From NCBI GenBank assembly GCA_019058295.1, contig JAHPZI010000002.1, positions 1 through 64,000 on the forward strand: 64,000 nt of DNA, given 5' to 3'. A program made the position numbers and the translations under genes. The notes beneath the pieces were generated by a model, which was not told the DNA's origin, did no database searches, and saw nothing but the letters and a program-made list of their open reading frames with translations. The DNA comes from Promethearchaeota archaeon (GTDB taxonomy: Archaea; Asgardarchaeota; Lokiarchaeia; Sigyniarchaeales; SOKP01). This document shows, piece after piece, positions 1 through 64,000 of the stretch (positions within the stretch are counted from its first letter, which is position 1; each line of letters begins with the position of its first letter).

Positions 1-753
1 TTTCAAAAAACCGATCAATTGAAAATTCAAGCAGTAATAAACATTGCTAAAGAAATCATAGAACAAAATAAGATAGTAAAGATGGAAAAGTTATTTAATA
101 CTTCAAAAAGTAGATTAGGCATTCATAGTCAAAAATTGAATTATATTCTTAAATATTTATTTGATAACAAAATCTTAATTGAAGACTCCAAAATCATTAA
201 ATCAGAAGCCCTTTCAAATGAAAACAGAGCGGCAATATTTAACTTTATAAAAAAATATCCAGGAGTAAATTTTTCAGCTTTAAAGAATAATGTTCTTCCT
301 GAATCCAACCTTGGAACTGGTCAAATTATCTGGCATCTTGAAATTTTGATGAACTTTAGATATATAAATAAAATGACTTTTAAGAAATATACACTGTATT
401 TACCTTATGAAATGGCACCAAAACAGGCTTTATTCTATTTCTTATTAAGGGATAGAATAAACAGAAAAATAATTAAGATCTTAAATCATAAAGGATCAAT
501 GAAACAGGCAGATATCCCTAAAGTTATTAATGAATCAAAAGGAAACGTATATTATCATATAAAAATATTAAATAAAGAGAAACTGTTAATTTCAGAAAAA
601 ATTTCGGGAAACTTAGTGGCGAGATTAAATGCTGTCAATAAGGATTTATTAATCGAAATAATTGAAGATGTTGAAAACAAATTAATAAATCTGAAAATGA
701 AATATATTAGCTCAATTTCAGACTCTATGGAAAAAATAATAAAAATTCAATAA
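1..753 (+). CDS. Winged helix-turn-helix (double wHTH, ArsR/MarR-like) regulator; probably 5'-truncated by the window edge
   Basis: Frame is open from base 1; NENRAAIFNFIKKYPGVNFSALK...GQIIWHLEIL and a second HTH ESKGNVYYHIKIL are typical of archaeal double-wHTH proteins. Confidence 0.65.
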   Translation, partial: FQKTDQLKIQAVINIAKEIIEQNKIVKMEKLFNTSKSRLGIHSQKLNYILKYLFDNKILIEDSKIIKSEALSNENRAAIFNFIKKYPGVNFSALKNNVLPESNLGTGQIIWHLEILMNFRYINKMTFKKYTLYLPYEMAPKQALFYFLLRDRINRKIIKILNHKGSMKQADIPKVINESKGNVYYHIKILNKEKLLISEKISGNLVARLNAVNKDLLIEIIEDVENKLINLKMKYISSISDSMEKIIKIQ

Positions 754-822
754 CTAATAAGGGATTTATATCAAATAAAAATCCTACTTTTTTTTTACAT
801 TTTTTTTACTTTTTTAAGGTTA

Positions 823-2109
823 TTAACCCCATTTTTCAACAGCTTTAGCTAATTCAGAATGATTTTTTGCATAATTTTTTAATTCCCGTCCATTTAACAC
901 TGCATCAACAGCTTGACGAATTGCTTTTGCTCCAGCTTCAGTTCCATCTGGATGACCATGACAGCCTCCGCCGAATTGGAATACTAAATCTGTTCCTAAT
1001 AATTCTATAAGTTCTGGAACATGTAATGGACTTAGGCCCCCTGAAGCAACAGGTAAAATAGGCTTAATATTTCCCCAATCTTGATCTAGTAAAGTAATAT
1101 CATTTCCCCTCACTTTTGATTCAGTCAAAATTTTATTAATCTCTCGAACTTCTTGCTTTTGACCTTCCATTTTTCCTACTATAGTACCAGTATGTAGTTG
1201 ATCCATCCCTATTAATCTCATAATTTTTGCCAATGCCAGCATTGTCATTCCATGCTTCTTATTTCGTGTAAAGGCAGCATGCATTGCTCTATGGGCATGA
1301 ATTACAACATTTTTTTTATCAAGGAAATCTTTAATTTCTTGCAAAGCAGAAAATCCGATTGTTATAATGTCAACCATGACATATTCCCCTCCATTTTCAA
1401 TAACATGATCAGCTCTTTCTTTCATTATACTGAGTTTTGCTGTTATATTTGGCATATAAATCTTTTTTTCTCCAGTTTCATTTTCAATAGTATCTCGAAC
1501 TTTCAAAGTTTCGGTAATTCTTTTCTCGAATTTATTAAAAGACATACTGGTTAGATTCTCATCGTCTTTAACAATATCTAAACCTCCTTTCCAAGCTTGT
1601 CCACAAACTTTTGCATGTTCAATTTCGTTTAAACCGACTTTTGGTTTGACAATCGTTCCTAAAAGAGGCCGATTTTCAACCTTGATTAATTTTCTAATCC
1701 CTTCAATCCCAAATTTAGGACCTTTATATGCTTCTACAATATCTTTAGGAAAAGATATATCTAATAATCTCAAATTTTCTAAAACTCTCATACCATAGAT
1801 ATTTCCAGCAATAGCGCTTAATATTTGAGATATATTGCCTGCTTCGAAAAGTTCTTTAGTGTAAGCAATTTTAATTATCTGGTTCTCATTATCAATATGA
1901 AAAACAGAAGGTTTAAGTTTATTAGCAATTTCAGCAGACATCGTTGCAATGGTAGTCCAAGTTCCTATAGAACTTTCTTTAGCAATCTCCATGCTAGCAT
2001 GTTCTAAATCTTTACATTCTGGAGATTTCTCAACGTAATACATAGCAATAAGATCATTCTCGTTTGGTTTATAATCTAAATCTACATAATCCACCAATTT
2101 ATTCACCAT
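823..2109 (-). CDS. rbcL: Form III ribulose-1,5-bisphosphate carboxylase large subunit
   Basis: ESSIGTWT, GTIVKPKVGL, GLDIVKDDE carbamylation motif, HAHRAMHAA, GKMEG, SGGL, GGGCHGHPDG. Confidence 0.95.
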   Translation of the reverse strand: MVNKLVDYVDLDYKPNENDLIAMYYVEKSPECKDLEHASMEIAKESSIGTWTTIATMSAEIANKLKPSVFHIDNENQIIKIAYTKELFEAGNISQILSAIAGNIYGMRVLENLRLLDISFPKDIVEAYKGPKFGIEGIRKLIKVENRPLLGTIVKPKVGLNEIEHAKVCGQAWKGGLDIVKDDENLTSMSFNKFEKRITETLKVRDTIENETGEKKIYMPNITAKLSIMKERADHVIENGGEYVMVDIITIGFSALQEIKDFLDKKNVVIHAHRAMHAAFTRNKKHGMTMLALAKIMRLIGMDQLHTGTIVGKMEGQKQEVREINKILTESKVRGNDITLLDQDWGNIKPILPVASGGLSPLHVPELIELLGTDLVFQFGGGCHGHPDGTEAGAKAIRQAVDAVLNGRELKNYAKNHSELAKAVEKWG

Positions 2110-2197
2110 TAAATGCTTTTTACTTCACTATAAAAGAAACATATGTTTCCATAAAAATTTTATAATATTATAAATTATCTAAAAGAGTGATTATAAA

Positions 2198-2506
2198 GTG
2201 AGTGAAGAAACTAAACAAATCTTTATAAATGTTAAAGATTTAAGCTTTAGAAGCGACCATTTTGTTGTTGATTTAATTAGATACCTCTCAGAAGCATTGC
2301 CACAGATTAAAATAATTCGAGATGTCAATGAGATTGAAATAGAGGCTCCATTAAACCTTTCGAAAAGAATTATTAGATTAAGAATAAGGAAATATCTATA
2401 TAAAAAAAAATTAGATGGCGATTATAGGCCAATATCGTATATTGATCCTGAAAAAGATGGCTATATTGTAAAAGAGAAAAAATTAGCTGAGATTACTTAT
2501 TATTAA
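2198..2506 (+). CDS. rpl22e: Ribosomal protein eL22 (L22e)-like
   Basis: LSKRIIRLRIRKYLYKKKLDGDYR resembles the eukaryotic L22e FSKRYLKYLTKKYLKK..L.D..R motif; about 100 aa. Confidence 0.7.
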   Translation: MSEETKQIFINVKDLSFRSDHFVVDLIRYLSEALPQIKIIRDVNEIEIEAPLNLSKRIIRLRIRKYLYKKKLDGDYRPISYIDPEKDGYIVKEKKLAEITYY

Positions 2507-2559
2507 TAAATCTGCTTTTCTTCATAAATATTAATTTTATTAAAAAACTATATTAAAAC

Positions 2560-3531
2560 GTGCCATTAGAAGAAAAAAACGAGTTATCAATTAATTCGCT
2601 AGATGATTTGATGAGATGTATTAATCTAGCAAGTTTATTAGAAATATCTGGTTGGCCTAAACCAGGTAATATACACCGCACACAAGATTTTAAAGATACC
2701 CGATTTGAACATTTTTTAGCTGGAATTTCTGCAATTCAACCTAATTTTAAAGAATTCTGTGGTAAAGTTTACAAGAATTCTAATAATCTGGAACAAGAGT
2801 TTAGTTTTGTAAAATTAGGGAATTTCTTTAAAGCAGCTGCCAAAGAAATGATAAAATGGCAAAAAGGAGGAAATGTTCTATTAGGGCATATCTTAATTTT
2901 AGCTCCTTTAGTAGCTGCTGCCGCCATTTGTTTAAAATTTAAGGTTCTTAAGTTTAAAAATTTTGCTCATGTAATTAAAAAAGTGATTAACGACTCAACT
3001 ATACAAGATACAGTTAATTTATATGAAGCCATTAGAATATGTAAACCTGGCGGTCTCGGAAGAAGAGATAAGTATGATGTTTACGACGAGAATTCAATAA
3101 AAAATATTAAAAATGATAATATTAATCTTAAGAAAATATTTGAGATTTCAAAAAATTATGATTTAATAAGCCTTGAATATTCTACATGTTTTAATATCAT
3201 TTTAAATGAAGGATTTCCCTACTATTTAGAAGTTTTTACACAAACTGAAAATGTTAATATCGCAACGGTTAACACTTTTCTGAAAATTCTATCTGAACAT
3301 CCCGATACGTTAATTATTAGAAAATCAGGTTTAGAGGCTTCTCTATTTGTTTCAAATAAAGCATCAGAAATTCTAAAAGAAGGAGGTATTTCTTCCAATA
3401 AAGGTTTAAATTTAATTAAAGAATTAGACAATACTCTACAAGACAAGCAAGGTAAAATGAATCCAGGAACAACTGCTGATATCTTAGCTGGTATTATTTT
3501 TGTCTCCTTAATATTCGGATTGAGATTTTAA
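2560..3531 (+). CDS. Triphosphoribosyl-dephospho-CoA synthase (CitG family)
   Basis: LLEISGWPKPGNIHR, HPDTLIIRKSG, NPGTTADI motifs. Confidence 0.85.
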   Translation: MPLEEKNELSINSLDDLMRCINLASLLEISGWPKPGNIHRTQDFKDTRFEHFLAGISAIQPNFKEFCGKVYKNSNNLEQEFSFVKLGNFFKAAAKEMIKWQKGGNVLLGHILILAPLVAAAAICLKFKVLKFKNFAHVIKKVINDSTIQDTVNLYEAIRICKPGGLGRRDKYDVYDENSIKNIKNDNINLKKIFEISKNYDLISLEYSTCFNIILNEGFPYYLEVFTQTENVNIATVNTFLKILSEHPDTLIIRKSGLEASLFVSNKASEILKEGGISSNKGLNLIKELDNTLQDKQGKMNPGTTADILAGIIFVSLIFGLRF

Positions 3532-3593
3532 AAAAGTTTATAAAATTATTTTATTACTATAAGATAAGTGTTTAGTATTAAAGTTGAGTTAGA

Positions 3594-3944
3594 ATGGAAT
3601 TTTGCGACGAGTGCGGAAGTATGATGTTTCCATCAACAATAGATGGAGAAAAAATATTCAAGTGTAAATGTGGAGCAATAAAACCATTTTCTGAAGAAAA
3701 ATCTGAATCATATAAACTCAAAACTAAAATTGAGCATTCCATAAGAAATGAAGTTGTTAATGTTGCCGATGTAATGAAGTGGAAAGAAGAAAACTTAAAA
3801 AGCGCTATAAAAGATTTTAAATGTCGAAAATGTGGATATAATAAAGCCCAACTAGAAACTAGGCAAACTAGAAGCGCAGACGAAGGTATGACTCATTTTC
3901 TTATTTGTTTGAAATGTGGATCAATGAAAAAAATTGGGAGTTAA
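3594..3944 (+). CDS. tfs: Transcription factor S (TFS, RpoM/TFIIS-like)
   Basis: N-terminal FCDECGSMM zinc ribbon and C-terminal CRKCG...QTRSADEGMTHFLICLKCG. Confidence 0.9.
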   Translation: MEFCDECGSMMFPSTIDGEKIFKCKCGAIKPFSEEKSESYKLKTKIEHSIRNEVVNVADVMKWKEENLKSAIKDFKCRKCGYNKAQLETRQTRSADEGMTHFLICLKCGSMKKIGS

Positions 3945-3958
3945 TTCATTCATTTATT

Positions 3959-4255
3959 CTAACTAAAGATCCTCTTAATAATTTCTTGTTCGTCAATATT
4001 TTTAGAGAAATTTATTATTATTGTTTTATGAGCTCTTTTTAACCCAGAAATTATTTTTATTTGGTTTGATAAGATTTTTAATTTTTTTCTTAATAAGTTT
4101 AATAACTCTATATTTGCTTTATTTTGAATTGGTTTTGAACGAAGTTTTATTTTGAGATAATCTCCATCATCAATAATTTCTTGTCTTTTAGAATTTGGCT
4201 TAATATATAAATGCAAAATAAAGGCATTAATTGATTTTCTCTCGATAAAATCCAT
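3959..4255 (-). CDS. DUF167/UPF0235 (YggU-like) protein
   Basis: LYIKPNSKRQEI...PIQNKANIELL...IKIISGLKRAHK pattern. Confidence 0.85.
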   Translation of the reverse strand: MDFIERKSINAFILHLYIKPNSKRQEIIDDGDYLKIKLRSKPIQNKANIELLNLLRKKLKILSNQIKIISGLKRAHKTIIINFSKNIDEQEIIKRIFS

Positions 4256-4293
4256 CTCTAAATATTAACGCCCGCTATTATTATTGTATAAAA

Positions 4294-5673
4294 CTATATA
4301 TAATTGCCAATATTATCTTTTAAATGTTTGAATGAAGGAATAGACAACCTAAGTCCTCCTGCTAACTTGTGCCCTCCGCCCATTCCACCTAAATCTTCTT
4401 TTATTCTATTTATGATTCTATTTACACCCTCTCCATTATTTTGTTCCAAATATTTTCTTGAACATCGAATACTTAATTTTATAGTGTTATTCTTCTTTTC
4501 TTCTCCCCCTAAAAATAAAATTTTATAGGGATCAAGAAGTTCATTAACTACACTAAAACTAGCTGTATCTGACCAATTACTTGCGGGGATTTTTTGCTCG
4601 GCATTAATAAAAATTGCTTCATTGGTTTCATATCGTGCTAAATTAACGAGTGTCTTTAAATTTTTAACTAAATTAATAAGATATTCGAAATATATCCCTT
4701 TTGCGTAGAAAGTGGTTGATTTTTTTTGAACAATCGAAAGAGCAGCATTAATCTTTTTAAAACATAATATGTTCAATAGAAGCGCATGTTCGAAAGCAAA
4801 ATTTAAAATTCCTTGTTTTTGAGGCAAAATAGCATAATGTCCATAGCTATTAAATTTTGCTTCTTCTTGAATTTTCTGTACTTCTGAATAGGTCAAATCT
4901 ATTACTTTTTTCTTTGGATTAATTTGCAATTTTTTCAAAAAAGAATTAATAATTTCGTCTTCTTCACCACCTAATCCCTTAACAAAAGGTAATATGCTAT
5001 ATTTTAAACCATTTTTAATAGTGTCATACATGCTTCCAAATAGGCATAAGCCTTCTATATCTTGAAAGATTTCTTCGTCCAATAATTCATCATAAATTTC
5101 TCGGTTAAATGATTCAAGTTTATCTGTTGATCTCAATGTATCCCCAGCTATCCCTATAATAGTTAACCATCCTTGCTTAATTGTCGGTTTTTGCTTAATT
5201 TTTTTAGCAAACATGTAAGCTAAAGTTGCACCAGCTACATGATCTAGACCATCATAGCCGTAAATGGTAGGATTTACAAAATGTAGATTTTCAGGAATTA
5301 TAACATCATTAATATTCACGTCGACTTCATGATGATCAAGTATAAAAAAATGTTCTTTTCTATTGGAGATAATTGGAATTAGTTCTGATAAATTAGAACC
5401 CACATCAGTAAATATTAGCGCGGTTCTGTTCGTTTGATTTTTTGATAAAATACCCTCTAAATAATTAGCCCATGAGACTGATCTATTATATATAAAATAG
5501 TCAAAATCAGAATTCATTCTATATAATAAATTTTGAATGATATGAAGGCTACATATTCCATCTGCGTCGTTATGAGAGATGGAAATATATTTATCAAACG
5601 AAAGATCAATAAACTGATCTACAGCGTCGTCAAGGGCTCCTATAAATTTATTTCGATCCGGTTTATTGACCAT
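4294..5673 (-). CDS. DHH family phosphoesterase (RecJ/GAN/Cdc45-like)
   Basis: SHNDADG, FTDVGS, ILDHH and a DHHA1 GGGHKLAGG motif. Confidence 0.85.
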   Translation of the reverse strand: MVNKPDRNKFIGALDDAVDQFIDLSFDKYISISHNDADGICSLHIIQNLLYRMNSDFDYFIYNRSVSWANYLEGILSKNQTNRTALIFTDVGSNLSELIPIISNRKEHFFILDHHEVDVNINDVIIPENLHFVNPTIYGYDGLDHVAGATLAYMFAKKIKQKPTIKQGWLTIIGIAGDTLRSTDKLESFNREIYDELLDEEIFQDIEGLCLFGSMYDTIKNGLKYSILPFVKGLGGEEDEIINSFLKKLQINPKKKVIDLTYSEVQKIQEEAKFNSYGHYAILPQKQGILNFAFEHALLLNILCFKKINAALSIVQKKSTTFYAKGIYFEYLINLVKNLKTLVNLARYETNEAIFINAEQKIPASNWSDTASFSVVNELLDPYKILFLGGEEKKNNTIKLSIRCSRKYLEQNNGEGVNRIINRIKEDLGGMGGGHKLAGGLRLSIPSFKHLKDNIGNYI

Positions 5674-5881
5674 TTTTACATCATTTTATTAATTCTTAAA
5701 AATTTACTAACTAAAATAGAATTAAAACAAATTTCAAAAACAATTTTATAAATATAAATATTCCTAGTTAATCTCACAATATAAGAATATTGATTTTAAG
5801 CGCAGAGACTAAATAATAAAGATTAAAAATTTTATTAAATAATAAGAATTAAATTCTCATTTCTAAATAAATAAAAGAATA

Positions 5882-7636
5882 ATGACAATTAATCGTAATA
5901 AGAAAAATAGACTTGCAAAAATTTTAGTATTAATTCTCATATTATCTAATTTAATTATTCCTTTAATATCCGTTGAGAGCAATAATCATAGTTATAACAA
6001 AAATCTTTCTGAAAGCTCCATTCCTATGCCAAAAACGCAAGCTTTCTCAAAAGATTTATATAATCCGATTATTGAGGAAGAAAAATATGGTCTTGGAGGC
6101 ATTAATATAACCTTCTTAGAATTAGAGGATATTGGACTAGGTTTTAATTCAACAGATGATGTTGAATATAGTAATTATAAGCAAGATTTGACTTCAAAGG
6201 CATTAAACATGAGTTTTAAACATATTAATTTCATTAAGACTTCAAGAATTGCAGAAGTTGATAACCTTAATGAAGATATAGAGGATTTCGAAAAAATTAC
6301 AGTAAAATTAAATGAAACGCTAAGTATTCAATATAACGATACAAATACGGATTACCTAATTTACGCTTCAAAATTAACCCCTTGCGTTATAGATCAGTTG
6401 CTAGTTGAAAATAATACAGAGAGTATTAAAAAAGTGAACGATGGTAATTATTCCCTTATTAAACCTCCTGAGACTAAGATTAACTTCCTAAAATTTAATT
6501 ATAAAAACTACTTCAAATTAAATACTCTAAATTTTACAATGCACATCATATGGCGTTATAATTTAACTATTGACACTTGGCAACTTACTCAAGATATTTC
6601 ACAAGAATTAATTATAACAGATGAAGATAATATAGTTTATCCAAGATTCAATTACAATTTTGATATAATTGGGTATAAATATAACCTAACTAACGATAAC
6701 TTTATAGAAATACCCGCTGATGATTTATTGATAAATTTGACTATAGATCTTCCGGATAAAAACTTGTTGAGTAGTCATAGATTAATTATAAATGGTATTA
6801 GAATTACTACCGATTTTTTACATCCTGATAAGTCTGTGTACACAAAAAATTTAATTAGAGCTAATGAAAGCTCCATAGCTATCGATTTTACCACAAGCTT
6901 TACGTTGGATTTTGAGGATCCCGTTGACTATACATGGGGTATTGATAGATTGGTTGAAGATAAAGATATAAGGGAAAGAATATATTTTCCAAGGATAATT
7001 TCTGGACCAGACCATATTTTTCTTAAACATATTAAGATTTTAGAAGAAACAGTCTCCTTTGACCAAGTTATAACAGCTACTTCGTTATTTAAAAGGATTG
7101 TATTGTATAAAGAGATAAATATTAGTGAAATAGAAGAAGATATTAGAAATAGCTTAATATTTCACGAATATGCCACTAAACGACAGGGCATAAAAATTAC
7201 GCTACCTTATATGATTAAGGGAGAGAGAAGTTGTCCTTTTATAATAAGGTATGAAACTACAAATGATCTGAGAATTATTATTACAGATAATATTAACATG
7301 CCATTATCTGATTTGGAGGTTGTACTTTATTATTATGATGAAAAATTTGGGACTTATATATCTAAAGATAAATCGCAACCTTTAGGCCCATCAATAACGG
7401 ATGAGAACGGAGAAATCTTAATTGAAGACGTTCCTAACGGCAATTATACTGCTAAAATTTATCAAAGAAATAGCGATGATTTGATAAAAAAGGCAGAAGT
7501 AAGCGCTTATTTGGATATTAATTATATAGTTACGCCGATTATTCACTTTCCTCTGTTAATTTTAATATTTGGAGGGATAGGAGGAATTTTTTTCATCCTA
7601 GGTTTAATTTTTTATTTAAAGCGTGAAGATAAATGA
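5882..7636 (+). CDS. Secreted, C-terminally membrane-anchored hypothetical protein with a beta-sandwich (carboxypeptidase-regulatory-like) domain
   Basis: N-terminal hydrophobic signal, TDENGEILIEDVPNGNYT motif, C-terminal TM helix plus basic tail. Confidence 0.6.
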   Translation: MTINRNKKNRLAKILVLILILSNLIIPLISVESNNHSYNKNLSESSIPMPKTQAFSKDLYNPIIEEEKYGLGGINITFLELEDIGLGFNSTDDVEYSNYKQDLTSKALNMSFKHINFIKTSRIAEVDNLNEDIEDFEKITVKLNETLSIQYNDTNTDYLIYASKLTPCVIDQLLVENNTESIKKVNDGNYSLIKPPETKINFLKFNYKNYFKLNTLNFTMHIIWRYNLTIDTWQLTQDISQELIITDEDNIVYPRFNYNFDIIGYKYNLTNDNFIEIPADDLLINLTIDLPDKNLLSSHRLIINGIRITTDFLHPDKSVYTKNLIRANESSIAIDFTTSFTLDFEDPVDYTWGIDRLVEDKDIRERIYFPRIISGPDHIFLKHIKILEETVSFDQVITATSLFKRIVLYKEINISEIEEDIRNSLIFHEYATKRQGIKITLPYMIKGERSCPFIIRYETTNDLRIIITDNINMPLSDLEVVLYYYDEKFGTYISKDKSQPLGPSITDENGEILIEDVPNGNYTAKIYQRNSDDLIKKAEVSAYLDINYIVTPIIHFPLLILIFGGIGGIFFILGLIFYLKREDK

Positions 7637-7663
7637 TTCTTTATTCGAGGTGAAATTGAAATA

Positions 7664-7996
7664 ATTGTTATTTTCATTGATAATATAGACGATTTTGTTG
7701 ATTTATTGTCCATCAAACCTCGAATAATGAATGAAATTTTTTATGAATTTAAAGAAATGAAAACCGAAAATGATTTATCCAGCGAAATTAATATCGAAAT
7801 TATATTACATTTCCTTTCTAAAGTTGAAGAATTTATTGTTTTATATGAAACTAAAATTAATTTAAATAAATCAGGAACTTCAGATACAAGTCAAGAAGTA
7901 ATTAACGAGTTGAAGAGAATTTTTAATAAAGTAGATTCTTCGTTATCTTTAATAAAAGGAAAGATACGGGAAATATATCTTTCCTATTCATCTTAA
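7664..7996 (+). CDS. Hypothetical protein; start probably ATT (7664) or ATA (7661) rather than TTG 7706
   Basis: Frame is open back to 7637; GAGGTGA RBS-like motif at 7647-7653. Confidence 0.5.
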   Translation: MVIFIDNIDDFVDLLSIKPRIMNEIFYEFKEMKTENDLSSEINIEIILHFLSKVEEFIVLYETKINLNKSGTSDTSQEVINELKRIFNKVDSSLSLIKGKIREIYLSYSS

Positions 7997-8046
7997 TGTT
8001 TAAATTAATAAATCCGAATATAATTATTAAAAGAAAGATTTTGTTC

Positions 8047-9642
8047 CTATTTATTGTGATTTACATTAACTCCATATCCAATTAATCGATAACGGCGATT
8101 AATTATACGAGAAATAGCGTAAATAAAATTTTCCGCAGGACAAATCGGAGGATTTAATTTAATTATTACGGTATTCTTTAAAATTTTTGTAACTACTCCA
8201 CCTGTTTTTTCTGTACCAACAACTAGCAATAATTTTTCATTATGCTTGAGATCGTGCACTTTTATCATATTTTCAGAACCTATCACTCGATCCAAAAGAT
8301 TAACATTTAATTCCACTTCAGAAAGGATTTCGGGTAACTCTCCTGGTCGACCAACTAAATGACCAATTAAAGAATCTCCCTTAGTTAAAGATGGATCTAA
8401 TTTTGTTCCTAAACCTATAAGCCCCCCTGGTTTAGCTTCCTCTAATAAATTCTTACCTTGACTAATACTAATGACAGTTGATTTTATGGGCATATAATTA
8501 TCTTTAATATGAAGTCCAGGGCGAATTTCTATTTTATCACCAATTTTAATTTGTCCTTTTAATACAGAACCACCAATAACGCCACCTTTTAAATCATCAA
8601 TTTCACTTCCAGGTCGATTAATATCAAATGACCGAGCTATTAAAAACTGAAATTCCTCGTCTTTATTTAATTTGGGAGAAGGAATTACTTCTTCAAAAGC
8701 GCGGACAACTAAATCTATGTTTGAGTTAAATACAGATGAAGTTGGTATTATTGGTGCATTTTCAGCAACAGTTCCTTTAATAAAATCTTTAATTTGATTG
8801 TAGTTCTCTAAAGTTTGCTCTTTTGAAACGGCATCTATCTTGTTCTGTACAACAATGATGTTCTTAATCCCCGCAATGTTTAAAGCAGCTAAGTGTTCTC
8901 TTGTTTGAGGTTGTGGACATTGTTCATCCGCAGCAATTAATAGGCAAGCTCCGTCCATTAGAGAAGCTCCACTTAGCATGGTTGCCATTAGTATTTCATG
9001 TCCAGGTGCGTCCACAAAAGAGATATTACGCTTAAAAATTAATTTGCCTTTGCATTTTGAACAAGTGTATCGTGGTTGACCTTTTTTTCTTTCCAATTCA
9101 GCCATATATGCAGTTAAATATTTATCACATGTGGGACAGTAAAGAATTGTTGCGTTAGAGTAACCTAATTTTATAGATATACCACGCTCTTGTTCTTCAG
9201 AATGTCTATCTGTCCAATCTCCAGTCATAGATTTAACAAGCGTTGTTTTGCCGTGGTCTACATGACCAACTAAGCCAATATTGCATTCAGCTTGTTGTCT
9301 TAATTCTTTCTTTACATCCAATCCTTTTTCTTCTATTGCTTTTGCTTTTTCTTCTTTTACTTTAGCTTTTTTCGGGATGTCTTTCCTTTTTTTGACTTCC
9401 TGATCTTTAACTACTTTAGATGGAGGTGTAACCTTTTCTTTAGAAGATATTTTTTCATACATACTTCTAGCGTTATCTATATATTTTTTTCCTGTGGCTG
9501 CTCCAACACCTTTAATTTTTAATTTTAATAAATCTTCAAGTTTTACAGTAGCTAATTTTTGAACTGAATCAATCCCTGCTGCTTTTAATCTTTCAGCTGT
9601 TGCTTTTCCAATGCCACTTACATCTTCTAATTCATTTACCAT
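8047..9642 (-). CDS. eif2g: Translation initiation factor aIF2 gamma with an N-terminal helix-hairpin-helix extension
   Basis: QAECNIGLVGHVDHGKTT, RGISIKLGY, DAPGHE, PQPQTREH, QNKID, RSFDINRPG; first ~60 aa carry two HhH motifs (GIGKATAERL, GVGAATG). Confidence 0.95.
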   Translation of the reverse strand: MVNELEDVSGIGKATAERLKAAGIDSVQKLATVKLEDLLKLKIKGVGAATGKKYIDNARSMYEKISSKEKVTPPSKVVKDQEVKKRKDIPKKAKVKEEKAKAIEEKGLDVKKELRQQAECNIGLVGHVDHGKTTLVKSMTGDWTDRHSEEQERGISIKLGYSNATILYCPTCDKYLTAYMAELERKKGQPRYTCSKCKGKLIFKRNISFVDAPGHEILMATMLSGASLMDGACLLIAADEQCPQPQTREHLAALNIAGIKNIIVVQNKIDAVSKEQTLENYNQIKDFIKGTVAENAPIIPTSSVFNSNIDLVVRAFEEVIPSPKLNKDEEFQFLIARSFDINRPGSEIDDLKGGVIGGSVLKGQIKIGDKIEIRPGLHIKDNYMPIKSTVISISQGKNLLEEAKPGGLIGLGTKLDPSLTKGDSLIGHLVGRPGELPEILSEVELNVNLLDRVIGSENMIKVHDLKHNEKLLLVVGTEKTGGVVTKILKNTVIIKLNPPICPAENFIYAISRIINRRYRLIGYGVNVNHNK

Positions 9643-9776
9643 GATATCTAAAATCTAAAGTAATTTATTTATAGTATTATAAGTATTGTTCTAGTTTCCC
9701 TAATTAAAATTAAGAAAGTATTAATTATTAAATTAATCAATAATTACGGGGTTTATTCAATACTTTGGGTATCAAA

Positions 9777-10016
9777 CTATTGTATCGTTTTTATAGTTTT
9801 TATCTCTCGACCCGTTAATGATTTTTTTTTTTCCAGTTCTTTATATGAAACTCGAAGTTTACTGTCAAAATAAAATGTTGAAATTTTGTTACAAGATTCA
9901 TCTTTATGATGAATATAGACGGGAGCTGGATAAAGACTCTGATCAAAATCGTCCATCTCAATTTTAAATGAAATTTTTTTATTACAATGAGGACAGGAAT
10001 TAAATTTAAGAGGCAT
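9777..10016 (-). CDS. Small zinc-ribbon-like hypothetical protein
   Basis: CPHC...HHKDESC; layout resembles the N-terminal domain of the GTPase at 41026. Confidence 0.6.
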   Translation of the reverse strand: MPLKFNSCPHCNKKISFKIEMDDFDQSLYPAPVYIHHKDESCNKISTFYFDSKLRVSYKELEKKKSLTGREIKTIKTIQ

Positions 10017-10116
10017 ATAAAACCAGTTCTTTTATTTTATATAACAAATATATTCTTATTTTTAAAATCTTATTCGTTAAATAAATATATATCAAAAAAT
10101 TCTTTCATTATTTATA

Positions 10117-12261
10117 ATGATATCTAAAAAGACAGCGTTTTTGTCTATCGTTATTTTAATTTTAATCCCATTTTCAGGCATTAGTTATTACATATTTGGA
10201 GATAAAAATTTAAATCCTACCAACGTAGTTGCTGATGATGTTCCAGACGTAGATTTGTCTGAATTACCGCAGATAGATTACGATTATCTATGCTATGATT
10301 GGTATAATCCTAAAATTGAAATGTTAATCATTTTGCCACCAAATAAACCTGATTTCGTAAAAGCCGTAGAACCGTTAGCTGAATGGAAAAATGAAAAAGG
10401 TGTAAAAACAATTATTTTGAATGATACCACCGGATTTTCAGGAAGGGATGAAGCTGAAAAAATCCGAAATATGATTAAATATTATTACGAGAGAGAAAAT
10501 ATTAGATGGGTTCTTTTATGTGGGGATGCTCAAAGTAATTTAATTCCTATTCGAGAAGTTTATAATCCTGATCCAAGCGGTGAACCAGCTAGTAAGCCAA
10601 CTGATTTTTATTATGCAGATTTAACAGGCAGCTGGGATTACAATAGAAATGGCGTATTTGGTGAGTCTGCTGTTGAAACAGGAAATGTAGATGAGATTGA
10701 TTGGACGCCAGAAGTATATGTGGGTCGATTACCCGCAAATGATGCTTATGAACTTGAGTTGATGGTAAATAAAACATTAAAATATGAAACAAATCCTTTT
10801 ATTGGTGAATGGATGAATAGAATGCTTTTAGCAGGAGGGATCTCAGACCCTAGCCCTAAATATCCAGGTGATTACGAGGATGAAGGAAGATTAACCCAAT
10901 ATATTTGGAAATCTTATGTTAAATCGAAAATGAATTTTACTCATTTATGTGATTACACTGGTAAATATTATCCTGGAAAATTTATACCTGACGAACCTTT
11001 CGAAGATCTTACTCAGATTAAATTACGTCAGAACATGACTGCTGGATATTCCACAGTTATTATGGCGGGTCATGGTGACAATCAAAATGTGTTTTGTAGG
11101 CTTCTTCCAACATCGGCTGTCGCTTATAACTCTGATGATGCTAAAAATAGCGGTAATACGGACATGCCATCTTTAGTTTATATAGATGCGTGTGAAACTA
11201 CTTCATATGATGACGATAATAATTTAGGTGAAACTTTAATAAATAGATCCAATGCTGGTGCAATTGGAGTTATTGGGGCATTGCGATTTTCATGGTATTA
11301 TTCCAACGATATTAATCTCGAAAAATTAAATCGTGGAAACGCTAAATTATTTTGGGAGGAATTTTTTCAAAATAAAAAATTCCAGCAAGGGAGAGCACTA
11401 TATGACTCAAAAGTTACTTATATGAATAGTGATTATTTTGAAAGAGGAGAGGCAACAATGAATGAAGAATGGCAGCGTAAAAATATTCTAACATATTGTC
11501 TTTTAGGAGATCCTGAAGTGGATATTTATACTGATGTTCCAAAAAATGCATCAAATCCCTTTAAAGGAAATATTTTCGAGGCACAAATGGTTTCAACAGT
11601 AATTAAGAATAATAATGGTAAAGCGGTTCCTTACGCACGAGTACATCTCAGAACTAAAGATGGAAAATATTATACAGCATATGCGGATATAAATGGCAGA
11701 GTTAATTTTCGCCTTCCCGCTCAAGCGGGAGAAAAATACAATGTGACCATAACGGGGCATAATTTAATTCCCTCATACTTTAATTTTTCAACACTTACGG
11801 ACAATTTAGCACCAGAAATTAGCGATGAAGATTGTAGTCCTGATGAACCAACGGTTTATGATAATGTTTGTTTTGAGGTCAATTCATATGATTTAGAATC
11901 GGGTCTTGAAAGCGTATTTTTATTACAATCTGAAGATGATGATGATTTTGATGAATATTTATATTACAGAATGTTAAATAGCTTTAGGGATGATGAAGAT
12001 AATTTGTTTAAACACACGATTCATAATTTAGATCCGGGTAAATACTCATTTCTAATAATAGCAAGAGATTGGGCTAACAATTATCATATCTTAGATGATG
12101 ATAGCTTTGAATTTACAATACCCACGCCAATGATGGATTATCTCCTTATTACAATGTCAATAGCTATTATAAGTATAACAGGGATTTCGATTTTTATAAC
12201 CTACAAAGGGTTTAAGAATTATAAGTATAAATTATTACACTCACGAAACGATTCCTTTTAA
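10117..12261 (+). CDS. C25 family (gingipain-like) cysteine peptidase, secreted and membrane-anchored
   Basis: WVLLCGD, PTDFYYADL, VYVGRLP, catalytic AGHG and DACET, YCLLGDP; N-terminal signal and C-terminal TM. Confidence 0.85.
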   Translation: MISKKTAFLSIVILILIPFSGISYYIFGDKNLNPTNVVADDVPDVDLSELPQIDYDYLCYDWYNPKIEMLIILPPNKPDFVKAVEPLAEWKNEKGVKTIILNDTTGFSGRDEAEKIRNMIKYYYERENIRWVLLCGDAQSNLIPIREVYNPDPSGEPASKPTDFYYADLTGSWDYNRNGVFGESAVETGNVDEIDWTPEVYVGRLPANDAYELELMVNKTLKYETNPFIGEWMNRMLLAGGISDPSPKYPGDYEDEGRLTQYIWKSYVKSKMNFTHLCDYTGKYYPGKFIPDEPFEDLTQIKLRQNMTAGYSTVIMAGHGDNQNVFCRLLPTSAVAYNSDDAKNSGNTDMPSLVYIDACETTSYDDDNNLGETLINRSNAGAIGVIGALRFSWYYSNDINLEKLNRGNAKLFWEEFFQNKKFQQGRALYDSKVTYMNSDYFERGEATMNEEWQRKNILTYCLLGDPEVDIYTDVPKNASNPFKGNIFEAQMVSTVIKNNNGKAVPYARVHLRTKDGKYYTAYADINGRVNFRLPAQAGEKYNVTITGHNLIPSYFNFSTLTDNLAPEISDEDCSPDEPTVYDNVCFEVNSYDLESGLESVFLLQSEDDDDFDEYLYYRMLNSFRDDEDNLFKHTIHNLDPGKYSFLIIARDWANNYHILDDDSFEFTIPTPMMDYLLITMSIAIISITGISIFITYKGFKNYKYKLLHSRNDSF

Positions 12262-12331
12262 GTTTGATCTTTTTTTGAAAAAATTTAATTATTAACCTTT
12301 ATTACCATTTTTAGTCTAAATCATATAAGCA

Positions 12332-12359
12332 AGCATTTACTATGAAATAGTAAAATGCT
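12332..12359. repeat. Inverted repeat/hairpin upstream of the permuted 5S locus
   Basis: AGCATTTACTAT-gaa-ATAGTAAAATGCT (12 bp, one bulged A); imperfectly extendable to about 12323-12366. Confidence 0.6.
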
Positions 12360-12376
12360 GCTATATTACGGATACA

Positions 12377-12583
12377 GCCATAAAAGTTGGTGGCAATTAG
12401 GCACGCGCCGGAAGTTAAACTTGATTTCGTTGACAATAGTACTGCAGTTGCGATCTGTGGGAACTGTCAAACTGTAAATTGATTGCGCGCTTCGCGCCGC
12501 AAGCAAAGATTCGTTTACGGTCATGGGAATCTTGGAAAATACCCGGTCCCATCCGAACCCGGAAGCGCTTTAACTTTTGTGGT
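12377..12583 (+). other. Precursor processing stem and BHB-like motif flanking the permuted 5S rRNA
   Basis: GCCATAAAAGTTGG (12377-12390) pairs with TTAACTTTTGTGGT (12570-12583); GCG 12405-12407/CGC 12566-12568; central helix CCGG 12408-12411/CCGG 12559-12562, each followed by AAG. Confidence 0.8.
12414..12564 (+). rRNA. rrf: 5S rRNA, circularly permuted gene: 3' half 12414-12478, 35-nt linker 12479-12513, 5' half 12514-12564
   Basis: 5' half TTTACGGTCAT...ACCCGGTCCCATCCGAACCCGGAA has the conserved loop C CCGAAC; 3' half GTTAAAC...AGTACTG...GGGAAC...ACTGTAAA has the loop E motifs. Helix I TTTACGGT/ACTGTAAA, helix II GGAATC/GATTTC, helix V TTGACA/TGTCAA and helix IV CTGCAG/CTGTGG all pair. 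Confidence 0.88.
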
Positions 12584-12627
12584 AACTATTATAATTATTT
12601 TAATTTAATCCATTACTTTTTTCAATC

Positions 12628-13224
12628 ATGCCTAGTAAAATAAGAATATTTTTCAAATCAATCGGAAGAAAATGGTTCATATTGCTGATTTTACTTATCC
12701 TTATAATTGCTTATGCTGGCTGGGTTATCGCAGAAAATCTTACACCCGCAATTGTCGCAACAATTATTGCTATGGTGTTGCTTATTTTCTCGTATATAAC
12801 GAGATTTTATAAATCGAAAAAATTAAAAAGATTTATGAAAAAGTATTACAGGATCGAAGATAAAACTATTGCGAAAAAACTTGGTCGTTCTTTACGATCT
12901 GTCCAAGATAAAATGTTTGAATTGTCGCAAAAACAAACAAAAAGGGAGAAATGGCAGTTTTGGAGGAAAGAAAAAAATTGGTTAATTTTATTTTTAAATA
13001 GAAGTTATATTTTTTATCATAAGAATACTATTGAGAAATTTAAAGAATTTCATCATAAAGGTTTAGGAGATAAAAAAATTCTCGAAAATCTAAAAGAATT
13101 TAATATTGAAACAAGAGCAGAAGTAAAGGCCATCGAGGATGCATTAATTAAATATGAAAGACTTAGTGAAAGGGAAATTTCTGTGAAAGAACGAGAAGAA
13201 AGGGAGCGATTTCAGAATTTATAG
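12628..13224 (+). CDS. Hypothetical membrane protein (two N-terminal TM helices, basic cytoplasmic domain)
   Basis: Hydrophobic stretches at aa ~16-60; ATG start. Confidence 0.6.
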   Translation: MPSKIRIFFKSIGRKWFILLILLILIIAYAGWVIAENLTPAIVATIIAMVLLIFSYITRFYKSKKLKRFMKKYYRIEDKTIAKKLGRSLRSVQDKMFELSQKQTKREKWQFWRKEKNWLILFLNRSYIFYHKNTIEKFKEFHHKGLGDKKILENLKEFNIETRAEVKAIEDALIKYERLSEREISVKEREERERFQNL

Positions 13225-13272
13225 ATTCTTTCTAAAACAAATAAAAATAAGAAAAAAAAGTTCCTTTAATAT

Positions 13273-15471
13273 TCATTGAATTTTTTTTAGAAAAGCCTTA
13301 TATCCATTTAATACGGGCATACCTGATAATTTATCTAATTTGGATGAATTGGTTAAAACATTGATGTTTTCACCTGGATGCTGATTAGCATAAGAAAGAT
13401 ACGAGTTCTTATGCCCCCAACCGTGAGGATAACATACAACTCCAGACATTATATCATCAGTGGGGGACACTGGAATTTTAATAGAACCAAATTCGTTTTG
13501 AAGAATCACTAAATCGTGTTCAATTAAATTCAATCGAGTTGCGTCTTGAGAATTTATTAATAATTGAGGTTCTTGTTTATTTCGCCATAAACTTTCGATA
13601 TTGTGCATCCAGGAATTCATGGTTTTCAGATTACGCCTACCAATAACTACAAACTCGTTGATTTGAGACTCAATACGTTTTATATCCTCCATTTTTTTAT
13701 TATATGAGTTTTTACACAATTTTATTTGTTCCTCGATTAAAGGATTTAATAAAGTTATTTTTTTGTTTTTTGTTTGTATATATTTCTTGAGAACTCCATA
13801 TTCATTATTTCCTAATAATATTGTTTCATTATTCCTTAATTTCTTAATGGTTAATGTTCCAGAACTTAAGTGCGGAATTTTTTTTTCGATTACTTGCCCG
13901 AGAAACAGAAATAATTTTATAAAAAATTCGGGATGAAACTCTTTCTTAAAAAGCTTATAAATTTTTGGAATTAAATTTAAAATACGATTTCCAAACATCG
14001 GAACTTTCATCAATCTTGATAAACTCAAAAGAATTTCCCATTCTGCTTTTGGACCATGCTTATCAGGGGTTATTAGAGCATGATTGTATTCCACATGTGG
14101 AAAAATTTGATAATTAAGGTGATAAACCGGAGTGTTAGAATTCTCCATCGGGGTTCTCGTAGGTAATATATAATTCGCAGCGAATTCTGCTGTTTCATTA
14201 TTATAAAAGTCTAGAACAACACATAATTCTAGTTTTTCTAAAGCTCTTCTAAACTCATTTGAATTAGGAGCACTTAAAATTGGATTTCCTCCCGAAATAA
14301 TTAATGCTCTAACAGGATTTTTTTCAATTAAAATCTCTCTGGCTAAAACACTGAGAGGAAACGCACCCATAACCTCCGGATAATTTCCAATACGACTCCT
14401 GTAAGTATCAAAAGCACCCATACCTACTATTTTTCCTAAATTCGCTATATTGATTACATTTTTTCCAAAAATCGCTCCGCCTGGTCTGTCTAGTTTACCA
14501 GCAATGATGTTTAAAACATCAATTGCCCAAGCATTTAGTGTGCTAAAAGTAGATAAGCAGGTACCTAACCTTCCATAGATAACCGCTTTCTTAGTTTTTG
14601 CGAATTTTCGAGAAAGTTTATAAATAGTCTCGGAAGGTATTTTGCAAATTTTCTCGGCAAGTTTAGGAGTAAAAAATTTAACGAGTTCCCTTAAATTTTC
14701 ATAATTCGAACTATTTCGATTAAGATAATTTTTATCCTCTAAACTCTCTAACAAAATGACATTAATCATTGATAAGAGAAAATATATATCTGTATCTGGA
14801 AAAATTGGGATGTGATGTCCATCATTCTTTTTTGTAAGAATTTTTGCAGTTTCATTTCTACGCGGGTCGATTATATATATTTCTCCCCCCCTCCCTTTAA
14901 TTCCTTTCATTACTTTGAGAACATTTGAACAAGTAACTAAACTCAAATTTGTCACTGCTGGATTAGTGCCGATTAGAATTAATAAATCTGTTTTAGGTAT
15001 ATCCGGAATAGGCATTATTATTGAATTTCCATATAGAAAAAACTGTGCAACAAATTTGTTGTTATCATCTACAGATCCGGCGTTAAACATATTTTTACTC
15101 CCAATTGCATCCATAAAGCCTTTGGCGAACATACCATGGGCGTATTGGTGTAATGAATTCGTTCCCATATAATATGCTATAGAATGTGGGGAATATTTGT
15201 TTCGAATATTAGTGAGTTTCGCAGCAATTTCGTGAATTGCTTTTTTCCAAGAAATTTCATGAAAGGTATTACCAGAACGTATTAGAGGTTTTAGAATACG
15301 ATCTTTATCATTAGTAATTTCACCTAAAGCAATCCCTTTTGGACAACAAAATCCGCCACTTAATGGATAATTAGGATCAGGTTTTACAGAAAGGATTTTA
15401 TTGTTATTTACTTCAACTAATAATCCACATCCAGCATTACAAGTAGGGCAACTAAACTTTTTAATAACCAT
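13273..15471 (-). CDS. Molybdopterin-dependent oxidoreductase (DMSO reductase superfamily)
   Basis: N-terminal 4Fe-4S motif CPTCNAGC...FCCPKG, IGTNP, IIDPRRNETA, C-terminal dinucleotide-binding domain MNSWMHN...PHGWG. Confidence 0.9.
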   Translation of the reverse strand: MVIKKFSCPTCNAGCGLLVEVNNNKILSVKPDPNYPLSGGFCCPKGIALGEITNDKDRILKPLIRSGNTFHEISWKKAIHEIAAKLTNIRNKYSPHSIAYYMGTNSLHQYAHGMFAKGFMDAIGSKNMFNAGSVDDNNKFVAQFFLYGNSIIMPIPDIPKTDLLILIGTNPAVTNLSLVTCSNVLKVMKGIKGRGGEIYIIDPRRNETAKILTKKNDGHHIPIFPDTDIYFLLSMINVILLESLEDKNYLNRNSSNYENLRELVKFFTPKLAEKICKIPSETIYKLSRKFAKTKKAVIYGRLGTCLSTFSTLNAWAIDVLNIIAGKLDRPGGAIFGKNVINIANLGKIVGMGAFDTYRSRIGNYPEVMGAFPLSVLAREILIEKNPVRALIISGGNPILSAPNSNEFRRALEKLELCVVLDFYNNETAEFAANYILPTRTPMENSNTPVYHLNYQIFPHVEYNHALITPDKHGPKAEWEILLSLSRLMKVPMFGNRILNLIPKIYKLFKKEFHPEFFIKLFLFLGQVIEKKIPHLSSGTLTIKKLRNNETILLGNNEYGVLKKYIQTKNKKITLLNPLIEEQIKLCKNSYNKKMEDIKRIESQINEFVVIGRRNLKTMNSWMHNIESLWRNKQEPQLLINSQDATRLNLIEHDLVILQNEFGSIKIPVSPTDDIMSGVVCYPHGWGHKNSYLSYANQHPGENINVLTNSSKLDKLSGMPVLNGYKAFLKKIQ

Positions 15472-15522
15472 AATAGAAATTCACGTTGAATATTAAAAAG
15501 AATAAAAATAAAAATTTTAAAT

Positions 15523-15816
15523 TCAGTCTATTTCTCCAAAATCTAAATTAAAGTTAAAATGCTTTCGGATTGGCTTTTTAACATTCCAGATACATTTTAA
15601 TCCCTTTTCAAATTGCACTAAATCACCTTTCTTGAAATCGATTTTTTCCCCCGTTTCAGAATCCGTTACTTCAACTTCTCCATCCAAAATATAACATGTT
15701 TCTGTATCGCCGTAAGACCAATCGAATTCGCTTACCTCTTTGCTCCAAGTACCCCATGAGTTAACATTTAGCTTCTTTAATTCCTCTTCAGATGGGATTT
15801 TCTTCTTCATTTTCAT
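15523..15816 (-). CDS. Cupin domain protein (DUF861/Cupin_3)
   Basis: WGTWSKEVSEFDWSYGDTETCYILDGEVEV...GDLVQFEKGLKCIWNV. Confidence 0.85.
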   Translation of the reverse strand: MKMKKKIPSEEELKKLNVNSWGTWSKEVSEFDWSYGDTETCYILDGEVEVTDSETGEKIDFKKGDLVQFEKGLKCIWNVKKPIRKHFNFNLDFGEID

Positions 15817-16213
15817 TATTTAACCACCTATTCTAAGAATTTACTTATATTAATTAAGTTAGAGATAATTAAGTATAAGTTATTGCTAAATAAATATTTA
15901 TAGAGTTAAGAATCTTTAGAAATAAAATCATAGGATTAAAAATTTGCAGTTAGTAGTTCCAATTTTTTGTGCTTAATTTCAATCTATCAAAAAAATATGT
16001 TTAATAGTGATAAGTTTTATTTAAGAAATAAAAAACAAAAAAAATCAAAAATATAAAATTATATTTACAATTAAGATAAATTAAAATTATCGTGAATTAA
16101 GAATATAAAAAAATAAAAGTAGTAAGATAAAAATTATTATATTGAAAATACAATTTAATGAAAAATTTATTTTAAATTTCTTATTCAATAAAAAATAATA
16201 TCCAAAACAAAGA

Positions 16214-16747
16214 ATGGGTGCAAAATTGCCTAAAAAGTTCATTTTGAAGATTCTCACTGCTGGGGAGGGTGGTGTTGGTAAAACAACGCTCCTTCATAGA
16301 TATGTGGAAGGCCAATTCTCAGCAGAAACAAAAATGACTATAGGTGTAGAGTTTTTCTTAAAAGAAATCGAAGTTGACGGAAAACAATGCACTCTCCAAT
16401 TATGGGACTTCGGGGGGCAAGAACGGTTCCGCTTCTTATTAGAAAGTTATGTTTTAGGAGCAAAAGGTGCCTTATTAATGTTTGATCTAACAAGACCTAT
16501 GACGTTAGAGAACTTACAACAATGGGTTAATATTGTACGTAGAAGTGACAGTAATCTACCGATTCTTTTTTTAGGAACAAAACTCGACCTTGAAAATGAC
16601 GTAATGGTTGATGATGATTATGCTTTGCAATTTAAAGAAAAATTTAATCTTTTTGATTACTTGAAAATTTCTTCAAAATCAGGTGAAAATGTTTTTGAAT
16701 CTTTTGAATTAATAACAAGAACGATCTTAGATCGACAAACCTATTGA
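16214..16747 (+). CDS. Rab/Ras-superfamily small GTPase
   Basis: G1 GEGGVGKT, G2 TIGVEF, G3 WDFGGQERFR, G4 GTKLD, G5 SSK. Confidence 0.92.
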   Translation: MGAKLPKKFILKILTAGEGGVGKTTLLHRYVEGQFSAETKMTIGVEFFLKEIEVDGKQCTLQLWDFGGQERFRFLLESYVLGAKGALLMFDLTRPMTLENLQQWVNIVRRSDSNLPILFLGTKLDLENDVMVDDDYALQFKEKFNLFDYLKISSKSGENVFESFELITRTILDRQTY

Positions 16748-17199
16748 ATTCCAAGAAGTTGAAAAATATTAATATAATCATAATCGACTCTAATTTTATC
16801 CTCCTACCTTTCCAATTTAAAATTGATTATCTAAACGAAATCTACTTAAGTTTGGAAGGAAAAATAAGATTCTACATATTTAAACAAGTTATTGACGAAT
16901 TAAAAGCAAAAGAAAGAAGAGAACCAAAAGCCAGAAAATTTCGGAGAATGTTTAAATCTGGAATGTCATATTTAGAAAAAAATGAAAAAATCTTTCCAAT
17001 TTATTTTGTAGATGAAGTTAAAAATAAATATGAAACCACAGATGAATTTCTATTTAAATGGTGTATTAGATTAAAAAAAGAATATAGACATGTTTTTCTA
17101 GCCACTAATGATTCAGAATTACGTAAAAAAGCCAAAAATTCAAATATTAATGTTATTTTTTTAAGACAAAAGAAATATCTCTGTATTGAAACAGGTTAA
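16744..17199 (+). CDS. PIN-domain ribonuclease (Fcf1/Utp24-like)
   Basis: IIIDSNFILLP, VIDEL, TDEFL, LATNDSELRKKAK...IFLRQ. Confidence 0.8.
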   Translation: MNSKKLKNINIIIIDSNFILLPFQFKIDYLNEIYLSLEGKIRFYIFKQVIDELKAKERREPKARKFRRMFKSGMSYLEKNEKIFPIYFVDEVKNKYETTDEFLFKWCIRLKKEYRHVFLATNDSELRKKAKNSNINVIFLRQKKYLCIETG

Positions 17200-17469
17200 T
17201 TAATGTGTCCATAATTCGGTAAAAATTCTGAATATTTTTTAGAACTATGCTTTTTATAATGAGAATTTTAATTAAATATTCATAGTTTATAATGAAATTT
17301 TTTATATACTTTTATTAATATAATTATGATTGAAAAAAAAACAATAATTTATTTAAAGAAATATAATTTATATATGAGAATTATAGAAATAAGATCCAAT
17401 TATTAATTTAATCAATTTAGCGATACTTTAGTCTTTAATTAAATATAGTTGAATAGGAAAAAAATAAAA

Positions 17470-17997
17470 ATGAGTAGACCTCTCGTACTAAAAATACTCA
17501 CTTCTGGTGATGGTGGTGTCGGGAAAACCACTCTCCTTCACAAATACATTGAGGGAGAATTTCTGGCAGACACTAAGATGACTATAGGAGTTCAGTTCTC
17601 TATAAAAGAATTGAACATTGATGGATTTGATGTTATTCTACAAATCTGGGATTTTGGCGGACAAGAACGATTTCGCTTTTTATTAGAGAATTATGTTATA
17701 GGAGCTAGAGGAGCTCTTCTAATGTTTGATTTAACTCGCACAATAACTTTAGAAAATATAGAAGAATGGGTGAATATTTGTAGATCGAAAGATCCAAACT
17801 TACCCATTATATTCTTAGGAACAAAGGCTGATTTGGTTGAGGAACAAAGTTTAGATGAAGATTATATATTATATCATAAAGAAAAATACAATCTGTTCGA
17901 TTATATGATTACATCTTCTAAAACGGGGCTAAATGTTGAAAATGCATTTGAGAGTTTAACAAGATATATTATTAAAACTATTTTCTTAAAGCATTAA
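17470..17997 (+). CDS. Rab/Ras-superfamily small GTPase (paralog of 16214)
   Basis: GDGGVGKT, TIGVQF, WDFGGQERFR, GTKAD, SSKTG; ATG at 17470 preferred over TTG 17449. Confidence 0.92.
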   Translation: MSRPLVLKILTSGDGGVGKTTLLHKYIEGEFLADTKMTIGVQFSIKELNIDGFDVILQIWDFGGQERFRFLLENYVIGARGALLMFDLTRTITLENIEEWVNICRSKDPNLPIIFLGTKADLVEEQSLDEDYILYHKEKYNLFDYMITSSKTGLNVENAFESLTRYIIKTIFLKH

Positions 17998-18147
17998 AGA
18001 ATTAAAAGTTAACAAACAAATGATATTTGATTTAAAATCTATATCATAATGAAGAAATAACCATTGAAGACGAAGATATAACTGAAAATGTTTATTTATA
18101 CTCATTAAATATTTACCTATAAAAATGTATTTCCCTATTGAGTAATT

Positions 18148-19359
18148 ATGAAATTCTCTGAAATAAAATTTAATTTTATTTGTCCTAAAATTATTTTTGG
18201 TAAAGGTCGGATTGGCGAACTAAGTCAAGAAATTGTAAATACATTAAAACCAAAAGGAATTGAACATCTTAAAACGTTTTTAATTATTGGTAAAAATTCC
18301 TTAAAAAGGTCTGGTTATTTAGAAAAAATAAGAAGGAGTCTAGAGGAGTTAAAAATTGAATTAGAAATTTATGATAAAGCAGGGAAAGAACCTACTACTA
18401 CAATTTTAAATGAAGGAAAAGAAATTGCTCTCGAACAAAAAGCAAATGTTATCGTTGGCATTGGCGGAGGGAGTGTTATGGATACAGCGAAAGGTATAGC
18501 TGGTTTGGTAACAAATGGGGGAATTGTAGAAGATTATCATGCAGGGAAAGAATTTTTAAAATCCCCATTACCATTTATATTAATCCCTTCAACTTCAGGC
18601 ACGGGCTCTGAGGTCACTAACAATGCTGTAATTAAAGATGAAAATTCTGGTGTTAAAAAAAGTATCAGAGGATTATGGGCAAGTTTAGCATTATTAGATC
18701 CTAAAATTACATTATCTTTACCAAAAAAGTACACTGCTTACGCTGGTGCGGATGCTTTAGTTCAAGCAATAGAATCACTAGTTTCAAAGGGATCAAATTT
18801 TATCTCAGTTTTCTTTGCTAAGGAAGCAATTAAATTGTTAGGGCCAAATTTGCCTAAAGTATATGCAGATTTAGCAAACATTGACTTAAGAGAGAAAATG
18901 ATGCTCGGTAGCTTGCTAGATGGGTTATCTTTCGCAAACGGAAAGCTAGGAGCAGTTCACGGTTTTGCACATCCTATCGGAATAAAGTACGATTTGCCTC
19001 ATGGTTTAATTTGCGGGCTTCTTCTACCATATGTTATGGAATATAATAGACCATTAAATAATGTAGCAGAGAAGTATGCGTGGATTGCTGAATTATTTAA
19101 TAAAGAAAAAATTCTTACGGATTATGGAGAATGCCCAAAATTAATGCCTACTGATAAAAAAGGAAAAGCTAAATGGATAATTGAAAAAATTAAGGATATC
19201 TTCCAGTATATCGGAATTCCGCTTCATCTTAGCGATGTAGGAATTAGAGAAGAAGATATCGATGACATTGTAAAAGATACTACGGGAAGTTCTTTAGCTA
19301 ATAATCCAAGAGATACGGATAAACAAACCCTAAAAGAAATTCTTTTAAATGCATTATAA
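18148..19359 (+). CDS. Iron-containing alcohol dehydrogenase
   Basis: GIGGGSVMDTAK, PSTSGTGSEVT, HGFAH, PHGLIC. Confidence 0.92.
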   Translation: MKFSEIKFNFICPKIIFGKGRIGELSQEIVNTLKPKGIEHLKTFLIIGKNSLKRSGYLEKIRRSLEELKIELEIYDKAGKEPTTTILNEGKEIALEQKANVIVGIGGGSVMDTAKGIAGLVTNGGIVEDYHAGKEFLKSPLPFILIPSTSGTGSEVTNNAVIKDENSGVKKSIRGLWASLALLDPKITLSLPKKYTAYAGADALVQAIESLVSKGSNFISVFFAKEAIKLLGPNLPKVYADLANIDLREKMMLGSLLDGLSFANGKLGAVHGFAHPIGIKYDLPHGLICGLLLPYVMEYNRPLNNVAEKYAWIAELFNKEKILTDYGECPKLMPTDKKGKAKWIIEKIKDIFQYIGIPLHLSDVGIREEDIDDIVKDTTGSSLANNPRDTDKQTLKEILLNAL

Positions 19360-19361
19360 GA

Positions 19362-19560
19362 AGATCAAATTCAGAACTGTTAGTAGTTAATGCCTTTAAA
19401 CTCTTCTCCCATATATCTATCCCCAATTTAAATTTCATATTCTTACATTTTCGGGCATTAACTACTATTTTTTCTGCTGTTGTTTCACCTACCCCCCTAT
19501 TACTAAATTTTGGAAATTTTTTTTTCAAAATATTAATATTTTCTAGAGTATTTAAATGAT
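19362..19560 (-). pseudogene. Probable relic of a radA/Rad51-like gene N-terminus
   Basis: RGVGETTAEKIVVNARK..MKFKLGIDIWEK...LTTNSSEFDLL resembles RadA HhH, polymerisation motif and ITTGSKxLDxLL; no ATPase domain follows. Confidence 0.45.
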
Positions 19561-19635
19561 CCCTCAAAAGAGATATCAAATGAGATCTCAAAAAAAGAAA
19601 AAAAAATAAATACTCTTTTATACTAAGTTAATTGT

Positions 19636-19911
19636 ATGAATCCCTTTAAAAATGAAGAAGGCCAGTTGGTAGCGTCTTTCTATGGAACTATTAGGGCAAA
19701 AAGCAAAAGGCAATTCAATCTATCAATCCCTAAATTCTTGATTAATAATAAAAAACTTTTTCCAAACCAAGAATACTTTGTAAAATTCTACGAAAAGGAT
19801 TCTGTTGAGGATAAACTTTATTATCTTATAAAATTTTTTGAAGAAAAACCTGATGATGATCCTATCAAAAAGAAAGTTAAAGAATTAATAGAACAATCAA
19901 ATCAAGATTAA
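19636..19911 (+). CDS. AbrB/MazE-like (swapped-hairpin) DNA-binding hypothetical protein
   Basis: GTIRAKSKRQFNLSIPKFLINNKKLFPNQEYFVKF pattern. Confidence 0.5.
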   Translation: MNPFKNEEGQLVASFYGTIRAKSKRQFNLSIPKFLINNKKLFPNQEYFVKFYEKDSVEDKLYYLIKFFEEKPDDDPIKKKVKELIEQSNQD

Positions 19912-20196
19912 AATTAAGTTTCTATCTCTATATTATTATCTATTTTTTAAGAAATATATTGGCAATGTAATGCCCTTTTTTTGAATGAGTGTTTGCATGT
20001 TGTAAATCCCATAACAAATTAATATTCGATACCTTAACTTATAAATTCCACAATATTTTTAAAAATTAGAGTAATGTATTACAAAACATTTATTTTCTTT
20101 GTATTTTATATTACTATACGACAGCTAACTTTTGTATTAATTTTTTAAATAGATAAATCGATTTTGAACGAAATAAGAAATTATCGGTGATTAAAT

Positions 20197-20529
20197 ATTA
20201 AAAAAGTTCACGAGAATGATTTTGAGTATAGGGATGGTAAGGTCAAATACTTATTGAGAGGCCCCTCGATCGATTGGGGTGTAATAAGACTTAAACCAGG
20301 AGAAAAAATGGGGGGAAAAGCTCATGGTCATAATGTTATTGATGAAACGTTTTTCTTTATTGAAGGTGATGGCATTATGATTATAGACGACAAGGAATAT
20401 CCAGCGCCTCAAGGAAGCGTTTTTTTGTGTGAACCAAAAGAAATGCATAACATTCGAAATGATTCCTCAACTCCGATAAAAATCGTCTTTATTAAGGGGG
20501 ATTATAAACCAGATGATAAAATTGAATAA
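20197..20529 (+). CDS. Cupin domain protein; probable ATT start
   Basis: HGHNVIDETFFFIEG...EPKEMHNIRN cupin motifs; frame extends as (I)KKVHENDFEYRDGKVKYLLRGP to an in-frame TGA at 20188; GGTGA at 20186-20190. Confidence 0.8.
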   Translation: MKKVHENDFEYRDGKVKYLLRGPSIDWGVIRLKPGEKMGGKAHGHNVIDETFFFIEGDGIMIIDDKEYPAPQGSVFLCEPKEMHNIRNDSSTPIKIVFIKGDYKPDDKIE

Positions 20530-20585
20530 ACAAAAACATTAAAAAATTAAATAATAAAAAAATCAATATTATTAAGTATTTAACC

Positions 20586-20978
20586 ATGGCTAAAAAGAAA
20601 AAAAAGCAAGCTAAAAAAGGTCGTCGAACTTATTCTCATAAGCCTGAAGAGATTGTCCCATCAAGAATAAAGATGCCTAATCGCAGAATTGGAGAAATGT
20701 TCGGAAGAGTGGTTTCAATATTAGGTAATGACCGAATGGAAGTATTCTGTGAAGATGAGAAACATAGAATAGGAAGAATACGAGGTAAAATTAAAAAACG
20801 GGTATGGATCCGTATTGGCGACCTAGTTGTCGTATCCCCATGGGATTGGGAAACAGAAATGAAGGATAAGCTTGGAAAATGTGAAATCACTTGGCGTTAT
20901 ATGAAAAGTGAAATATCATGGCTTACTCGGAATAGGAGAATTCCCGATATCCTTGACATAAATAAAATACCATTTTAA
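20586..20978 (+). CDS. eif1a: Translation initiation factor aIF1A
   Basis: GRVVSILGNDRMEVFCED...RIRGKIKKRVWIRIGDLVVVSPWDW...ITWRY. Confidence 0.95.
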   Translation: MAKKKKKQAKKGRRTYSHKPEEIVPSRIKMPNRRIGEMFGRVVSILGNDRMEVFCEDEKHRIGRIRGKIKKRVWIRIGDLVVVSPWDWETEMKDKLGKCEITWRYMKSEISWLTRNRRIPDILDINKIPF

Positions 20979-21168
20979 AATTTGATCTTCGATAATCTTA
21001 TTAGTGTAATTTAATCAATTATTAATTGGATTTTATTATTGATCTATTTAGAATCTCTTTAAAAAAGCAAAATTTAAAATTTATAATTACCTTCTTTAGT
21101 ATATACCTTATTTCTCTTACAAATTTTTTAACTAAACCCAAATTAAATAAGGAAAAAATGAAAATATA

Positions 21169-21930
21169 ATGTCCGATCAAAAAGAAAAAGTTAAAGATGG
21201 CAGCGAAAAAGATATTATCATGGAGGAAATTGCTAACCAATCCGTTGAAGAAGAAAAGGAAGATTTAACAACGCTTTTCGCAGTTAGAACAACAATTAAT
21301 CAAGAAAGCAATATATTAAGACAGATATTTTATCGGTTTAAAATATTAGATGTAATTCCAGACATTAAAGCTATGTTGGTTAGCCCATTGCTTCCGGGTT
21401 ATATATTCATCGAAGCTTCACAGAAGAGGGATGTACAGATCGCAATTCAAGGTATCCCTCATATAAAAGGAAGAATAGTTGGACAAATTAAGCTAAAAGA
21501 GATTAATCATGTTCTCGTTCCAAGATCCGTGACCGAATTTCTTGAATCTGGTGACACCGTGGAAATTATATCGGGAGTTTTCGAGGGTTCACGCGCTTTA
21601 GTAATGAGAATGCCCCATGATACTTCCAGTTCAGAGGAAGTTGTTGTACGCCTTTTACAGGAGGAAACCCCTATTACTATCAAAATACATGGGGATTATC
21701 TCAAGCTAGTAGAGAAAAAGAAGAGAGAAAAAGAACCCATCCCAGAAATAAGAGTCACAACTCCAGAAGAAGCTGTTACTGATTTAGAAAAGATGATAAG
21801 TTTCGATGATGAATTTGAAACTGAGTTAGAAGATGATTATCCTGAGCAATACGAGAGTGAGGCAATTGGAGATTACGAGGAGGAGGAGGAAGATGAAGAG
21901 GATGAATGGGCAAAATTCGATGGCTTTTAA
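21169..21930 (+). CDS. spt5: Transcription elongation factor Spt5 (NGN + KOW) with acidic extensions
   Basis: FAVRTTINQE, LPGYIFIEA, KOW GDTVEIISGVFEG; long acidic C-tail. Confidence 0.9.
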   Translation: MSDQKEKVKDGSEKDIIMEEIANQSVEEEKEDLTTLFAVRTTINQESNILRQIFYRFKILDVIPDIKAMLVSPLLPGYIFIEASQKRDVQIAIQGIPHIKGRIVGQIKLKEINHVLVPRSVTEFLESGDTVEIISGVFEGSRALVMRMPHDTSSSEEVVVRLLQEETPITIKIHGDYLKLVEKKKREKEPIPEIRVTTPEEAVTDLEKMISFDDEFETELEDDYPEQYESEAIGDYEEEEEDEEDEWAKFDGF

Positions 21931-22056
21931 AAAAAATTTTTTTAATTCTATTCTTTTAATAAATACTAATTTTTAGTTTCGAACAATTTTTTAAGTAAAA
22001 AATTTATAAATAATATAAAAAAGTCATTTAGATTAATAAAAAGATTTCTGAGTTTT

Positions 22057-22806
22057 ATGATCAAAAATATCTTTATAATGAAGGCAAGAACGGGGGAATT
22101 AATTTTTCATAAAACTTACGAGGATATTTTTAACGTTAAATTAACAAGTCAATTTTTAAGTGCTATCTTCTCCTTCGTAAAACAAACTTTAAAAACGGCG
22201 AAACTATCAGAAATTGAGGTTTCTGAATTTAGATTTATATTTGAAATCGAAAATATTCAAAATGATGAGTTAATGTTTGCTATTTTCGCAGATAGGACAG
22301 ATAATTTGGTTGAACTTAGAAATCAATTAAGAGAAATCAAAAATCAATTTCTCAGCAAGTTCGATTTGGAATCTTTTGATATTAATTTTGATGGCGAAAT
22401 CTCAAAATTTCTTGATTTCGAAAAGAACATAACAGAGATTATTGAGAAAAGCAAAAAATTGGTTTCTGAGGAAATAGAAAAAGATTTAATAAAAATCATT
22501 AATGAATTGCATACGTTTTCTTCTTTCGTGACCTCTTCAGCTTTGTTAACACAAACTGGAAGAGTTATTGTGTCTTATTTGTATCCAAATGTACTTTCAG
22601 AGATAATAAAGCTCTTAGAATCTCGTTTCTTAATTGGAAATGACAAAATCAACGAACTCATAACTCTTGAAAGTTTTGGCATTCTAAGTTTGACCGGAAT
22701 TGACAGCTTTATTTCTGTGATTTTATTTAAAAGTCGTTGTCCATTTGATACCGCACTTACAATTTCAAAAAAATTTTCTTCGAGATTACGAAATCTCATT
22801 TTTTAA
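22057..22806 (+). CDS. Longin-like plus roadblock-like domain protein
   Basis: MIKNIFIM..TGELIFHK...LTSQFLSAIFSFVK longin pattern; C-half SSALLTQTGRVIVS roadblock-like pattern. Confidence 0.65.
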   Translation: MIKNIFIMKARTGELIFHKTYEDIFNVKLTSQFLSAIFSFVKQTLKTAKLSEIEVSEFRFIFEIENIQNDELMFAIFADRTDNLVELRNQLREIKNQFLSKFDLESFDINFDGEISKFLDFEKNITEIIEKSKKLVSEEIEKDLIKIINELHTFSSFVTSSALLTQTGRVIVSYLYPNVLSEIIKLLESRFLIGNDKINELITLESFGILSLTGIDSFISVILFKSRCPFDTALTISKKFSSRLRNLIF

Positions 22807-22946
22807 TTTTTAATCTTGATAATTGAGTATTTAATTTCAACACTTAATTTTCTAATTCTGAAAAAAATTAAAAAATGAATTCATATTTAACATATTAAAT
22901 AAATTATTTATCTAATAAATTTCAAAAAAATAAGCGTGAAGAAAAA

Positions 22947-24251
22947 ATGGAAGAAGAAAAGAACCCCAGATATATGGTTCAAGCTATTAACAACGAGATT
23001 TTAGGTAAATTAAGCCTTAAAAATAGATATTCCTTCTTAAATAATAACCTCATGGTACTATTGAATCAAGAACAATTCAATTTTCTTAAAAAGGTTCAAA
23101 AATTCTGTATGCGGTTTGAGAAGAAAAATAACATTACACATGGTCCTGAAGATGACATTTACGATTGGATCCCTGCTTTTGGTAAAGAAGGTTATATTAC
23201 TAGAACAGAGCCATTTGCCATGATTGATGTAAATTATGAAACTTCCGGAGCTGCTATTGACTTTTTAAGAAATTTAGCATTAGAATTCTTCGATCCACAA
23301 TTCGCAATGGGTGGAGGAGCAACAGTACTCGCAATTAATCCAATTAAAGAGCATCACGAGAACATTCCAGTCAGATTAGAAGCACTCAAGGATTTAGTGA
23401 CAGGTCAATCAGCTGGGTGCATCTGTATCACCGAACCAGAAAGAGGTTCTGATGCTGTACATCAATTAACTGTATGTGAAGAGCAACCAGATGGCAGTTT
23501 TATTTTAAATGGAGAAAAAATATTCAATACAAACGCTCCAAAATCAAAATGGGCAGTAGCTTACGCAACCGCAGAAAAAAATAACGGTAATACGATGGCT
23601 CAATTCTTGATCAATACTTCATGGGATGGATGGAATTGTGAGAGAGTGGGAATACCTTGGGTACCGAAACTCTATCTTGGAAAAGAGACTTTTATAAATC
23701 TGAGAGTGCCCAAAGAGTATGTCCTAGGTGGAGTTGGCAAAGGTCGTGATCATCTTTTTGAAGGATTAGTTCCTGAAAGAATTGGTATCGCAATAATGGG
23801 TATTTGTGAATGTTGGAACGCCGTTACTCATGCTGCTATTTATGCCAATAATAGAAAGCAATTTGATAAAATGATTTTACTCTTTCAGGGAGTTGGTTTT
23901 ACGTTAACTGACCTATGGGCTAAAACTACTAATTTAACATTATCGTTATTAAAATTCTGCGAATCCTACGACGAGAAAATGGAAAAATTTGGCGGTGAAT
24001 TACCTAAGAATATCGCACAAGCATTAGTAGCTTCCGCATCAATGCTTAAATATCATTGCACCGCATTATCGAAAGAAATATGTTATGAAAGTGCTAACTT
24101 AATGGGTGGTGCTGGACTCTGTGATAATACGTTAATGAATGACCTACTTAATATTTCTCGAATTCAAGAGATCGTTGGAGGAAGCCGTCAGATACAACAA
24201 TATATAATGTCTATGGCATTAAGACAATTATATAAAATGTCAGGAATATAG
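22947..24251 (+). CDS. Acyl-CoA dehydrogenase family protein
   Basis: CITEPERGSDA, LNGEKIFNTNA, RKQFDK..FQGV, LMGGAG, IVGGSRQIQ. Confidence 0.92.
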   Translation: MEEEKNPRYMVQAINNEILGKLSLKNRYSFLNNNLMVLLNQEQFNFLKKVQKFCMRFEKKNNITHGPEDDIYDWIPAFGKEGYITRTEPFAMIDVNYETSGAAIDFLRNLALEFFDPQFAMGGGATVLAINPIKEHHENIPVRLEALKDLVTGQSAGCICITEPERGSDAVHQLTVCEEQPDGSFILNGEKIFNTNAPKSKWAVAYATAEKNNGNTMAQFLINTSWDGWNCERVGIPWVPKLYLGKETFINLRVPKEYVLGGVGKGRDHLFEGLVPERIGIAIMGICECWNAVTHAAIYANNRKQFDKMILLFQGVGFTLTDLWAKTTNLTLSLLKFCESYDEKMEKFGGELPKNIAQALVASASMLKYHCTALSKEICYESANLMGGAGLCDNTLMNDLLNISRIQEIVGGSRQIQQYIMSMALRQLYKMSGI

Positions 24252-24371
24252 TTTACAAAGAATATAATTCACTCTAAGTGAAACACTTTTTTTTTTCTTT
24301 ATTTTTTAATGGAGTAGAGTTTTATAAGTGTAAAATAATAAGTAAAAAAAAGATTAAAATTAAAACGTAAT

Positions 24372-24581
24372 TTACTCTTCTTCTTCAGCCGATATTAATT
24401 CTTCAATTTTTTCTTCCAGTTCCTCAATTTTAGCGTTAATCTCTTCCATTCTCTTATAAGCATCACATCTTGAACAGCCATCCTCTTCTTTACAGAGATC
24501 TAGAGTATCACAATTCTCTTCTAATGCTTCCATTTCATCTTGTAATTTCTCAACTTCTTCTTCTAGTTTATCTACGCTCAT
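24372..24581 (-). CDS. Small acidic coiled-coil protein with a four-Cys cluster
   Basis: GGTGA RBS before ATG 24581; heptad-rich helices flanking CDTLDLCKEEDGCSRC. Confidence 0.7.
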   Translation of the reverse strand: MSVDKLEEEVEKLQDEMEALEENCDTLDLCKEEDGCSRCDAYKRMEEINAKIEELEEKIEELISAEEEE

Positions 24582-24683
24582 GTTTCTCACCAAAAAATAA
24601 TATTTTTCTTAATATTTCATAATTTATTTTTTTTACTTTAAAAATTTGAATTAATAAGCACCTAATAAATTAAAATTAAGATT

Positions 24684-25385
24684 TTAACCTTCCCATACAC
24701 CGATATAATCGTCTAAAATATTATAAATCTTATTAAAACCTAAATGATAATATAATTCTTTAAGACTCTCGTTGTTATATTTCCAACATGATCTCTGTTC
24801 GAACGAGTTAATCCCATCGTTATCAGCAAATAAAAAATCGAGGATTTTTATTAATCTTTCAGGGAAATACTTACTAATTTTAATAACTGTTCTGGCCAAT
24901 GCGTCGTGACCATTCATATTGTCTTGTGGTCTTACTGCTACTGGTTCGCAAATAATTATTTTTTTAGCAAAATTTTTAGCATTTTCAACTAAATCTATGT
25001 GGTTCGGATAGATATGATGAAGAATGTCGCAAAAAACGATTATATCGGCATTATCAGGATATTCATCAAAATCGAAAATATTATTTTGCTTTAAGATTAT
25101 TTTTTTTGGCTTAGCTTTCCCCCTATTCCAGTCTTTTCTTATTTTAATGAGAAATTTTCTATTTAAATCCCAACCTTCATAAATAATATTATTTGGTAAA
25201 TAATGAGTTAGAAATCCTGTTCCGCAAGGTAAATCCAATACTTTTTTTGAACCGTTTCCAATAATTTTGGCAATACTCATAAATTTTTTATGTTGATCGT
25301 AAAGCCGCTTTGTCGTCCAATTATATATATAACCACTGCGATAAACAATGCTCCTAAATCCTGTATTTATTGTCTTAACAGCCAT
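24684..25385 (-). CDS. Class I SAM-dependent methyltransferase
   Basis: VLDLPCGTG motif I; DILHH. Confidence 0.85.
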   Translation of the reverse strand: MAVKTINTGFRSIVYRSGYIYNWTTKRLYDQHKKFMSIAKIIGNGSKKVLDLPCGTGFLTHYLPNNIIYEGWDLNRKFLIKIRKDWNRGKAKPKKIILKQNNIFDFDEYPDNADIIVFCDILHHIYPNHIDLVENAKNFAKKIIICEPVAVRPQDNMNGHDALARTVIKISKYFPERLIKILDFLFADNDGINSFEQRSCWKYNNESLKELYYHLGFNKIYNILDDYIGVWEG

Positions 25386-25516
25386 TCTGAAGATAAATAT
25401 GTTAATTTCTAAACTTCTAATATAATTTTAATCTTTTCATTTATTAAAAATTTGATTAAAATTTATTAAAAATTTTTTTGACAACTTGGATATAGCAAAA
25501 AAAAGAAAAATTAACT

Positions 25517-27571
25517 TTATTTTAATTTAAGGTTATTTATCTTTTCATCAATTTCTTTATTGAGTATTTTCAGTTCTTTATCTAAATCGTTAATTTCAGC
25601 AGAAATATTTTCATATCTTTCTTCTTGAATACTTAGTTTTTGTACGTATTTTTCCCTGAGTTTTGATTCTTGAGTAGTATTTCCTAGAACAGCAATATTT
25701 TCCCGAATTCTTGCTTGTTCCTCTGTCATTTGATACCGTTCGTTATCAAGTTTGGACTTTTTTTCTTCAAGATCGCTTTTCTTGCCTATCAATTCTCCTA
25801 TTTCTTTCAATTGTGCTTCTAATTCCTCATTTATAAAACGTTGCCTAACGTAAAAATCAACTCTTCTCAAAATATCATCTTTAGTCCAGTTCCATAAATA
25901 ATAACTCGAATAATTTTCACTACGTTCCCTAATTTTAAAAGAAATTGCTTCCTTTTCTTTCAATTTCAGTTTAAAACGCCAATAATTAGGTGTCTCTTCT
26001 GGTTCCACAGGACTTTCTTTAATTTCATAGCCGGACTTTTTTGGATGATCTAGGTATAGTTCTTTCTCTTCATTTGTTTTATTCTTAATTTTATATTCAG
26101 TTCTTAAATCTGTGAAATAATATTCGTAGCAATATGCGTTTCCAATCGATAATCTATGAACTTTTTGATTCTGGGATTTTTCTTCATGATTAATTATAAC
26201 CGCTTGTTCAACAGCATAATTCAAAAGGCGAGTGTCCTCTTTGTTTAAAAAAGGTATAATCGCTTCCCCTGCGAGATTGTCATCGTAAATTATCGTAACT
26301 GGACCACGCTCAAGCGTCAATGCTGTATTATTTGTAATTTCAAGGCACGCATTCGGATTTAGGCCATGTTCGTTTTTATTATAAAGCAATATCCTTTTTG
26401 CTTTAATTTCTTCTGTTAGGATTGGAACTAATGCGCTTTGCTTCCTTTTAATTGTTACAGGGTTGATGATATTATATTCAAATAATTCTCCTAAATCTTT
26501 TGTCTGAGCTGCCGTTTGAGATTTGATTTTATCCATGATCTCAGTGTCAGCTAAACCGCCTCCAAAAGAAGCACCTGTGGTTGCTATGGCGGCCATTGGT
26601 GCAGGAGCTTCTTCTGCCATTCTTCGCGCTTTTTTAGCTCTAGGTGGAGCCATAGTTTTGTCTTTAGCCATCTCATACTCGTCAAAATCTTCCATTATCA
26701 AACCTTCCTCAATCTCAGTTGGTCTTGCACTTAATACTCGTGGAGGTTGAATTCTTGGTCTATCAATGAAGATCGGTCTGTAAAACTCGTAAATGAAAGA
26801 TACTGGCATACCAGCAACTAAAGATAATTCAATATCTTCCCAATCTTGATTTGTAGTGTTCTCAATTAACGCCCATCCACTTATTAAACATTTCTCCTCT
26901 AAAACTTGTTGTCTACTCATAATCAATCTATACGATGTTTTCCAAATAGGGCTTTCCCTTATATAACTTACAACGATGCTCCTTTCTCCTTCTTGACCCC
27001 CTGATTCACAATTAATAATAATCTTTTTGGCATCTTTTTTCTTTCCTGCTATGACTGTGTCTAAAAAAAACTTCAAATCTTTTTTAAGTTCATCATTCAA
27101 GATCTCAAAGCTTTTTATTTCAGAAAAGGGGATTTTTGTAACAACTTCATCATCTTTAAGTAATGTCAATAACTTTTCAATTATTTTGCCCTCTTTATTG
27201 AGTTTTTCAATAAGTTCAATCCCCATTATAGTTCCTGAAATTTTTTCGCTTCCGACGATTAAGTTAACTTTTGCTCCCTTTATTTGCATTATGAGTGAAG
27301 AAAAAGAATCTTTATCAGGAATATCTAACATAATAGACTTTAATAACTGGGATGTATCTAGTGCCGCATCGTAAGAGATTGATGAGATATAACCCTTTTC
27401 ACTAGTGTCTAGAACAAAGAGAGATTTTAATATATCGTCCATTTCGTCGATTTTGAATTCGATCTCAAATGTCCCCATTCCTTTTTGCTTCCCTTCGAGA
27501 ATAAAATAAGAGACTCCATGTTTAAATATTATCACACGCTTGACTTTCAATTTTTTACTTAGTTGTGACAT
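25517..27571 (-). CDS. DUF4139 domain protein with C-terminal coiled coil
   Basis: VIIFKHGVSYF, DDILKSL, WKTSYRL, GWALIENTTNQDW..IELSLVAG. Confidence 0.75.
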   Translation of the reverse strand: MSQLSKKLKVKRVIIFKHGVSYFILEGKQKGMGTFEIEFKIDEMDDILKSLFVLDTSEKGYISSISYDAALDTSQLLKSIMLDIPDKDSFSSLIMQIKGAKVNLIVGSEKISGTIMGIELIEKLNKEGKIIEKLLTLLKDDEVVTKIPFSEIKSFEILNDELKKDLKFFLDTVIAGKKKDAKKIIINCESGGQEGERSIVVSYIRESPIWKTSYRLIMSRQQVLEEKCLISGWALIENTTNQDWEDIELSLVAGMPVSFIYEFYRPIFIDRPRIQPPRVLSARPTEIEEGLIMEDFDEYEMAKDKTMAPPRAKKARRMAEEAPAPMAAIATTGASFGGGLADTEIMDKIKSQTAAQTKDLGELFEYNIINPVTIKRKQSALVPILTEEIKAKRILLYNKNEHGLNPNACLEITNNTALTLERGPVTIIYDDNLAGEAIIPFLNKEDTRLLNYAVEQAVIINHEEKSQNQKVHRLSIGNAYCYEYYFTDLRTEYKIKNKTNEEKELYLDHPKKSGYEIKESPVEPEETPNYWRFKLKLKEKEAISFKIRERSENYSSYYLWNWTKDDILRRVDFYVRQRFINEELEAQLKEIGELIGKKSDLEEKKSKLDNERYQMTEEQARIRENIAVLGNTTQESKLREKYVQKLSIQEERYENISAEINDLDKELKILNKEIDEKINNLKLK

Positions 27572-27612
27572 AAATTAACTATAAGAATTTGAACATTTAA
27601 ATCTTAATAATA

Positions 27613-29931
27613 TTAAATAGCGAGTAACTTTTTTAGAATAAAAAGAGCACCTTTTTTATCTAATGGTTCGTTATTATTGCCGCATTTGGGGCTCATTATA
27701 CATGCTGGGCAACCATTTGGCTCACTACAATTACACGATTTAATCAATTTGTATGTTAATTCAAGTAGCTCCATAAGGTTATAATAAAGCGATTCTGAAA
27801 TTCCTATTCCGCCTCGAAACGCGTCATAAATATATATAATCGGTTGTTGTTTGACAGGATCAAAATCGATTGAAAGTCCTCCAAGGTCCCAGCGAGATAT
27901 CTGTGCTAATGTCGGTGCCATAGCTATCATTGCATGTTCAATTGCGTGTACGGTCCCTCCAAGATCGTAGTCATTCCGCTCTAACTCTTTTTGGAATTCG
28001 TAAGGTATCAAAAACCAAACTGAATGAGTCTCGAATTCTACAATCGGTATATCTAATAATGGAAACCTATCTCTGATTTCTTGAGTTAAAGTATCAATAA
28101 CCTTATAAGAATAATATTCATATTCAACTTTCACATTTCCAAAATATGTACTGATTTGATTGTTTGGACCCGTTTCTTTTTGAGAAAAGATCTCAAGTGG
28201 AGTGACTTCAGTGTGCTTTAGCGATTGAGTGTAATAATCCACATCAGCTTTTGCAATATATACTTTTTTTTCATCAATGTCGAGTTCTTCAACTATATAA
28301 GTTTCTGCTTCATAGAGATATATTGCTCCATGATGTAAATCTCTAAAGACATAACTATCATCTTCAGCAGTTAAAAATTCCTCCCTTCCATTAATTCTTA
28401 AAATCACTTTAAAGGTTCGATCAGATAAATTACTCAATCCAAATTTTTCATTGGGGAAAAAATCGCCTTTCCAATAGTATCGATCTCCTCGCTTCATTAA
28501 TAGCGAATCGTTTACTAATTCTTCCAAGCATTTAATAAAAAATTCTTTTTTCTCAATTCCAAACTTCTGATAATCATCAATTTTTATTGGAATTTCTTTT
28601 GAAGCACAGCATAGGTGATTCTTTAAAATATATTTATTATTTTGTGTTATAAGAACTTCTTCTTTAATAGGACCAAATAAAATCTCAGGGTTATGGACAT
28701 AGAAAAAATCCAATGGGTTCGCCATTGGGATTAACGTTGAAATAGAAACGTCTTCTCCTCTTCCAGATCTTCCTATCTGTTGCTTAAAGCTAGAAATCGT
28801 TCCGGGGAATCCAGAGCAAATGGTTGCGTCTAGGGATCCTATATCAATACCCAGTTCGAGAGCATTTGTAGAACTAATACCTAATAATTTTTTGTTTTTA
28901 AAATCCTGTTCAATCTCTCTCCTTTTCCTTTTACTTATTCCGGCTCGATAGCTTACAATTTTCTCTTTTAATTGTGGAAGTGTTTGTCTTGTCCAAATTG
29001 CTTGTAATTCAGCCATTTTTCTAGATAATGTAAAAGTCAAAGTTTGAATTCCTTTTTTTAAATGGCTTACATAAAGGTTTTTAGTTTCTTGATGAGCCGA
29101 ACGATATTTATGAGATATATCATCATAAGGTAAATCCCATAAAATTACATTTTTAGCACCAGATGGGGAGTCATCTTTATCAATTATAACAAACTCTTCA
29201 CCAATCAATTTTTCTGCGAAATTCTTTGCATTATTAATTGTAGCACTAGATAAGATCCAAATAGGATTTATATTATATGTTTCAAGTATTCTTTTTAATC
29301 GCCTTAGTAATAATGAGAAGTTCGAACCGAAAATACCTCGATAGATATGAATTTCGTCTAGAACGATATATTTTAAGTTTTTACAAATTCTACTCCATTT
29401 TTGCTTGAACCAGGGCAAATAGAAGTGAAGTCCATAAGGATTTGTGATAATTACGTTAGCATTTGTTAAAATTTGCCTTTTTTCATAAGGATCTACATCC
29501 CCGTCATATGTTCCGACCCTTTCTGGTTTGATATTTGTATCTACCATTAGTTTAGATAATACAAAATACTGATCCCTAGCTAACGCTTTAGTCGGAAATA
29601 TATATATGGCAGTACTGTTAGGATCTTCTTCTAAAATTGTTTGTAATACTGGAAGATTATAACATAGAGATTTCCCGGAGGCTGTCGAAGTAACGATTAC
29701 TGTATTTTTTCCCTCTCGAATTGCGTTGATAGCCTCAGCTTGATGCCCCCATAATTTGATATTGTTTGTGTCTAACCAACGTTCTAATCGTTTTTTTAAG
29801 GGTTTTTTTAAAGTACCAAATAGAGGTTCTTTTTTTGGAATATATTGAATGTGTGATATTTGGTCATTATAATAATCTTGTTTCTTTAAGTAGAGTAAAA
29901 ATTCTTCAAAATCAACCATATTTAATTTCAA
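27613..29931 (-). CDS. DEAD/DEAH-box helicase with DUF1998 Zn domain (Hrq1/SftH/MrfA family)
   Basis: TSTASGKSL, PTKALARDQ, LDEIH, SAT, LELGIDIG, QQIGRSGR, CNC..GCPACIMSPKCGNNN. Confidence 0.92.
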   Translation of the reverse strand: MKLNMVDFEEFLLYLKKQDYYNDQISHIQYIPKKEPLFGTLKKPLKKRLERWLDTNNIKLWGHQAEAINAIREGKNTVIVTSTASGKSLCYNLPVLQTILEEDPNSTAIYIFPTKALARDQYFVLSKLMVDTNIKPERVGTYDGDVDPYEKRQILTNANVIITNPYGLHFYLPWFKQKWSRICKNLKYIVLDEIHIYRGIFGSNFSLLLRRLKRILETYNINPIWILSSATINNAKNFAEKLIGEEFVIIDKDDSPSGAKNVILWDLPYDDISHKYRSAHQETKNLYVSHLKKGIQTLTFTLSRKMAELQAIWTRQTLPQLKEKIVSYRAGISKRKRREIEQDFKNKKLLGISSTNALELGIDIGSLDATICSGFPGTISSFKQQIGRSGRGEDVSISTLIPMANPLDFFYVHNPEILFGPIKEEVLITQNNKYILKNHLCCASKEIPIKIDDYQKFGIEKKEFFIKCLEELVNDSLLMKRGDRYYWKGDFFPNEKFGLSNLSDRTFKVILRINGREEFLTAEDDSYVFRDLHHGAIYLYEAETYIVEELDIDEKKVYIAKADVDYYTQSLKHTEVTPLEIFSQKETGPNNQISTYFGNVKVEYEYYSYKVIDTLTQEIRDRFPLLDIPIVEFETHSVWFLIPYEFQKELERNDYDLGGTVHAIEHAMIAMAPTLAQISRWDLGGLSIDFDPVKQQPIIYIYDAFRGGIGISESLYYNLMELLELTYKLIKSCNCSEPNGCPACIMSPKCGNNNEPLDKKGALFILKKLLAI

Positions 29932-30119
29932 TAATTGGAATAAAAGGTAATAATTAAAAATTTCAAGGATAATAGATTTTATAATTTTTTATTAGTTTTA
30001 AGACTCTTATTCCTGATAATGTAAAAATTTAGATTTAAATAGTTGGAATATATTAAATATTTAAAACTACAGCTTTTACTACTAAGAATTTTAACTAAAA
30101 TGTAACAAAGTGATATTAT

Positions 30120-30479
30120 ATGGTGGAACAGCAAGAACAAGGACCATGTGTTTTATTATTTCTAGCAATAGTTTTGGGTGTACTAGGTTTCGTTTTTAAT
30201 GTTTGGTTTTTAATAGGTGTAGGTGGATTTTTATTTATCCTTGGAATTTGTCTGATAATTCAAGAAGCTAACAAACCAAAAACTACTGTGGCTCAACCTA
30301 CTTCTCAACCCGCTCAACAGCCAGTAGCACAGCCAGCACCTCAACCGACACCTCAACCAGCACCTCAACCGACACCTCAACCAGCACCTCAACCTCAAAT
30401 GGAGCAAGAATTTTGCCCACATTGCGGTGCGAAAACAACGGGAAAATATTGTACTCAATGTGGCTCTGAGATCGATTAA
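30120..30479 (+). CDS. Membrane protein with Pro/Gln-rich linker and C-terminal zinc ribbon
   Basis: Two TM helices, (PAPQ/PTPQ)n, FCPHCG...YCTQCG. Confidence 0.8.
   Translation: MVEQQEQGPCVLLFLAIVLGVLGFVFNVWFLIGVGGFLFILGICLIIQEANKPKTTVAQPTSQPAQQPVAQPAPQPTPQPAPQPTPQPAPQPQMEQEFCPHCGAKTTGKYCTQCGSEID
30333..30392 (+). repeat. Coding tandem repeat, 2.5 copies of the 24-nt unit CCAGCACCTCAACCGACACCTCAA
   Basis: Directly visible; encodes PAPQPTPQ. Confidence 0.9.
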
Positions 30480-30614
30480 AATTTGATTAATTTAACCAAT
30501 TCTTTTTTAATTTTTATTTTATATTGGGGAAAATCTTTGTTTTGAACTTTAAAACATAAATCTTTTAATAAAATAAAAGCAAATTGAACAATATATACTA
30601 CACCTGATAAAAAA

Positions 30615-31598
30615 ATGACTAAATCCGAATGGCAAAAAGTGGATTTTCAGCAATTTGTGAAGGACTATGGTATAGATATCGTAATTAATAACGCGCCGAG
30701 TATTTTATACTCGAAGAAAGATAAAGAGCATAAAGCACATAACTCATTAATAGCCTTTTTTCTTGTAGCAGTTGGTTTATTAATTTATCTCTCTCTCTCA
30801 TTATTTTTTATGGAAATTTATTTTAGTATCATTATTTTTATAACCGTGATTAGTTTATTAGTAGCAGTGGATACTGTATTAATTCTCAATTATATTAAGT
30901 CAAATATTTTAATTCGCCCCAGGGAGTGCTGGTTTGAAATTTTTAGATATAATGATTATTATTGTTTTTCCTACTACCTTATTTTCACGGGTAAATGTCA
31001 TCCAAATAAAGCAAAAAGTATTATCTTTAAATTATATCAAGATGAGATATTAAATGACACAATAGATATTACACAAATAGAAATCTATCTTAGGTTTAAT
31101 ACGGATGATTTCAATCACTTAGGATATTTTTTTGAATATGGTAAAGGAAAACCATTTTGGAAAGAAGAAATAAATCATAACGCATGGCAATATTTCCCCT
31201 ATGACAGATCTAAAAATGAAAATTACATAGCAATAGCAAATTGGGCTCATCAATATGAATGGCAGAATGATTTGGAGCTTGATTTTGATAAATTATATGA
31301 ATATGCGCCATGGATCATCAAACGATGGACTATGGACAATTTAAAACCCCTTACTGAAAGTTTTAAAAAAAAAGTTAATTGGAAATTAAGATATATTAAA
31401 TCAACGCCAAAATTACGTCCATGGGAGGGGAATTTAGAAAATCAAGAATACGAGTTTCCAAATCCTACATGGGAAACTGATATTATTAACGATGCTATTA
31501 AAAAAGTAATAGGAGAAGAATACCGCGTCGAAATCTTAAAAGATCTTAAACTCGATTTATTTAAATTAAAAACATATTTTAGAGAGTTATCCGTTTAA
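30615..31598 (+). CDS. Hypothetical membrane protein
   Basis: 327-aa ORF, two TM helices near the N-terminus. Confidence 0.6.
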   Translation: MTKSEWQKVDFQQFVKDYGIDIVINNAPSILYSKKDKEHKAHNSLIAFFLVAVGLLIYLSLSLFFMEIYFSIIIFITVISLLVAVDTVLILNYIKSNILIRPRECWFEIFRYNDYYCFSYYLIFTGKCHPNKAKSIIFKLYQDEILNDTIDITQIEIYLRFNTDDFNHLGYFFEYGKGKPFWKEEINHNAWQYFPYDRSKNENYIAIANWAHQYEWQNDLELDFDKLYEYAPWIIKRWTMDNLKPLTESFKKKVNWKLRYIKSTPKLRPWEGNLENQEYEFPNPTWETDIINDAIKKVIGEEYRVEILKDLKLDLFKLKTYFRELSV

Positions 31599-33152
31599 AT
31601 TTTCAAACATTTTTGTATTTCTTTCATATATCCTCGTAAATTGACGGTAGATTTTCTTATAAATCTTTTTAGAGTTTGGATTAGCTTTAAATGATTTTTC
31701 AATATGAATTAATGGTATTGCTTCCGAGAAATCTTTAAGTATTCCTAATCCAACCATAGCAACTATAGCTATGCCCCTATTACAAGCCAAGTCAGGTTCA
31801 GCTACTTTATTGATATTTTTTTCTAAAATATCTGCTAATATCTGACACCATACATTTGATTTAGCCCCTCCTCCAATAGCATTAATCTGATTGCTCTTCC
31901 CTACTAATCTTTCTACGTAAGTTAATCCCCATTTAATATTAAACGCAACTCCTTCGTACACCGCTCTTAAAAGATCTTCTCTTTTATGGTCGAGGCTTAA
32001 ATTATAAAAACCCCCTCGAACATTCGAATCATTTATAGGACTTCTTTCTCCATACATCCACGGTGTAAAAATTAAATTATTTGCACCAACTTCAGATCCT
32101 TCTACAGTATCATCCAAATATCTATATAGTTCTTGTTTATTGTTTTTATATTTCTCTACTTCACCTTTAAATATTTGATTTGCGACCCAATCTAAACAAA
32201 CCCCCCCCGTTTCCTGTTTACAAAGACATAAATAATTGTTTTGAGCAGAACAAATACTTCCAATGTAATATGCAAGGGTGTTCTTCCTTTCGGAAATATG
32301 TGCGCCAACAAAATCAGCTGTTCCTATACAAACGAGAAGGTGCTTTTCATTTATAGCTCCAGAACCAAGAGCCCCAGAAGTCAAATCAAACGATCCAACA
32401 AAAACAGGAAGTTCTGCTCTTAAACCTAGGTCCTCTGCTGCCTCTTTTGTTAAACTACCGGCCAAATCGGTTGATTTTTTTATTTCGGGTAGTTTTTGCT
32501 TGTCTATTTCAAATTTATCTAATATTGTATCAGACCAATTTAATTTATTTAAATCTGAATCCATCATCCATGAAACATTCCCTAAATCCACTGAAATTAT
32601 AGCATTATTTGTACATTTGTAAACAACAAAATCTTTTACATTAAAGAATTTATATGTTTTATTGTAAATCTCAGGTTCATGTTTTTTTAACCATATAATA
32701 TGAGAAATAGGATCCTTCCCATTTAGTCCAGGAGCGCCACCTGTATTATCAAGAAACATATTAAGTGTTTCAAAATTATATCCAGAGACTAAATTCTCTC
32801 CCTCTGAATATAGATGGGTTATTGTGGAAGCCCGAGTGTCAAGCCAACTAATACACTTCATTAAAGGAGTTCCTTGTTGATCTATGGGAATCGTACAATT
32901 CCCTTGGGAATCAAAAATTAAACCTACAATATCGTCTGGATTAATATTATTTTCATGAATAAGAATGTGAGTTGCTTTTATTACTGAATTCCAAAAATCT
33001 TCGGGTTCTTGTTCGACACACCCTTGTTGTTTTGGATAGTAAAGCGGATAACTCACTTTTGTCTGATTAAGCACATTCAATTTTAGGTCAAATAAAACAG
33101 CCTTATTTCCTGATGTTCCTAAATCATGAGTTAAAATATATTTATCTGTCAT
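31587..33152 (-). CDS. FGGY-family carbohydrate kinase (xylulokinase-like)
   Basis: HDLGTSGNKA, ISWLDTRA, GERSP, AVYEGVA, GGGAKSNVWCQILAD. Confidence 0.9.
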   Translation of the reverse strand: MTDKYILTHDLGTSGNKAVLFDLKLNVLNQTKVSYPLYYPKQQGCVEQEPEDFWNSVIKATHILIHENNINPDDIVGLIFDSQGNCTIPIDQQGTPLMKCISWLDTRASTITHLYSEGENLVSGYNFETLNMFLDNTGGAPGLNGKDPISHIIWLKKHEPEIYNKTYKFFNVKDFVVYKCTNNAIISVDLGNVSWMMDSDLNKLNWSDTILDKFEIDKQKLPEIKKSTDLAGSLTKEAAEDLGLRAELPVFVGSFDLTSGALGSGAINEKHLLVCIGTADFVGAHISERKNTLAYYIGSICSAQNNYLCLCKQETGGVCLDWVANQIFKGEVEKYKNNKQELYRYLDDTVEGSEVGANNLIFTPWMYGERSPINDSNVRGGFYNLSLDHKREDLLRAVYEGVAFNIKWGLTYVERLVGKSNQINAIGGGAKSNVWCQILADILEKNINKVAEPDLACNRGIAIVAMVGLGILKDFSEAIPLIHIEKSFKANPNSKKIYKKIYRQFTRIYERNTKMFENLNG

Positions 33153-33334
33153 TTTAATTATTGTTGATTTTTACTTGTATATTTATAATATTAATTCAAT
33201 ACAAATAAAAATAAACTTAAATTCTCATAAACTTAAAAGAAATTTTATAGCACAAATCTTTAAATTTAAAAAATTAATAAATAATTAGAATCGAAAGAAA
33301 TTAATAAAAATAATATAAAAAGGGAGTGTTGTAA

Positions 33335-34741
33335 TTGGAATCTATATCGACCATTTCAAAACTTGAAATTCCAATAGGTAAAGTTTTTTACAGTAAGAAA
33401 TCAAAAATCTTATCTGTTGATCTTTTTGGTTTTGTGTTCGTAGGCCATTATAAAAAATCTGCAAAAGTTAGCGAAATATTAGACGATATTTTTGCTTCAT
33501 TGAAAGAGATCAAATTTGAACGTAGCTCCATTTGTTTCTTGGATTATAATAACTTGCCAATTTCCGAAAAGAAAAAATTAACGAATCTAAGGTTGAAAGA
33601 GAAAATCGAAAAGGAAGAAAAAAAAGGTAAGAAAGGAAAAGTTGAAAAAGAAAAAGAAAAAAAAGCTGATAAAATAGAAGAGAAAAAAGTATCCGAGAAA
33701 ACGAGAAAAGATAAGAGAAAAAAAGAAAGCAAACTTGTACAATCAGAACAAGAAAGAGAATATTCGTATGGAAGAGATTTAGAAGAGGAAGCTCGTTTTA
33801 AACGAGAAATTGATGTCAGTACTGATGACAAAATATTAATGAAAGACACCGCGGAAGCTTTGGATGAATTGAGTTTTAGTACAAAAGCACCAACAAGAGC
33901 ATCTATTCCACCACCACCAACACCAGCACCTGAGTCTTCTCCACCAGCAGGAGGAGCTCCGGCTAAATCAGAGAGAGCTATAGAACCCGAAGAATATGAA
34001 GAAGAAGGAGAATTAGCGGAAGAAGAAGAGCCTAAACCAACTACTTATAATATCAATATGGGGTTTCAATATTATTCTGTAATGATGGAGCAGAAGAGTT
34101 ATTTATTTTACGTTTATTTCTCACATGAAGAATTAAAAATTATGGATGAGGAGGGTAAAACAATATACACGACTACATTTACAATAACCACAATTAAAAA
34201 AGAACCTCCAATATTAGATTTAAGAATAGAAGGGGAAGGATTTGAGGTCCATCCGTTAACAGGGAAAGTTGAAGTCAAAAAAGATGCAGTTAATCCCCCA
34301 GTGATGATCTTTTCCGTATTACCATTAAAATCAATTAAGACTAAAAAGAAAAAACAAAAGAAAAAGAGTGAGAGACGCTATCTAAACGTCTATATCGATT
34401 TTGAAAATAAAACAATTAGTCATTCCGTTTTATCTATAATTGTACAGCCAAAGCATTATCATTTAGATTTAGGGCCTATACATTTAGATCTTAGTAAAAG
34501 GACAGCAATGACCATATCTTTCATTTCTGTATTAGTAGCTACGATTTCGACTATATATTCATTTTTAAATTTCGAAGTAACATCTTTAACGGACATAGTT
34601 AGCGGGTTTGCTCCAGGTCTAGCTTCGTTTATATTTTTCGCAGTATTTATTATAACATTATTTAAAAATGGTATATATCCTCTTAAACAAAAGTGGGCCG
34701 CTTTATTAAATTTTGATAAGGGACCCACAATGATTAAATAG
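33335..34741 (+). CDS. Hypothetical protein with Lys/Glu-rich and Pro-rich low-complexity segments and two C-terminal TM helices
   Basis: 468-aa ORF, GGGAG RBS before TTG. Confidence 0.6.
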   Translation: MESISTISKLEIPIGKVFYSKKSKILSVDLFGFVFVGHYKKSAKVSEILDDIFASLKEIKFERSSICFLDYNNLPISEKKKLTNLRLKEKIEKEEKKGKKGKVEKEKEKKADKIEEKKVSEKTRKDKRKKESKLVQSEQEREYSYGRDLEEEARFKREIDVSTDDKILMKDTAEALDELSFSTKAPTRASIPPPPTPAPESSPPAGGAPAKSERAIEPEEYEEEGELAEEEEPKPTTYNINMGFQYYSVMMEQKSYLFYVYFSHEELKIMDEEGKTIYTTTFTITTIKKEPPILDLRIEGEGFEVHPLTGKVEVKKDAVNPPVMIFSVLPLKSIKTKKKKQKKKSERRYLNVYIDFENKTISHSVLSIIVQPKHYHLDLGPIHLDLSKRTAMTISFISVLVATISTIYSFLNFEVTSLTDIVSGFAPGLASFIFFAVFIITLFKNGIYPLKQKWAALLNFDKGPTMIK

Positions 34742-34743
34742 AT

Positions 34744-35637
34744 TTAAGCCTCTAAATATTCCCAAAATTTTTTTTTTAAACCTTTTATTTTCTTATCTTT
34801 TAATTTTATGAAATACACTTCCCTTTTAGCAATAATAGGATAATCTTTAACTTCTAAAATTTTAATCAGCCCAGCATCTTCAGCTTTTTTAACAATAATT
34901 TCGCTTAGAATAGAAATATTATCCGATTCGCTGACTGCTGAGATAATTGAATCATTATCATTCATTTCTAATATCATATTTAATTCCTTATATCTAGGAA
35001 AATGTTGTTCAATTATATTTCGAGTTCCAGAGCCTTTTTCCCTGAAAATAAAAGGAAATTTAATAAGATCGTCAAAATTAACTATATTTTCTCCACTTTT
35101 TAGCAATTTATGATTAGGATTGCATATGAATACGAGATTATCATCTCCAATTTTAATAATATCAAAGTGATCTTGCTTTTCTTCCATAAAACTGCCTACT
35201 CCCGCAAAATCTGAGATCCCTTTTATTAATAAATCGATTGCTTTTTGCGAATTATTTATTAATACTTTAAAATTAACATTTGGATGCTCATTTCTAAAGT
35301 TAGCTATGTATTTTGGTAAAATATGAGATCCTGGCAATGTCGAAGCTGTTATGGTTATATCTTCAATCTGTTGCTTACTGTACTTAGAAAGTTCTTGGAT
35401 ACAAGAATCATATAAATTGATTATTTTTTCAGCATAGTCCAAGAATATTTTACCTTCCTGGGTTATATCAAATTTTCTAGTACTTCTATCTATCAAGGTG
35501 ATCCCTCCTAATTCTTTTTCTAATTGAGAAATCTGATGAGATAAAGTACTTTGTGAAATTGAGAGCTCTTTTGATAATTCAGAAAAACTCTGATATTTCG
35601 TGAGGCTAATAAAGTTTCTTAAAAATTCAATATTCAT
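34744..35637 (-). CDS. LysR-family transcriptional regulator (resembles the selenium/sulfur-metabolism-associated, CysL-like group)
   Basis: SFSELSKELSISQSTLSHQISQLEKELG, ASTLPGSHILP, REKGSGTR. Confidence 0.9.
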   Translation of the reverse strand: MNIEFLRNFISLTKYQSFSELSKELSISQSTLSHQISQLEKELGGITLIDRSTRKFDITQEGKIFLDYAEKIINLYDSCIQELSKYSKQQIEDITITASTLPGSHILPKYIANFRNEHPNVNFKVLINNSQKAIDLLIKGISDFAGVGSFMEEKQDHFDIIKIGDDNLVFICNPNHKLLKSGENIVNFDDLIKFPFIFREKGSGTRNIIEQHFPRYKELNMILEMNDNDSIISAVSESDNISILSEIIVKKAEDAGLIKILEVKDYPIIAKREVYFIKLKDKKIKGLKKKFWEYLEA

Positions 35638-35792
35638 TTCAAAATTAGCTTTACTTATGTATAATTTAATTATGGGTGAAAGATGTTAAAAATGTATTCT
35701 AATTTAAAATTGTGAATTGTTCCTTAAATTAACACGCCTAAATTGATTTTCAATTAAATTTTAAAATTACTTCTTATTTTCTTACCTATATT

Positions 35793-37280
35793 ATGAGTTC
35801 ACACTTCTTACATGATTTTCTGCGTCCAAAGAGCATAGCCATTTATGGTGCTAATAATACTTTTGGTACCACAATGGGCACCATGCAATTAATGCGGATT
35901 ATTAGTTCGGGATATAAGGGTAAAATTTTTCCCATCCACTTAAAATTAGATAAAGTATTAGGCTATAAGGCTTATAGAACAATAGCAGAAGTTCCAGAAA
36001 TTCCTGATCTCGTTGTAATAGTGTTGCCACCTAAAGTTGTTCCTCAGGTTTTTAAAGAATGTGGAGAGAAAGGAGTTAAAAAAATTGTATTGATTTCTGG
36101 AGGTTTTAGGGAAGTTACCGGTGATCGAGTTAACACACTCACGGAACAAATAATTGAAATTGCAAACCATTATGGCATTAGATTCATTGGCCCCAACTGT
36201 TTTGGTTTTTATAATAGTTGGATTTATCCAGAAAACGACGGTATTTTAAATATGATGGTATGGGGGGATGGGTTAAAGCGAGGTAAATTTTCATTAGCCT
36301 CTCAAAGTGGTACCATGTCAAGCCATTGGGGGATGGATCCAGAATATATCGATCTTAGTGTGGGTAAGACAATTTCAGTTGGAAATGAAGCTAACATTGA
36401 TCTTGTAGATTTTTTAGAATATTTTAAAGATGATGATGAAACTGAAGTAATTGGATTATATATTGAAGAAATTAAACGAGGACAAAAATTTATACAACTA
36501 ACAAAAGAGATTACACCAAAAAAACCGATTGTAGCTATGTATGGAGGAGGATCTGGAGCAGGTAATCGCGCTATAAGGAGTCATACAGGTTCAATGGCAG
36601 GAAATATTAAGATCTTTGATGCTATGATTAAAGAGACCGGGATTATCAAGACTGATTATATTTTAGAATTTCTCGATATTGTCTCAATATTATCAAACCC
36701 AAACTTCATATATCCTCGAGGAAACCGAATAGGAATCGTAACTAACTCAGGTGGGCCAGGAGCTTTAATAGCAAACAACGCTGAAAGAAAGGGGCTAATT
36801 GTTCCTAAATTATCAGATACATTACAACTTAAATTTAAAAAGATTTTACCTTCTACTGGCAGTTGGGTTAATCCCATCGATGTTACCTTCGATATGAATA
36901 TCTTCAATTTTTATATAAATCTTCCTAAAACATTAATGAGATCTGGAGAAGTGGATGCAATAATCATATATGGTGCTATAGGATTTCATGAAATGATACC
37001 ATATATGCAGCAAAATGAAAAACTATCTGCCCATGTAGAATTTAGGGAAGATATGGCTGATAGATTAGATGAGATGGACAAAATCTTTATCAAACCAACT
37101 ATTAAAGCATCTCAAAAATATTCGATCCCAATTCTCTATATTAATCCTCAAAATTATGCGAGTACTTGGTCGAAAAAAATTAGAGAACATGGAGGGATCG
37201 TTTTTCAATTCTGGGATCGTCCTGTAGGTGCATTAGCAAAGATAATTGAATATATAGAATTCACCAAAAAGCATTCTTAA
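35793..37280 (+). CDS. NDP-forming acyl-CoA synthetase alpha-like (CoA-binding) protein
   Basis: PKSIAIYGA, IGPNCFG, SQSG, GNEANID, SHTGSMAG, TNSGGPG, NPIDVT. Confidence 0.88.
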   Translation: MSSHFLHDFLRPKSIAIYGANNTFGTTMGTMQLMRIISSGYKGKIFPIHLKLDKVLGYKAYRTIAEVPEIPDLVVIVLPPKVVPQVFKECGEKGVKKIVLISGGFREVTGDRVNTLTEQIIEIANHYGIRFIGPNCFGFYNSWIYPENDGILNMMVWGDGLKRGKFSLASQSGTMSSHWGMDPEYIDLSVGKTISVGNEANIDLVDFLEYFKDDDETEVIGLYIEEIKRGQKFIQLTKEITPKKPIVAMYGGGSGAGNRAIRSHTGSMAGNIKIFDAMIKETGIIKTDYILEFLDIVSILSNPNFIYPRGNRIGIVTNSGGPGALIANNAERKGLIVPKLSDTLQLKFKKILPSTGSWVNPIDVTFDMNIFNFYINLPKTLMRSGEVDAIIIYGAIGFHEMIPYMQQNEKLSAHVEFREDMADRLDEMDKIFIKPTIKASQKYSIPILYINPQNYASTWSKKIREHGGIVFQFWDRPVGALAKIIEYIEFTKKHS

Positions 37281-37337
37281 TTTATCTCCATTAATATTTT
37301 TTTATTCTCTTTCAATTTAGATGCTTTTTAATTTTTC

Positions 37338-37365
37338 TATCGAAATAATCGATAATTATTATCGA
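37338..37365. promoter_or_regulatory. Palindromic operator, copy 1 (TATCGA-N5-TCGATAATtATTATCGA) upstream of dsrE/tusA
   Basis: Contains the T-N11-A LysR-type dyad; followed by TATA-like TTTAAATA; repeated at 38078. Confidence 0.7.
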
Positions 37366-37437
37366 AAATTTAAATATCAATCTTAAATTTGTATAAATAC
37401 AGATATAAATAAAATTGTTTTTGAGTAGAAATTAAAA

Positions 37438-37797
37438 ATGTCAGATAAAAAGAAAGTCTTTACGATTGCTATTGGAAGTGGCCAATATACCACTGAAAGG
37501 CCCTATACTCTTCTTAGATTTGCATATACCGCTTTATTAGGGGGACACAATATAAATATTTTTCTTGTGGAAGATGGTATTTGGGTGGGAAAGAAGAATC
37601 AAGATCCTAGTACTTATGATAATGTCGGAAAGTGGTTAAAAGATGTTATTGAAGAAGGTGCTAAAGTGTTAGCATGTGGTGTTTGTATGAAAGCTCGAGG
37701 GATGTCCGAAGAGGAATTAATAGAAGGCATCCAAAAAACTACTATGAATGGATTTCTTGAAATGTGTGAAGAGGCTGATAATATCATATTCTCTTAA
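37438..37797 (+). CDS. DsrE/TusD-family sulfur-relay protein
   Basis: IFLVEDGIW, ACGVCMKARG. Confidence 0.85.
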   Translation: MSDKKKVFTIAIGSGQYTTERPYTLLRFAYTALLGGHNINIFLVEDGIWVGKKNQDPSTYDNVGKWLKDVIEEGAKVLACGVCMKARGMSEEELIEGIQKTTMNGFLEMCEEADNIIFS

Positions 37798-37820
37798 ATA
37801 TGATAAAGGTGATTAAAAAA

Positions 37821-38048
37821 ATGGCAAATACCTTAAAATTAGATTGCGCAGGTTTAGTATGTCCTTTACCAGTAGCAAAAACAAAAAAAATGCTGAATAA
37901 AATGAATAGTGGAGATATATTAGATGTATTTGGAGATTTTTATGAAGCTGGAGAAAATATAAAGAGATTCGCCGAAAAACATGGGGGAAAGATTTTAGAA
38001 TTCAAATCCGAAGGAGAAAATTATCACGTGATAATTGAAAAAAAATAA
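37821..38048 (+). CDS. TusA/SirA-family sulfurtransferase
   Basis: LDCAGLVCPLPV motif; GGTGA RBS before ATG 37821. Confidence 0.88.
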   Translation: MANTLKLDCAGLVCPLPVAKTKKMLNKMNSGDILDVFGDFYEAGENIKRFAEKHGGKILEFKSEGENYHVIIEKK

Positions 38049-38077
38049 AGAAAAAGCTGTTTTTTTAAAATTTTATT

Positions 38078-38105
38078 TATCGAGTTTTTCGATAATCATT
38101 ATCGA
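38078..38105. promoter_or_regulatory. Palindromic operator, copy 2 (TATCGA-N5-TCGATAATcATTATCGA) upstream of the double-cubane reductase gene
   Basis: Same architecture and spacing as 37338-37365. Confidence 0.7.
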
Positions 38106-38180
38106 TAATTTTAATAATTATAATACACATCTTCTATCACTTATAAAATAACTTTAAAAATATTATTAAGAAGAATTATA

Positions 38181-39473
38181 ATGACTCAAATTGAAAAAAC
38201 AAATTGGCGTCCTATGTGGGAAGACCTCGGCATTGACATGGAAAAACATGATCAATTATTAAGTATCCTACCAGATATTTTCAAGGAGGTTTATATTGAT
38301 TCTCAAAAAAATCGACCAGAAGCTATAAGTTTTTGGGACTTTGTGGTTGGAGATATCCACGGAATACGGGTTAGTGAATTAAAGAAAGCAAAAGAAGAGG
38401 GTAAAAAGGTTATTGGGACCTTCTGTTTATATGTTCCCGATGAGATTATTTTTGCATTAGATGCGATTAGTGTTGGTTTATGTGGGGGTACTAACTTCTC
38501 GAACTATGCTTCTGAAGATCTTCTACCTAACAACATCTGTGCATTAATTAAATCTGCTTTAGGATTTGGAGTAGGTAATATTTGTCCATATTATTCAATG
38601 ACAGATATTCTCATCGGTGAGACTACTTGCGATGGAAAGAAAAAAGCTTGGGAAGTTTTAAAAGATTATAAACCTGTGTATGTAATGGAAACACCTCAAT
38701 GCAAATCTCGCCCGGAAGCAAGAGAACATTTCATTGCAGAGATTAAAGCATTAGTTGCAAAATTAGAAATAGTTACTGGAAACAAACTTACTGTAGAAAA
38801 GTTAAAAGCGGCTATGGAAAAAATAGCTAAGAAAAGAACTCAAATGTGTCGTGTTTATGACGCAAGAAAAATTGATCCTCCCCCAATTTCAGGTAAGGAT
38901 GCTCTTCTTATGTCTCAAGTTGCTTTTTATGATGATCCTGACAGAGAAATAGAAATGGTTAGTAAATTAGCTGATGAATTGGAAGATAGAATTAATAAGG
39001 GTATTGGAGTGGTCAATAAAGGAACTAAACGAATTTTAATTAGTGGAACTCCAATGGCTATTCCAAATTGGAAATTGCACCATATTATTGAAACAAGTGG
39101 GGCTGTAGTTGTTACAGAAGAAACTTGTACTGGAACAAGATATTTTGATTCAGAATTTCCAGAAATTAAAGGAGACTCTATTGATGACTTACTTGGACTT
39201 ATTGCCAATAGATATCTAAATATAAATTGTGCATGTTTCACTCCTAACGATAATCGTTTAAAAGATATTAAGCAACTTTTTAAAGAATATAATGCAGATG
39301 GAATAATCTTCTATACGCTCTCTTTTTGCCAGACTTATGACATAGAATCAATAATGTTTGAAAAAGAACTTAAGAAAGAAGGCATTCCAGTAATGTCCAT
39401 AACTACAGACTACTCATCCGAAGATGAAAGCCAATTAAAAACACGAATTCAAGCGTTCCTTGAAATGATTTAA
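38181..39473 (+). CDS. 2-hydroxyacyl-CoA dehydratase (HgdB/FldB) family, double-cubane-cluster reductase-like
   Basis: GTFCLYVPDE, LCGG, NICALIKS, CPY, ETTCDGKKK, EETCTG, NCACF, FCQTY, TDYS..D..QLKTRIQAFLEM. Confidence 0.88.
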   Translation: MTQIEKTNWRPMWEDLGIDMEKHDQLLSILPDIFKEVYIDSQKNRPEAISFWDFVVGDIHGIRVSELKKAKEEGKKVIGTFCLYVPDEIIFALDAISVGLCGGTNFSNYASEDLLPNNICALIKSALGFGVGNICPYYSMTDILIGETTCDGKKKAWEVLKDYKPVYVMETPQCKSRPEAREHFIAEIKALVAKLEIVTGNKLTVEKLKAAMEKIAKKRTQMCRVYDARKIDPPPISGKDALLMSQVAFYDDPDREIEMVSKLADELEDRINKGIGVVNKGTKRILISGTPMAIPNWKLHHIIETSGAVVVTEETCTGTRYFDSEFPEIKGDSIDDLLGLIANRYLNINCACFTPNDNRLKDIKQLFKEYNADGIIFYTLSFCQTYDIESIMFEKELKKEGIPVMSITTDYSSEDESQLKTRIQAFLEMI

Positions 39474-39617
39474 ATCTAAGATTTTTTATTACTAAGTATT
39501 AAAAATTATTATCTTTTTTTTCTATTTTTCTTTTTTTCTATTGATTAGTATTTGTAGAAGAATAATTAGAAAACGATAATCAAATTATTTAAATGCTTGA
39601 GAATTACTAATGCCTAT

Positions 39618-40763
39618 ATGATACTCACAAAATTTCAAAAATTGATTGGAACAAAGTATCCAATAATACAAGCGGGGATGGGTCCTTATAGTACCACTGA
39701 CCTCTGCATTGCAGTAGCTAAAGAAGGGGGGCTGGGATTAATCTCAACAATCGGCATGGGAGCCGGTTTAAGTCCAGCTACGCCTGAAGCTGCAGAAAGA
39801 GTCTTCGGGAAGGGGAGACCTCAAGATATTTTAAAAAGAACCATCCAATATGTATTTGATAATTTAAAGGATTACCCAGACGCTAAATTTGGAGTAAATA
39901 TACCGGTTGCGACGGATTTTTCTTATGTAGCGAAGCGCTTAGTTAAGGGAACTTTAGAAATCTTAAAAGAAAAACCAGAGATCCATGATAAATTTGCAGT
40001 TATAGTAACTTCAGCAGGTGATCCATTGCCCTGGTCAATAGATGCCGTGTCGAAAGGTGCTAAAAAGGCAAAGATTCCTATTAAAGAAGAATTACCTAAG
40101 ATTGTTTGGTGTCATGTTTGTCCTAACGTAAGAGCAGCTAAACGCTGTGAAAAAGCAGGTGTTGATATTGTCATCGCATCGGGAAGAGAAGGTGGAGCTC
40201 ATTGTGCATGGAGGGATGTTTCATCAATGGTATTACTTCCCGAAGTCGTTAATAATGTTAATATACCCGTCGTGGGTGCAGGGGGATTCTCAGATGGAGC
40301 TTCTCTCGCAGCTGCTTTAGCTTTAGGTGCGATTGGCATTCAGATGGGAACGCGCTTTATTGCAACTAAAGAAGCGGATTTTCAACAAATGTGGAAAGAA
40401 GCTATCGTGAAACGAGCCGAAACTGATACTCTTGTGGCTCGAGGCTTGTTTGGCCCGATGCGCTTTCTTAGAAATACGATGTCCATGAAAGTTGTGGATG
40501 CAACAATAGATGGAGCTTCGAATCTCTATAGAGGGATCCCATGTCCATCGAATCAAACGATAATGGACATTGAAATGGAAGGTCTTAGAAAGCTTTACAA
40601 CGAGAGTGAAGAAGAATCTATAATACTAGGGGGAGTGGTTACCGGACGTATTCATTCGATCCCTACAGTGAAAGAACTGCTTGAAAGTATAATAGCAGAA
40701 GCTGAAGAAATTATCTCAAAATTACCATCCTACATTAGAAAAGAGAAATTAATAGAAATTTAA
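39618..40763 (+). CDS. Nitronate monooxygenase / FabK-like FMN oxidoreductase
   Basis: YPIIQAGMG, GREGGAH, PVVGAGGFSDG, GIQMGTRF. Confidence 0.88.
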   Translation: MILTKFQKLIGTKYPIIQAGMGPYSTTDLCIAVAKEGGLGLISTIGMGAGLSPATPEAAERVFGKGRPQDILKRTIQYVFDNLKDYPDAKFGVNIPVATDFSYVAKRLVKGTLEILKEKPEIHDKFAVIVTSAGDPLPWSIDAVSKGAKKAKIPIKEELPKIVWCHVCPNVRAAKRCEKAGVDIVIASGREGGAHCAWRDVSSMVLLPEVVNNVNIPVVGAGGFSDGASLAAALALGAIGIQMGTRFIATKEADFQQMWKEAIVKRAETDTLVARGLFGPMRFLRNTMSMKVVDATIDGASNLYRGIPCPSNQTIMDIEMEGLRKLYNESEEESIILGGVVTGRIHSIPTVKELLESIIAEAEEIISKLPSYIRKEKLIEI

Positions 40764-41025
40764 AAAATAAGAACTAAAATTTAATTTTTATTATTATTCA
40801 TTTTATTATAGCTTTGTTCTTTTGGAATTTATTCCAATAAGATTTTTTTTACCAGTTAATTCAGACACGCATATCATTAAACAGAATACTCAATTTTAAA
40901 TACTCTTAATATATGATATTATTGATTAGGTAAAATAATTTTTTTCACCATTAAAAATTCAAGATTCTTAGTGCATAAAATTTAGAAATATTTAATAAAA
41001 TAAAATTATGCTTGTGAACTAAATC

Positions 41026-41793
41026 GTGCTTGAGAAAAAAAATGAGCCTCAAAATGAAAAATTAGTAAAAATTGTATGTCCTATTTGCAAAACTGAAAAA
41101 AAATTAACAATTTCAAAGTCAATTCTCAGTACATCAGGAAATTTAACCACAATATCAATTCAAAAAAAAGAGATTTGCGAACATCATTTTCAAGTCTTTA
41201 TTGATAGAGACTTTAAAGTTAGAGGTTATCAAAAAGTAGATTATGAAATAGACACAATAAAAAAACTTCCTAAAGGCGAATTTTATATAAAACTAATACT
41301 TGTAGGGGATTATCAAGTGGGGAAATCTGCAATTATAAAAAGATTTATTGATAATACCTTTGATGAGGCTTATTTACCAACACTACAACTGAAAATTTCA
41401 AAAAAAACATTAAAGTTTGGAGAATCAACCGCTAACCTTGTAATTTGGGATGTGGGCGGTCAATCTATTAATATGTCCTCCTATAGAGATCGCTTTTATG
41501 AAGGAGCACAATCAGCTATAATTGTAGTGGATAGAACTCGACCAGAAACATTAGAACATGTTGAACGATGGTATAAAGACACTTATAAAGCAATCCAACA
41601 TAAAATTCCATATATTTTGGTTGGAAATAAATCAGATTTAAACAATGATGTTGTTGTGCAGAAACAAGATTTAGAGGATAAGGCTAAAGAGTTCGATTTA
41701 AATTATATAATCACATCAGCTAAGACAGGTGAAAATATTAATGATGCATTTTCAAATTTAACTTATAATTATCTCGAGTCCCAATTTTCTTAG
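41026..41793 (+). CDS. Rab-like small GTPase with an N-terminal Zn-ribbon domain
   Basis: CPICK...ICEHHFQVFIDRDFKVRGYQ, then GDYQVGKS, WDVGGQ, GNKSD, TSAK. Confidence 0.9.
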   Translation: MLEKKNEPQNEKLVKIVCPICKTEKKLTISKSILSTSGNLTTISIQKKEICEHHFQVFIDRDFKVRGYQKVDYEIDTIKKLPKGEFYIKLILVGDYQVGKSAIIKRFIDNTFDEAYLPTLQLKISKKTLKFGESTANLVIWDVGGQSINMSSYRDRFYEGAQSAIIVVDRTRPETLEHVERWYKDTYKAIQHKIPYILVGNKSDLNNDVVVQKQDLEDKAKEFDLNYIITSAKTGENINDAFSNLTYNYLESQFS

Positions 41794-41828
41794 AAAAACT
41801 AAAGAAATTAAAAAAAAAAAAGAAATGA

Positions 41829-43022
41829 TTACCGTTTTAAATTAGCTGAGGCCCAATCATAATAGCCCTTATCTTCCATTACCTTTGGGATCTCTGCGAA
41901 AAACTGGCCTGTGATTTCCTTAACATGCCTCGCCGCGATTGGATGAAACATCATGGCGAGATCAAGTCCCACCAAAGATAAACATAATGCATTAATGACT
42001 TCCCATATTGGGCCTCGATACTGTCTTAATCCCCATTCAGGAGCTTGTTTCTCGCTCATCCACGCTTCACGAGCACCCCACGCGTTAGTAGTACCTCCAC
42101 TGATCGGATAACCTAAATCTTTTTCACCTAGAAGTCCAGCAATGCGCATTCTTTGGTAAATACTAAATGAATACTCCATACCATAGCCTAATGTAGCACA
42201 TGTAGGGTCCATTACTATGCGATTTGGCGGAAGACCTAACTCTAATGCGTCTTTATTCATTTTAATTTGATTATTAAGGTCTAAACTCGTCCATAAGAGA
42301 CAGTTATGATCATATTTAACTGCCAATGGAATAACTTCTTCCCATGTAGCTTTATCTGCAGCAGAGAGCATTAAAACTTCGCTTTCTGTAGCTGCAGCGG
42401 TAGCTTTAAACATCTCGACGTCTTTTTCTTTATTTCCAGAGCATCCAATTATTACAGGAACATCAACTGCTTGAAGAATTTCTTCTAAATACTTTACAGA
42501 CTGACTGACTGGTGCGTCTCCCATAGCAGGGTCGATTTCTAACGAATGAAATGTGATCGACTCAGCTCCAAACTTATTTACAGCAAATTTTGCCCATTCA
42601 GCAGGATCTGCTAAGACTTCTCCATATTCTTGTTTGATTGGCTTTGGAAGCATCATTTTTGACCCCATATCAAACACATCGTACGTTACCAGAGGAGGAT
42701 TAGGATTTCTTTTATCAAGTCCTAAAAAGTTATAAAATGGAGGTACTTTTTCACCGCCAATTGTGCAAGTTTTTCCATTCGATCGAATGAATTGGATTGT
42801 TTCAATTTCCCCAGGAAAATCTATATCAAGCGAAAATTTAGTAGGTGTCCATTCAGCTTTTCCGAGCACTGGAATTCCAACAGCCCCGGCTGCTGTTGAT
42901 ACAATGGAAGGTAGAACTTGAAATTCTAAATATTCGGCTATTAGATCTACGTCAACAAGCTCGAGTTCTTCAGTCTCTTTCATTAATTCTTCTAATTTCT
43001 TACTAAGATCTTCGAAAGAAAT
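41829..43022 (-). CDS. cdhD: Acetyl-CoA decarbonylase/synthase delta subunit (corrinoid Fe-S protein small subunit); probable ATT start at 43022
   Basis: IGGEKVPPFY, DPAEWAK, AVDVPVIIGCSG, IVMDPT..LGYGMEYS, AWGAREAW, GPIWE, MMFHP. Confidence 0.92.
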   Translation of the reverse strand: MSFEDLSKKLEELMKETEELELVDVDLIAEYLEFQVLPSIVSTAAGAVGIPVLGKAEWTPTKFSLDIDFPGEIETIQFIRSNGKTCTIGGEKVPPFYNFLGLDKRNPNPPLVTYDVFDMGSKMMLPKPIKQEYGEVLADPAEWAKFAVNKFGAESITFHSLEIDPAMGDAPVSQSVKYLEEILQAVDVPVIIGCSGNKEKDVEMFKATAAATESEVLMLSAADKATWEEVIPLAVKYDHNCLLWTSLDLNNQIKMNKDALELGLPPNRIVMDPTCATLGYGMEYSFSIYQRMRIAGLLGEKDLGYPISGGTTNAWGAREAWMSEKQAPEWGLRQYRGPIWEVINALCLSLVGLDLAMMFHPIAARHVKEITGQFFAEIPKVMEDKGYYDWASANLKR

Positions 43023-43225
43023 TTTACATCACGTTATATTTCGTTTTTTAATATTTTAATTGGTAAAAATATAAATTTAATATTTGAAATTAACAATAAT
43101 TTAAATATATAGCGCGACGAAATCAGTCATTTAAGTTCGAAAATGTTAAAGAATTATCAGGTTACTTTTTTGATCTCGATCTTTTAATGGAACTATTTAT
43201 GATATATACTCCATTTATATTTCTT

Positions 43226-44587
43226 TTAATTTTCCCCCCGAGATTTAATTATTGGGATCTTTTCTCCTGCTTCTGCCATTCTCCTTTTCAATATTTCAGC
43301 TAGTTCTTTTCTGACTTCAGTATATTTAGGATCCTTTACGAGATTATTCCTTTCGTGGAAATCATTCTCAAGGTCATACAAAAAGTCTTCTTTATATCTA
43401 GAAGCGCTTGAGTATAAAAAACCGCTTTTATGGGATTTAACCGAATATTTCCATTTTTTTGTCCTTATAGCTCTACCGATTTGGGATTCACTAATTTGAA
43501 CAAATACATCTTGTGGCCAGTTTTTTACTGTTCCCTTGACTAATTCTTGTAATGGTCTTCCTTTCATATGTTCTGGAATATCAATTCCAGCAGCGTATAA
43601 CAAGGTAGGAGGGAGATCAATTAAACTGACTAAATCCGATATTTTTTTTCCTCCTTTAAAGAGATCGGGACCTTGTATTATTAAAGGAATTCGGATAGAA
43701 GATTCATGACAAGATCGTTTGTATTCGCCATTTCTAGTCTTAAAATGACAGCCATGATCGCTAGTATAAACGAGAATTGTATTGTTTTTTATCCCTAATT
43801 CTTCTAATTTAACATTAATTCTTTGAATGTTTTGATCTATACTATTACAGCATCCTAGATAATCTGGATAATTTTCACGCCAATCCCCTGAAGTATCCTT
43901 AAGATCACCTGGGATATTGAAATCTTTAAAATGTTCTTTACTCCCATCAGGACCTTCAAATACATTATGATCATTTTGATGATGTGGTTCTAAATAGGAG
44001 ACAAACAAGAAAAATGGTTTTTTTCCATCACGAGTATCTAAATATTCAAGCACAAAATCCGTTAAACAATCAACTCGGTAACCTTTAAACTTTACCTTCT
44101 TTCGATCATAATCATAAAGAAATCCATCATATCCATGTGATGTAAATTCAAGTAAATCTGATGCTAACCAATAACCTTTATATCCACCTCTTCTCTCTAG
44201 GGGAACCCCTTTCCTTACAAAAGATATTGCTTTTTCTATTTTCTCTTTTGAAGGTCCCATTGTTGATGCAAGATGCCATTTACCGATATATCCAACTTCG
44301 TAGCCATTTCTTGTAAAATAGTTAGCTATGTTTTTTTCAGTAATTGGAAGAGCTATTCCATTTCTATAACATCCCGATTCTGTAGCGTAAACTCCTGTTT
44401 GTAAACAAGATCTAGCTGGACCACATACGGGCTGACAAGTAAATGCGTGAGTAAATAGCACTCCCTCTTCGGCCATTTTATCAATATTGGGGGTAACATT
44501 TAATTCTCGACTATTTTCATCATAACATCCACATGTATCCCAGCGTTGTTGATCTGAAAAAATGAAAATTATATTTGGTTTTTTCAT
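43226..44587 (-). CDS. Sulfatase-family hydrolase
   Basis: KPNIIFIFSDQQR, CQPVCGPAR (CxPxR), GKWH, TSDHG. Confidence 0.92.
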   Translation of the reverse strand: MKKPNIIFIFSDQQRWDTCGCYDENSRELNVTPNIDKMAEEGVLFTHAFTCQPVCGPARSCLQTGVYATESGCYRNGIALPITEKNIANYFTRNGYEVGYIGKWHLASTMGPSKEKIEKAISFVRKGVPLERRGGYKGYWLASDLLEFTSHGYDGFLYDYDRKKVKFKGYRVDCLTDFVLEYLDTRDGKKPFFLFVSYLEPHHQNDHNVFEGPDGSKEHFKDFNIPGDLKDTSGDWRENYPDYLGCCNSIDQNIQRINVKLEELGIKNNTILVYTSDHGCHFKTRNGEYKRSCHESSIRIPLIIQGPDLFKGGKKISDLVSLIDLPPTLLYAAGIDIPEHMKGRPLQELVKGTVKNWPQDVFVQISESQIGRAIRTKKWKYSVKSHKSGFLYSSASRYKEDFLYDLENDFHERNNLVKDPKYTEVRKELAEILKRRMAEAGEKIPIIKSRGEN

Positions 44588-44598
44588 ATTTTATATTT

Positions 44599-46485
44599 TT
44601 AAAATAAATAGTTCCCTTTTATAATTCCTTCATAGATTTCTTTTGTCAGAGGAATATATTCTGAACTTTCCGGTAAAAGAACAAATACGGGATCATCTAT
44701 TTCATTAATATTATAACCCTCGTTTTTCAGTTTTACCTTTTGAATCTTATGAGTGGCGGTAAAGCTAAATTCCGTTATAAAACGGATAAATTTGGGTACT
44801 GCGTAATGTGGTAAATATTTTTTTACAAAATTTAAGAAACCATTGAAATCGAATTCTTCACTATATCTTTTATGTATTGAGACCATCCCCGCCCGACCCT
44901 CTGTATGTGGGATTAGAACTCCGTACACGGAGCACATATCGATTTGCTCGAATGTATTAATTACCGATTCGACTTCCTCGCTAGAGACATTTTCACCTTT
45001 CCATCTGAATGTATCCCCTAAACGATCAACAAATTGGACATGCCCAAAGCCAATATCTCGTAAGAGATCTCCGGTATTGATGTACATATCATCTTTTCTA
45101 AAAACTTCACGAAATACTTTTTTTTCTGTTGCTTTTTCGTCTATATACATGAAAAAATTTTCTGGTTCAACGATTTTACCTAAACATAATCCAACTTCAC
45201 CTGGCTTTACTTTTTTCATTCGACCTCTCTCATTTCTGATCGGTTCGTCTGCTTCTATATCGTATTGTACAATCGCATAAGGTCTTAAGCATACTCCACA
45301 AGTTTTATCAAGATTATGAATATTGGCAAAATTAGGCACAAAATCTTCTGTGGCACCATAAAACTCTCTTATTTCTTGGATATTAAATCTTTTTTTAAAA
45401 TCCATCCAAATATCTGGTCTAAGTCCATTCCCAACTATTTTTACAATAGGATTATCCGCATCGTTTGGCTTTGGAGGTTGATTATACAAATATCTACATA
45501 TTTCACCTACATAATTAAAGCATGTGGCGTTGAATTTTCTAACTTCATCCCAAAATTTACTAGCACTGAATTTTCTGCTGATTGCCATTGCGGAGCCTTT
45601 ATAAAGGGTTGCTGCAAAAGCTACTTTGATACCATGACTATGAAATAATGGAGTTGTGTTATATAATATATCATCAGTTTTCATTCCAACTACCATACCT
45701 CCCCACCACATCATCGCATCCAATATTGAACGATTTTGCAGAATTGCAGCCTTTGGAAGTCCCGTAGTACCTGATGTGAAAATATAGACAAATGGGTCTT
45801 TCATCAAGATCTCTGCCGTGGTCGGAGGATTATTAATGTCTGAATCCTTAATTTTTTCTTTAAGATTGATATATCCTTCAGGAATTTTATTTGTACCTTT
45901 ATCGGGCAAAAAAAAGAGCATTTCTTTTTGCTCCTCGGTTAAATTTAATTGGGATTTAACATTTTCAAATGCGTTTGTGAGTTCCTCTCCAATTATATAT
46001 ACTTTACCGGGAGTATGCGTCATACTATGAATAAGTGGTTTTTCACGAAGGTTTGTATTAATTAGTGAAGATATCACTCCTATTTTACCCATTGCAACAA
46101 CAATAAACATATATTCTGAACGATTTTCCACAAACAAATCAGCTACATCCCCTCTATTTAGACCAATTTTAAGAAAATAATTCGTATATCTGTTAACCAT
46201 CTCATTAAACTCTTTATGTGTATATCTTTCATCTTCATAAAGTAGGGCCAATTTATCGGGATATTTCATGGCGTGTTCTTCAATTCGAAGCCCTATAGAG
46301 TACTTTGTATCGAGTGTATGTTGGCCCATCCATACTGCCTCTTTTAATATCATAGGAGTCTTCACATCCCAAGATGGTTTAATTTTGTTATTATATTCTT
46401 CTTTGGATATGATATATGGTTTCTTTTCCTCGCCTTTTTGAGCTTTTTTTCTGGATAATGATATTTCTGATTGTTGATCATTCAT
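44599..46485 (-). CDS. Long-chain acyl-CoA synthetase (FATP/VLACS-like)
   Basis: YIFTSGTTGLPKAA, GNGLRPDIW, EFYGATE, DRLGDTFRWKGENVS. Confidence 0.92.
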   Translation of the reverse strand: MNDQQSEISLSRKKAQKGEEKKPYIISKEEYNNKIKPSWDVKTPMILKEAVWMGQHTLDTKYSIGLRIEEHAMKYPDKLALLYEDERYTHKEFNEMVNRYTNYFLKIGLNRGDVADLFVENRSEYMFIVVAMGKIGVISSLINTNLREKPLIHSMTHTPGKVYIIGEELTNAFENVKSQLNLTEEQKEMLFFLPDKGTNKIPEGYINLKEKIKDSDINNPPTTAEILMKDPFVYIFTSGTTGLPKAAILQNRSILDAMMWWGGMVVGMKTDDILYNTTPLFHSHGIKVAFAATLYKGSAMAISRKFSASKFWDEVRKFNATCFNYVGEICRYLYNQPPKPNDADNPIVKIVGNGLRPDIWMDFKKRFNIQEIREFYGATEDFVPNFANIHNLDKTCGVCLRPYAIVQYDIEADEPIRNERGRMKKVKPGEVGLCLGKIVEPENFFMYIDEKATEKKVFREVFRKDDMYINTGDLLRDIGFGHVQFVDRLGDTFRWKGENVSSEEVESVINTFEQIDMCSVYGVLIPHTEGRAGMVSIHKRYSEEFDFNGFLNFVKKYLPHYAVPKFIRFITEFSFTATHKIQKVKLKNEGYNINEIDDPVFVLLPESSEYIPLTKEIYEGIIKGNYLF

Positions 46486-46608
46486 TTTGCATCGTTTTTA
46501 ATAATTTAAGAGTTTGTTTAAAATTAATTTAACATCTCTATTATATAATTACTTTACCCAAATTTTTAATTTTTAGACACTAATAGACATCAAATTAATT
46601 GAATGAAT

Positions 46609-47100
46609 TTAAAGAATTCTGTTTCTTGCAAAATTAACTAGTCCATTAGATTGAATTATTTCTTGTATAAAAGGGGGCATCCTCAAAATTTTATATTTCT
46701 GTTTTGTCGAGCAGTTATTAAGAATCCCTTCCGTAAAATCTATTTCTATCTCGTCACTGGTATGAATTTCATCAATATCTTTAAATTCTATAATTGGTAA
46801 CCCGATATTTATACAATTTCTAAAAAAGATTCTCGCAAAGGAGGGTGCTATTATACATTTAATTCCAGATGCTTTAAGTGCGATCGGGGCTTGTTCTCTA
46901 CTTGAACCACAGCCAAAATTGGGGCCAGCTACAATAATTGAAGCTCCGATTTGATCTTTTCTCAAAATAAAATCCTTGTCCAAATCTTCCATACAGTGCT
47001 CAGCTAAGTAATCAGGATCGGATTTAATTAAATATCTTGCTGGAATTATCAAATCAGTGTTAATATTCTTTTCATCATACTTTATTACATTTCCTTTCAA
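46609..47100 (-). CDS. leuD: 3-isopropylmalate dehydratase small subunit
   Basis: NINTDLIIPARYL, NFGCGSSREQAP, SFARIFFRN. Confidence 0.9.
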   Translation of the reverse strand: MKGNVIKYDEKNINTDLIIPARYLIKSDPDYLAEHCMEDLDKDFILRKDQIGASIIVAGPNFGCGSSREQAPIALKASGIKCIIAPSFARIFFRNCINIGLPIIEFKDIDEIHTSDEIEIDFTEGILNNCSTKQKYKILRMPPFIQEIIQSNGLVNFARNRIL

Positions 47101-47121
47101 ATTTTTCCACCATTGATTTTA

Positions 47122-48393
47122 TTATAGATAATTAGGTGCTGTGATATATCCTTTAATTGCGGAAGCTGCTGCGACTGCTGGACTTGATAGGTAAACTTCG
47201 CTTTCTATATGACCCATTCTTCCAACAAAATTTCGATTAGTAGTCGATACAGCTCGCTCTCCAGCAGCAAGTATACCCATAAATCCGCCTAAGCAAGGTC
47301 CGCAAGTAGGAGTTGATACGATAGCTCCCGCATTAAGAAATATTTCTATCAATCCTTCTTTTAAAGCTTCAAGATAAATTTGTTGTGTGCCAGGAATAAC
47401 GATGCATCTTACATTTGAATGAATAGTTTGATTTTTTAATATTTTTGCGGCTATTTTTAAGTCTTCTAAGCGTCCATTGGTACAAGAACCGATAACAGCT
47501 TGGTCAATTTCGACTTTCATTCCGTCTACTTCAGATATTGGCTTAGAATTCTCCGGTAAATGAGGGAATGCCACTTGAGGCTCAATAATATTACAATCAA
47601 ACTCGATTATTTTAAAATATTCAGCATCCTTATCGCTTTCATATATTTTATATTTTTTATTTCCTACATTTTTTAAATAAATTTCCGTAATTTTATCAGG
47701 AATAATTATTCCATTCTTTCCGCCTGCTTCTATTGCCATATTACACATTGTAAATCGATTCGGCATTGATAACGTTTCAATTACCTCTCCAGTAAATTCC
47801 ATAGCCTTATAAGTCGCACCATCTACTCCTATTTGACCAATTGTATATAGGATTAAATCTTTTCCTGAAACCCAATCTTTTAATTTGCCATAGTAGACAA
47901 ATTTAATCGATTCAGGGATTTTAAACCAACATTGTCCTAAAGCCATTGCTACGCCTAAATCTGTTGACCCTACACCAGTAGAAAAGGCTCCAAGGGCACC
48001 ATAAGTGCATGTATGAGAGTCAGCACCAATAAAAACTTCACCTGGAGAGACTAATCCTTGCTCTGGAATAAGACAATGTTCAATTCCAACCCGACCAATT
48101 TCAAAATAGTTGATTATTTGATTTTTATGAGCAAAATCTCTGAGGATTTTACATTGTTCAGCAGAGGCTACATCTTTATTAGGAGTAAAATGATCTGGAG
48201 TTAAAATAACTCTATTTTTATTATATACACTCTTATCGGTTCCCTCAACAATACTCTCAAAAACTTCAATAGCGATTGGGGCAGTGATATCATTTGCGAG
48301 ACATTTATCAATATTTGCTAAAACAAAATCTCCAGCTGAGACATCACCGCTACTATGGTCTCTTAATATCTTTTCTGTAATAGTAAATCCCAT
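47122..48393 (-). CDS. leuC: 3-isopropylmalate dehydratase large subunit
   Basis: [43 protein letters not shown]. Confidence 0.92.
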
Positions 48394-48518
48394 AAATTTA
48401 TTACCTATTTAAAATTTGTCAAGATGCTCAAATAGTTAAATTACAAAATAAATTATGTTATAAATTTTTATTTCTTTCTATTATTATCGACATATATTTA
48501 ATCATTTAAGTTAAAAAA

Positions 48519-49664
48519 ATGCCATCCATAGCTCATTTAGTTTTAGGTGGAGTAATTGCATTATGTTTTTATTATATAAGTGATGGAAAATTTACAAAAA
48601 CCCACGCGTTTATATTTTTTTTATGTAATTATTTAGGACCAGATGTAGGTTGGGTATTTGGTATAGGCCGCATTACACATTCTCTATTATTTTGGCCTCT
48701 ATTTGCATTAATTTTAGCGTATATTTATCATTATTTTACTAGATTTACAATTAAGATTGATGGGATAAAAAACATAGAGTTAAAAGATTTAGAAGGGTAT
48801 AAATTACATTATTTAAATACTTACTTACTAGTATTGGGAGCAGGTATTTTACACCTAAACTTAGATGGACTAATGAATAGATGGGGTAGGTTTCGAATAA
48901 TCCCTCAACTTCCTTTCAATGATGAGGAAGTATTTTTTACTTTAAGGCAACTAATTGCATTTGGAGAAGAAGGAGTAATTCAAATTAATATTCTTATAGC
49001 AATATGTATTGGAGTAACATTAATATTTGGATTTATTTTCGTATTTATTTGGTTTCTAAAGAAAAATACAAAAACAAATGCAATAATAATTTGTATTTAC
49101 ATCTTGGCATTTGTAATTTTCTTTTATTTAGCCGGTTCTATAATTACAATGTTCCATCCTGATGGGGGAGCCATTATATACATTAGTATTTATTGGGCAA
49201 CACCGTTAATTTTATGTGTTCTTTCTACAAGAGAGTTTAAGTTTATAAAAAGAAATGAAAATGGATTAATACAACTCAAAAGAAAAAATGCTGATAAAAG
49301 TCTTAGAAAATTGGTTTTTGTACTTGGTTGGCTGTTTATAACAGGAATATTATTCATGATTGCATCAATCTATGGTTTTATTTTCAACGATGTTATACTA
49401 AAACGTATTTTTTCTAATTATGGGGATGAAATATCACCATACTTTAGTTACAATGAATTATATACATTGATTATAGTCATAGAAATTATTCATTTAGTTA
49501 TAGCTTTGTTAAATATTTTATGTGGGATTGGACTCATATTTAAAAATAAAAATATATGGAAGTTCACTGTATACTATCATCTTGTTTTTTCTTGGACGTT
49601 AATTGGTTTAATAATAGCATGTGTACTGAATGAAAAATCCGTGAAAAAATCAATTAAATTTTAA
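48519..49664 (+). CDS. Multi-pass membrane protein, metal-dependent hydrolase-like
   Basis: MPSIAHL, GPD, THSL, LHLNLD motifs; many TM helices. Confidence 0.65.
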   Translation: MPSIAHLVLGGVIALCFYYISDGKFTKTHAFIFFLCNYLGPDVGWVFGIGRITHSLLFWPLFALILAYIYHYFTRFTIKIDGIKNIELKDLEGYKLHYLNTYLLVLGAGILHLNLDGLMNRWGRFRIIPQLPFNDEEVFFTLRQLIAFGEEGVIQINILIAICIGVTLIFGFIFVFIWFLKKNTKTNAIIICIYILAFVIFFYLAGSIITMFHPDGGAIIYISIYWATPLILCVLSTREFKFIKRNENGLIQLKRKNADKSLRKLVFVLGWLFITGILFMIASIYGFIFNDVILKRIFSNYGDEISPYFSYNELYTLIIVIEIIHLVIALLNILCGIGLIFKNKNIWKFTVYYHLVFSWTLIGLIIACVLNEKSVKKSIKF

Positions 49665-49743
49665 AATTAAATTATATTTCGAAATTTTTTTCAGTTATCT
49701 CCTATTATTCTTATTATTAATGATTTTTTAGGCTGATTATTTC

Positions 49744-50625
49744 ATGGACAATCTAATATTAGAAAAGTTAGAGTTTGAAAAATTCCATGGTTTAGGCAAC
49801 GATTACATAATAATTAACGATATTCAATGGAAAATTCCTGAGAAAAAAAAGTCAGACTTAGCAAAAAAATTATGTGAGATGCATTTCTCAATAGGGGCAG
49901 ATGGTTTAATTTTCGTGGTCAATTCAGATAAAGCTGATATTAAAATGCGCATTTTTAATCCCGATGGTTCGGAATCGGAGATGTGTGGTAATGGGATTAG
50001 ATGCGTTTCGAAATATATATACGAAAATAATATAATTAATAAAAACGAAATAGACATCGAAACTCTAAAGGGTATAATAGTTGCGAGACTTAGAATTATT
50101 GATAGTAAAGTTAACAGCGTAACAATTGACATGGGAGCACCTATATTAGATTGTAAAAATATACCGGTAATTTCACCAGAAAATGAGAGTACTTGTTTAA
50201 GCGAGCCACTTGAGATTTTAGATAGAAAATTTATTTTTTCAGCCGTTTCAATGGGAAATCCACACGCTGTTATTTTTATTGACGAGCAATTAAATGATGA
50301 CGACTTGGAAAAATATGGTGGTGCTATTGAACCACACGAGCGGTTTCCAAATAAAGTAAATGTAGAATTTGTTAAAGTTTTATCTGATACAGAAGCTATA
50401 TTAAGAGTTTATGAAAGGGGGGTAGGTATAACTAAATCTTGTGGTACAGGAACATGCGCATCGGTGGTTGCTGGAACAAAACTAGGAAAATTTAGAGAAA
50501 ATGCACCCATTACTATACATAATGATGGGGGAGATCTAATTATTACTTATACCAGCGATACTGTTCTTATGCAAGGTCCTGTTGAAAAATCTTTTGAAGG
50601 AAAAATAGATTTGATTGAATTATAA
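49744..50625 (+). CDS. dapF: Diaminopimelate epimerase
   Basis: KFHGLGNDY, SEMCGNGIRC, SMGNPH, ERGVG.TKSCGTG. Confidence 0.95.
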   Translation: MDNLILEKLEFEKFHGLGNDYIIINDIQWKIPEKKKSDLAKKLCEMHFSIGADGLIFVVNSDKADIKMRIFNPDGSESEMCGNGIRCVSKYIYENNIINKNEIDIETLKGIIVARLRIIDSKVNSVTIDMGAPILDCKNIPVISPENESTCLSEPLEILDRKFIFSAVSMGNPHAVIFIDEQLNDDDLEKYGGAIEPHERFPNKVNVEFVKVLSDTEAILRVYERGVGITKSCGTGTCASVVAGTKLGKFRENAPITIHNDGGDLIITYTSDTVLMQGPVEKSFEGKIDLIEL

Positions 50626-50649
50626 AAAAGTAAATGAGGAAGTTGTAAA

Positions 50650-51966
50650 ATGGATTATGAAGATTGGTTGAAAAGAAAGAGTTTAGAATATCGAAATGAT
50701 ATTCTTTATTTTGCTGAAGTCAATACTATTGAAATTGCTGAGAAGTTTGGCACTCCTATTTATGTTATTAACGAGCAAATGATTCGAAAAAAATATAAAA
50801 AATTAAAAAAAATGCTCGATTCGGCATATAAGAAAAATAGAATCTATTTTGCTATAAAATCTAACTCAAATTTATCAATTTTAAAAATTTTGAATTCAGA
50901 AGGCTCTTATTATGATTGTTCTTCAACTGGAGAGATTTATACTTGTTTTAAGGCAGGTATTGCTCCCGATAGGATAATTTATACAGGAAACATGTTTACT
51001 GATGCTGATTTTGAATTTGCTGTTAAAAATGATGTTTTAGTTAATTTAGATAGCATTAGTCAATTAAAACGATTAGTTAAGGCATATGATAAATTGGGAA
51101 AGGAAAAAGGAATTGTATCTTTCAGGATTAATCCAGAATTCGGAGCTGGTCACCATGTTCACACAATAACAGCAGGAAAAGAGTTAAAATTTGGAATATT
51201 AGATAACCAAGTTATTGAAGCATATTCAAAAGCCATTGATGAGGGAGGATTTAAAAAATTTGGCATTCACCAACACATAGGTTCAGGAATAATAAATCCA
51301 TATGATTTTGAAAAAGCAGCAGAAAAATTTTTATCAATAATAAAGAATTTAACGAGTACTTTAAATATAGATCTTGAATTTATAGATTTTGGGGGAGGGC
51401 TTGGAATTCCTTACCGTCCAGAAGAAGAACCACTTGATTTAAAAACATATAAAGAAGTTGTGATAACTAAATTTAAAGATTTAGTTGGAGAAGGAAATGT
51501 TGGAACCCCTTATCTAATTATTGAACCTGGACGATATATAACGGCTGAAGCAAGCATAATTTTAACTCAAATTAATACTATAAAAAATAATGGACATAAA
51601 TTGTTCGCAGGAGTCAATACTGGATTTAATACATTAATTAGGCCTACAATGTATGGTTCTTATCACCATATTATACTTTGCAATAAAAATTTACGAGAGA
51701 GAAGCTTAAAATATGATGTAACAGGACCTATTTGTGAATCAGGTGATATTCTTGGTAAGAATCGAGAATTACCAGAGTTAGTTGAGGGCGATTATCTTGC
51801 CATACTCGATGCAGGGGCATATGGTTTTACTATGAGTAGTGTATATAATTCACGCCCACGGCCTGCTGAAATCTTACTCAATGATGGTCTCACATACAAG
51901 ATTAGAAAAGAAGAAACTTACGATGACTTGCTAACCCATCAATTTATTCCAGATCATCTGATGTAA
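50650..51966 (+). CDS. lysA: Diaminopimelate decarboxylase
   Basis: FAIKSN, HIGS, DFGGG, IEPGRY, GPICESGD, GAYG, YNSRPRP. Confidence 0.95.
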   Translation: MDYEDWLKRKSLEYRNDILYFAEVNTIEIAEKFGTPIYVINEQMIRKKYKKLKKMLDSAYKKNRIYFAIKSNSNLSILKILNSEGSYYDCSSTGEIYTCFKAGIAPDRIIYTGNMFTDADFEFAVKNDVLVNLDSISQLKRLVKAYDKLGKEKGIVSFRINPEFGAGHHVHTITAGKELKFGILDNQVIEAYSKAIDEGGFKKFGIHQHIGSGIINPYDFEKAAEKFLSIIKNLTSTLNIDLEFIDFGGGLGIPYRPEEEPLDLKTYKEVVITKFKDLVGEGNVGTPYLIIEPGRYITAEASIILTQINTIKNNGHKLFAGVNTGFNTLIRPTMYGSYHHIILCNKNLRERSLKYDVTGPICESGDILGKNRELPELVEGDYLAILDAGAYGFTMSSVYNSRPRPAEILLNDGLTYKIRKEETYDDLLTHQFIPDHLM

Positions 51967-52080
51967 TCTCTCAATTACATACCAATCAAAATAAATAAAT
52001 ATTTTCTTTCTCATTCTTATATTAGATAAAATTATAAAAATACGATCGATTAAGGCTTGGATACCCTTTAATCGTTCAAA

Positions 52081-52144
52081 ATGAAGATTAGGCGTAATGA
52101 AATCTGTTTATATACAGATTAATGAGAATACTGATCTGCCCTGA
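52081..52144 (+). ncRNA. Candidate box C/D guide sRNA targeting SSU rRNA helix 34
   Basis: C box ATGAAGA (52081-52087), D' ATGA (52097-52100), internal hairpin AATCTGT/ACAGATT, C'-like TAATGA, guide ATACTGATCTGCC (52128-52140), D box CTGA (52141-52144). Confidence 0.7.
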
Positions 52145-52199
52145 ATATTTTTTATAATTTTATCTTATTTTCTTTTTTAAAAAAAGTATAGTATGAAAT

Positions 52200-53021
52200 T
52201 TACAAATTTAAGACTTCACGCGTATTATATATCTTATTTTCTCTATCATCAGCAATAAATTTTATAGCAATTATAGCACCACTTGCGAAGCAGTTTCGAC
52301 TATGTGCTTGATGCTTAAATTCGATACGTTCGCCTGAACCTGCATATAAGATAATGTGATCACCCACAATATCTCCTGCCCGGATTGAATGAATTCCTAT
52401 TTCATTTTTAGCACCAATCTTTCGCTTATTAGGCCCTTTTGAACGTCCAAATTTCGCTACATCATCAATATTAACCCCAAGAGTTTCACTTATCATCTTA
52501 GCAGTAGTTAGAGCGGTACCACTAGGAGCATCAAGTTTCCTATGATGATGTGCTTCAATGATTTCAATATCCCAATCCTTCAAATATTCGGTCAGAACTG
52601 ACGCCATTTTGAAGAAAATATTAACTCCTGTTGCCATATTTGACGAAATAACGGCTGGTGCATTATATTCTTTTACTTTTTTTTCAAATTCTTCTATAAA
52701 TGAATTGGATAATCCAGTAGTTCCAATCACACATCGAATATTATTTTCTACACAAATCATGCAATTTTTTTCAGAAGCTTCTGCCAATGTAAAATCAACT
52801 GCTACCTCTGGTTTTGTCTCGTCAATTACCTCTTTAATTTCCGTAATATTCCTTATTTTTACATGATTCGGGTCCTTTTTGCCCACTAAAACTCCTAATT
52901 CATCACCTACATTCATTAAATCTAAAGCTGCGACAACATCAATATCCTCATCATCAAAAGCGTGTTGACTGATTAACGTACCCATTGAACCTGTTGGACC
53001 AAAAATTAATATTTTAATCAT
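52200..53021 (-). CDS. dapB: 4-hydroxy-tetrahydrodipicolinate reductase
   Basis: GPTGSMG, VIGTTG, IIEAHHHRKLDAPSGTA, RAGDIVGDH. Confidence 0.95.
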   Translation of the reverse strand: MIKILIFGPTGSMGTLISQHAFDDEDIDVVAALDLMNVGDELGVLVGKKDPNHVKIRNITEIKEVIDETKPEVAVDFTLAEASEKNCMICVENNIRCVIGTTGLSNSFIEEFEKKVKEYNAPAVISSNMATGVNIFFKMASVLTEYLKDWDIEIIEAHHHRKLDAPSGTALTTAKMISETLGVNIDDVAKFGRSKGPNKRKIGAKNEIGIHSIRAGDIVGDHIILYAGSGERIEFKHQAHSRNCFASGAIIAIKFIADDRENKIYNTREVLNL

Positions 53022-53047
53022 ATCAATTCCCTCTAAAAAGATTATTT

Positions 53048-53956
53048 TTATATTAAATTAAGTTGTTTGAGTACAGCTTTAATTTTTTCGCAATTAGCTT
53101 CTAAAGGAGGCGTTAGCGGCAATCTCATACGCTTATTCATTATACCCATAAGTTCAGCGGAATATTTTACAGGTCCTGGATTTGTTTCAATGAAAAGCAC
53201 TTTAAATAAGTCATATAATTCAAGCTGCATTTTTCTTGCTTTTTCCCAATCTCCGTTATTCATGGTTGTTGTAAATTTATATATTTTAGCGGGAATAATA
53301 TTTGAAGCAACACTAATAACTCCTACTCCGCCTAATGCCATCAAATGATAAGTCATACCATCATCTCCACTTAAAACGATAAAATCATCAGGGGTCATCT
53401 TAATTATTTTTGTTATCTGGTCTATATTACCACTCGCACATTTAATTCCAACTATATTATCTTTTTTTCTTGCTAACGTAGCTACGGTGTCCGGATCCAA
53501 ATTGCGTACTGTACGGCTCGGTACGTTATATAGAATTATTGGAATCGAAACCGAATCTGCAATAGCAGAAAAATGATCTATTAAAGAATGTTGGACTGGT
53601 TTGTTATAATATGGCACTACAACTAAACACCCATCAGCACCAGCTTTTTCAGCATATTGACTAAGTGATATCGCCTCATGAGTCGCATTACTTCCTGTAC
53701 CTACCAATACAAAAGGATCTTTTCCTGATTTTTTAGCCTCATCTACACAGATATCTATTGCCTGATGATGTTCGTCATGTGATAATGTAGCACTTTCTCC
53801 AGTTGTACCCATCGTTAAAGGTTGACAGCCATTTTCGATTTGAAATCTGATAAATTCTCTATATTTTGCATCGTTAATAGAAAAATCTTCATTAAGCGGT
53901 GTTATCATTGCCGTAATGGCATTCCTTAATTTATTTAATTTATTAAATTTTGACAT
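53048..53956 (-). CDS. dapA: 4-hydroxy-tetrahydrodipicolinate synthase
   Basis: GTTGESATL, PYYNKP, LYNVPSRT, IVGIK, LSGDD, ETNPGPVK. Confidence 0.95.
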   Translation of the reverse strand: MSKFNKLNKLRNAITAMITPLNEDFSINDAKYREFIRFQIENGCQPLTMGTTGESATLSHDEHHQAIDICVDEAKKSGKDPFVLVGTGSNATHEAISLSQYAEKAGADGCLVVVPYYNKPVQHSLIDHFSAIADSVSIPIILYNVPSRTVRNLDPDTVATLARKKDNIVGIKCASGNIDQITKIIKMTPDDFIVLSGDDGMTYHLMALGGVGVISVASNIIPAKIYKFTTTMNNGDWEKARKMQLELYDLFKVLFIETNPGPVKYSAELMGIMNKRMRLPLTPPLEANCEKIKAVLKQLNLI

Positions 53957-54059
53957 AATATATCTACCTTACAAATTTAACTGCTAATTAAAATATAATT
54001 TGTATAGAATCCTTTATAAGCCTTATTAATGAGGGAAATAATGGGGAAATATTTAGAAA

Positions 54060-55334
54060 TTATTTCTTGTTTTTTTTTATTTTTTTTTTAATTAAAAAAC
54101 CCATTTTGCTCTGAAGTCCAAACAGAGGAATAAAGCCATAACTCAAATTTTGATTAAAAGTGCTAGCCGTTTCATAAGTTGCTAAGTTCATATCATATAT
54201 TCCGTAAGGAGATTCCCTTGCTACAACTTCTGCGCTTCCTTTAAATAATTTTACTTTAACACTACCAGTTACTTTTTTGTTTATTTCATTTATAAACGCA
54301 TCTAATGCATCTTTTAAAGGATCAACCCATAATCCCTCATAAGCTAACTCAGACCATCTTTGATCTACCATGTTTTTAAAGGAATTTTCTTGCTTAGTAC
54401 ATACATATTTCTCAAGATCTTTATGCGCTTTAATAAGCATTAATGCCGCAGGAACTTCATAAGTTTCTCTTGATTTTAATCCAATGGCTCGATCTTCCAT
54501 GTGTTCTATTCTTCCAACACCATGCTTACATCCTAAATCGTGTAATGTTCTTAATAAGTCAATACTACTCATCTTTTCCCCATTTAAGCCTACTGGAACC
54601 CCTTCTTCAAAATTAATAGTTATATATTCGGGCTCATTGGGAGCCTTCTCAGGAGCAATTGTCCATTCTCTCGAATCTTCAGGTGGTTCAATTTCTGGGT
54701 GTTCTAAAATATCACATTCTGCACTTCTTCCAAAGAGATTCTCATCAATGCTATATTTCTTATATTTATTGACTGGAATACCATGTCTTTCTGCGTATTT
54801 GACTTCCTCATCTCGCCCCATATTCCATTCAATTAAGGGTTGTAATACCTCGATTTCTGGAGCGTACGCATTTGCTGTAATATTTATTCTAATCTGATCG
54901 TTTCCTTTCCCAGTACACCCATGTGCTACTACGGAAATTCCTTCCTTTTTAGCAATTTTAATAGCTTCTATAGCAATTAAAGGTCTCCCTACGGCAGTGC
55001 TTAACGGATATATCCCTTGATATAACCCATTGGCTTTAATTGCAGGAAAAACATAGTCTTTTACAAATCTTTCTTTTAAATCTACTGTGTAATGTTTAAC
55101 AGCACCTAATTTATACGCTTTTTCTTCAATTTCTTTAAACCTTGTTGGATCAGCAAATTCTTGACCTAAATCAGCTGTAAATGTATAGACTTTGGCGCTA
55201 TATGTTTCTTGAAGCCACTTAATCATGCAGGAAGTGTTTGATCATATATACATCAATTGTATATATTCTAATCCTCCTGAATACATTAATAAAATCTTAT
55301 CATACTTATCCTTTTTGGGTCCTAATTGATTCAT
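54060..55334 (-). CDS. argG: Argininosuccinate synthase, split by a 30-nt intron: join(55334..55268, 55237..54060), 414 aa
   Basis: Spliced product MNQLGPKKDKYDKILLMYSGGLDTSCMIKWL... restores the PP-loop; downstream HGCTGKGNDQIR, YSIDENL, KSRETYE motifs. Confidence 0.93.
55238..55267 (-). other. BHB-type mRNA intron in argG (30 nt, contains an in-frame TGA)
   Basis: Minus strand GGA[GATT]AG|A-ATATATACA-attga-TGTATATAT-[GATC]AA|AC: 4-bp central helix, two 3-nt bulges, 9-bp intron stem. Confidence 0.9.
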
Positions 55335-55513
55335 ATTCCATCATCTCAAAAGAATAAACATATTAAGATTTGATAGAATTTATTTTTTCCCCTAAAATTA
55401 TTTAAGAAATTACTGGATGATAATGAAAAAAATTAAATATTGAATTATCAATTAGTAATTTGCAATTAACAATTTATTCTATTTTTTAAAACAAATAGCA
55501 AAAATTCGATATT

Positions 55514-57010
55514 TTGAACGAAAAAGATAATAATTTAGAAATAAGTGATGAAATATATAAGAAAATTTACAAATCCATTTCTACACAAATTTATACATGG
55601 CGTAAAATTGATGACGATCTAATTCTAATTGATTATAATAATGCTGCCGAAGAATTTACTGGAGCAAGAATAAAGGATTACATCGGAATAAAAGCTACAG
55701 AATTATATAAAGATCAACCAAACATTTTGAATGAATTATTTGATTGTGCTAATACACAATTAGATATCTCTAGAGAGATGGAATATAAAGGCATATCGAC
55801 GGGAGAGGAAAAATATTTAGAAGTTATATATAATTTTATAACCCCTGATTTAGTTTTAGTTCATATGAAAGATATTACCGATAGAAGAAAAGTGGAAGAG
55901 ATCCTGAAGAAAGAAAAACAGGAAAAATCTATTATCTTAGAAAATATCTTGGAACATATAGTTTTTCAAACTTTAGATCATACAGTTATATATCCTAATA
56001 AAGCTGCGTGTGATTCAGTTAGTCAAAAACCAGAACAATTAATTGGACGAAAGTGTCATCAAATATGGCAAGGCAGTGATGAGGTTTGTGAAAACTGTCC
56101 AGTTGAACATTCATTTAAAACGAAAAAACCAGAGACCAATGAAATCACAACTGGTGATGGGAGAGTTTGGTTTATTAAAGGATATCCTATTCTTGATGAT
56201 GATGGAAATTTAATAGGTGGTGTCGAGCTTACCTCTGAAATAACGGAAAAGAAGCATATTGAAGTTAAATTAAAAAAATCAGAAAAAATGTATCGAGAAG
56301 CTTACAATAGTAGTAATCTTTATAAAGATTTATTTACCCATGATATAAATAACATATTTCAAAATATCTTATCTTCAATCGAACTCTACAATTTATATAG
56401 GAAAGATCCTAACAAACAAACAGAACTTGAGGAAATTGAAAATTTAATAGTAGAACAAATTTTAAGAGGTACAATGCTAGTATCAAATGTTCAGAACCTT
56501 TCAACAATCGAAAATTATGATATGTCTCTATTTTCAATTGAAGTTAACGAAGTTTTAAAAAAGGCAATCTCTTTTGTAAGACAGAGTTTTCCTAATAAAA
56601 AACTAAATATTAAGACTGAATCAATACAAAACGAGTATTTTGTTATGGCAAATGAGTTATTGCAAAACGCTTTTGAAAATCTTTTATTTAACGCTGTGAA
56701 ACATAATATAAATGAAATTATCAAGATTGATATAAAATTATCAAAAGACGTAAAAGATGATAAAAAAATAATAAAAATAGAATTTATTGATAATGGTATC
56801 GGGATTCATGACTCCATGAAAGATGAAATATTCCATAGGGAATATAGAGATTATTTAAAATATAAACTCCCTTCAGGAATAGGATTAGGTCTGCTATTTA
56901 CAAAAAAAATGATCGAAAGTTTTAATGGTGAAATAAAAGTTGAAGATAGGATTGAAGGGGATTATTCCCAAGGTAGTAATTTTATTATCATGATACCAGA
57001 GGAAAAATGA
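55514..57010 (+). CDS. PAS-domain sensor histidine kinase
   Basis: Two PAS domains, H-box THDINN, NLLFNAVKH, DNGIGI, GIGLGL, GSNF. Confidence 0.9.
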   Translation: MNEKDNNLEISDEIYKKIYKSISTQIYTWRKIDDDLILIDYNNAAEEFTGARIKDYIGIKATELYKDQPNILNELFDCANTQLDISREMEYKGISTGEEKYLEVIYNFITPDLVLVHMKDITDRRKVEEILKKEKQEKSIILENILEHIVFQTLDHTVIYPNKAACDSVSQKPEQLIGRKCHQIWQGSDEVCENCPVEHSFKTKKPETNEITTGDGRVWFIKGYPILDDDGNLIGGVELTSEITEKKHIEVKLKKSEKMYREAYNSSNLYKDLFTHDINNIFQNILSSIELYNLYRKDPNKQTELEEIENLIVEQILRGTMLVSNVQNLSTIENYDMSLFSIEVNEVLKKAISFVRQSFPNKKLNIKTESIQNEYFVMANELLQNAFENLLFNAVKHNINEIIKIDIKLSKDVKDDKKIIKIEFIDNGIGIHDSMKDEIFHREYRDYLKYKLPSGIGLGLLFTKKMIESFNGEIKVEDRIEGDYSQGSNFIIMIPEEK

Positions 57011-57011
57011 A

Positions 57012-57365
57012 ATGGCAACCATTTTCATTATTGAAGATGATATTTCTCTACAGAAATTATATGATATGATTTTAAGCACCTCAGGACATCAAGTTGTGGG
57101 AGTTGCGAATAATGGGGATGAGGCGGTAAAAATCTATGAATCATTTTCTGTAAAACCAGACATAATAATAATGGATCATAGAATGCCTATCAAAAATGGG
57201 ATTGAAGCGACAAAGGAAATCCTAAAAATTAGCAATCACTCAAAAATTATATTTGCAAGTGCAGATAATAGTGTAAAAAACCTAGCACTGTCAATTGGAG
57301 CCATTAAATTCATTGAAAAACCATTTTCAATGGAAAAATTCCTAAAAATAATTGAAAAAATATAA
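57012..57365 (+). CDS. Single-domain response regulator (CheY-like)
   Basis: IIEDD, IIMDHRMP..NG, EKPF. Confidence 0.92.
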   Translation: MATIFIIEDDISLQKLYDMILSTSGHQVVGVANNGDEAVKIYESFSVKPDIIIMDHRMPIKNGIEATKEILKISNHSKIIFASADNSVKNLALSIGAIKFIEKPFSMEKFLKIIEKI

Positions 57366-57469
57366 TAAATTACAAATTTTAGTGAATTTAACTTAATATA
57401 TTTATTTCAAAAGAAATAAATGAATTTAAAATAATTAATTTACTAAGTCTATATTCTTAAATCTTTAAA

Positions 57470-58474
57470 ATGAAAGCTGATTATTTAGACAAATTTCAAG
57501 GTACTCTCATCTCCGTAGCTATAGGTGATACTCTAGGGCATCCTTTTGAAGGAAGATTAAGATCAGAGATCTATTCTCGTTTTGATAAATTTGAGGAGTT
57601 TATTCAAAATAATAAAAGGCTCTTCAATACATATACTGACGACACACAACTCACAATACATACAGCTGAAGCGTTAATTCAAGGAGGCGGATTTAATATT
57701 AATAATTTCATCCGAGAATATGTTAAATGGTTAGAAGAACCACCAATTGGACCTGGATATGGATGTCTCTCATCAATTCAAAAATTGAAATATGGCATTC
57801 CATGGGAAAAAGCAGCTTCAAATTCGGGAGGAAATGGAACAGCTATGCGTGTCTCTCCAATAGGATTATTTTATTGTAAAGATCTAGAAGATTTAAAAAT
57901 AAATGCGATACGATCAAGTATTATTACCCATTCCCATCCAGCTGCGTCTGCTGGTGCTGTTGTAATCGCCAGAGCAATTGCTTATTTAATAGAAAGAGGA
58001 CCAGAAATCCATTTTTCGATTGATGATTTTTTTAATGTATTAATATCTTTCATTTCTGGCTCTGATATGGAGATTTGGGAAGAATTCATTGAGATTTTGA
58101 AAAAACTAAGAGATAATCTTGATTTACCAGTAGAAGCTGGTTTAATTAAATTTTCTCAGATAGGAGTGAAATCACCCTATTTTATTGAACATTTTTTGGG
58201 TCAAGCATTTGTCCATCCTTACACGCTAAGTACAGTTGCCTGTGCAATTTTTATATTTCTAAAAAAAATGAATTCATCATTTAAAGAATGTATCTTTGAA
58301 TTGTCTACTGCTGGTGGAGATAGCGACACAATTGGAGCAATCGGTGGTAGCTTAGTTGGTGCATATTATGGTTTTACTAACATTCCTGAAGATTTGATAA
58401 AATTAGTAAAAAATAATAAAAAAATATTGCAATTAGCGGAATCCCTCTATGAAAAATTTAAGGAGAGATATTAA
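57470..58474 (+). CDS. ADP-ribosylglycohydrolase family protein
   Basis: AIGDTLG, YTDDTQ, GNGTAMRVSP, THSH, GGDSDTIGA. Confidence 0.92.
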   Translation: MKADYLDKFQGTLISVAIGDTLGHPFEGRLRSEIYSRFDKFEEFIQNNKRLFNTYTDDTQLTIHTAEALIQGGGFNINNFIREYVKWLEEPPIGPGYGCLSSIQKLKYGIPWEKAASNSGGNGTAMRVSPIGLFYCKDLEDLKINAIRSSIITHSHPAASAGAVVIARAIAYLIERGPEIHFSIDDFFNVLISFISGSDMEIWEEFIEILKKLRDNLDLPVEAGLIKFSQIGVKSPYFIEHFLGQAFVHPYTLSTVACAIFIFLKKMNSSFKECIFELSTAGGDSDTIGAIGGSLVGAYYGFTNIPEDLIKLVKNNKKILQLAESLYEKFKERY

Positions 58475-58479
58475 ATCAT

Positions 58480-59058
58480 TTAATTTAAATTCCCAAGAAG
58501 ATCTTTTAACTTTTTAGAACAAGACAAGCAGAATTTAGTTGGTTTTTCATCTGCTTCGAGTAAACTGTTTGAGAATTGCATAACACATTTATTATTACAA
58601 TGTTTCAAGCAAAAAGTATGCCCGAGCTCATGTATTGCTTCTTTAAGAACTCTCAATTCAAATTGAGATTTATTTTCAGGTCGATTATAAAAGCCTTCTT
58701 TAAGGCGCATTATTTGAATTAAAGAAGCTTCAGGCGAATTTAGATCTTGCTTTTTTGGAATTATTGCAATACCAAATATAAATTTTAATTCTCCTGAAAA
58801 TATGTCTTTATCGATTATTCCTAATGTGCGAAAATGTTTACTCTCACTACAATATTTATGAAGCCTTCTTACAGTTAATGAACCATTATATTGTCTCCTT
58901 GACGGATTATATTCAGATTCTTTGAGTGGAATAGAGTCAGGCGAAATTTCTACTGAATCAATAAATTCTTTAAAAAACCAATTCAATTTTTTCTTCAATT
59001 TCTTCAGAATAATCGTATCTAAATCGCCAATTTTTTGAAGATAAATTACTTTTTTCAA
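58480..59058 (-). CDS. Archaemetzincin-family Zn metalloprotease
   Basis: YNPSRRQY, KEAIHELGHTFCLKHCNNKCVMQFSNS...FCLSC. Confidence 0.88.
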   Translation of the reverse strand: MKKVIYLQKIGDLDTIILKKLKKKLNWFFKEFIDSVEISPDSIPLKESEYNPSRRQYNGSLTVRRLHKYCSESKHFRTLGIIDKDIFSGELKFIFGIAIIPKKQDLNSPEASLIQIMRLKEGFYNRPENKSQFELRVLKEAIHELGHTFCLKHCNNKCVMQFSNSLLEADEKPTKFCLSCSKKLKDLLGNLN

Positions 59059-59215
59059 AATTAAAACTTATATGTATTTGTTTTCAATTTAATTATTCAA
59101 ACTATGAAAATGTAAGTTATGAAATATTTTTTTACAATTGTTCAAAAAAAGCAAAATTGAAAAAATAAGATTAACTTTTGAATTGTATAATTATTATTAT
59201 TTATCGATCCTCCTC

Positions 59216-59317
59216 GGGAGGGTGGTCTAGCTTGGTATGATTCCTGGTTTGGGACTTCAAACAGAAAGCTTGGAGCAAAACACCAGGAGGCCGGGGGTTC
59301 GAATCCCCCCCCTCCCA
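59216..59317 (+). tRNA. tRNA-Pro(TGG) with a 28-nt canonical 37/38 intron (59254-59281)
   Basis: Acceptor GGGAGGG/CCCTCCC+A, anticodon stem CCTGG/CCAGG, T arm GGGGG-TTCGAAT-CCCCC; BHB helix TTTG/CAAA with bulges GG|A and AC|A; CCA not encoded. Confidence 0.95.
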
Positions 59318-59328
59318 TTTTCATGATT

Positions 59329-59595
59329 CTAATCTTTAGTTTCTTCGGAATTAAAATAAACATCAGGTATTAAATCGAGGACAGTTGAGAATAGCGACAT
59401 TATAATAGCAGGATTATCCGAATTGACTTTATAATAATTATAAAATCTTCTCTTAGTAGAGATTTTAATGTTATCTTTAAAAAATTGAAGAATTTGTTTG
59501 ATTTCATTATCAACATCTTTATTTTTTTGAATGCATGCCTTTAAATCATTTTTTCCTGTTTTTTTATTATTCTTAATAATTAGTTTTAGAATCAT
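59329..59595 (-). CDS. Small hypothetical protein
   Basis: 88-aa ORF with ATG start, convergent on the tRNA. Confidence 0.55.
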   Translation of the reverse strand: MILKLIIKNNKKTGKNDLKACIQKNKDVDNEIKQILQFFKDNIKISTKRRFYNYYKVNSDNPAIIMSLFSTVLDLIPDVYFNSEETKD

Positions 59596-59712
59596 TCTGA
59601 TTATTTCCTATTATTTCTGATTGAAAATTATTTTAAGCACTATAATTATATAAAAAATTATTTAAACAATTCTCTTTTTTAAAAAAAAAGAATAGAAATT
59701 AAAAAATGAGAT

Positions 59713-60255
59713 TTAAGAGGATCTTTTCTTGATCAAAAGATTAATAGCAGCCACAATTGCCCAGCCAATACATGTAAATAATAAAATATACTTCACGAGG
59801 GCAAAACAGCTATGTGTTATAGCCCATATATCTGGGAAGCCTGAAGGGTCTGTAAGCATAGCTAATATAAAAGCATTTTCAAACGCATCACAACAAGCAG
59901 CCAAAATACCTAAAATGCTTATTAAATGACCCGAATTACTCCAAAATGAGCCATTCTCAAATTTTCGAGAAATAATTAAAGCTAAACTAAAAGAAAAAGT
60001 TCCGTAAGAAATCATATATGCGTAATCTAAAATTTGCATAATTCTATAATAGTTTATGTTAGTTATTTTATAATGTCCTTTTAATACGGAGCCACTGAAC
60101 GATAGTTGACTTTCTATAAATCCAACAGGGTATTTCGATAATATAAAGAAATATGCCATAAATGGATACACGATAATAGTTAATATTATGCTAAAAATTA
60201 GCAGTCGTTTGGTAGTTTTTGGAGATGGCCAATCATTTAATTTTTCTAAAACCAT
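59713..60255 (-). CDS. Hypothetical four-TM membrane protein
   Basis: GAGG RBS; Q-L-S-F, LDY and D..EN motifs; TM helices. Confidence 0.65.
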   Translation of the reverse strand: MVLEKLNDWPSPKTTKRLLIFSIILTIIVYPFMAYFFILSKYPVGFIESQLSFSGSVLKGHYKITNINYYRIMQILDYAYMISYGTFSFSLALIISRKFENGSFWSNSGHLISILGILAACCDAFENAFILAMLTDPSGFPDIWAITHSCFALVKYILLFTCIGWAIVAAINLLIKKRSS

Positions 60256-60374
60256 TTATTGAACCTCATTAAAATAAGTCATATATTATAATATGAGGTA
60301 TACTAATTTAAGTACTATTAAAATTGATTAATTTGGGATATTAACCATTTAATCTGTACACAATCTTCTGCTAT
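60254..60374. repeat. 121-bp imperfect direct repeat, copy 1 (copy 2 at 62291-62411)
   Basis: ATTTATTGAACCTCATTAAAATA...AATCTTCTGCTAT in both places. Confidence 0.9.
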
Positions 60375-60991
60375 TAATAAGAAGAATATTGTTTTGAAAA
60401 ATGGAATAAGACTAAATCTGTGAGGTATCTTCCAAATTGCTCGTCTGTTTCGAATAAAGGCATTATTAAAATATGACGAAGAATAATTGATTCAACGACA
60501 TTAAAAAGTAAAAAGAATTTCTCTTTTAAATCTCCTTCAGAAATATTCTCAAATGCTATATTTTGTTTCAATTCCTTAACAAGTTTCATTAACATTTCTT
60601 CAACAAGCGATTTAAAATCGTGGAATAATTCTTTGTTTGAAAGAAAGGCTTGCTCAAATGCTGAATGAAATTGTATATTTTTTCGGTGGAATTTAATAAA
60701 ATTTAACATTGTTTGGTATATTGATTTTGGTAAGGCAGACACTTTAATATTCCTAAAAAGCTCCAAATTGACTATGTTGCTTCTATTTCTAATTCCAATC
60801 TCACGCATAATGTCTGCTTTCCCATTAGGGAAATTACGATAGACTGTGCCAATTCCTATTTTGGCTCTATCGGCGATATGATTGGTGCTTAATTTATCGT
60901 ATCCTTTTTCAATGATGAGATTGTATGCCGTATTGACAATTAGATCGATTTTTTGCTTTTTATTTCGTGTAAATTTCTTATCTTTAGACAT
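60374..60991 (-). CDS. TetR/AcrR-family transcriptional regulator
   Basis: GYDKLSTNHIADRAKIGIGTVYRNFPNGK; ATG at 60991 preferred. Confidence 0.9.
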   Translation of the reverse strand: MSKDKKFTRNKKQKIDLIVNTAYNLIIEKGYDKLSTNHIADRAKIGIGTVYRNFPNGKADIMREIGIRNRSNIVNLELFRNIKVSALPKSIYQTMLNFIKFHRKNIQFHSAFEQAFLSNKELFHDFKSLVEEMLMKLVKELKQNIAFENISEGDLKEKFFLLFNVVESIILRHILIMPLFETDEQFGRYLTDLVLFHFSKQYSSY

Positions 60992-61004
60992 ATAGATTAT
61001 AATG

Positions 61005-61041
61005 GAGCATTGCTCAAAAACTTTATAAAAGAGTAATGCTC
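61005..61041. promoter_or_regulatory. Two TetR-type palindromic operators flanking a TATA box in the divergent tetR/hydrolase promoter
   Basis: GAGCA-T-TGCTC (61005-61015), TTTATAAAA, GAGTA-A-TGCTC (61031-61041). Confidence 0.7.
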
Positions 61042-61087
61042 CCATATAATAATAATTATTTAAAAAATCTAATTAAATAGAGGAAAA

Positions 61088-62245
61088 ATGTCAGAAAAAA
61101 CGAGATCTAAAACGAAGTATAATTTTACGGTGGGTCATTTTAATCTTCATGAAAATGATAATATAAATTTTCAACTAAATAGAGCAATTGGTAATGGAGG
61201 GCGTCTTGAGGACATAGAAAAAATAGCTCCTAAAATAAAAGATTTTGTCGATTGGAAACGAGAATTAGTATCAATAGCAGAGCAAGCATTAACTGAAGGC
61301 CGTACTTTAAATGCAGCTATGTATTATAGAGCCGCAGAATTTTTTGTTTTACCAAGTGATCCTGATAAAGAAATTCTTTTTGATAAATTCATTGAACTAT
61401 TTTATAAAGTCTATGAAAATGCCGCTAATGAAAAAGTTGAAATACCTTACGAAAATTCATTTCTTCCTGCTTTTCATCTCAAAAATGACCAAAGTAAAGG
61501 GACAATAGTAATTCATGGGGGATATGATTCTTTTATAGAAGAATTATATAAATTAGCATTGTATTTTAGAGATATGGGCTATGAAGTAGTATTATTTGAA
61601 GGACCTGGGCAAGGAACTGTACTTAAGAAAAATAAATTACATATGACACATGAATGGGAAAAACCGGTGAAAGTAATTCTTGATTATTTTAATTTCGATA
61701 ATGTTATATTGTTAGGACTTTCATTAGGAGGATATCTGGGATTACGCGCAGCTGCTTTTGAACCAAGAATAACAAAAGTCATTGCTTATGATATTATTTA
61801 TGATTTTTTTCAAGTTCTTTTATATGCTGCTGGAGGAAAAACAAAAGAACTTGTTGAATCTATGTTAGAAAAGAATGAACGCTCTCTTCTTAATAAGATT
61901 TTTCAAAGAGTGATGAAGAATAATTTGCTTGTAAATTGGGGTGTAAATCATGGAATGTATGTATTTGGTGCCAAGACTCCCTTTGAGTTCATAGAAAAAT
62001 CAAGATTGTTTTCTACAGCCCAAATCTCTGACCGCATAACCCAAGATGTTTTATTATTGGCAGGATCTAAAGACCATTTTATCCCAGTAGAGATGTTTTA
62101 TAAACAAATAGAAGCGTTAAAAAATGTCAAATCATTAACGTGTAGATTGTTTACAGAGAAAGAACATGCCGCAGGTCATTGCCAATATGGTAATTTGAAG
62201 CTTGCTTTCGATTTTATCCTCAACTGGATAGAAACTACTAATTAA
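61088..62245 (+). CDS. Alpha/beta hydrolase (2,6-dihydropseudooxynicotine hydrolase-like)
   Basis: HGGYDS, FEGPGQG, GLSLGG nucleophile elbow, GHCQ. Confidence 0.85.
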   Translation: MSEKTRSKTKYNFTVGHFNLHENDNINFQLNRAIGNGGRLEDIEKIAPKIKDFVDWKRELVSIAEQALTEGRTLNAAMYYRAAEFFVLPSDPDKEILFDKFIELFYKVYENAANEKVEIPYENSFLPAFHLKNDQSKGTIVIHGGYDSFIEELYKLALYFRDMGYEVVLFEGPGQGTVLKKNKLHMTHEWEKPVKVILDYFNFDNVILLGLSLGGYLGLRAAAFEPRITKVIAYDIIYDFFQVLLYAAGGKTKELVESMLEKNERSLLNKIFQRVMKNNLLVNWGVNHGMYVFGAKTPFEFIEKSRLFSTAQISDRITQDVLLLAGSKDHFIPVEMFYKQIEALKNVKSLTCRLFTEKEHAAGHCQYGNLKLAFDFILNWIETTN

Positions 62246-62290
62246 ACTATAAATAATAATACAGCGTTTTAAGAATAATGTTAAGGGAAG

Positions 62291-62411
62291 ATTTATTGAA
62301 CCTCATTAAAATAGGTTATATATTATAATATGAGCTATACTAATTTAAGTACTACTAAACTTGACTGATCTTGAATATTAACCATATTATCTGTAAATAA
62401 TCTTCTGCTAT
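62291..62411. repeat. 121-bp imperfect direct repeat, copy 2
   Basis: Matches 60254-60374. Confidence 0.9.
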
Positions 62412-62563
62412 AGACATATAGAGTATAATAGAGTATCACTGAAAAATCTTATATATATCAATAATATAACTATTTCATTTCAATTGGAGTAATATTTAGA
62501 GATTCTCTCTTGAATTTACTAAATATTATATAAAATCAAAAACTAATCCATAATTTATATTGG

Positions 62564-63394
62564 TTAAATTTTTTGAAATATTAAAAGAATCGAATGACTA
62601 AAATACTTAGCAAAAATTTTATCTATTAATCCTTTTAATATATGTATAAATTTAGGATTTTCTGCATCCACTAAGAGTTGTAAAGATCTTTTTAAGAAGA
62701 ATTTTAGAAAAAATAATTCATCTTTTAAACCTTTAAGACCAGAATAAGGCTCCACATATACTAATCTAAATTTTTTTTCTTCAAAAGTCTTAATGACTGA
62801 GTTTTTATCTAATACATATTGATAAAAATTATTTGGCTCCTTTTTTTCCAAATAATATTTATTATTAAAAATTCTATACATATTAATTCTCGATTTAAAT
62901 TTCCTAAAGGGTGACATATAAGGGAATGTTAAAAATAAATACCCTTTTGGTTTTATAACTCGCTCCATTTCTTTAAGAATATCATTATAACCATTAAAAT
63001 AATGTTCTATAACTCCTATAGACCAATAACCTGAAAAGAAATTGTCTGGATATTGAATTTGACGAATATCTCCAAACTCTATTTTAAGATTTGGCATTAT
63101 TAAATTAATTTTTTTAACAATATTTTTTGCGTAATCAATACCAATAACATCATATTTCATAAAATTGAGAGAATAAACATTCTGACCTAATCCACATCCT
63201 CCTTCAAGAATTACCCCATTATTTGTTTTTAAAAATTTTTTAGTAATTCTACAAACTAATGATTTTGAATTTGGCTGATAAATATTAGATTTTAATTTTT
63301 TCCAATATTTTAACCATTTAATATTCCAGAAGTTATTTCCTACATTTTTATGAAAATAGATAAGTCTATTTTTCTCAATATCATAAAACTTCAT
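62564..63394 (-). CDS. Class I SAM-dependent methyltransferase
   Basis: ILEGGCGLG, GIDY, GDIR, SIGVIEHY, RVIKPKG. Confidence 0.85.
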   Translation of the reverse strand: MKFYDIEKNRLIYFHKNVGNNFWNIKWLKYWKKLKSNIYQPNSKSLVCRITKKFLKTNNGVILEGGCGLGQNVYSLNFMKYDVIGIDYAKNIVKKINLIMPNLKIEFGDIRQIQYPDNFFSGYWSIGVIEHYFNGYNDILKEMERVIKPKGYLFLTFPYMSPFRKFKSRINMYRIFNNKYYLEKKEPNNFYQYVLDKNSVIKTFEEKKFRLVYVEPYSGLKGLKDELFFLKFFLKRSLQLLVDAENPKFIHILKGLIDKIFAKYFSHSILLIFQKI

Positions 63395-63650
63395 TAAATC
63401 TTAATCCTTATTGTATTTTTTAAAATTCTTAAAGTTAATTACTATTTTATTTTAATTTTAAGTTTTTTTATAATCTTATTAAATTCTCTTATCATTATTT
63501 TAAGATTGGTTAAAAAAAATCTCTAATACTTTCATCAATTTTTTATATAATAAAATTTTTAGATTTTTTTTTCAAATGAAAATTCAGCAAATTTACGCAT
63601 AATATATAAAGTATAAGAATATTCTTTATTTTGGATTTATACACAAAAAA

Positions 63651-63672
63651 ATTTATAAAGGAGCAATACTCC
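63651..63672 (+). promoter_or_regulatory. TATA box plus TetR-type operator GGAGCA-A-TACTCC
   Basis: Same TATA-operator layout as 61021-61042. Confidence 0.65.
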
Positions 63673-63725
63673 TATATAATAGAAATTTTAAAAATATAAA
63701 TTAATAATACAGCGTGTTAGGAATA

Positions 63726-64000
63726 ATGCTAAGCGACGATAAAGAATTTGAAAAGATAGTAGAGATGAGTAAAAAGTCATCTGAAGTAATGGAAGAGATT
63801 GCTAGAATGTCGAAATCTGAAACTGTAGATTTGATAGTTGATCACGAATTAAAAGGCGTTTCTGTGAACGCTCTAGATTGGTGGTGGGGCCATATCGATA
63901 ATACAGAACGCTATAAATTATGGCACCCTAATGATCACATTTCATTTAAATGGGAAAAACCTCCCGAAGAGGGACATTTTGGTGCGATCCATTGCGTTAT
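63726..64000 (+). CDS. DAPG hydrolase (PhlG)-like protein, 3'-truncated by the window edge; absent from the ORF track
   Basis: Manual translation MLSDDKEFEK...HELKGVSVNALDWWWGHIDNTERYKLWHPNDHISFKWE; DWW and RYKLWHP.DH motifs. Confidence 0.7.
   Translation, partial: MLSDDKEFEKIVEMSKKSSEVMEEIARMSKSETVDLIVDHELKGVSVNALDWWWGHIDNTERYKLWHPNDHISFKWEKPPEEGHFGAIHCV

What the first reader, a model, noticed from the sequence alone, without database searches (positions are those of the whole stretch)
12377..12583. Circularly permuted 5S rRNA gene, apparently restored by BHB cleavage and circularisation
Seen in sequence: the 3' half of a 5S rRNA (12414-12478) lies upstream of the 5' half (12514-12564), joined by a 35-nt linker. 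All 5S helices pair between and within the halves (I TTTACGGT/ACTGTAAA, II GGAATC/GATTTC, IV, V). The heptamer CCGGAAG occurs at both ends (12408-12414 and 12559-12565). Because CCGG is self-complementary, the two copies form a 4-bp helix with an AAG bulge 3' on each strand, closed outside by GCG/CGC and a 14-bp stem (12377-12390/12570-12583). Established: archaeal EndA cuts between bulge nucleotides 2 and 3 and RtcB-type ligation circularises the inner piece; permuted tRNA genes and a permuted SRP RNA (Thermoproteus) are known. Inference: cutting A12413|G12414 and A12564|G12565 and ligating gives a 151-nt circle reading ...GAACCCGGAA-GTTAAAC..., exactly the canonical 5S sequence. The inner closing pair is imperfect (T12415/C12558), so the motif is relaxed BHB/BHL. 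I do not know of a described permuted 5S rRNA gene; standard annotators would report it as missing or fragmented.
Basis: partly seen in the sequence, partly recalled or inferred. Interest (0 to 1): 0.97.

Follow-up and report, generated by a model that had tools for sequence, protein, structure and literature searches.

The report
Back-to-front 5S rRNA gene, ring-forming
This Asgard (Promethearchaeia) archaeon encodes its only detectable 5S ribosomal RNA with the back half first, between tRNA-splicing-type cut signals. Environmental RNA contains the cut-and-rejoined 120-nt form, so a universal ribosome part seems to be made here as a closed ring.

Summary

**The gene.** Window 12414-12564 holds a 5S rRNA gene in swapped order (3' part, helix-I loop, 5' part). 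Its flanks form a relaxed bulge-helix-bulge (BHB) motif inside a 14-bp stem.
- Rfam finds no normal 5S in the genome.
- A profile of canonical 5S gives two swapped partial hits on the native order. On the rejoined sequence it gives one full hit (57 bits).

**Conservation.** A covariance model of the native order finds one full copy in 119 of 135 species genomes of the family. It also hits five other families of the class; the sister family f2 has ordinary 5S genes.
- All helices covary, including the BHB central and outer helices.
- Sequence conservation stops exactly at the predicted cut sites.
- In relatives the break sits elsewhere (loop C), and the same cut rule again restores the canonical sequence.

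**RNA.** Metatranscriptome contigs from two studies cover only the inner piece and carry the predicted joint (GAACCCGGAAG-UUAAAC).
- They lack the 31-nt insert 12478-12508.

**Not shown.** The enzymes are inferred, and so is the idea that the ring itself is the ribosomal form.

**Prior record.** This scan has noted the same thing on other Asgard DNA (94 notes, at least 73 genomes). I found no paper describing it.

The parts
12339..12368 (+). A+T-rich promoter-like region with two TATA-like boxes (CTATGAAATA 12340-12349; CTATATTA 12361-12368). The transcription start was not determined.
   Evidence: Sequence. Relatives carry CTTATGAAATGG / CTTATAAAATGG-type boxes about 22-30 nt before the flank stem. 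Inference only: no RNA contig covers the flanks.
12377..12390 (+). 5' strand of the flanking processing stem. It pairs with 12570-12583.
   Evidence: 14 bp and present in the MFE fold. In relatives the stem is kept through quite different sequences, e.g. UUUUCAGUUGUU/AACAACUGAAAA in G004. Flank duplex median is -22.4 kcal/mol against -10.3 for shuffles, median z -3.95.
12391..12404 (+). Small conserved hairpin between the flank stem and the BHB motif (GUAGC-AUUUC-GCUAC in most relatives). Role unknown.
   Evidence: Present in most relatives with covarying stems: GTAGC/GCTAC, TAAGC/GCTTA, GGC/GCC.
12405..12407 (+). Outer BHB helix, 5' strand (GCG). It pairs with 12566-12568.
   Evidence: Compensatory variants: ACG/CGU, GCGU/ACGC, CCCAU/GUGGG, AUCU/AGAU, CACUAAA/UUUAGUG.
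12408..12411 (+). Central 4-bp BHB helix, 5' strand (CCGG). It pairs with 12559-12562, which is the 3' strand of 5S helix III.
   Evidence: 100% paired in 11 distinct sequences. It covaries CCGG/CCGG to CUGG/CCAG, so the upstream copy is the complement of the downstream strand and not a repeat of it.
12412..12414 (+). 5' bulge AAG. The predicted cut is A12413|G12414, and G12414 becomes 5S position 52.
   Evidence: The base before the cut varies (A/C/U/G). Bases +1 to +7 after it are invariant in 33 distinct sequences. RNA cover starts within the repeated heptamer at 12408.
12414..12477 (+). 3' part of 5S rRNA: loop B and helix II 3' strand, helix V, loop E, helix IV, loop D, helix I 3' strand.
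   Evidence: Aligns colinearly with canonical 5S of the sister family. HMM positions 47-115. Helices covary. Covered by RNA contigs with 0 mismatches.
12478..12508 (+). 31-nt insert in the helix-I loop. It is a probable relaxed BHB mini-intron and is absent from the RNA.
   Evidence: RNA contigs of X17 (depth 184) and X19 (depth 177) join 12477 to 12509 with 0 mismatches elsewhere, and there is no RNA cover in 12482-12507. Only the window's species and G005 and G007 carry this insert here, and all 3 differences of G005 lie inside it. G001 has a 30-nt insert at the same site with a cleaner BHB. Candidate motif, read by hand: H CUGU/GCAA, bulges AA|A and AG|A.
12509..12513 (+). A plus the UUCG tetraloop that closes helix I after the insert is removed.
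   Evidence: The spliced RNA reads CUGUAA-AUUCG-UUUACGG. This equals the uninterrupted gene of G014. UUCG or CUUG loops occur in most relatives.
12514..12564 (+). 5' part of 5S rRNA: helix I 5' strand, loop A, helix II 5' strand, helix III and loop C.
   Evidence: RF00001 positions 26-52 at 12540-12565. HMM positions 2-52. Covered by RNA contigs.
12563..12565 (+). 3' bulge AAG. The predicted cut is A12564|G12565.
   Evidence: Bases before the cut are invariant. The base after it varies (G/A/U; conservation 0.58). RNA contigs continue past 12565 with TTAAAC..., not with the genomic CGCTTT.
12566..12568 (+). Outer BHB helix, 3' strand (CGC).
   Evidence: See 12405-12407.
12570..12583 (+). 3' strand of the flanking processing stem.
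   Evidence: See 12377-12390.
12596..12622 (+). T-rich tract (TTATTTTAATTT ... TTTTTT), a likely archaeal transcription stop.
   Evidence: Sequence only. Inference.

Best explanation
The locus is the functional, single-copy 5S rRNA gene of this Promethearchaeia (Asgard) archaeon, encoded in circularly permuted order.

**Proposed pathway**
1. A stand-alone transcript folds so that a 14-bp flank stem and a GCG/CGC helix bring an upstream decoy CCGG onto the 3' strand of helix III. This forms a relaxed BHB motif: 4-bp helix, AAG bulges, no inner helix.
2. The archaeal splicing endonuclease cuts after the second bulge base on each strand (A12413|G12414 and A12564|G12565).
3. It also removes the 31-nt insert 12478-12508 from the helix-I loop.
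4. An RtcB-type ligase joins the ends.
5. The result is a 120-nt covalently closed ring. Helix III re-forms, the joint reads GGAA-GUUAAAC as in any 5S, and helix I is capped by UUCG.
6. The ring is most likely the form built into the ribosome.

**Shown:** the permuted order; its conservation and covariation; the joint and the loss of the insert in environmental RNA; contigs that wrap round 120 nt.

**Inferred:** the enzymes, true circular topology, and that the ring rather than a re-opened form is the mature 5S.

**My odds:** cut-and-join about 0.9; ring as the ribosomal form about 0.6.
For: **Identity as 5S**
- The rejoined sequences of 12 family members align end to end with canonical 5S of sister family f2, and RNAalifold recovers helices I, II, III, IV and V.
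- An HMM of canonical 5S gives one full hit of 57 bits on the rejoined sequence.
- No other 5S candidate exists in the genome.

**Conservation**
- Model R1 (native order) hits 119 of 135 family genomes and 12 of 13 genera, almost always exactly once, at E 1e-17 to 1e-37.
- R1 also gives full-length hits in families f3-f7 and none in f2.
- R1 and RF00001 are mutually exclusive on control loci.

**BHB motif**
- The central helix covaries as a pairing partner: CCGG/CCGG to CUGG/CCAG.
- The outer helix and flank stem show many compensatory changes.
- Conservation boundaries coincide with the predicted cuts.
- In type-B relatives (e.g. G064, G086, G013) the break is in loop C. The same rule gives GGUC-CCAUCC, the canonical loop C.
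- In f5-f7 the cut is shifted by one base, with 5-11-bp covarying outer helices, and still gives the canonical length (read by hand).

**RNA** (three metatranscriptome runs, two studies)
- Cover is confined to 12408-12477 and 12509-12565.
- Loose ends before 12408 read GGTCCCATCCGAAC, which equals 12545-12558. Loose ends after 12565 read TTAAAC.
- Contigs of 145 and 139 nt (depth about 180, 0 mismatches) skip 12478-12508. They repeat their first 25 and 19 nt at the end, so they wrap a 120-nt circle.

**Machinery**
- The genome has two EndA paralogues.
- RtcB is present in 5 of 5 relatives checked.
- The window also holds an intron-bearing tRNA with a canonical BHB.
Against: - Only assembled contigs of RNA runs were available, not reads. 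They cannot show molecule ends, abundance or topology. A mix of precursor and a re-opened linear form would give the same wrap-around contigs.
- The RNA is environmental. A near-identical relative without the insert could be its source, because three species share an identical 120-nt core.
- The BHB lacks the inner helix (U12415/C12558 do not pair).
- The BHB conformer is 6.2 kcal/mol above the single-sequence MFE, because helix III competes for the same CCGG.
- The insert's own BHB is poor: one C-A mismatch in the 4-bp helix and 4 extra bases after the bulge.
- The one DNA control run laid gave no contigs, which the tool says can be a filter artefact. Absence of the joint in DNA therefore rests on the assemblies only.
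- RtcB was not found in the window's own genome, which is 79% complete.
Confidence: 0.8

Rival explanations
1. The ring is only a processing intermediate, as classically proposed for archaeal 16S/23S rRNA. It is re-opened, for example in the helix-I loop, so the ribosome holds a linear 5S with ordinary ends.
For: Contigs cannot tell a ring from a mix of forms. Circular pre-16S/23S intermediates that are re-linearised are the textbook archaeal pathway (PMC8339473, PMC12918454).
Against: - In most genera helix I is closed by a tight UUCG or CUUG tetraloop with no spacer or second processing motif.
- The insert in the window's lineage is removed by joining, which restores that tetraloop rather than opening it.
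- The predicted rings are always 119-122 nt.
- Precedents exist for circular end products: SRP RNA of Thermoproteus (PMC4731332) and 23S rRNA in ribosomes (PMC12918454).
Confidence: 0.2
2. The 31-nt segment 12478-12508 is not spliced. It is a helix-I expansion kept in this species' 5S (a ring of 151 nt). The insert-free RNA contigs come from a close relative whose gene lacks it.
For: The RNA is from environmental samples holding several related 5S variants (tables 5c and 7). The 120-nt core is identical in three species-level genomes, so identity does not pin the source. The insert's BHB is imperfect.
Against: - All three genomes with this exact core carry the insert.
- No RNA contig covers 12482-12507 in any of three runs, although both sides are covered at depth 140-220 in X17 and X19.
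- The observed joint 12477/12509 is the one given by the BHB register that fits the cleaner homologous insert of G001.
- Inserts of 29-31 nt occur at five positions in relatives. For those checked by hand, the BHB rule restores the canonical sequence exactly.
- All 3 substitutions between G005 and the window fall inside the insert.
Confidence: 0.12
3. The transcript is cut at the motif but not joined, so the working 5S is a linear, permuted molecule with a nick between helix III and loop B.
For: Permuted linear 5S molecules exist in brown-algal mitochondria (PMC4267664).
Against: RNA contigs from two studies read straight across the joint in both directions (loose ends at 12408 and 12565). Conservation of the decoy helix and bulges fits an EndA substrate, and the products of that enzyme are normally ligated.
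Confidence: 0.03
4. Assembly artefact or pseudogene: the real 5S gene is ordinary and lies in the unassembled 20% of the genome.
For: The genome is 79% complete in 30 contigs.
Against: - None of 24 family genomes has an RF00001 hit over the cut-off, including ones 98-100% complete. Sister family f2 has them.
- The permuted order is found in 119 of 135 genomes, including single-contig ones (G063, G064).
- Sixteen DNA runs hold the stretch.
- Strong compensatory covariation shows selection.
- The locus is expressed.
Confidence: 0.01

Closest known systems
Permuted, circularised SRP RNA gene of Thermoproteus tenax (Plagens et al. 2015, eLife; PMC4731332)
   Same: An essential structured RNA whose gene has the 3' part before the 5' part. 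The new termini lie in a motif cut by the tRNA splicing endonuclease. Ligation gives a circular, functional end product, and standard annotators miss the gene.
   Different: - Here the RNA is 5S rRNA, a ribosome component.
- The trait spans a whole family and most of a class rather than a few species.
- The breakpoint differs between relatives (after helix III, in loop C, before helix III).
- The permuted genes also carry about 30-nt mini-introns.
- Cleavage and binding were shown biochemically for SRP RNA, not here.
Circularly permuted tRNA genes of Cyanidioschyzon merolae and other algae (Soma et al. 2007; review PMC3978253)
   Same: 3' half upstream of 5' half; BHB motifs at the junction of the flanks; a circular RNA formed by endonuclease and ligase; some genes are both permuted and intron-bearing (PMC3728597).
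   Different: In tRNAs the circle is an intermediate that RNase P and tRNase Z open to give a linear tRNA. Here helix I is closed by a tetraloop and no opening signal is seen. The organisms are eukaryotic algae, not archaea.
Circular and permuted archaeal 23S/16S rRNA (Pyrococcus furiosus PMC7758197; circular 23S in ribosomes PMC12918454)
   Same: BHB motif in a processing stem, excision and ligation of an rRNA into a ring, and in some lineages the ring (or a permuted form) is what sits in the ribosome.
   Different: Those genes are colinear, so circularisation is not needed to restore the sequence order. The literature states that 5S is not processed this way (PMC12918454, Background).
'Permuted' mitochondrial 5S rRNA of brown algae (Valach et al. 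2014; PMC4267664)
   Same: A 5S rRNA whose ends are not at helix I; missed by standard models and found with a dedicated covariance model.
   Different: Only the alpha domain is rearranged: helix I is replaced by a terminal hairpin. The product stays permuted and linear, with no BHB, no ligation and no restoration of canonical connectivity.
Minor circular 5S rRNA isoforms in Halobacterium and Sulfolobus (PMC12558985, citing Danan et al. 2012)
   Same: 5S-derived circular RNAs exist in archaea.
   Different: They come from normal colinear genes, have variable junctions and are interpreted as degradation-linked. Here a single precise joint is required to make a 5S at all.

Membership tests
5S rRNA (Rfam RF00001) | Three-way junction with helices I-V in canonical connectivity | tested here: met
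   Met after rejoining. RNAalifold on 12 rejoined plus 9 canonical sequences recovers helices I, II, III, IV and V. On the native-order alignment helices I, II, IV and V are 95-100% paired with compensatory changes.
5S rRNA (Rfam RF00001) | Universal loop motifs (loop A CAUA/G, loop C CCCAUCCGAAC, loop E AGUA...GAA) | tested here: met
   Present and invariant or nearly so in the alignments.
5S rRNA (Rfam RF00001) | A contiguous gene that reaches the family's gathering score (38 bits) | tested here: not met
   Native order gives only 21.5 and 15.2 bits. This is the expected consequence of the permutation.
5S rRNA (Rfam RF00001) | Full-length profile match of the mature sequence | tested here: met
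   Profile HMM of 15 canonical archaeal 5S: rejoined sequence HMM 3-113 of 118, 57 bits, E 1.5e-19. Native order gives two swapped partial hits.
BHB substrate of the archaeal splicing endonuclease | 4-bp central helix | tested here: met
   12408-12411 with 12559-12562. 100% paired in 11 distinct sequences, with CCGG/CCGG to CUGG/CCAG covariation.
BHB substrate of the archaeal splicing endonuclease | Two 3-nt bulges, one on each strand, each 3' of its helix strand, cut after the second base | tested here: met
   Geometry read from the sequence (AAG 12412-14, AAG 12563-65). The cut positions fit the conservation boundaries and the RNA joint within its 7-nt ambiguity. The same rule restores canonical 5S at a different breakpoint in relatives.
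BHB substrate of the archaeal splicing endonuclease | Outer closing helix | tested here: met
   GCG/CGC plus the 14-bp flank stem; many compensatory variants.
BHB substrate of the archaeal splicing endonuclease | Inner closing helix (strict hBHBh' form) | tested here: not met
   U12415/C12558, A12417/A12556 and so on do not pair. The motif is therefore the relaxed (BHL-like) form. From general knowledge, such motifs are cut by heterotetrameric EndA. The genome has two EndA paralogues, one apparently lacking the catalytic His (my reading of the sequences).
BHB substrate of the archaeal splicing endonuclease | Actual cleavage by EndA at the two bonds | not testable with these tools
   Needs recombinant enzyme or genetics.
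Permuted RNA genes restored by circularisation (SRP RNA of Thermoproteus, permuted tRNAs) | 3' part encoded upstream of 5' part, native ends joined by a short loop | tested here: met
Permuted RNA genes restored by circularisation (SRP RNA of Thermoproteus, permuted tRNAs) | Joint between the gene's last and first bases present in RNA and not in DNA | tested here: met
   The joint is in RNA contigs of 3 runs from 2 studies. It is absent from all 119 assembled loci. The direct DNA-run control failed: 0 contigs laid.
Permuted RNA genes restored by circularisation (SRP RNA of Thermoproteus, permuted tRNAs) | Covalently closed topology of the product | tested here: inconclusive
   Contigs of 139 and 145 nt wrap round a 120-nt unit. 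This fits a ring but also a mix of linear forms. RNase R or raw reads are needed.

The most novel reading that the evidence does not exclude
Ribosomes of this whole family, and of most Promethearchaeia, carry a covalently closed circular 5S rRNA as the mature form, made only by tRNA-splicing enzymes from back-to-front genes. Because the product is a ring, the gene's breakpoint is free to move in evolution: at least three positions were seen, and two of them co-occur within single genera. The genes are also colonised by about 30-nt BHB mini-introns at five or more sites. These would be the first introns described in 5S rRNA genes.
Probability: 0.55. Interest if true: 0.95.

Novelty: new variant of a known kind. 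Interest (0 to 1): 0.9.

Why it matters
- **A universal molecule made differently.** 5S rRNA is taken to be a simple linear transcript in every cell. Here a major lineage of the archaea closest to eukaryotes can make it only by cutting and re-joining, and probably uses it as a ring.
- **An annotation gap explained.** It explains why 5S genes appear to be missing from these genomes, and the native-order covariance model gives a ready detector.
- **Essentiality of the splicing machinery.** The tRNA splicing endonuclease and ligase become essential for ribosome biogenesis in these organisms.
- **A natural experiment.** The moving breakpoints and the 30-nt mini-introns show how BHB elements spread in structured RNAs. 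They also show how 5S tolerates closure of helix I, which matters for ribosome engineering and for ideas on how RNA processing evolved before eukaryotes.

Tried and rejected
- **cmscan of the rejoined sequence.** No tool takes a constructed sequence, so I used a profile HMM in the script box instead.
- **Loose pattern scan.** The pattern GGAAGTTAAAC-N7-CGTT over genome contigs was too loose. It returned mostly unrelated bacteria and canonical Bathyarchaeia 5S. It was useful only for organism names and as controls.
- **DNA control run X4.** 0 contigs were laid, which the tool says can be a filter artefact. It therefore gives no evidence either way.
- **RNA-free parts of the stretch.** The flanks and 12482-12507 have no RNA cover. 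That comes from contigs only. The joint across 12478-12508 is what counts, not the hole.
- **Single-sequence folding.** It does not predict the BHB helix or even 5S helices II and III, so I relied on covariation.
- **Strict BHB for the 31-nt insert.** I looked by hand in all four registers allowed by the RNA joint. None is perfect. The best is CUGU/GCAA with bulges AAA and AGA, supported by the homologous G001 insert.
- **ARAGORN.** It found no tRNA in the window, although Rfam finds an intron-bearing one.
- **Bacterial promoter/terminator scan.** Uninformative for an archaeon.
- **Literature.** Searches for permuted or circular 5S in archaea or Asgard found no description.
- **Rejected reading: duplication scar.** The heptamer repeat could be a scar of a tandem duplication. 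I rejected this because the upstream tetramer covaries as the complement, not as a copy, of the downstream one.
Full report
**1. The observation**

- CCGGAAG occurs at 12408-12414 and at 12559-12565.
- GCG 12405-12407 faces CGC 12566-12568.
- 12377-12390 pairs with 12570-12583 over 14 bp, 4 of them G-U. RNAfold finds this stem.

Rfam finds no 5S rRNA at gathering score in the window or in the whole 3.2-Mb, 79%-complete genome. The best RF00001 matches in the genome are two fragments of this locus in swapped order:
- model positions 26-52 at 12540-12565 (21.5 bits);
- the 3' part at 12386-12480 (15.2 bits).

I could not run cmscan on a constructed sequence.
- native order: two partial hits in swapped order (HMM 47-115 at 12409-12477; HMM 2-52 at 12514-12565);
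- rejoined sequence: one full-length hit (HMM 3-113 of 118, 57 bits, E 1.5e-19).

**2. It is a real, conserved gene**

Contig titles name the lineage as Promethearchaeota/Promethearchaeia, i.e. Asgard archaea.

RF00001 across 40 relatives:
- sister family f2 has ordinary full-length 5S genes (53-69 bits);
- none of 24 genomes of the window's own family f1 reaches the cut-off, and most show only the loop-C hairpin.

Pulling those loci out showed the same swapped order in every case. The inner piece is 119-121 nt, and in most genera helix I is closed by a UUCG or CUUG tetraloop.

Rejoined, the f1 sequences align end to end with the f2 5S genes (53-61% identity for the window's sequence). RNAalifold recovers helices I, II, III, IV and V.

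On the native-order alignment A2, the structure I wrote scored as follows. It comprises the outer helix, the central BHB helix and helices II, V, IV and I.
- 96.4% of cells paired.
- 21 of 33 pairs show changes on both sides.
- 0 of 500 shuffles and none of the slid controls come near.

A covariance model of this native order (R1) gave:
- one full-length match in 119 of 135 species genomes of the family and 12 of 13 genera, at E 1e-17 to 1e-37, including single-contig genomes;
- full-length matches in families f3, f4, f5, f6 and f7 of the class, and none in 13 f2 genomes.

On control loci the two models exclude each other. Bathyarchaeia, Nitrososphaerota and Thermoproteota loci give RF00001 but not R1. 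Promethearchaeota loci give R1 but not RF00001.

The gene stands alone in a 366-nt spacer between a C25 peptidase gene and a small membrane-protein gene.

**3. The flanks behave as a splicing motif**

The geometry matches archaeal pre-tRNA and pre-rRNA: a 4-bp helix with a 3-nt bulge 3' of it on each strand and a closing outer helix. From textbook knowledge of the BHB motif, the cut falls after the second bulge base.

Four independent lines support it.

(a) *Pairing, not repetition.* Where helix III has changed to CUGG/CCAG, the upstream tetramer is CUGG. That is the complement of the downstream CCAG, not a copy of it. This rejects a duplication scar.

(b) *Outer helix and flank stem covary.*
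- Outer-helix variants: GCG/CGC, ACG/CGU, GCGU/ACGC, CCCAU/GUGGG, AUCU/AGAU, CACUAAA/UUUAGUG.
- The flank stem is replaced wholesale in G004 by UUUUCAGUUGUU/AACAACUGAAAA.
- Flank duplexes have a median of -22.4 kcal/mol against -10.3 for shuffles, with a median z of -3.95.
- The canonical f2 genes have no such stems. They run from a TATA box straight to a T tract.

(c) *Conservation stops exactly at the predicted cuts.* In 33 distinct type-A sequences:
- the base before the 5' cut varies (A/C/U/G), while the next seven are invariant;
- the bases before the 3' cut are invariant, while the next one varies (G/A/U).

(d) *The breakpoint is not the same in all relatives, yet the same rule works*.
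- In type B (G064, G086, G013, G022 and others) the upstream flank reads GCG-CUGG-AAC-CAUCCGAAC... and the downstream end reads ...ACCCGG-UCA-CGC.
- The decoy now pairs with the 5' strand of helix III.
- Cutting after the second bulge base gives GGUC-CCAUCC, the canonical loop C.
- In f5-f7 the cut lies one base later (GGAAG|UUAAGC), with outer helices of 5-11 bp. This again gives the canonical length (read by hand).
- Types A and B both occur within genera g2 and g11.

Machinery:
- The genome has two EndA paralogues of about 201 aa.
- One is closest to catalytic subunits of crenarchaeal heterotetramers (3p1z_B, 3ajv_B) and carries the EHSPF histidine.
- The other has no histidine there (my reading).
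- This suggests the broad-specificity two-subunit enzyme, which is an inference.
- RtcB was not found in the window's incomplete genome. It is present in 5 of 5 relatives, including G007, which has the identical 5S locus.

**4. RNA**

Sixteen DNA runs, from 10 of the coded studies, hold at least 72% of the words of the stretch, so the DNA order is real.

I laid three metatranscriptome runs from two studies, as contigs only.
- Cover is confined to 12408-12477 and 12509-12565. The flanks are empty.
- Contigs that start at 12408 are preceded by GGTCCCATCCGAAC, which is the sequence of 12545-12558.
- Contigs that end at 12565 go on with TTAAAC...
- The RNA therefore reads GAACCCGGAAG-UUAAAC across the predicted joint. 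That joint is absent from the window and from every family locus I read out.
- Two high-depth contigs match the window without a single mismatch: X17, 145 nt, depth 184, and X19, 139 nt, depth 177.
- Both jump from 12477 to 12509. Both repeat their first 25 and 19 nt at their end, so they wrap round a unit of 120 nt.

This shows expression, cutting and joining. It fits a ring, but contigs cannot exclude a mixture of forms.

**5. The 'linker'**

- Only the window's species and G005 and G007 carry this insert here. All three differences between G005 and the window lie inside it.
- The RNA lacks it.
- Across 66 loci the predicted rings carry inserts of 29-31 nt at five positions: loop C at about 39 and at 41, helix IV at about 83, loop D at about 90, and the helix-I loop. 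Without them every ring is 119-122 nt.

Where I checked by hand, the BHB rule restores the canonical sequence exactly:
- loop C in G008: UCCG-AA|A ... CGGG-AA|C gives CCGAA-CCCGG;
- loop D in G104: UUGC-GA|G ... GCGA-AA|U gives UUGCGA-UCUG;
- helix-I loop in G001: CUGU-AA|A ... GCAU-AA|G gives CUGUAA-GUUUG-CUUACGG.

The same register in the window (CUGU-AA|A ... GCAA-AG|A) predicts the joint 12477/12509 that the RNA shows. The motif there is imperfect: one C-A mismatch and four extra bases, apparently an AUUG duplication.

I therefore read the insert as a mini-intron (odds about 0.85). The rival is that the RNA comes from an insert-free close relative.

**6. Mechanism and what remains open**

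The best-supported pathway has four steps:
1. a stand-alone transcript;
2. folding of the flank stem and the decoy helix;
3. endonuclease cuts at four bonds;
4. ligation to a 120-nt ring in which helix III re-forms.

Shown: order, conservation, covariation, the joints in RNA. Inferred: the enzymes, the topology, and that the ring is the ribosomal form.

I put the ring as mature form at about 0.6, for these reasons:
- helix I is sealed by a tight tetraloop with no second processing signal;
- the intron at that very place is removed by joining rather than by opening;
- breakpoints move freely, as expected if no particular end matters.

Re-opening to a linear 5S remains the main rival (0.2).

**7. 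Comparison with what is known**

- The closest precedent is the permuted SRP RNA gene of Thermoproteus tenax, whose product is a functional ring made by the splicing endonuclease (PMC4731332).
- Next are the permuted tRNA genes of red algae, where the ring is an intermediate (PMC3978253).
- Archaeal 23S/16S rRNAs are circularised at BHB motifs from colinear genes. A recent paper states that 5S is not processed in this way (PMC12918454).
- 'Permuted' mitochondrial 5S rRNAs (PMC4267664) and minor 5S circRNAs of Halobacterium and Sulfolobus (PMC12558985) are different things.
- I found no paper describing a permuted or obligatorily circular 5S in archaea.

This scan has already noted the same arrangement on other Asgard DNA: 94 notes in at least 73 genomes, in Heimdall, Hod, Odin and Atabeya groups. 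Those are unchecked AI notes. I did not use them as evidence.

What this window adds:
- the family-wide survey;
- the canonical sister family as a contrast;
- the moving breakpoint;
- the 30-nt mini-introns, with RNA support for one of them.

**Verdict**

Interest is high.

Noticed in passing
L077 (G064), L073 (G086), L072 (G013), L017 (G022), L217, L218 and others: A second breakpoint type. The 5S gene is split inside loop C (GGUC|CCAUCC) instead of after helix III. An upstream decoy CUGG/CCGG pairs with the 5' strand of helix III. Both types occur within genera g2 and g11, so the break has moved more than once.
   Followed up: partly
L074/L075 (G001, G008), L206-L211, L050, L053, L203-L205, L212, L216, L219, L220: Inserts of 29-31 nt sit at five positions of the permuted 5S genes: loop C at about 39 and 41, helix IV at about 83, loop D at about 90, and the helix-I loop. 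Some genes carry two. Those checked by hand have BHB motifs whose cuts restore the canonical sequence, so they are probable 5S rRNA mini-introns.
   Followed up: partly
L004-L012 (family f2), e.g. G032:C1:1399892-1400758: The sister family f2 has ordinary colinear 5S genes with a TATA box and a T-tract and no processing stem. One complete genome has three tandem copies about 375 nt apart. Whether this is ancestral or a reversion is open.
   Followed up: partly
L066 (G026, family f3): A third arrangement. The whole helix III/loop C hairpin lies upstream with the 3' part, so the break is before helix III. The flanking motif was not worked out.
   Followed up: no
window 59216-59317 (+): tRNA-Pro(UGG) with an intron of about 30 nt at the canonical 37/38 site and a textbook BHB (UUUG/CAAA helix, bulges GG|A and AC|A). 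Rfam finds it at 52.5 bits; ARAGORN as run here does not. The intron is about the size of the 5S inserts.
   Followed up: partly
G000:C1:121142-121372 (L197 1168-1773 +) and G000:C26:58847-59095 (L198 1426-2031 -): Two splicing-endonuclease paralogues of 201 aa. One is closest to crenarchaeal catalytic subunits and has the catalytic His. The other seems to lack it, which would make a two-subunit enzyme of the kind known to cut relaxed motifs.
   Followed up: partly
window 12391-12404 and the same place in relatives: A small hairpin (consensus GUAGC-AUUUC-GCUAC) is conserved, with covarying stem, between the flank stem and the BHB on the 5' side only. No role is known.
   Followed up: no
L075 922-1026 (G008:C109:5309-5413): A second, weak R1 match (37 bits) lies about 800 nt downstream of the 5S gene of G008. 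It may be a decayed copy.
   Followed up: no
L122, L151 (public contigs JBHLKV010000137.1, JBHLLG010000030.1): Contigs labelled Hodarchaeota and Hermodarchaeota by their submitters carry 5S loci of the same kind as family f1 of Promethearchaeia and coincide with G079 and G078 hits. The labels and the GTDB placement seem to disagree.
   Followed up: no

What the first reader, a model, noticed from the sequence alone, without database searches (positions are those of the whole stretch)
12377..59317. Three RNA classes carry BHB substrates within 47 kb: a possible expanded EndA/RtcB processing system
Seen: BHB or BHB-like motifs at tRNA-Pro (59254-59281), the argG mRNA (55238-55267) and the permuted 5S precursor. 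Inference: this density suggests more cryptic mRNA introns or permuted RNAs genome-wide, and that some 'truncated' or 'frameshifted' Asgard genes are spliced. Neither endA nor rtcB is in this window.
Basis: inference. Interest (0 to 1): 0.85.

Follow-up and report, generated by a model that had tools for sequence, protein, structure and literature searches.

The report
tRNA-type splicing of tRNA, mRNA, 5S
In this Asgard-type archaeon a tRNA gene, an enzyme gene (argG) and the 5S ribosomal RNA gene all appear to need cutting and rejoining by the tRNA-splicing enzymes. The scrambled 5S gene is shared by most of its order, and I found no paper describing this in archaea.

Summary
All three observations hold.

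- **tRNA-Pro(UGG):** it carries a textbook 28-nt bulge-helix-bulge (BHB) intron.
- **argG:** a 30-nt, stop-containing insert splits the SGGL|D|TS motif. Its BHB cut sites restore the Asp codon exactly. Homologous inserts with compensatory stem changes sit at the same codon in four genera, and most relatives lack them precisely.
- **5S gene:** it is circularly permuted, with the 3' half before the 5' half. No canonical 5S gene was found in this genome or in 23 of 24 family members searched. The permuted core occurs in 118 of 131 family genomes and in two further families. It has at least three different breakpoints and extra BHB introns. A covarying leader-trailer stem carries a BHB whose cuts always give a 119-122-nt joined product.

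The inference is also supported.

- EndA is the (alpha-beta)2 type with the broad-specificity loop.
- I confirmed three more split genes in this genome (uL11, iorB, a MoxR-like ATPase).
- rtcB itself carries a 29-nt BHB intron in three relatives.

Earlier notes of this scan had already reported such mRNA mini-introns on other contigs of this genome.

Caveats:
- No RNA data could be found.
- The 47-kb proximity has no functional meaning.
- A BHB descriptor scan alone shows no excess over a control.

The parts
12378..12388 (+). Leader strand of the 5S processing stem (CCAUAAAAGUU). It pairs with trailer 12572-12582.
   Evidence: RNAalifold on 14 loci: the leader-trailer helix shows compensatory changes in 6 of 8 pairs. 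A contiguous complementary run of 8 bp or more is present in 97% of 37 loci, although the sequences differ between genera.
12405..12414 (+). Leader half of the BHB-like motif: h' GCG (12405-12407), H CCGG (12408-12411), bulge AAG (12412-12414). Predicted cut between 12413 and 12414.
   Evidence: Layout tables. H is fully paired in 34 of 37 loci. All 5 loci with trailer CCAG have leader CUGG. h' covaries (CGC/GCG, CGUU/AACG, ACGC/GCGU, UGUU/AACA).
12414..12478 (+). 5S rRNA 3' half: loop B 3' side, helix II 3' strand, helices V and IV, helix I 3' strand.
   Evidence: Weak Rfam 5S hit. Helices II, IV, V and I covary. Part of covariance model R1, which scores 98 bits here. The rotated sequence aligns full-length with canonical 5S genes.
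12479..12513 (+). 35-nt G+C-rich hairpin linker joining the natural 3' and 5' ends of helix I. Most relatives have only a UUCG or CUUG tetraloop here.
   Evidence: Alignment A2: a 31-nt insertion relative to relatives, seen in the three assemblies of this species (G000, G005, G007) and, with compensatory stem changes, in G001. No BHB was found with bulges of 2-4 nt. Its fate is unresolved.
12514..12564 (+). 5S rRNA 5' half: helix I 5' strand, helix II 5' strand, helix III, loop C. It ends at the predicted cut between 12564 and 12565.
   Evidence: Rfam 5S positions 26-52 match 12540-12565 at 21.5 bits. Covariation.
12559..12582 (+). Trailer half of the BHB-like motif: H CCGG (12559-12562), bulge AAG (12563-12565), h' CGC (12566-12568), and the trailer strand of the processing stem (12572-12582).
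55268..55334 (-). argG exon 1 (MNQLGPKKDKYDKILLMYSGGL plus the first base of the Asp codon).
   Evidence: It is colinear with the uninterrupted N-termini of 21 relatives. It is called as a separate 30-aa gene on a public contig.
55238..55267 (-). 30-nt BHB mini-intron in the argG pre-mRNA, with an in-frame UGA.
   Evidence: Exact scanner hit. Homologous inserts in G007, G005, G012, G121 and G112: H and h' are 100% paired and 3 pairs show double changes, against 17-52% pairing in slid controls. It is precisely absent in most relatives.
54060..55237 (-). argG exon 2 (last two bases of the Asp codon, then TSCMIKWLQ... to the stop).
   Evidence: PF00764 and PF20979 hit the called product. 58-98% identity to ArgG of relatives.
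59216..59253 (+). tRNA-Pro(UGG) exon 1.
59254..59281 (+). 28-nt canonical hBHBh' intron at position 37/38.
59282..59317 (+). tRNA-Pro(UGG) exon 2.

Best explanation
The three features are real substrates of one RNA cut-and-join pathway. The splicing endonuclease EndA, here an (alpha-beta)2 enzyme with the broad-specificity loop, cuts in the two bulges of a bulge-helix-bulge motif. An RtcB-type ligase joins the ends.

- **tRNA-Pro:** this is ordinary intron removal.
- **argG:** removing the 30 nt from the pre-mRNA rebuilds the GAC (Asp) codon of the ATP-binding motif SGGLDTS. Without it no active enzyme can be made.
- **5S gene:** the gene is circularly permuted. Leader and trailer pair into a processing stem that presents a BHB. 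The two cuts release the body, and joining ...CCCGGAA to GUUAAAC... restores the continuous 5S sequence. Because helix I is capped (by a UUCG tetraloop in most relatives and a 35-nt hairpin here), the joined product is a covalently closed circle. It is about 120 nt in relatives and 151 nt here unless the hairpin is removed.

The three are not a local system. They are samples of a lineage-wide expansion of EndA substrates: many ~30-nt mRNA mini-introns, heavily interrupted tRNA genes, and a permuted 5S gene across most of the order.

Shown here: sequence anatomy, conservation, covariation, and the presence of the enzymes. Inferred: actual cleavage, ligation, and the circular end state.
For: **argG**
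- The BHB cut sites coincide with the ortholog-defined insertion boundaries and restore SGGL-D-TS.
- The same insert is present in three assemblies of this species plus a public run contig, and in G012, G121 and G112, which belong to three other genera.
- H and h' are 100% paired. Three pairs show double changes. One synonymous exon change (GGA to GGG) keeps H paired.
- A non-homologous 32-nt insert sits at the same junction in G139, and canonical cuts again restore the frame.
- The insert's reading frame is not conserved and carries extra stops in G121 and G112.

**5S**
- No canonical 5S gene was found in G000 or in 23 of 24 family members, including the 99%-complete same-species genome G007. 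The sister family f2 has a canonical gene in 9 of 11 genomes.
- Model R1 of the capped core finds one full-length hit in 118 of 131 f1 genomes, in f3, and in 2 of 4 f4 genomes.
- 21 of 34 consensus pairs show compensatory changes, including helix II, which forms between the two swapped halves.
- The rotated sequence aligns end to end with canonical 5S genes at 53-63% identity.
- The BHB is maintained at two different breakpoints, with H and h' covarying.
- Predicted joined products are 119-122 nt for both breakpoint types.
- The loop-C inserts of relatives are canonical BHB introns whose removal gives exactly the uninterrupted sequence.

**Enzymes**
- EndA alpha has the Tyr/His/Lys triad and the loop insert with the Lys equivalent to A. 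pernix K44 (PMC5829648).
- EndA beta has Ser in place of the catalytic His.
- RtcB is present in 22 of 24 family genomes, including G007.

**Further substrates:** uL11, iorB and a MoxR-like gene in G000, and rtcB in G002, G006 and G021.
Against: - There is no RNA evidence of any kind. No RNA run was listed, so neither the junctions nor the circular form have been observed.
- RtcB was not found in this assembly, which is 79% complete.
- The 5S motif is relaxed. On the leader side there is no exon helix next to a 3-nt bulge; the alternative is a 2-nt bulge followed by 3 bp. Trailer CCGG can also pair within helix III, so two folds compete.
- The outer helix of the argG BHB is interrupted.
- The 35-nt linker of this species has no recognisable BHB, so its fate and the size of the mature RNA are unknown.
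- My genome-wide descriptor scan gave no excess over a mirror-geometry control. The shape alone therefore proves nothing; the case rests on comparative data, which come from related and so non-independent genomes.
Confidence: 0.8

Rival explanations
1. The 5S RNA is permuted in the final product too, as in stramenopile mitochondria. Leader and trailer are trimmed, by EndA or by other nucleases, but the ends in loop B are never joined. The ribosome then carries a linear, tetraloop-capped, permuted 5S.
For: The helix I cap makes a linear permuted molecule foldable. A precedent exists in which the product stays permuted (PMC4267664). No ligation has been observed here. RtcB was not found in G000.
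Against: - Breakpoints differ (loop B 3' side, loop C, loop B 5' side) even within single genera g2, g6 and g11. Yet the predicted pieces always add up to the same 119-122 nt. This is most simply explained if the discontinuity is erased.
- The ends are created inside a BHB, whose products (2',3'-cyclic phosphate and 5'-OH; established knowledge) are the substrates of RtcB. Archaeal 16S and 23S precursors cut at BHB motifs are circularised (PMC12918454).
Confidence: 0.17
2. The argG insert is not spliced. Either the gene is a pseudogene, or it is expressed by stop-codon readthrough or recoding, or from the internal AUG.
For: Gene callers produce a 388-aa ORF starting at an internal ATG. The insert length is a multiple of three.
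Against: - Both exons remain intact and conserved (76-98% identity) in four genera that carry the insert.
- Readthrough would replace the invariant Asp of SGGLDTS with 10-11 unconserved residues. G121 and G112 have two stops in that frame.
- The internal-AUG product lacks the ATP-binding motif.
- Substitutions in the insert preserve RNA pairing, not coding.
Confidence: 0.03
3. The inserts and the 5S ends are processed by something other than EndA/RtcB, for example another endonuclease that recognises the hairpins, or self-cleavage.
For: No enzymology is available. Several motifs are relaxed. The 35-nt 5S linker lacks a BHB, so at least one further activity may act on the 5S RNA.
Against: - In every checked case the rule 'cut after the second base of each 3-nt bulge flanking a 4-bp helix' predicts the exact functional junction. 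This holds for argG, rtcB, iorB, uL11, the MoxR-like gene, the 5S loop-C introns, and both 5S breakpoint types.
- The genome encodes the EndA type known to accept relaxed motifs.
Confidence: 0.05
4. The three substrates form a physically linked functional unit, so the 47-kb clustering is meaningful.
For: Three substrates lie within 47 kb.
Against: - The genes between them are unrelated, and endA and rtcB lie elsewhere.
- Confirmed substrates are spread over contigs C2, C30 and others.
- With about 15-40 substrates in 3.2 Mb, the expectation is 0.2-0.6 per 47 kb. A window with three is therefore not surprising among about 68 such windows (my estimate).
Confidence: 0.02

Closest known systems
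cbf5 pre-mRNA BHB intron of Crenarchaeota (Watanabe 2002; Yokobori 2009, PMC2738675)
   Same: A short BHB-bounded intron lies inside a protein-coding sequence. It is patchily gained and lost among relatives. The host has a hetero-oligomeric EndA.
   Different: Here the gene is argG, and the same genome has several other split genes (uL11, iorB, a MoxR-like ATPase; others were reported by this scan). The introns are uniformly about 28-32 nt. The lineage is Asgard-type, not Crenarchaeota. I found no paper reporting this for Asgard archaea.
Circularly permuted tRNA genes (Cyanidioschyzon merolae; Thermofilum pendens: PMC3978253, PMC3218864)
   Same: The 3' half is encoded upstream of the 5' half. 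Leader and trailer form a BHB. The predicted pathway is cut, then ligate into a circle.
   Different: The RNA is 5S rRNA. In permuted tRNAs the circle is reopened at the natural termini by RNase P and tRNase Z. Here the natural termini are replaced by a conserved UUCG or CUUG tetraloop, which points to a circle that is not reopened.
Permuted mitochondrial 5S rRNA of brown algae and other stramenopiles (PMC4267664)
   Same: A 5S rRNA gene with permuted domain order and a closed helix I.
   Different: That product stays permuted and linear, with no BHB and no religation. Here a covarying BHB at the gene ends predicts rejoining, and the breakpoint moves between close relatives.
BHB-dependent circularisation of archaeal 16S/23S rRNA, and circular or permuted 23S in ribosomes (PMC7758197, PMC12918454)
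   Same: A processing stem carries a BHB and EndA-type cuts are followed by circularisation. For 23S, a circular form can be the mature one.
   Different: Those genes are colinear with the RNA. PMC12918454 states that this processing applies to 16S and 23S 'but not 5S rRNAs'.
(alpha-beta)2 EndA with the L1 / Crenarchaea-specific loop (A. pernix 3P1Z; Asgard survey in PMC5829648)
   Same: There are two paralogs. Alpha has the Tyr/His/Lys triad and the loop Lys. Beta is non-catalytic.
   Different: Nothing unusual was seen in the enzyme itself. The novelty lies in the range of substrates.

Membership tests
Archaeal BHB intron / EndA substrate | [quoted passage not shown] | tested here: met
   tRNA-Pro and argG are exact hits of my geometric scanner. 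On the 5S trailer side the layout is H + AAR bulge + h' in 37 of 37 loci. On the leader side it is H + a 3-nt bulge.
Archaeal BHB intron / EndA substrate | Flanking helices on both sides (strict hBHBh') | tested here: inconclusive
   Met for tRNA-Pro. In argG the outer helix is interrupted (1 bp, a 3-nt loop, then 5 bp). The 5S motif has no exon helix next to the leader bulge unless that bulge is read as 2 nt. These are HBh'-type relaxed motifs.
Archaeal BHB intron / EndA substrate | Cutting after the second bulge base on each strand and joining gives the functional RNA | tested here: met
   By sequence only. Asp codon restored in argG. VGY|DINCG restored in rtcB. 5S junction CCCGGAA|GUUAAAC, with products of 119-122 nt. 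Loop-C introns removed exactly.
Archaeal BHB intron / EndA substrate | Cleavage by EndA and ligation by RtcB demonstrated | not testable with these tools
   No RNA run was listed and no enzymology is possible. EndA alpha and beta are present. RtcB is absent from this 79%-complete assembly but present in G007 and in 22 of 24 family genomes.
cbf5-type archaeal pre-mRNA intron | The insert interrupts a conserved coding sequence, and intron-less orthologs are colinear at the predicted junction | tested here: met
   21 relatives read ...YSGGLDTSC... without interruption. The insert is present in 5 lineages.
cbf5-type archaeal pre-mRNA intron | RNA structure, not coding, is conserved in the insert | tested here: met
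   98.2% of cells are paired. 3 pairs show changes on both sides. Slid controls give 17-52%. The insert's frame has variable stops.
Circularly permuted RNA gene expressed through a circular intermediate | 3' half upstream of 5' half in one transcription unit, with natural ends joined by a short linker | tested here: met
   The rotated sequence aligns full-length with canonical 5S genes.
Circularly permuted RNA gene expressed through a circular intermediate | Leader and trailer form the BHB that defines the new junction | tested here: met
   This also holds at the second breakpoint type.
Circularly permuted RNA gene expressed through a circular intermediate | The circle is reopened at the natural termini to give a linear mature RNA | tested here: not met
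   In most relatives the natural termini are replaced by a 4-nt UUCG or CUUG loop directly capping helix I, and no processing signal is seen. Only the gene structure was tested; the RNA end state is unknown.
5S rRNA (Rfam RF00001) | Score at or above the gathering threshold (38 bits) on the genomic sequence | tested here: not met
   21.5 and 15.2 bits for the two halves, and no hit in the genome. This is expected for a permuted gene.
5S rRNA (Rfam RF00001) | Helices I-V and loop C/E sequence signatures present, with covariation | tested here: met
   (helices I, II, III, IV and V; 21 pairs with compensatory changes).
(alpha-beta)2 EndA with broad-specificity L1/CSL loop | Two paralogs, one with the Tyr/His/Lys triad and one lacking a catalytic residue | tested here: met
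   Alpha (L001:1168-1770) aligns with the A. pernix catalytic chain at 128 bits with ...PGLEHSPF... conserved. Beta (L002:1429-2031) has Ser where M. jannaschii has the catalytic His.
(alpha-beta)2 EndA with broad-specificity L1/CSL loop | N-terminal loop insert with the conserved Lys (A. pernix K44) | tested here: met
   The alignment places query ...GISKPRLEYFSKP... against A. pernix ...DVEKPRGADFEGP..., so K59 aligns with K44. The role of K44 is taken from PMC5829648.

The most novel reading that the evidence does not exclude
In most of this Asgard order the ribosome carries a covalently closed circular 5S rRNA, made by BHB cutting and RtcB joining of a permuted precursor. Because the joint is erased, the gene's breakpoint can drift: at least three positions were seen, and it switches within genera. 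EndA/RtcB splicing has also become a general layer of gene expression that many protein genes depend on, including the ligase gene rtcB itself in some species, which would give a self-dependent loop.
Probability: 0.5. Interest if true: 0.92.

Novelty: new variant of a known kind. Interest (0 to 1): 0.86.

Why it matters
**5S rRNA.**
- Its gene is assumed to be colinear and easy to find in every archaeon.
- A whole family (118 of 131 genomes), plus relatives in two other families, encodes it only in permuted form. That explains why standard annotation reports no 5S gene there.
- A circular 5S RNA in a ribosome, if confirmed, would be a first as far as I could find in the searchable literature.

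**mRNA introns.**
- Together with the ~30-nt mRNA mini-introns, this shows that in the closest prokaryotic relatives of eukaryotes the tRNA-splicing machinery serves tRNA, rRNA and mRNA.
- This bears on ideas about the origin of non-spliceosomal mRNA splicing (HAC1/XBP1) and about intron tolerance before the spliceosome.

**Practical consequence.** 'Truncated' or 'frameshifted' genes in these genomes need re-annotation before metabolic or phylogenetic inference. Examples are argG, uL11, iorB, the MoxR-like gene, rtcB and probably actin.

Tried and rejected
**RNA evidence.** The look-up of sequencing runs (kind rna) on window 50000-59999 listed no RNA holder.

**Taxon name.** The search for related loci with ArgG returned only distant ArgG genes. 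The look-up of encoding contigs returned one unnamed run contig. I therefore could not name the taxon. 'Asgard-type' rests on a eukaryote-like actin (PF00022, 409 bits) and on the EndA type.

**Genome-wide BHB descriptor plus ORF-joining scans.** I ran four versions with increasing filters: coding potential, a gene map, and bulge composition. None gave an excess over a mirror-geometry control (for example 3320 vs 3362, and 82 vs 95 for 26-34 nt). At 31% G+C the descriptor has no statistical power on its own.

**Pfam checks of scan candidates.**
- C8:91314-91286 (ABC ATPase | permease) and C20:8969-8937 (SDR | aminotransferase) are ordinary gene boundaries.
- C1:36701-36672 is inconclusive.
- C28:30746-30715 and C10:45493-45524 have wrong first exons, although both genes lack their N-terminal domain.
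- The two Fe-S candidates (C23:57490-57518, C22:103318-103346) could not be settled by Pfam.

**Other attempts.**
- A BHB in the 35-nt 5S linker was not found with bulges of 2-4 nt.
- The actin C-terminal inserts did not fit the strict geometry in my scan.
- ARAGORN in default mode and Rfam at the gathering threshold miss the tRNA intron and the 5S gene, respectively.

Full report
**What was asked.** From these it inferred an expanded EndA/RtcB processing system with more hidden cases genome-wide. I checked each observation, then the inference.

**tRNA-Pro.**
- Rfam finds one tRNA in the window, at 59216-59317, scoring 52.5 bits, with 31 unaligned bases in the anticodon arm.
- ARAGORN finds it only with intron search switched on, as Pro(UGG) with a 28-nt intron.
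- My scanner encodes the strict geometry: a 4-bp central helix (H), a 3-nt bulge 3' of H on each strand, and an inner helix (h'). It hits exactly 59254-59281, with H UUUG/CAAA, bulges GG|A and AC|A, and the anticodon stem as outer helix.
- This is an ordinary archaeal intron at position 37/38.

**argG: the insert.**
- The 388-aa ORF at 54060-55226 (- strand) starts inside the protein. Upstream, 22 codons (55334-55269) read MNQLGPKKDKYDKILLMYSGGL.
- Then come 30 nt with an in-frame TGA, followed by TSCMIKW.
- Twenty-one relatives read ...YSGGLDTSC... without interruption.
- The scanner finds a BHB at exactly 55267-55238: H GAUU/GAUC, bulges AG|A and AA|A, a 9-bp inner stem. Cutting after the second bulge base joins ...UUAG to ACAC..., which gives GAC (Asp).
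- The outer helix is imperfect, so this is an HBh'-type motif.

**argG: comparative evidence.**
- The same insert is in the two other assemblies of this species (G005, G007) and in a public run contig. There, gene callers split the gene into a 30-aa and a 388-aa product.
- A family-wide search found homologous 30-nt inserts at the same codon in G012 (genus g4), G121 (g3) and G112 (g8). It also found a non-homologous 32-nt insert at the same junction in G139 (g9), where canonical cuts (H GUCU/GGAC, bulges UG|A and AU|A) again restore G-L-D-T-S.
- On the six homologous sequences, H and the inner stem are 100% paired and three pairs change on both sides. Overall 98.2% of cells pair, against 17-52% when partners are slid by 1-3 columns.
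- The insert's reading frame is not conserved and gains further stops.
- A pseudogene, readthrough, and an internal start are therefore very unlikely. The gene must be spliced.

**5S: the gene is permuted.**
- Rfam finds only fragments: model positions 26-52 at 12540-12565 (21.5 bits) and a weak hit at 12386-12480.
- Read directly, 12414-12478 is the 3' half of a 5S rRNA and 12514-12564 is the 5' half.
- No canonical 5S gene was found in this assembly, nor in 23 of the 24 family members searched, including the 99%-complete same-species genome G007. The sister family f2 has a canonical gene in 9 of 11 genomes, some as tandem copies.
- DNA search finds the same swapped order in 18 of those 24 genomes.
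- RNAalifold on 14 loci recovers helices I-V across the swapped halves, plus a leader-trailer stem. Of its 34 pairs, 21 show compensatory changes.
- Rotating the sequence gives a 116-nt RNA that aligns end to end with f2 5S genes at 53-63% identity.

**5S: distribution.** I built a covariance model of the part that is contiguous only in the permuted form: 3' half, cap, and the start of the 5' half (98 positions). It finds one full-length match in:
- 118 of 131 family genomes (80-111 bits);
- the single f3 genome (75 bits);
- 2 of 4 f4 genomes (47 bits, and permuted on inspection).

In f2 it gives only weak partial signals.

**5S: the processing motif.**
- In 37 distinct loci the leader ends ...h'-C[CU]GG-A(A/C/G)G|UUAAAC, and the trailer reads ...GAAC-CC[GA]G-AAN-h'.
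- H is fully paired in 34 of 37 loci. All five CCAG trailers face CUGG leaders, which shows that the leader copy is a pairing partner, not a duplication relic.
- h' covaries: CGC/GCG, CGUU/AACG, ACGC/GCGU, UGUU/AACA.
- An outer stem of 8-20 bp, whose sequence differs between genera, closes the structure.
- Cutting after the second bulge base on both strands and joining gives ...CCCGGAA-GUUAAAC..., the normal 5S sequence.

**5S: moving breakpoints and extra introns.**
- Eleven loci have a different breakpoint, in loop C. There the leader is followed by CAUCCGAACCCGGAAGUUAAAC and the gene ends ...ACCCGGUC.
- The same leader hairpin, H, h' and outer stem are present. Both types occur within genera g2, g6 and g11.
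- The f3 genome has a third breakpoint, in the 5' side of loop B.
- Predicted joined products are 119-122 nt for both main types.
- Twelve further loci give 150-151 nt because of one 30-nt insert.
  - In relatives this insert is a canonical BHB intron in loop C, whose 30-nt register removes it to leave exactly CCCAUCCGAA|CCCGGAA. G125 has a different 31-nt intron nearby.
  - In this species it is a G+C-rich hairpin at the helix I cap (12479-12513), for which I found no BHB.
- Most relatives cap helix I with UUCG or CUUG.

**5S: circle or nicked?**
- A conserved stable tetraloop at the old termini, breakpoints that move between close relatives, and a constant product length all fit a molecule in which the joint is erased. 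That would be a circular 5S RNA.
- This step is inferred. A linear permuted product, as in stramenopile mitochondria (PMC4267664), is the main rival.

**Enzymes.**
- Two EndA paralogs exist.
  - One aligns best with the A. pernix catalytic chain (128 bits). It keeps the catalytic His context and carries the N-terminal loop insert with the Lys equivalent to K44.
  - The other has Ser at the catalytic His position.
- This is the (alpha-beta)2 type with the L1 loop, which is known to accept relaxed motifs and had already been reported for Asgard archaea (PMC5829648; also 10.64898/2026.10.13.758758).
- RtcB is missing from this 79%-complete assembly. It is present in G007 and in 22 of 24 family genomes.
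- In G002, G006 and G021, rtcB is itself interrupted by 29 nt with a canonical BHB: H UUGG/CCAA, bulges AU|A and AA|A, a 9-bp stem. Removing it restores VGY|DINCG.

**Genome-wide test of the inference.**
- Descriptor scans combined with ORF-joining filters gave no excess over a mirror-geometry control. The shape is too common at 31% G+C to be evidence by itself.
- Individual candidates could be tested with Pfam on single exons.

| Candidate | Insert | Pfam result | Verdict |
|---|---|---|---|
| uL11, C30:126724-126695 | 30 nt | exon 2 starts at L11_N profile position 21/58 | split gene |
| iorB, C2:173581-173551 | 31 nt | exon 2 starts at POR profile position 29/173 | split gene |
| MoxR-like ATPase, C30:2337-2365 | 29 nt | AAA_5 profile split at 44\|53 | split gene |
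| C8:91314-91286 | 29 nt | ABC ATPase \| permease | gene boundary |
| C20:8969-8937 | 33 nt | SDR \| aminotransferase | gene boundary |

- The actin gene (409 bits) stops at profile position 390/410, which is consistent with a split C-terminus.
- Earlier notes of this scan on other contigs of the same genome list many such mini-introns and estimate 10-25 per genome. I used them as leads and confirmed iorB, uL11 and the MoxR-like gene myself.

**Is the 47-kb density meaningful?** No. The substrates are scattered over the contigs, the enzymes lie elsewhere, and a window containing three is expected by chance among about 68 such windows.

**Novelty.**
- Searches of the held literature found no archaeal permuted or circular 5S gene, and no Asgard mRNA BHB introns.
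- One recent paper states that circularising processing applies to 16S and 23S 'but not 5S rRNAs' (PMC12918454).
- The pathway itself is known; the range of substrates is new.
- No RNA data were obtainable, so expression, cleavage, ligation and circularity remain to be shown.

Noticed in passing
Relatives: L066 (G002:C3:15700-16300), L067 (G006), L068 (G021): In three relatives from two genera, rtcB, the ligase gene of the pathway, is itself split by a 29-nt canonical BHB insert after ...PGGVGY. If spliced, the mRNA for the ligase would need that same ligase.
   Followed up: partly
Relatives: L018, L024, L026, L027, L031, L071, L078, L081, L091, L092 (loop C of 5S); L082 (G125): Many permuted 5S genes carry an additional ~30-nt canonical BHB intron in loop C. 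G125 has a different 31-nt intron a few bases away. Removing either gives exactly the uninterrupted loop C.
   Followed up: yes
Relatives: L030 (G022), L013 (G013), L076, L079, L085, L090, L094, L097-L100; L012 (G026, family f3); L197, L198 (family f4): The 5S permutation breakpoint differs: loop B 3' side, loop C, or loop B 5' side. It switches within genera g2, g6 and g11, while the leader hairpin and processing stem stay the same.
   Followed up: partly
window 12479-12513: A 35-nt G+C-rich hairpin sits where relatives have a UUCG tetraloop on helix I. It is shared, with compensatory changes, by G001. No BHB was found, so it is either a retained expansion segment or is removed by another activity.
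   Followed up: partly
G000 contig C22:30303-33335 (outside the window): An array of 27 closely packed, intron-less tRNA genes covers most amino acids. By contrast, about half of the 17 tRNA genes ARAGORN found elsewhere in the genome carry introns. This could be a mobile-element or viral tRNA array, or a contaminating contig.
   Followed up: no
G000 C28:30066-30713 (-) and C10:45525-47135 (+): A DUF166 ORF begins at profile position 46/221, and a GH38 ORF lacks its N-terminal catalytic domain. Both may be further split genes whose upstream exons I did not locate.
   Followed up: no
G000 C2:177079-178182 (-), L186: A eukaryote-like actin gene (PF00022, 409 bits) ends at profile position 390/410. 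The C-terminal ...KMWVTR...EYKEMGPQVIHRCF lies downstream in other frames behind hairpin inserts that did not fit my strict BHB geometry.
   Followed up: partly
Relatives in family f2: G032:C1:1399892-1400758, G039:C66:1456-1934: The sister family, which has canonical 5S genes, carries them as tandem copies about 365-375 nt apart. Tandem copies are the classical starting point for making permuted genes by duplication and end deletion.
   Followed up: no
L190 (G139:C19:88020-88340): argG of G139 has a 32-nt insert of unrelated sequence at exactly the same splice junction as the 30-nt intron. This suggests repeated insertion at a site whose exon sequence can supply half of a BHB.
   Followed up: partly

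Follow-up and report, generated by a model that had tools for sequence, protein, structure and literature searches.

Canonical archaeal box C/D sRNAs are 50- to 70-nt guides that act with L7Ae, Nop5, and fibrillarin (reviewed in PMC7994747). One of the described archaeal guides, sR32 of Pyrobaculum calidifontis (PCAsR32), was catalogued by Dennis et al. 2015 (PMC4644070, Additional files 1 and 3) with the 3′ end ...GUGAAGA-UACUGACCUGCG-AUGA, and Pyrobaculum sR23 targets the C located two positions upstream of the sR32 target (PMC4644070). In eukaryotes, yeast Gm1428 (snR56, helix 34) has been equated with human Gm1490 (U25), Arabidopsis Gm1431/1434 (snoR19), Dictyostelium Gm1506, Neurospora Gm1423, and Plasmodium Gm1674 (PMC2794176, PMC8817022, PMC8583080, PMC2780460, PMC2656528, PMC11542601); the yeast–human equivalence given in the initial annotation agreed with published accounts (PMC2794176, PMC8817022). 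The Pyrococcus abyssi column of a review table is blank at the site equivalent to Gm1428.

The sequence analyzed here (the window) was a 64,000-nt stretch from a Promethearchaeota archaeon of the class Lokiarchaeia. Its element at 52020–52170 (+) very probably encodes a small guide RNA directing methylation of one 16S guanosine that is also methylated in eukaryotes. Judged from the sequence, it is likely a box C/D sRNA with a predicted Gm at the equivalent of E. coli 16S position 1197, and the conserved unit that carries it measures about 142 nt.

The Lokiarchaeial sRNA and sR32 shared a near-identical 12-nt D guide between boxes C′ and D, pointing by the N+5 rule to the same G of GGCAGGUCAGUA in Pyrobaculum 16S helix 34, but they displayed very different architectures: sR32 was a compact 49-nt crenarchaeal sRNA without the outer helix, the 5′ hairpin, and the D′–C′ hairpin (designated P1, P2, and P3 here), and its 12-nt D′ guide was unrelated to the Lokiarchaeial D′ spacer. 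The resemblance does not discriminate between common descent of the two RNAs and convergence on one target. With sR32 as precedent, the 1197-equivalent target is neither new for archaea nor specific to eukaryotes plus Asgard archaea. Since archaeal box C/D guides are routine and this target was already predicted in Pyrobaculum, the predicted function is ordinary; the novelty lies in the packaging, namely a 142-nt unit with a covarying outer helix, an invariant-loop hairpin replacing the terminal stem, and a stem-closed C′/D′ motif, found in Asgard archaea that are mesophilic and AT-rich and possess, in addition, a bacterial-type RNase III.

Compared to canonical archaeal sRNAs, the Lokiarchaeial RNA harbored the same boxes, kink-turn logic, 12-nt guide, and N+5 geometry, with core proteins encoded in the lineage, but differed in (i) its structured unit of about 142 nt, (ii) P2 in place of the terminal stem (as part of a three-way junction), (iii) a stem-closed kink-turn rather than a K-loop at C′/D′, and (iv) a C–D′ spacer of 9 nt. 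It shared with the eukaryotic family (snR56, SNORD25/U25, and AtsnoR19) the identical target nucleotide of rRNA (yeast G1428), a size of more than 100 nt, an external stem, and a D′–C′ hairpin; in Neurospora, however, this site is addressed by the D′ guide of CD19 and CD41 (PMC2780460), and in the Lokiarchaeial sRNA it falls to the D guide. Neither the 77-nt core nor the 400-nt region matched the SNORD25 or snR56 models of Rfam at E ≤ 10, and the only hint of homology with snR56/SNORD25 is the guide similarity imposed by the target.

Genomic setting and box C/D core

The element was located inside the dapF–lysA/dapA–dapB lysine cluster, between lysA (50650–51966, +) and convergent dapB (52200–53021, −). 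Pfam confirmed both gene identities (lysA with its Orn/DAP decarboxylase domains) and with them the convergent setting that had been described initially. The source genome, a Lokiarchaeial MAG with a completeness of 79% and a G+C content of 30.7%, contained neither 16S nor 23S among its contigs; both are present in close relatives, on which rRNA-related conclusions about this genome must rest.

The 64-nt core (52081–52144, +) displayed the order C–D′ spacer–D′–P3–C′–D guide–D, with box C near its 5′ end and box D near its 3′ end as in box C/D sRNAs: box C AUGAAGA (52081–52087), matching six of the seven positions of the consensus RUGAUGA; the 9-nt D′ spacer UUAGGCGUA (52088–52096; TTAGGCGTA in DNA letters); box D′ AUGA (52097–52100), a degenerate CUGA; box C′ AUGAGAA (52122–52128); the 12-nt D guide UACUGAUCUGCC (52129–52140); and box D CUGA (52141–52144). 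Boxes C and D′ were each one base off consensus. The GA dinucleotides of all four boxes were nevertheless invariant across orthologues, and so were CUGA of box D in the 53 aligned orthologues, AUGA of box C′ in the same number of sequences, and AUGA plus the following G of box C; the canonical AUGAUGA was found as box C in L027, L095, G039, and the copies of genus g8, and box D′ varied as ACGA, UUGA, or CCGA. The spacing from C′ to D was exactly 12 nt, and that from C to D′ was 9 nt (10 nt in one orthologue). As the sequence itself shows, a 3-nt bulge separated P3 from box C′, which corresponded to kink-turn geometry, and the internal D′/C′ pair together with covarying P3 and this bulge could form a second kink-turn. 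The reading of four boxes proposed in the initial annotation was thereby borne out by the invariant GA dinucleotides, the 12-nt C′–D spacing, and the canonical box C of some orthologues, and all its coordinates were correct, including those of a hairpin at 52047–52074, a 13-nt guide AUACUGAUCUGCC at 52128–52140, and box D. Rfam assigned the element to no family at gathering or permissive thresholds. A T-rich tract at 52167–52178 (+), ending in T6 (52173–52178) and read from the sequence, was a candidate oligo-T terminator.

As for the protein partners, L7Ae was encoded in the source genome, while nop5 and a true fibrillarin gene were not found in the 79%-complete MAG, in which the fibrillarin model gave a weak methyltransferase match. 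Adjacent nop5–fibrillarin genes were present in 28–29 of 30 relatives, including 8 of the 9 genomes of the same genus, so the C/D machinery belongs to the lineage, and the absence of these genes from the source MAG is best put down to incompleteness.

The D guide and its predicted 16S target

The D guide paired with GGCAGGUCAGUA of 16S through 11 Watson–Crick pairs and one G-U pair, and this duplex was available in all nine 16S genes recovered from the order, including those of same-genus G007 and same-family G016; complementarity in the host is inferred from these relatives because the source 16S was not assembled. With respect to the 16S of the relatives, the 12-nt guide stood directly upstream of box D with its predicted target at N+5. 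When the guide was shuffled, 6 of 2,000 versions matched G007 16S plus 23S as well as the real one. The complement GGCAG(A/G)UCAGUAU, which the initial annotation had given as a conserved archaeal 16S sequence, was present in nine relatives; its A/G position was G in them, hence the G-U pair with the guide. This G-U pair lay directly beside the target pair in nearly all orthologues, and in L095/G013 a C replaced the wobble U, turning G-U into G-C.

C52136, five nucleotides upstream of box D, paired with the first G of CAGG. This predicted target G corresponded to E. coli 1197 in a MAFFT alignment with E. coli rrsH and to G1428 of yeast 18S; the yeast numbering was checked on five metagenomic 18S sequences of exactly 1,800 nt, which matched 23 of 23 known modified positions, and each of these yeast-type sequences had the target G at position 1428. 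The two assignments made in the initial annotation, a G near E. coli 1197 and yeast Gm1428 (snR56), agreed with these comparisons. The guides were both aligned to the rRNAs of relatives as had been proposed, with the result that the D guide matched 16S and the D′ guide was left without a convincing target. No other perfect target of the D guide was found in the contigs of the source genome. A seed-complementarity scan of this genome for other C/D sRNAs yielded 236 candidates, mostly coding, and missed the present locus owing to its G-U pair.

The mechanism that we propose would run as follows. The gene would either stand alone or ride on the 3′ end of lysA; L7Ae, Nop5, and fibrillarin would assemble on the C/D and C′/D′ kink-turns; base pairing of the 12-nt D guide would capture the 3′ strand of 16S helix 34; and fibrillarin would 2′-O-methylate the G opposite the fifth guide nucleotide counted back from box D, namely the counterpart of E. 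coli 1197, yeast Gm1428, and human Gm1490. This amounts to a nucleotide-level prediction for cultured relatives: Gm at 16S position 1197 (E. coli numbering).

Helices P1 to P3 and distribution of the unit

The MFE fold of 52020–52170 (−35.5 kcal/mol; z = −3.9 versus shuffles) included three helices: (i) P1, in which the 5′ strand AGAUAAAAUUAUAAAAA (52024–52040, +) paired with the 3′ strand UUUUUAUAAUUUUAUCU (52149–52165, +); (ii) P2, a long 5′ hairpin (52044–52077, +) with the invariant loop UGGAUACCC at 52058–52066; and (iii) P3, the D′–C′ hairpin (52101–52120, +), whose arms AAUCUG (52101–52106) and CAGAUU (52115–52120) covaried. When the P1/P2/P3 model was placed on A1, an alignment of 53 distinct orthologues, 95.5% of cells were paired, compared to 58–61% with slid helix registers, and both-side pair changes numbered 16 versus 4.0 ± 1.2 in column shuffles.

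P1 was a near-perfect 17-bp duplex with 95% of cells paired and both-side changes in 10 of 18 pairs; it was mostly invariant, but both strands had changed together in L053 and L026, and L092 and L029 harbored a helix of entirely different, still complementary sequence. Its 5′ strand contained the TATA-like TTATAAAAA (52032–52040) of the initial annotation: the location stood, while the promoter reading did not, the element being one strand of a covarying helix. As such, it must be transcribed, which places the promoter further upstream or in lysA. P2 folded as an 11- to 16-bp hairpin in all 46 distinct orthologous sequences, with a lower stem rich in compensatory changes, and the hairpin annotated earlier at 52047–52074 proved real as the core of this longer one. 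The P2 loop GGAUACC was invariant, GAUACCC occurred in 53 of 53 sequences, and GAUACC was kept even in the divergent f2 and f3 orthologues; no second P2-type hairpin was found elsewhere in the source genome. P3 had 97% of cells paired with U-A to C-G exchanges, all its pairs were replaced by GC-rich ones with complementarity kept in G026 and G039, and one clade had a version extended to roughly 32 nt. The D′–C′ hairpin, flagged initially as unusual for compact archaeal sRNAs, was therefore real and covarying; the canonical archaeal C′/D′ motif is a K-loop and not stem-closed.

A direct 5′/3′ terminal stem beside boxes C and D was absent, the flanks not pairing with each other; P2 abutted box C and P1 abutted box D, so that the usual terminal stem was replaced by a three-way junction. 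This arrangement, which we take to resemble a k-junction, may represent a k-junction-like form of the C/D kink-turn. In the mechanism proposed above, the 64-nt core would be embedded by the outer 17-bp P1, the 5′ hairpin P2, and P3 in the unit of about 142 nt, with P2 standing in for the terminal stem and forming the three-way, k-junction-like arrangement together with P1, and with P3 closing the C′/D′ motif as the canonical stem of its kink-turn; P1 and P2 might nucleate folding or direct processing, P1 possibly via the RNase III of the lineage.

Two further structural candidates were discarded. RNAalifold preferred a pairing of the P3 3′ arm (CAGAUU, 52115–52121) with GAUCUG of the D guide (52132–52138), and this pairing was treated as incidental because it was lost in G026 and G039. 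By-eye inspection of the P1/P2 junction for a BHB motif gave no 3-nt/4-bp/3-nt arrangement. If formed, the pairing of the P3 arm could mask the guide.

BLAST recovered the block at 70–89% identity from 16 other genomes of the family, where it lay in AT-rich intergenic DNA, and this, together with the 53 orthologues of A1, answered the call in the initial annotation for a check of intergenic conservation in Lokiarchaeia. Among GTDB genomes, the element lay just downstream of lysA in 41 of 53 lysA loci, and convergent dapB was present in 27 of those 41; it also persisted where dapB was not adjacent and in other genomic contexts. A covariance model recognized the element in 95 of the 121 genomes of the family and gave weaker matches in two sister families. 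The strict pattern GATACC..ATGAWG..CTGAYCTGNNCTGA had one copy each in 96 of 400 Asgard genomes, all of one order, and the reversed-pattern control over these 400 genomes gave zero matches; this pattern itself demands CUGA, and CUGA conservation among its matches is thus no independent evidence. The guide segment ACUGAUCUGC was nearly invariant over three families, and in the divergent orthologues of the two sister families (G026 with 51% GC, G039, and those of genus g8), P3 was rebuilt from different, complementary bases, whereas the boxes, the P2 loop, and the D guide were kept.

Partial second copies were observed about 1–1.4 kb downstream in G064 (L173:2672–2800), G111 (L164:1927–2055), and G110 (L158:2971–3099). 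They carried the same D guide and P1 3′ strand without P2; the G064 copy kept both box pairs, and those of G111 and G110 were 3′ halves only. In genus g8 (L179:96–209 and 470–609 of G049, L180 of G072, and L181 of G114), a divergent version was present whose guide was interrupted by one inserted base (ACUAGAUCUGC or ACUUGAUCUGC); G049 also harbored a typical copy whose box D was CUAA, and this copy may be decaying.

Alternative readings, processing, and significance

The position between convergent genes, a flanking 16-nt perfect inverted repeat, and the T-runs would fit a structured terminator or 3′-UTR stability element shared by lysA and dapB, or a small inverted-repeat mobile element, with C/D boxes that are there by coincidence. 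Conservation speaks strongly against this reading, which we regard as very improbable: the boxes and the guide were the most conserved parts, the guide matched 16S, the element was kept without adjacent dapB and in other contexts, and the occurrence of one copy per genome at a syntenic site means that it is not a dispersed repeat. The flanking repeat pair had its only exact match in the source genome at this locus, and a second, weak pair (20783/20973) fell inside a coding region, so that the repeat was rejected as a general promoter or dispersed repeat. A different rival accepts a C/D-type RNP but assigns it, on the model of U14 or U3, a main role as a chaperone of rRNA folding or as a processing cofactor: it would keep helix 34 unpaired and reach a second rRNA segment through the P2 loop or the D′ spacer. 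A size and additional domains beyond those of simple guides, together with the G-U pair adjoining the target pair, would suit such a role, and the P2 loop GGAUACC had a sole rRNA complement, the heptamer GGUAUCC at E. coli 1081–1087 in the same 3′ major domain of 16S, but about 5 kb of rRNA should contain a 7-nt match by chance alone. This site was rejected as a partner since the heptamer also occurred, to the same extent, in genomes in which the search had not found the sRNA, and the rRNA flanks contained no complement of the loop. The D′ spacer, with about 35 variants among orthologues, weakly matched the 23S 5′ end (GACGCCAAU/UACGCCUA) and 23S 2502–2510 (GAUGUCGGC); these two sites and 16S 514–522 (GGUGCCAGC) did no better over 26 nine-nucleotide variants than promiscuous G/U-rich sites, and no rRNA site fitted more than 12 of the 26. 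The initial annotation had likewise been unable to assign this upstream guide, and the 9-nt D′ spacer would be a weak or inactive guide. The exact 12-nt C′–D spacing and the N+5 geometry are requirements of a methylation guide, and a principal chaperone or processing function appears unlikely.

The remaining rival concerns the extent of the mature RNA: the methylation guide would be the compact 64-nt core only, with P1 and P2 restricted to a precursor and cut or trimmed away, P1 for example by a class 1 RNase III. A protein of this kind (242 aa, Ribonuclease_3 plus dsrm) was encoded in the source genome (G000, contig C14, about 74307–75035; L138:1435–2163) and in 25 of 30 relatives, its model matching none of the four archaeal control genomes, and it is a candidate for the enzyme cutting P1; Rnt1p of yeast cuts snoRNA precursors. 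The near-perfect 17-bp duplex of P1, the synteny behind lysA (41/53 loci), which suggests co-transcription, and the extra copies without P2 in G064, G111, and G110 also favor a trimmed core, but the sequence of the P2 loop was invariant, a constraint unnecessary for a simple spacer or processing stem, G001 kept P1 with no RNase III match, and 17 bp is short for a bacterial-type RNase III. Moreover, G026 (51% GC) had a clear TATA box TATAAAAT about 70 nt upstream of P2, and P1 was weak there, which suggests that its element has a promoter of its own. On balance, a mature RNA consisting of the core alone is a tentative possibility that deserves attention but is not the one we favor; the preferred reading is still a methylation guide within the unit of about 142 nt.

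A bolder version of the guide hypothesis is that Lokiarchaeia make this RNA by a eukaryote-like route and architecture, in which the external stem is cut by RNase III (compare Rnt1p), C′/D′ is stem-closed, and the invariant loop is an extra module that binds rRNA or protein; the RNA could then descend from an ancestor of the pan-eukaryotic snR56/U25 family. We give this a small chance only. Should P1 and P2 turn out to be processing or assembly signals, the unit would offer a testable archaeal model for the origin of the longer, stem-flanked eukaryotic snoRNAs and their biogenesis, and the C/D kink-turn would gain a natural variant built on a three-way junction.

Two minor observations were made besides. 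The 23S 5′ terminal region of relatives (L036, L041, L048, and L038) displayed a tandem ACGCC motif (GACGCCAAUACGCCUCC), of which the majority D′ spacer matched the first copy and the spacer of the source genome itself the second, a suggestive but statistically weak correspondence. Elsewhere in the window, Rfam called a 102-nt tRNA at 59216–59317 (+; 52.5 bits) that was absent from the ARAGORN output and is probably an intron-containing tRNA.

What the first reader, a model, noticed from the sequence alone, without database searches (positions are those of the whole stretch)
55238..55267. Canonical BHB intron inside the protein-coding gene argG
Seen: the ORF track's ArgG lacks its N-terminus. 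The missing exon (55334-55268, ...LMYSGGL) is separated from TSCMIKW by 30 nt containing an in-frame TGA. On the mRNA the junctions form a textbook bulge-helix-bulge: central helix GAUU/GAUC, bulges AG|A and AA|A, intron stem AUAUAUACA/UGUAUAUAU, exon-side closing G-C pair. Cutting after the second nucleotide of each bulge joins G+AC = GAC (Asp) and restores the invariant SGGLDTS PP-loop. Established: BHB mRNA introns are best known from crenarchaeal cbf5. Inference: a metabolic enzyme gene in an Asgard archaeon needs tRNA-endonuclease splicing for expression. This is relevant to intron origins and to Ire1/HAC1-type non-spliceosomal mRNA splicing in eukaryotes, and it may be a regulatory checkpoint.
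Basis: partly seen in the sequence, partly recalled or inferred. Interest (0 to 1): 0.95.

Follow-up and report, generated by a model that had tools for sequence, protein, structure and literature searches.

The report
tRNA-type intron splits Asgard argG
The only argininosuccinate synthase gene of this Asgard (Promethearchaeota) archaeon is broken inside its ATP-binding motif by a 30-base insert shaped like the introns archaea cut out of tRNAs; relatives show the gene is alive, so its mRNA almost certainly has to be spliced, which in print is known for only one archaeal protein gene (cbf5).

Summary
On the minus strand, argG exon 1 (55334-55268) and exon 2 (55237-54060) are separated by 30 nt (55267-55238) that carry an in-frame TGA. 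The junction fits a bulge-helix-bulge motif. Cutting after the second nucleotide of each bulge rebuilds GAC and the SGGLDTS motif.

The insert is not an artefact or a pseudogene.
- Homologous 30-nt inserts sit at the same codon in 6 genomes of four genera and in 11 metagenome contigs. An unrelated 32-nt insert obeying the same rule sits there in a fifth genus. About 75 other argG genes of the phylum are uninterrupted.
- Five of the 9 intron-stem pairs show compensatory changes.
- dN/dS within the intron-bearing clade is 0.06-0.08, and exon 1 is intact everywhere.

The genome encodes two EndA paralogues, one with and one without the catalytic His. RtcB is missing from this 79%-complete assembly but present in five intron-bearing relatives. 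I also confirmed canonical BHB inserts in uL11 and Sec61beta of the same genome.

No RNA data covered the junction, so splicing itself is inferred. Only cbf5 and a Haloferax 5' UTR are in print. This scan has noted similar mRNA introns on other DNA (Asgard, DPANN) and in this genome.

The parts
55268..55334 (-). argG exon 1: start codon, 22 codons (MNQLGPKKDKYDKILLMYSGGL) plus the first base (G) of the split Asp codon
   Evidence: The peptide is identical to the N-terminus of the uninterrupted argG of G002. It is intact in all 7 intron-bearing genomes, and the only differences among the three closest carriers are synonymous.
55238..55267 (-). 30-nt BHB intron with an in-frame TGA at 55244-55242
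   Evidence: Homologous inserts at the same codon occur in G005, G007, G012, G282, G186 and in 11 metagenome contigs. There is no other copy in this genome and no Rfam family matches.
54060..55237 (-). argG exon 2: AC completing the Asp codon, then 391 codons (TSCMIKW...) and the stop
   Evidence: NCBIfam TIGR00032 scores 467.7 bits (cut-off 268.2), aligned from profile position 12. Pfam Arginosuc_synth aligns from position 12 of 162, and Arginosuc_syn_C also matches. dN/dS is 0.06-0.08.
55270..55273 (-). Central 4-bp helix H, 5' strand (GAUU; exonic, second and third bases of the Gly codon plus the first two of the Leu codon)
   Evidence: It pairs with 55240-55243 and is 100% paired in the 6 genomes found by protein search. 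In G027 the exon reads GUCU and the intron GGAC, which is co-variation between exon and intron.
55267..55269 (-). 5' bulge A G | A; predicted cleavage between 55268 and 55267
   Evidence: AGA is invariant in all 15 aligned sequences. The cleavage rule reproduces ARAGORN's 28-nt intron of tRNA-Pro(UGG) in the same window.
55258..55266 (-). Intron stem h', 5' arm (AUAUAUACA)
   Evidence: It pairs with 55244-55252. 98.5% of cells are paired over 15 sequences, and 5 of 9 pairs show changes on both sides. Controls with the partner slid by 1-3 columns pair in 19-60% of cells.
55253..55257 (-). Intron loop (AUUGA), variable among relatives
55244..55252 (-). Intron stem h', 3' arm (UGUAUAUAU)
55240..55243 (-). 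Central helix H, 3' strand (GAUC; intronic)
55237..55239 (-). 3' bulge A A | A; predicted cleavage between 55238 and 55237
   Evidence: Relatives carry AAA, AUA or AGA, always with A as the first exon-2 base.
55274..55278 (-). Outer exon-exon helix h, 5' strand (AGGAG, Gly-Gly codons)
   Evidence: It pairs with 55232-55236 (CACUU): G-C, an A.A mismatch, G-C, G-U, A-U. All five positions pair in G186 and in metagenome row m133. An alternative register, CAGGAG(G)/CUUCCUG, competes with it.
55232..55236 (-). Outer exon-exon helix h, 3' strand (CACUU, Thr-Ser codons)

Best explanation
The 30 nt at 55267-55238 are an archaeal bulge-helix-bulge (tRNA-type) intron inside the argG coding sequence.

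Proposed mechanism:
1. The gene is transcribed from upstream of exon 1.
2. In the pre-mRNA, the last exon-1 codons (GGA UUA G) pair with the 3' end of the intron (GAUC) to form the 4-bp central helix. The intron's 9-bp hairpin stacks on one side of it, and a short exon-exon helix (Gly-Gly codons with Thr-Ser codons) on the other. This leaves two 3-nt bulges.
3. The splicing endonuclease EndA (two paralogous genes, on contigs C1 and C26) cuts after the second base of each bulge.
4. An RtcB-type ligase joins the exons, probably also circularising the intron.
5. The product reads ...GGA UUA G-AC ACU..., giving a 414-aa ArgG with an intact SGGLDTS PP-loop.

Shown here: the sequence anatomy, conservation of the structure with compensatory changes, precise presence/absence among orthologues, purifying selection on both exons, and presence of the enzyme genes in the lineage. 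Inferred: that cleavage and ligation really occur, and their efficiency.
For: 1. Anatomy and frame restoration. The same cleavage rule reproduces ARAGORN's intron of tRNA-Pro(UGG) 4 kb away in the window.
2. Of 82 argG-bearing genomes among 400 of the phylum, 7 carry an insert, always in the same codon and phase, and the rest read SGGLD-TS uninterrupted.
3. Six of the inserts are homologous 30-mers. All stem substitutions keep pairing. With 11 metagenome copies added, 5 of 9 stem pairs show double changes, 0 of 500 shuffles reach the observed covariation score, and slid controls pair in 19-60% of cells against 94%.
4. G027 carries an unrelated 32-nt insert with central helix GUCU/GGAC, whose canonical cuts also give CUU G|AC ACC. 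The BHB model is within 1.4 kcal/mol of its MFE there, and within 0.7 in G186.
5. The Leu codon is UUA in 6 of 6 carriers of the 30-mer, against 6 of 25 non-carriers.
6. dN/dS is 0.06-0.08 at dS 0.13-0.17 among G000, G005 and G007, all of them carriers. Exon 1 keeps its start codon and peptide in all carriers.
7. argG is single-copy in the genome. argH is present in the near-identical carrier G007 and in G012.
8. Two EndA paralogues are present, one with and one without the catalytic His. This fits the (alpha-beta)2 type reported for Asgard, which has broad BHB specificity (PMC5829648). RtcB is present in 5 of 5 carriers searched.
9. An independent DNA sample keeps the insert (contig of run X2).
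10. uL11 and Sec61beta of the same genome carry canonical BHB inserts of 30 and 32 nt inside Pfam domains.
Against: - There is no transcript evidence. The RNA runs found held only short conserved pieces from other organisms and none bridged the junction.
- RtcB was not found in this assembly, which is 79% complete.
- In this genome the strict outer helix has only 4 of 5 pairs with an A.A mismatch, and the nearest-neighbour optimum is a different exon-exon register. The substrate may therefore be a relaxed rather than a strict BHB.
- The splice junction has a 1-nt ambiguity: G|A...A|A and GA|A...AA|C give the same product.
- argH is not in this assembly.
- Three of the 4 central-helix pairs in the metagenome rows were forced by my search pattern, so support for that helix rests on the 6 genomes found by protein search plus G027.
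Confidence: 0.85

Rival explanations
1. The insert is an inactivating insertion and argG is a pseudogene, or is on its way to becoming one.
For: There is an in-frame TGA inside an essential motif. argH is not found in this 79%-complete assembly. argG is absent from many genomes of the family.
Against: The insert persists in 5 separate lineages and 11 metagenome contigs with no second lesion. dN/dS is 0.06-0.08 among three carriers that diverged after acquiring it. Exon 1 is conserved with synonymous-only changes. The insert itself keeps its structure through compensatory changes, which a dead insertion would not.
Confidence: 0.04
2. The mRNA is not spliced. The cell makes a truncated ArgG from the internal Met (55226), with or without a separate 30-residue N-terminal peptide.
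For: An ATG lies 4 codons into exon 2, and the long ORF stands alone in the ORF list.
Against: Such a protein lacks the SGGLDTS ATP-binding loop, which is invariant in the ~75 uninterrupted relatives. This reading does not explain why exon 1 stays under selection, why the insert keeps a BHB geometry, or why its boundaries are exactly those that restore GAC.
Confidence: 0.03
3. The ribosome bypasses the 30 nt (programmed hopping of the T4 gene 60 type). A stop codon follows a take-off site and a hairpin lies in the gap.
For: The gap holds a stable hairpin and an in-frame stop.
Against: Hopping needs matching take-off and landing codons. Here the Asp codon is split (G / AC), and no UUA, GAA or GGA landing codon sits at the 3' edge. 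In G027 the repeated GAC would land in the wrong frame, and that gap is 32 nt. The bulges, the 4-bp helix and its exon/intron co-variation are not features of bypass elements.
Confidence: 0.03
4. The insert is an assembly or sequencing artefact.
For: None found.
Against: The same insert appears in independent assemblies from other studies and in a contig of a second sample (X2).
Confidence: 0.005

Closest known systems
BHB intron in the cbf5 (pseudouridine synthase) pre-mRNA of Crenarchaeota (Desulfurococcales, Sulfolobales; Watanabe 2002; Yokobori 2009, PMC2738675)
   Same: Both are short tRNA-type introns inside a protein-coding sequence. Both are bounded by a bulge-helix-bulge motif and occur in hosts whose EndA is hetero-oligomeric. 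Both are patchily distributed among relatives, implying gain and loss. In both, gene callers mis-annotate the gene as truncated or frameshifted.
   Different: The gene is different (a metabolic enzyme, argG) and so is the phylum (Promethearchaeota, Asgard). Here the intron splits the catalytic PP-loop codon. Two unrelated intron sequences occupy the same site in different genera. The same genome has at least two further interrupted genes (uL11, Sec61beta). cbf5 splicing was shown experimentally; this case was not.
BHB intron in the 5' UTR of HVO_1309 of Haloferax volcanii (PMC7714728)
   Same: It is an mRNA substrate of the archaeal splicing endonuclease outside tRNA and rRNA.
   Different: It lies in a 5' UTR (46 nt) and does not interrupt the reading frame. 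It was detected as a circular RNA and cut in vitro.
Archaeal pre-tRNA BHB introns, e.g. tRNA-Pro(UGG) at window 59216-59317
   Same: Same geometry and same cleavage rule: the scanner that finds the argG intron reproduces ARAGORN's 28-nt tRNA-Pro intron. Similar length (19-44 nt in this genome). Asgard tRNA genes are reported to be unusually intron-rich, with repeated gains (bioRxiv 10.64898/2026.10.13.758758).
   Different: The host RNA is a messenger. The exon-side helices are built from codons, so protein and RNA constraints overlap.
Ire1/RtcB splicing of HAC1/XBP1 mRNA in eukaryotes
   Same: It is spliceosome-independent, protein-only mRNA splicing: endonuclease cuts in structured loops, followed by ligation by a tRNA ligase (RtcB in metazoa).
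   Different: The endonuclease (Ire1 kinase-RNase) is unrelated to EndA. Its substrate is two stem-loops with a consensus loop, not a BHB, and it is a regulated stress switch. No homology is implied or tested here.

Membership tests
Archaeal BHB (splicing-endonuclease) intron | Two 3-nt bulges on opposite strands, separated by a 4-bp helix | tested here: met
   GAUU/GAUC with bulges AGA and AAA. The helix is 100% paired in the 6 genomes found by protein search.
Archaeal BHB (splicing-endonuclease) intron | Flanking helices h (exon-exon) and h' (intron), i.e. the strict hBHBh' form | tested here: inconclusive
   h' is 9 bp with 5 covarying pairs. In G000, h is G-C, an A.A mismatch, then 3 pairs, and a competing register is more stable. 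h is fully formed in G186, m133 and G027. G000 may therefore be a relaxed form.
Archaeal BHB (splicing-endonuclease) intron | Cutting after the second bulge base on both strands gives the exact mature junction | tested here: met
   G + AC = GAC restores SGGLDTS. The same holds for the unrelated 32-nt insert of G027. The rule was checked on the intron that ARAGORN places in tRNA-Pro of this window.
Archaeal BHB (splicing-endonuclease) intron | The host encodes the splicing endonuclease EndA | tested here: met
   Two PF01974/PF02778 proteins of 201 aa (C1 and C26), one with and one without the catalytic His.
Archaeal BHB (splicing-endonuclease) intron | The host encodes the RtcB ligase | tested here: inconclusive
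   Not found in G000, which is 79% complete. Found over cut-off in G007, G005, G012, G282 and G027.
Archaeal BHB (splicing-endonuclease) intron | Spliced RNA and/or a circular intron observed | not testable with these tools
   No RNA contig bridges the junction.
Argininosuccinate synthase (ArgG, EC 6.3.4.5) | Match to the equivalog model over its cut-off | tested here: met
   TIGR00032 scores 467.7 bits against a cut-off of 268.2, and NF001770 scores 480.5 against 334, both on exon 2 alone.
Argininosuccinate synthase (ArgG, EC 6.3.4.5) | N-terminal PP-loop SGGxDS/T | tested here: met
   Present only after removal of the 30 nt. The role of the motif in ATP binding is from general knowledge of N-type ATP pyrophosphatases.
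Programmed ribosomal bypass (T4 gene 60 type) | Matching take-off and landing codons flanking the gap | tested here: not met
   The Asp codon is split and no matching codon pair exists. In G027 the GAC repeat would land out of frame.
Group I / group II self-splicing introns | Ribozyme core of hundreds of nucleotides | tested here: not met
   The insert is 30 nt, and no Rfam family matches at E<=1.

The most novel reading that the evidence does not exclude
argG is one visible member of a set of messenger-RNA introns in Promethearchaeia that the tRNA-splicing enzymes remove routinely. At least argG, the ribosomal protein uL11 and Sec61beta are affected in this one genome. These micro-introns turn over quickly: they are gained, lost or replaced at sites whose codons can form the exon-side helices. 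Two unrelated introns occupy the same argG codon in different genera, and intron-free sister species exist in every genus. That would mean the closest archaeal relatives of eukaryotes already tolerate, and depend on, interrupted protein genes and enzymatic mRNA splicing.
Probability: 0.55. Interest if true: 0.9.

Novelty: new member of a known kind. Interest (0 to 1): 0.8.

Why it matters
In the literature I could search, endonuclease-dependent splicing of an archaeal coding sequence is documented for one gene only: cbf5, in Crenarchaeota (PMC2738675; a 2020 paper, PMC7714728, still calls it the only other mRNA case beside its own Haloferax 5' UTR intron).

A second, unrelated gene in Asgard archaea matters for several reasons.
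- mRNA splicing by the tRNA machinery would not be a one-gene curiosity. The same genome also has interrupted uL11 and Sec61beta.
- Gene callers systematically truncate such genes. ArgG here loses its ATP-binding loop, so metabolic reconstructions of Asgard genomes under-call functional enzymes.
- The argG site offers a natural experiment on intron gain and loss. There are intron-plus and intron-minus sister species, and two unrelated introns at one codon, in the lineage most relevant to the origin of eukaryotic split genes.
- Expression of an amino-acid pathway enzyme would depend on EndA and RtcB, which could in principle couple it to RNA-processing capacity. That last point is speculation.

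Tried and rejected
- RNA evidence. The look-up of sequencing runs listed three runs on record as RNA (X17, X18, X20), with small shares, plus X19, which is probably DNA. Laying X17, X18 and X20 at 88% likeness gave no contig over 55080-55600. The few pieces lie on conserved parts of exon 2 and run on into unlike sequence, so they come from other organisms. This says nothing for or against splicing.
It was useless for the intron question.
- Genome-wide census. A relaxed BHB scan gave 118,628 candidates. An 'ORF-merging' filter showed no excess over controls with shifted splice sites, because adjacent same-strand genes give a large background. I therefore make no claim about the total number of mRNA introns. 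Only motif- and Pfam-supported cases (uL11, Sec61beta) are reported.
- Multi-copy element. A fuzzy search for the argG intron sequence in the genome found only itself and one poor match, so it is not a repeat or a MITE.
- Rfam search of 55000-55500: no match.
- ARAGORN on the window with default settings found no tRNA. With intron detection it finds tRNA-Pro.
- uS11. The 30-nt insert is real, but its 5' site does not fit the strict rule, so I left it unexplained.
- Rejected readings: stop-codon read-through or selenocysteine, because the stops differ among carriers (TGA, TAA) and G027's insert is 32 nt; an intein, because of the stops and the 10 codons; ribosomal hopping, because there is no take-off/landing pair.

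Full report
**1. What is in the sequence**

Read on the minus strand, an ATG at 55334 opens MNQLGPKKDKYDKILLMYSGGL. After the Leu codon comes G (55268). Then come 30 nt (55267-55238) that read on as EYIQLMYI and a TGA (55244-55242). From AC at 55237-55236 the frame ACT TCC TGC ATG ATT AAG TGG... runs 391 codons to the stop at 54060.

That long frame is argininosuccinate synthase. TIGR00032 scores 467.7 bits against a cut-off of 268.2, and NF001770 scores 480.5 against 334. The alignments begin only at profile position 12-17, and Pfam Arginosuc_synth begins at position 12 of 162. The N-terminal PP-loop is therefore missing from the ORF as called. Removing exactly 55267-55238 joins G+AC into GAC and yields ...LLMYSGGLDTSCMIKW..., a 414-residue protein.

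**2. The BHB geometry**

- GAUU (55273-55270, exon) pairs with GAUC (55243-55240, intron), giving G-C, A-U, U-A and U-G.
- On the 5' strand the helix is followed by AGA (55269-55267). On the 3' strand it is followed by AAA (55239-55237).
- Between them, AUAUAUACA (55266-55258) pairs with UGUAUAUAU (55252-55244) around a 5-nt loop.
- Outside, G55274-C55236 closes the motif, followed by an A.A mismatch and three more pairs.
- Cutting after the second base of each bulge gives exactly the 30-nt excision that homology demands. There is a 1-nt ambiguity, because the first base of the intron and of exon 2 are both A.

I checked the cleavage rule on the organism's own RNA. The same scanner reproduces the 28-nt intron that ARAGORN places in tRNA-Pro(UGG) at window 59216-59317.

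The geometry is rare by chance. At length 30, 3 of 6.4 million positions in the genome meet the central helix, at least 4 of 5 outer pairs and an inner stem of at least 9 bp.

There is a thermodynamic caveat. The MFE of the 64-nt region is -15.5 kcal/mol (z = -2.4) and uses a different exon-exon register (CAGGAGG/CUUCCUG). The strict model costs -5.4 against -14.8 on 55 nt. With the central helix and the intron stem enforced, the best fold is -13.5 and has a 6-nt 3' bulge. In G186 and G027 the strict model lies within 0.7 and 1.4 kcal/mol of the MFE. In G000 the substrate may therefore be a slightly relaxed BHB.

**3. Comparative evidence**

*Distribution.* A protein search of 61 relatives, and then of 400 genomes of the phylum with an uninterrupted orthologue as query, found argG in 82 genomes. 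Seven are interrupted, all in the same codon and phase:
- G000, G005, G007 (one genus, 98% protein identity);
- G012, G282 and G186 (three other genera);
- G027 (a fifth genus).

The rest read SGGLD-TS without a break. Record titles of the carriers name them Promethearchaeota or Promethearchaeia MAGs, which confirms 'Asgard'.

*Structure conservation.* Six inserts are homologous 30-mers. Their substitutions keep every stem pair, and three pairs carry double changes. A pattern scan of metagenome contigs added 11 loci, 9 of them new variants, all with open exon 1 and exon 2. On 15 sequences:
- the intron stem is 98.5% paired;
- 5 of 9 pairs change on both sides;
- no shuffle of 500 reaches the observed score;
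- sliding the partner by 1-3 columns drops pairing from 94% to 19-60%.

My pattern forced three of the four central-helix pairs in the metagenome rows. Support for that helix therefore rests on the six genomes found by protein search and on G027.

*G027.* Its insert is 32 nt of unrelated, GC-richer sequence. The exon there reads GGU CUU G, and the intron carries GGAC to pair with GUCU. The canonical cuts (UG|A and AU|A) again give CUU G-AC ACC. This is co-variation between exon and intron.

*Codon usage.* The Leu codon is UUA in 6 of 6 carriers of the 30-mer, against 6 of 25 non-carriers.

**4. The gene is alive**

- Among G000, G005 and G007, which all carry the intron, dS is 0.13-0.17 and dN/dS is 0.06-0.08.
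- Carrier versus non-carrier sister pairs give similar ratios (0.04-0.10).
- Exon 1 keeps a start codon and the conserved YDKILLMYSGGL in all carriers. Between G000 and G007 it differs by two synonymous changes only.
- argG is single-copy.
- argH is absent from this 79%-complete assembly but present in G007 and G012.
- A contig from a second DNA sample keeps the insert.

A pseudogene, an artefact, or a truncated protein started at Met 55226 cannot explain these data together.

**5. Machinery**

The genome has two 201-aa EndA paralogues, each with PF02778 and PF01974 domains.
- The C1 copy carries the Tyr, His and Lys context of a catalytic subunit.
- The C26 copy lacks the His.

This fits the (alpha-beta)2 architecture that Kaneta et al. 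report for Asgard archaea and link to broad BHB specificity (PMC5829648). I did not test for the specificity loop itself. RtcB is not in this assembly but is present in all five carriers searched. ARAGORN predicts introns in 10 of the 44 tRNA genes it calls. A recent preprint describes Asgard tRNA genes as exceptionally intron-rich, with repeated gains (10.64898/2026.10.13.758758).

**6. History**

The argG tree follows the genera. Carriers fall in five separate places, each beside intron-free sisters. At least 4 changes are forced by well-supported branches. G186, a carrier, is the earliest branch of the family clade.

Two scenarios remain: an old intron with many precise losses, or repeated acquisition at one favourable site. 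The data do not decide between them. The 30-mers stay about 70-77% identical across genera whose synonymous sites are saturated (dS above 1.5), which means constraint on the intron, recent spread, or both. The intron sequence is single-copy in the genome.

**7. Other interrupted genes in the genome**

Earlier first-stage notes on this genome listed several candidates. I tested some of them with my own scan.
- uL11 (C30 126695-126724, 30 nt) has a canonical hBHBh' motif with a 7-bp outer helix. Splicing restores GGPPIGPVVGPTG, and exon 2 starts at position 21 of 58 of Ribosomal_L11_N.
- Sec61beta (C30 56079-56110, 32 nt) also has a canonical hBHBh' motif, with at least 5 outer-helix pairs. Splicing restores GGAGLMRFFED, and exon 2 starts at position 6 of 41 of Sec61_beta.
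- uS11 (C1, region 158824-158919) has a 30-nt insert with TAA. Only its 3' site fits the strict rule.

A statistical census failed because of background.

**8. What is known**

The held literature gives the following.
- cbf5 is the only confirmed coding-sequence case. Other cases were 'predicted' but unconfirmed (PMC2738675).
- A 2020 study adds a 5' UTR intron in Haloferax and calls cbf5 the only other mRNA example (PMC7714728).
- Searches for Asgard or Lokiarchaeota mRNA BHB introns found nothing.

This scan has noted similar introns before, on other DNA (DPANN EF-2, uppS; Asgard queE, hypD, a mutase subunit, a HAD hydrolase). Those are AI notes that I did not test.

**9. Verdict**

It is a new member, by gene and by phylum, of the known kind 'BHB intron in an archaeal pre-mRNA'. 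The missing piece is transcript or enzymatic evidence.

Noticed in passing
window 59216-59317 (+): tRNA-Pro(UGG) gene with a 28-nt intron, placed there by ARAGORN run with intron detection. The default ARAGORN call on the window reported no tRNA at all. My BHB scanner reproduces this intron, with a 6-bp inner and a 7-bp outer helix.
   Followed up: partly
G000 contig C30 126695-126724 (-), locus L126 396-425: The ribosomal protein uL11 gene is interrupted by a 30-nt canonical hBHBh' insert inside the GPPxGPxxGP motif. Exon 2 starts at position 21 of 58 of Pfam Ribosomal_L11_N.
   Followed up: partly
G000 contig C30 56079-56110 (-), locus L127 280-311: The Sec61beta gene is interrupted by a 32-nt canonical BHB insert, which shifts the frame. 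The spliced peptide reads ...PMPLGGAGLMRFFED..., and exon 2 starts at position 6 of 41 of Pfam Sec61_beta.
   Followed up: partly
G000 contig C1, about 158824-158919 (-): The uS11 gene carries a 30-nt insert with an in-frame TAA between PYAA and (M)QCGFR. The 3' cut fits the BHB rule (GUUG, then AA|G). The 5' cut needed to restore AMQ lies 2 nt before the rule's position, so the geometry is unexplained.
   Followed up: partly
G000 contig C22, about 30303-33335: A dense array of intron-free tRNA genes: 27 of the 28 that ARAGORN calls on C22, covering most amino acids, within about 3 kb. The scattered tRNA genes of the genome often carry introns. It could be a viral or mobile tRNA island, or foreign DNA in the bin.
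   Followed up: no
G189 contig C80 3401-3517 (locus L037 202-276): A short decayed copy of the argG N-terminus (LGPKKEK*DKILLLYSGGLDTSCML, with stops) lies about 2 kb upstream of the intact argG in a related genome.
   Followed up: no
window 53048-53956 (-): The gene directly downstream of argG looks like a DapA-type dihydrodipicolinate synthase, judged by eye from its translation. Upstream, on the other strand (55514-57010), is a PAS/histidine-kinase-like ORF. Neither was checked with a family search.
   Followed up: no
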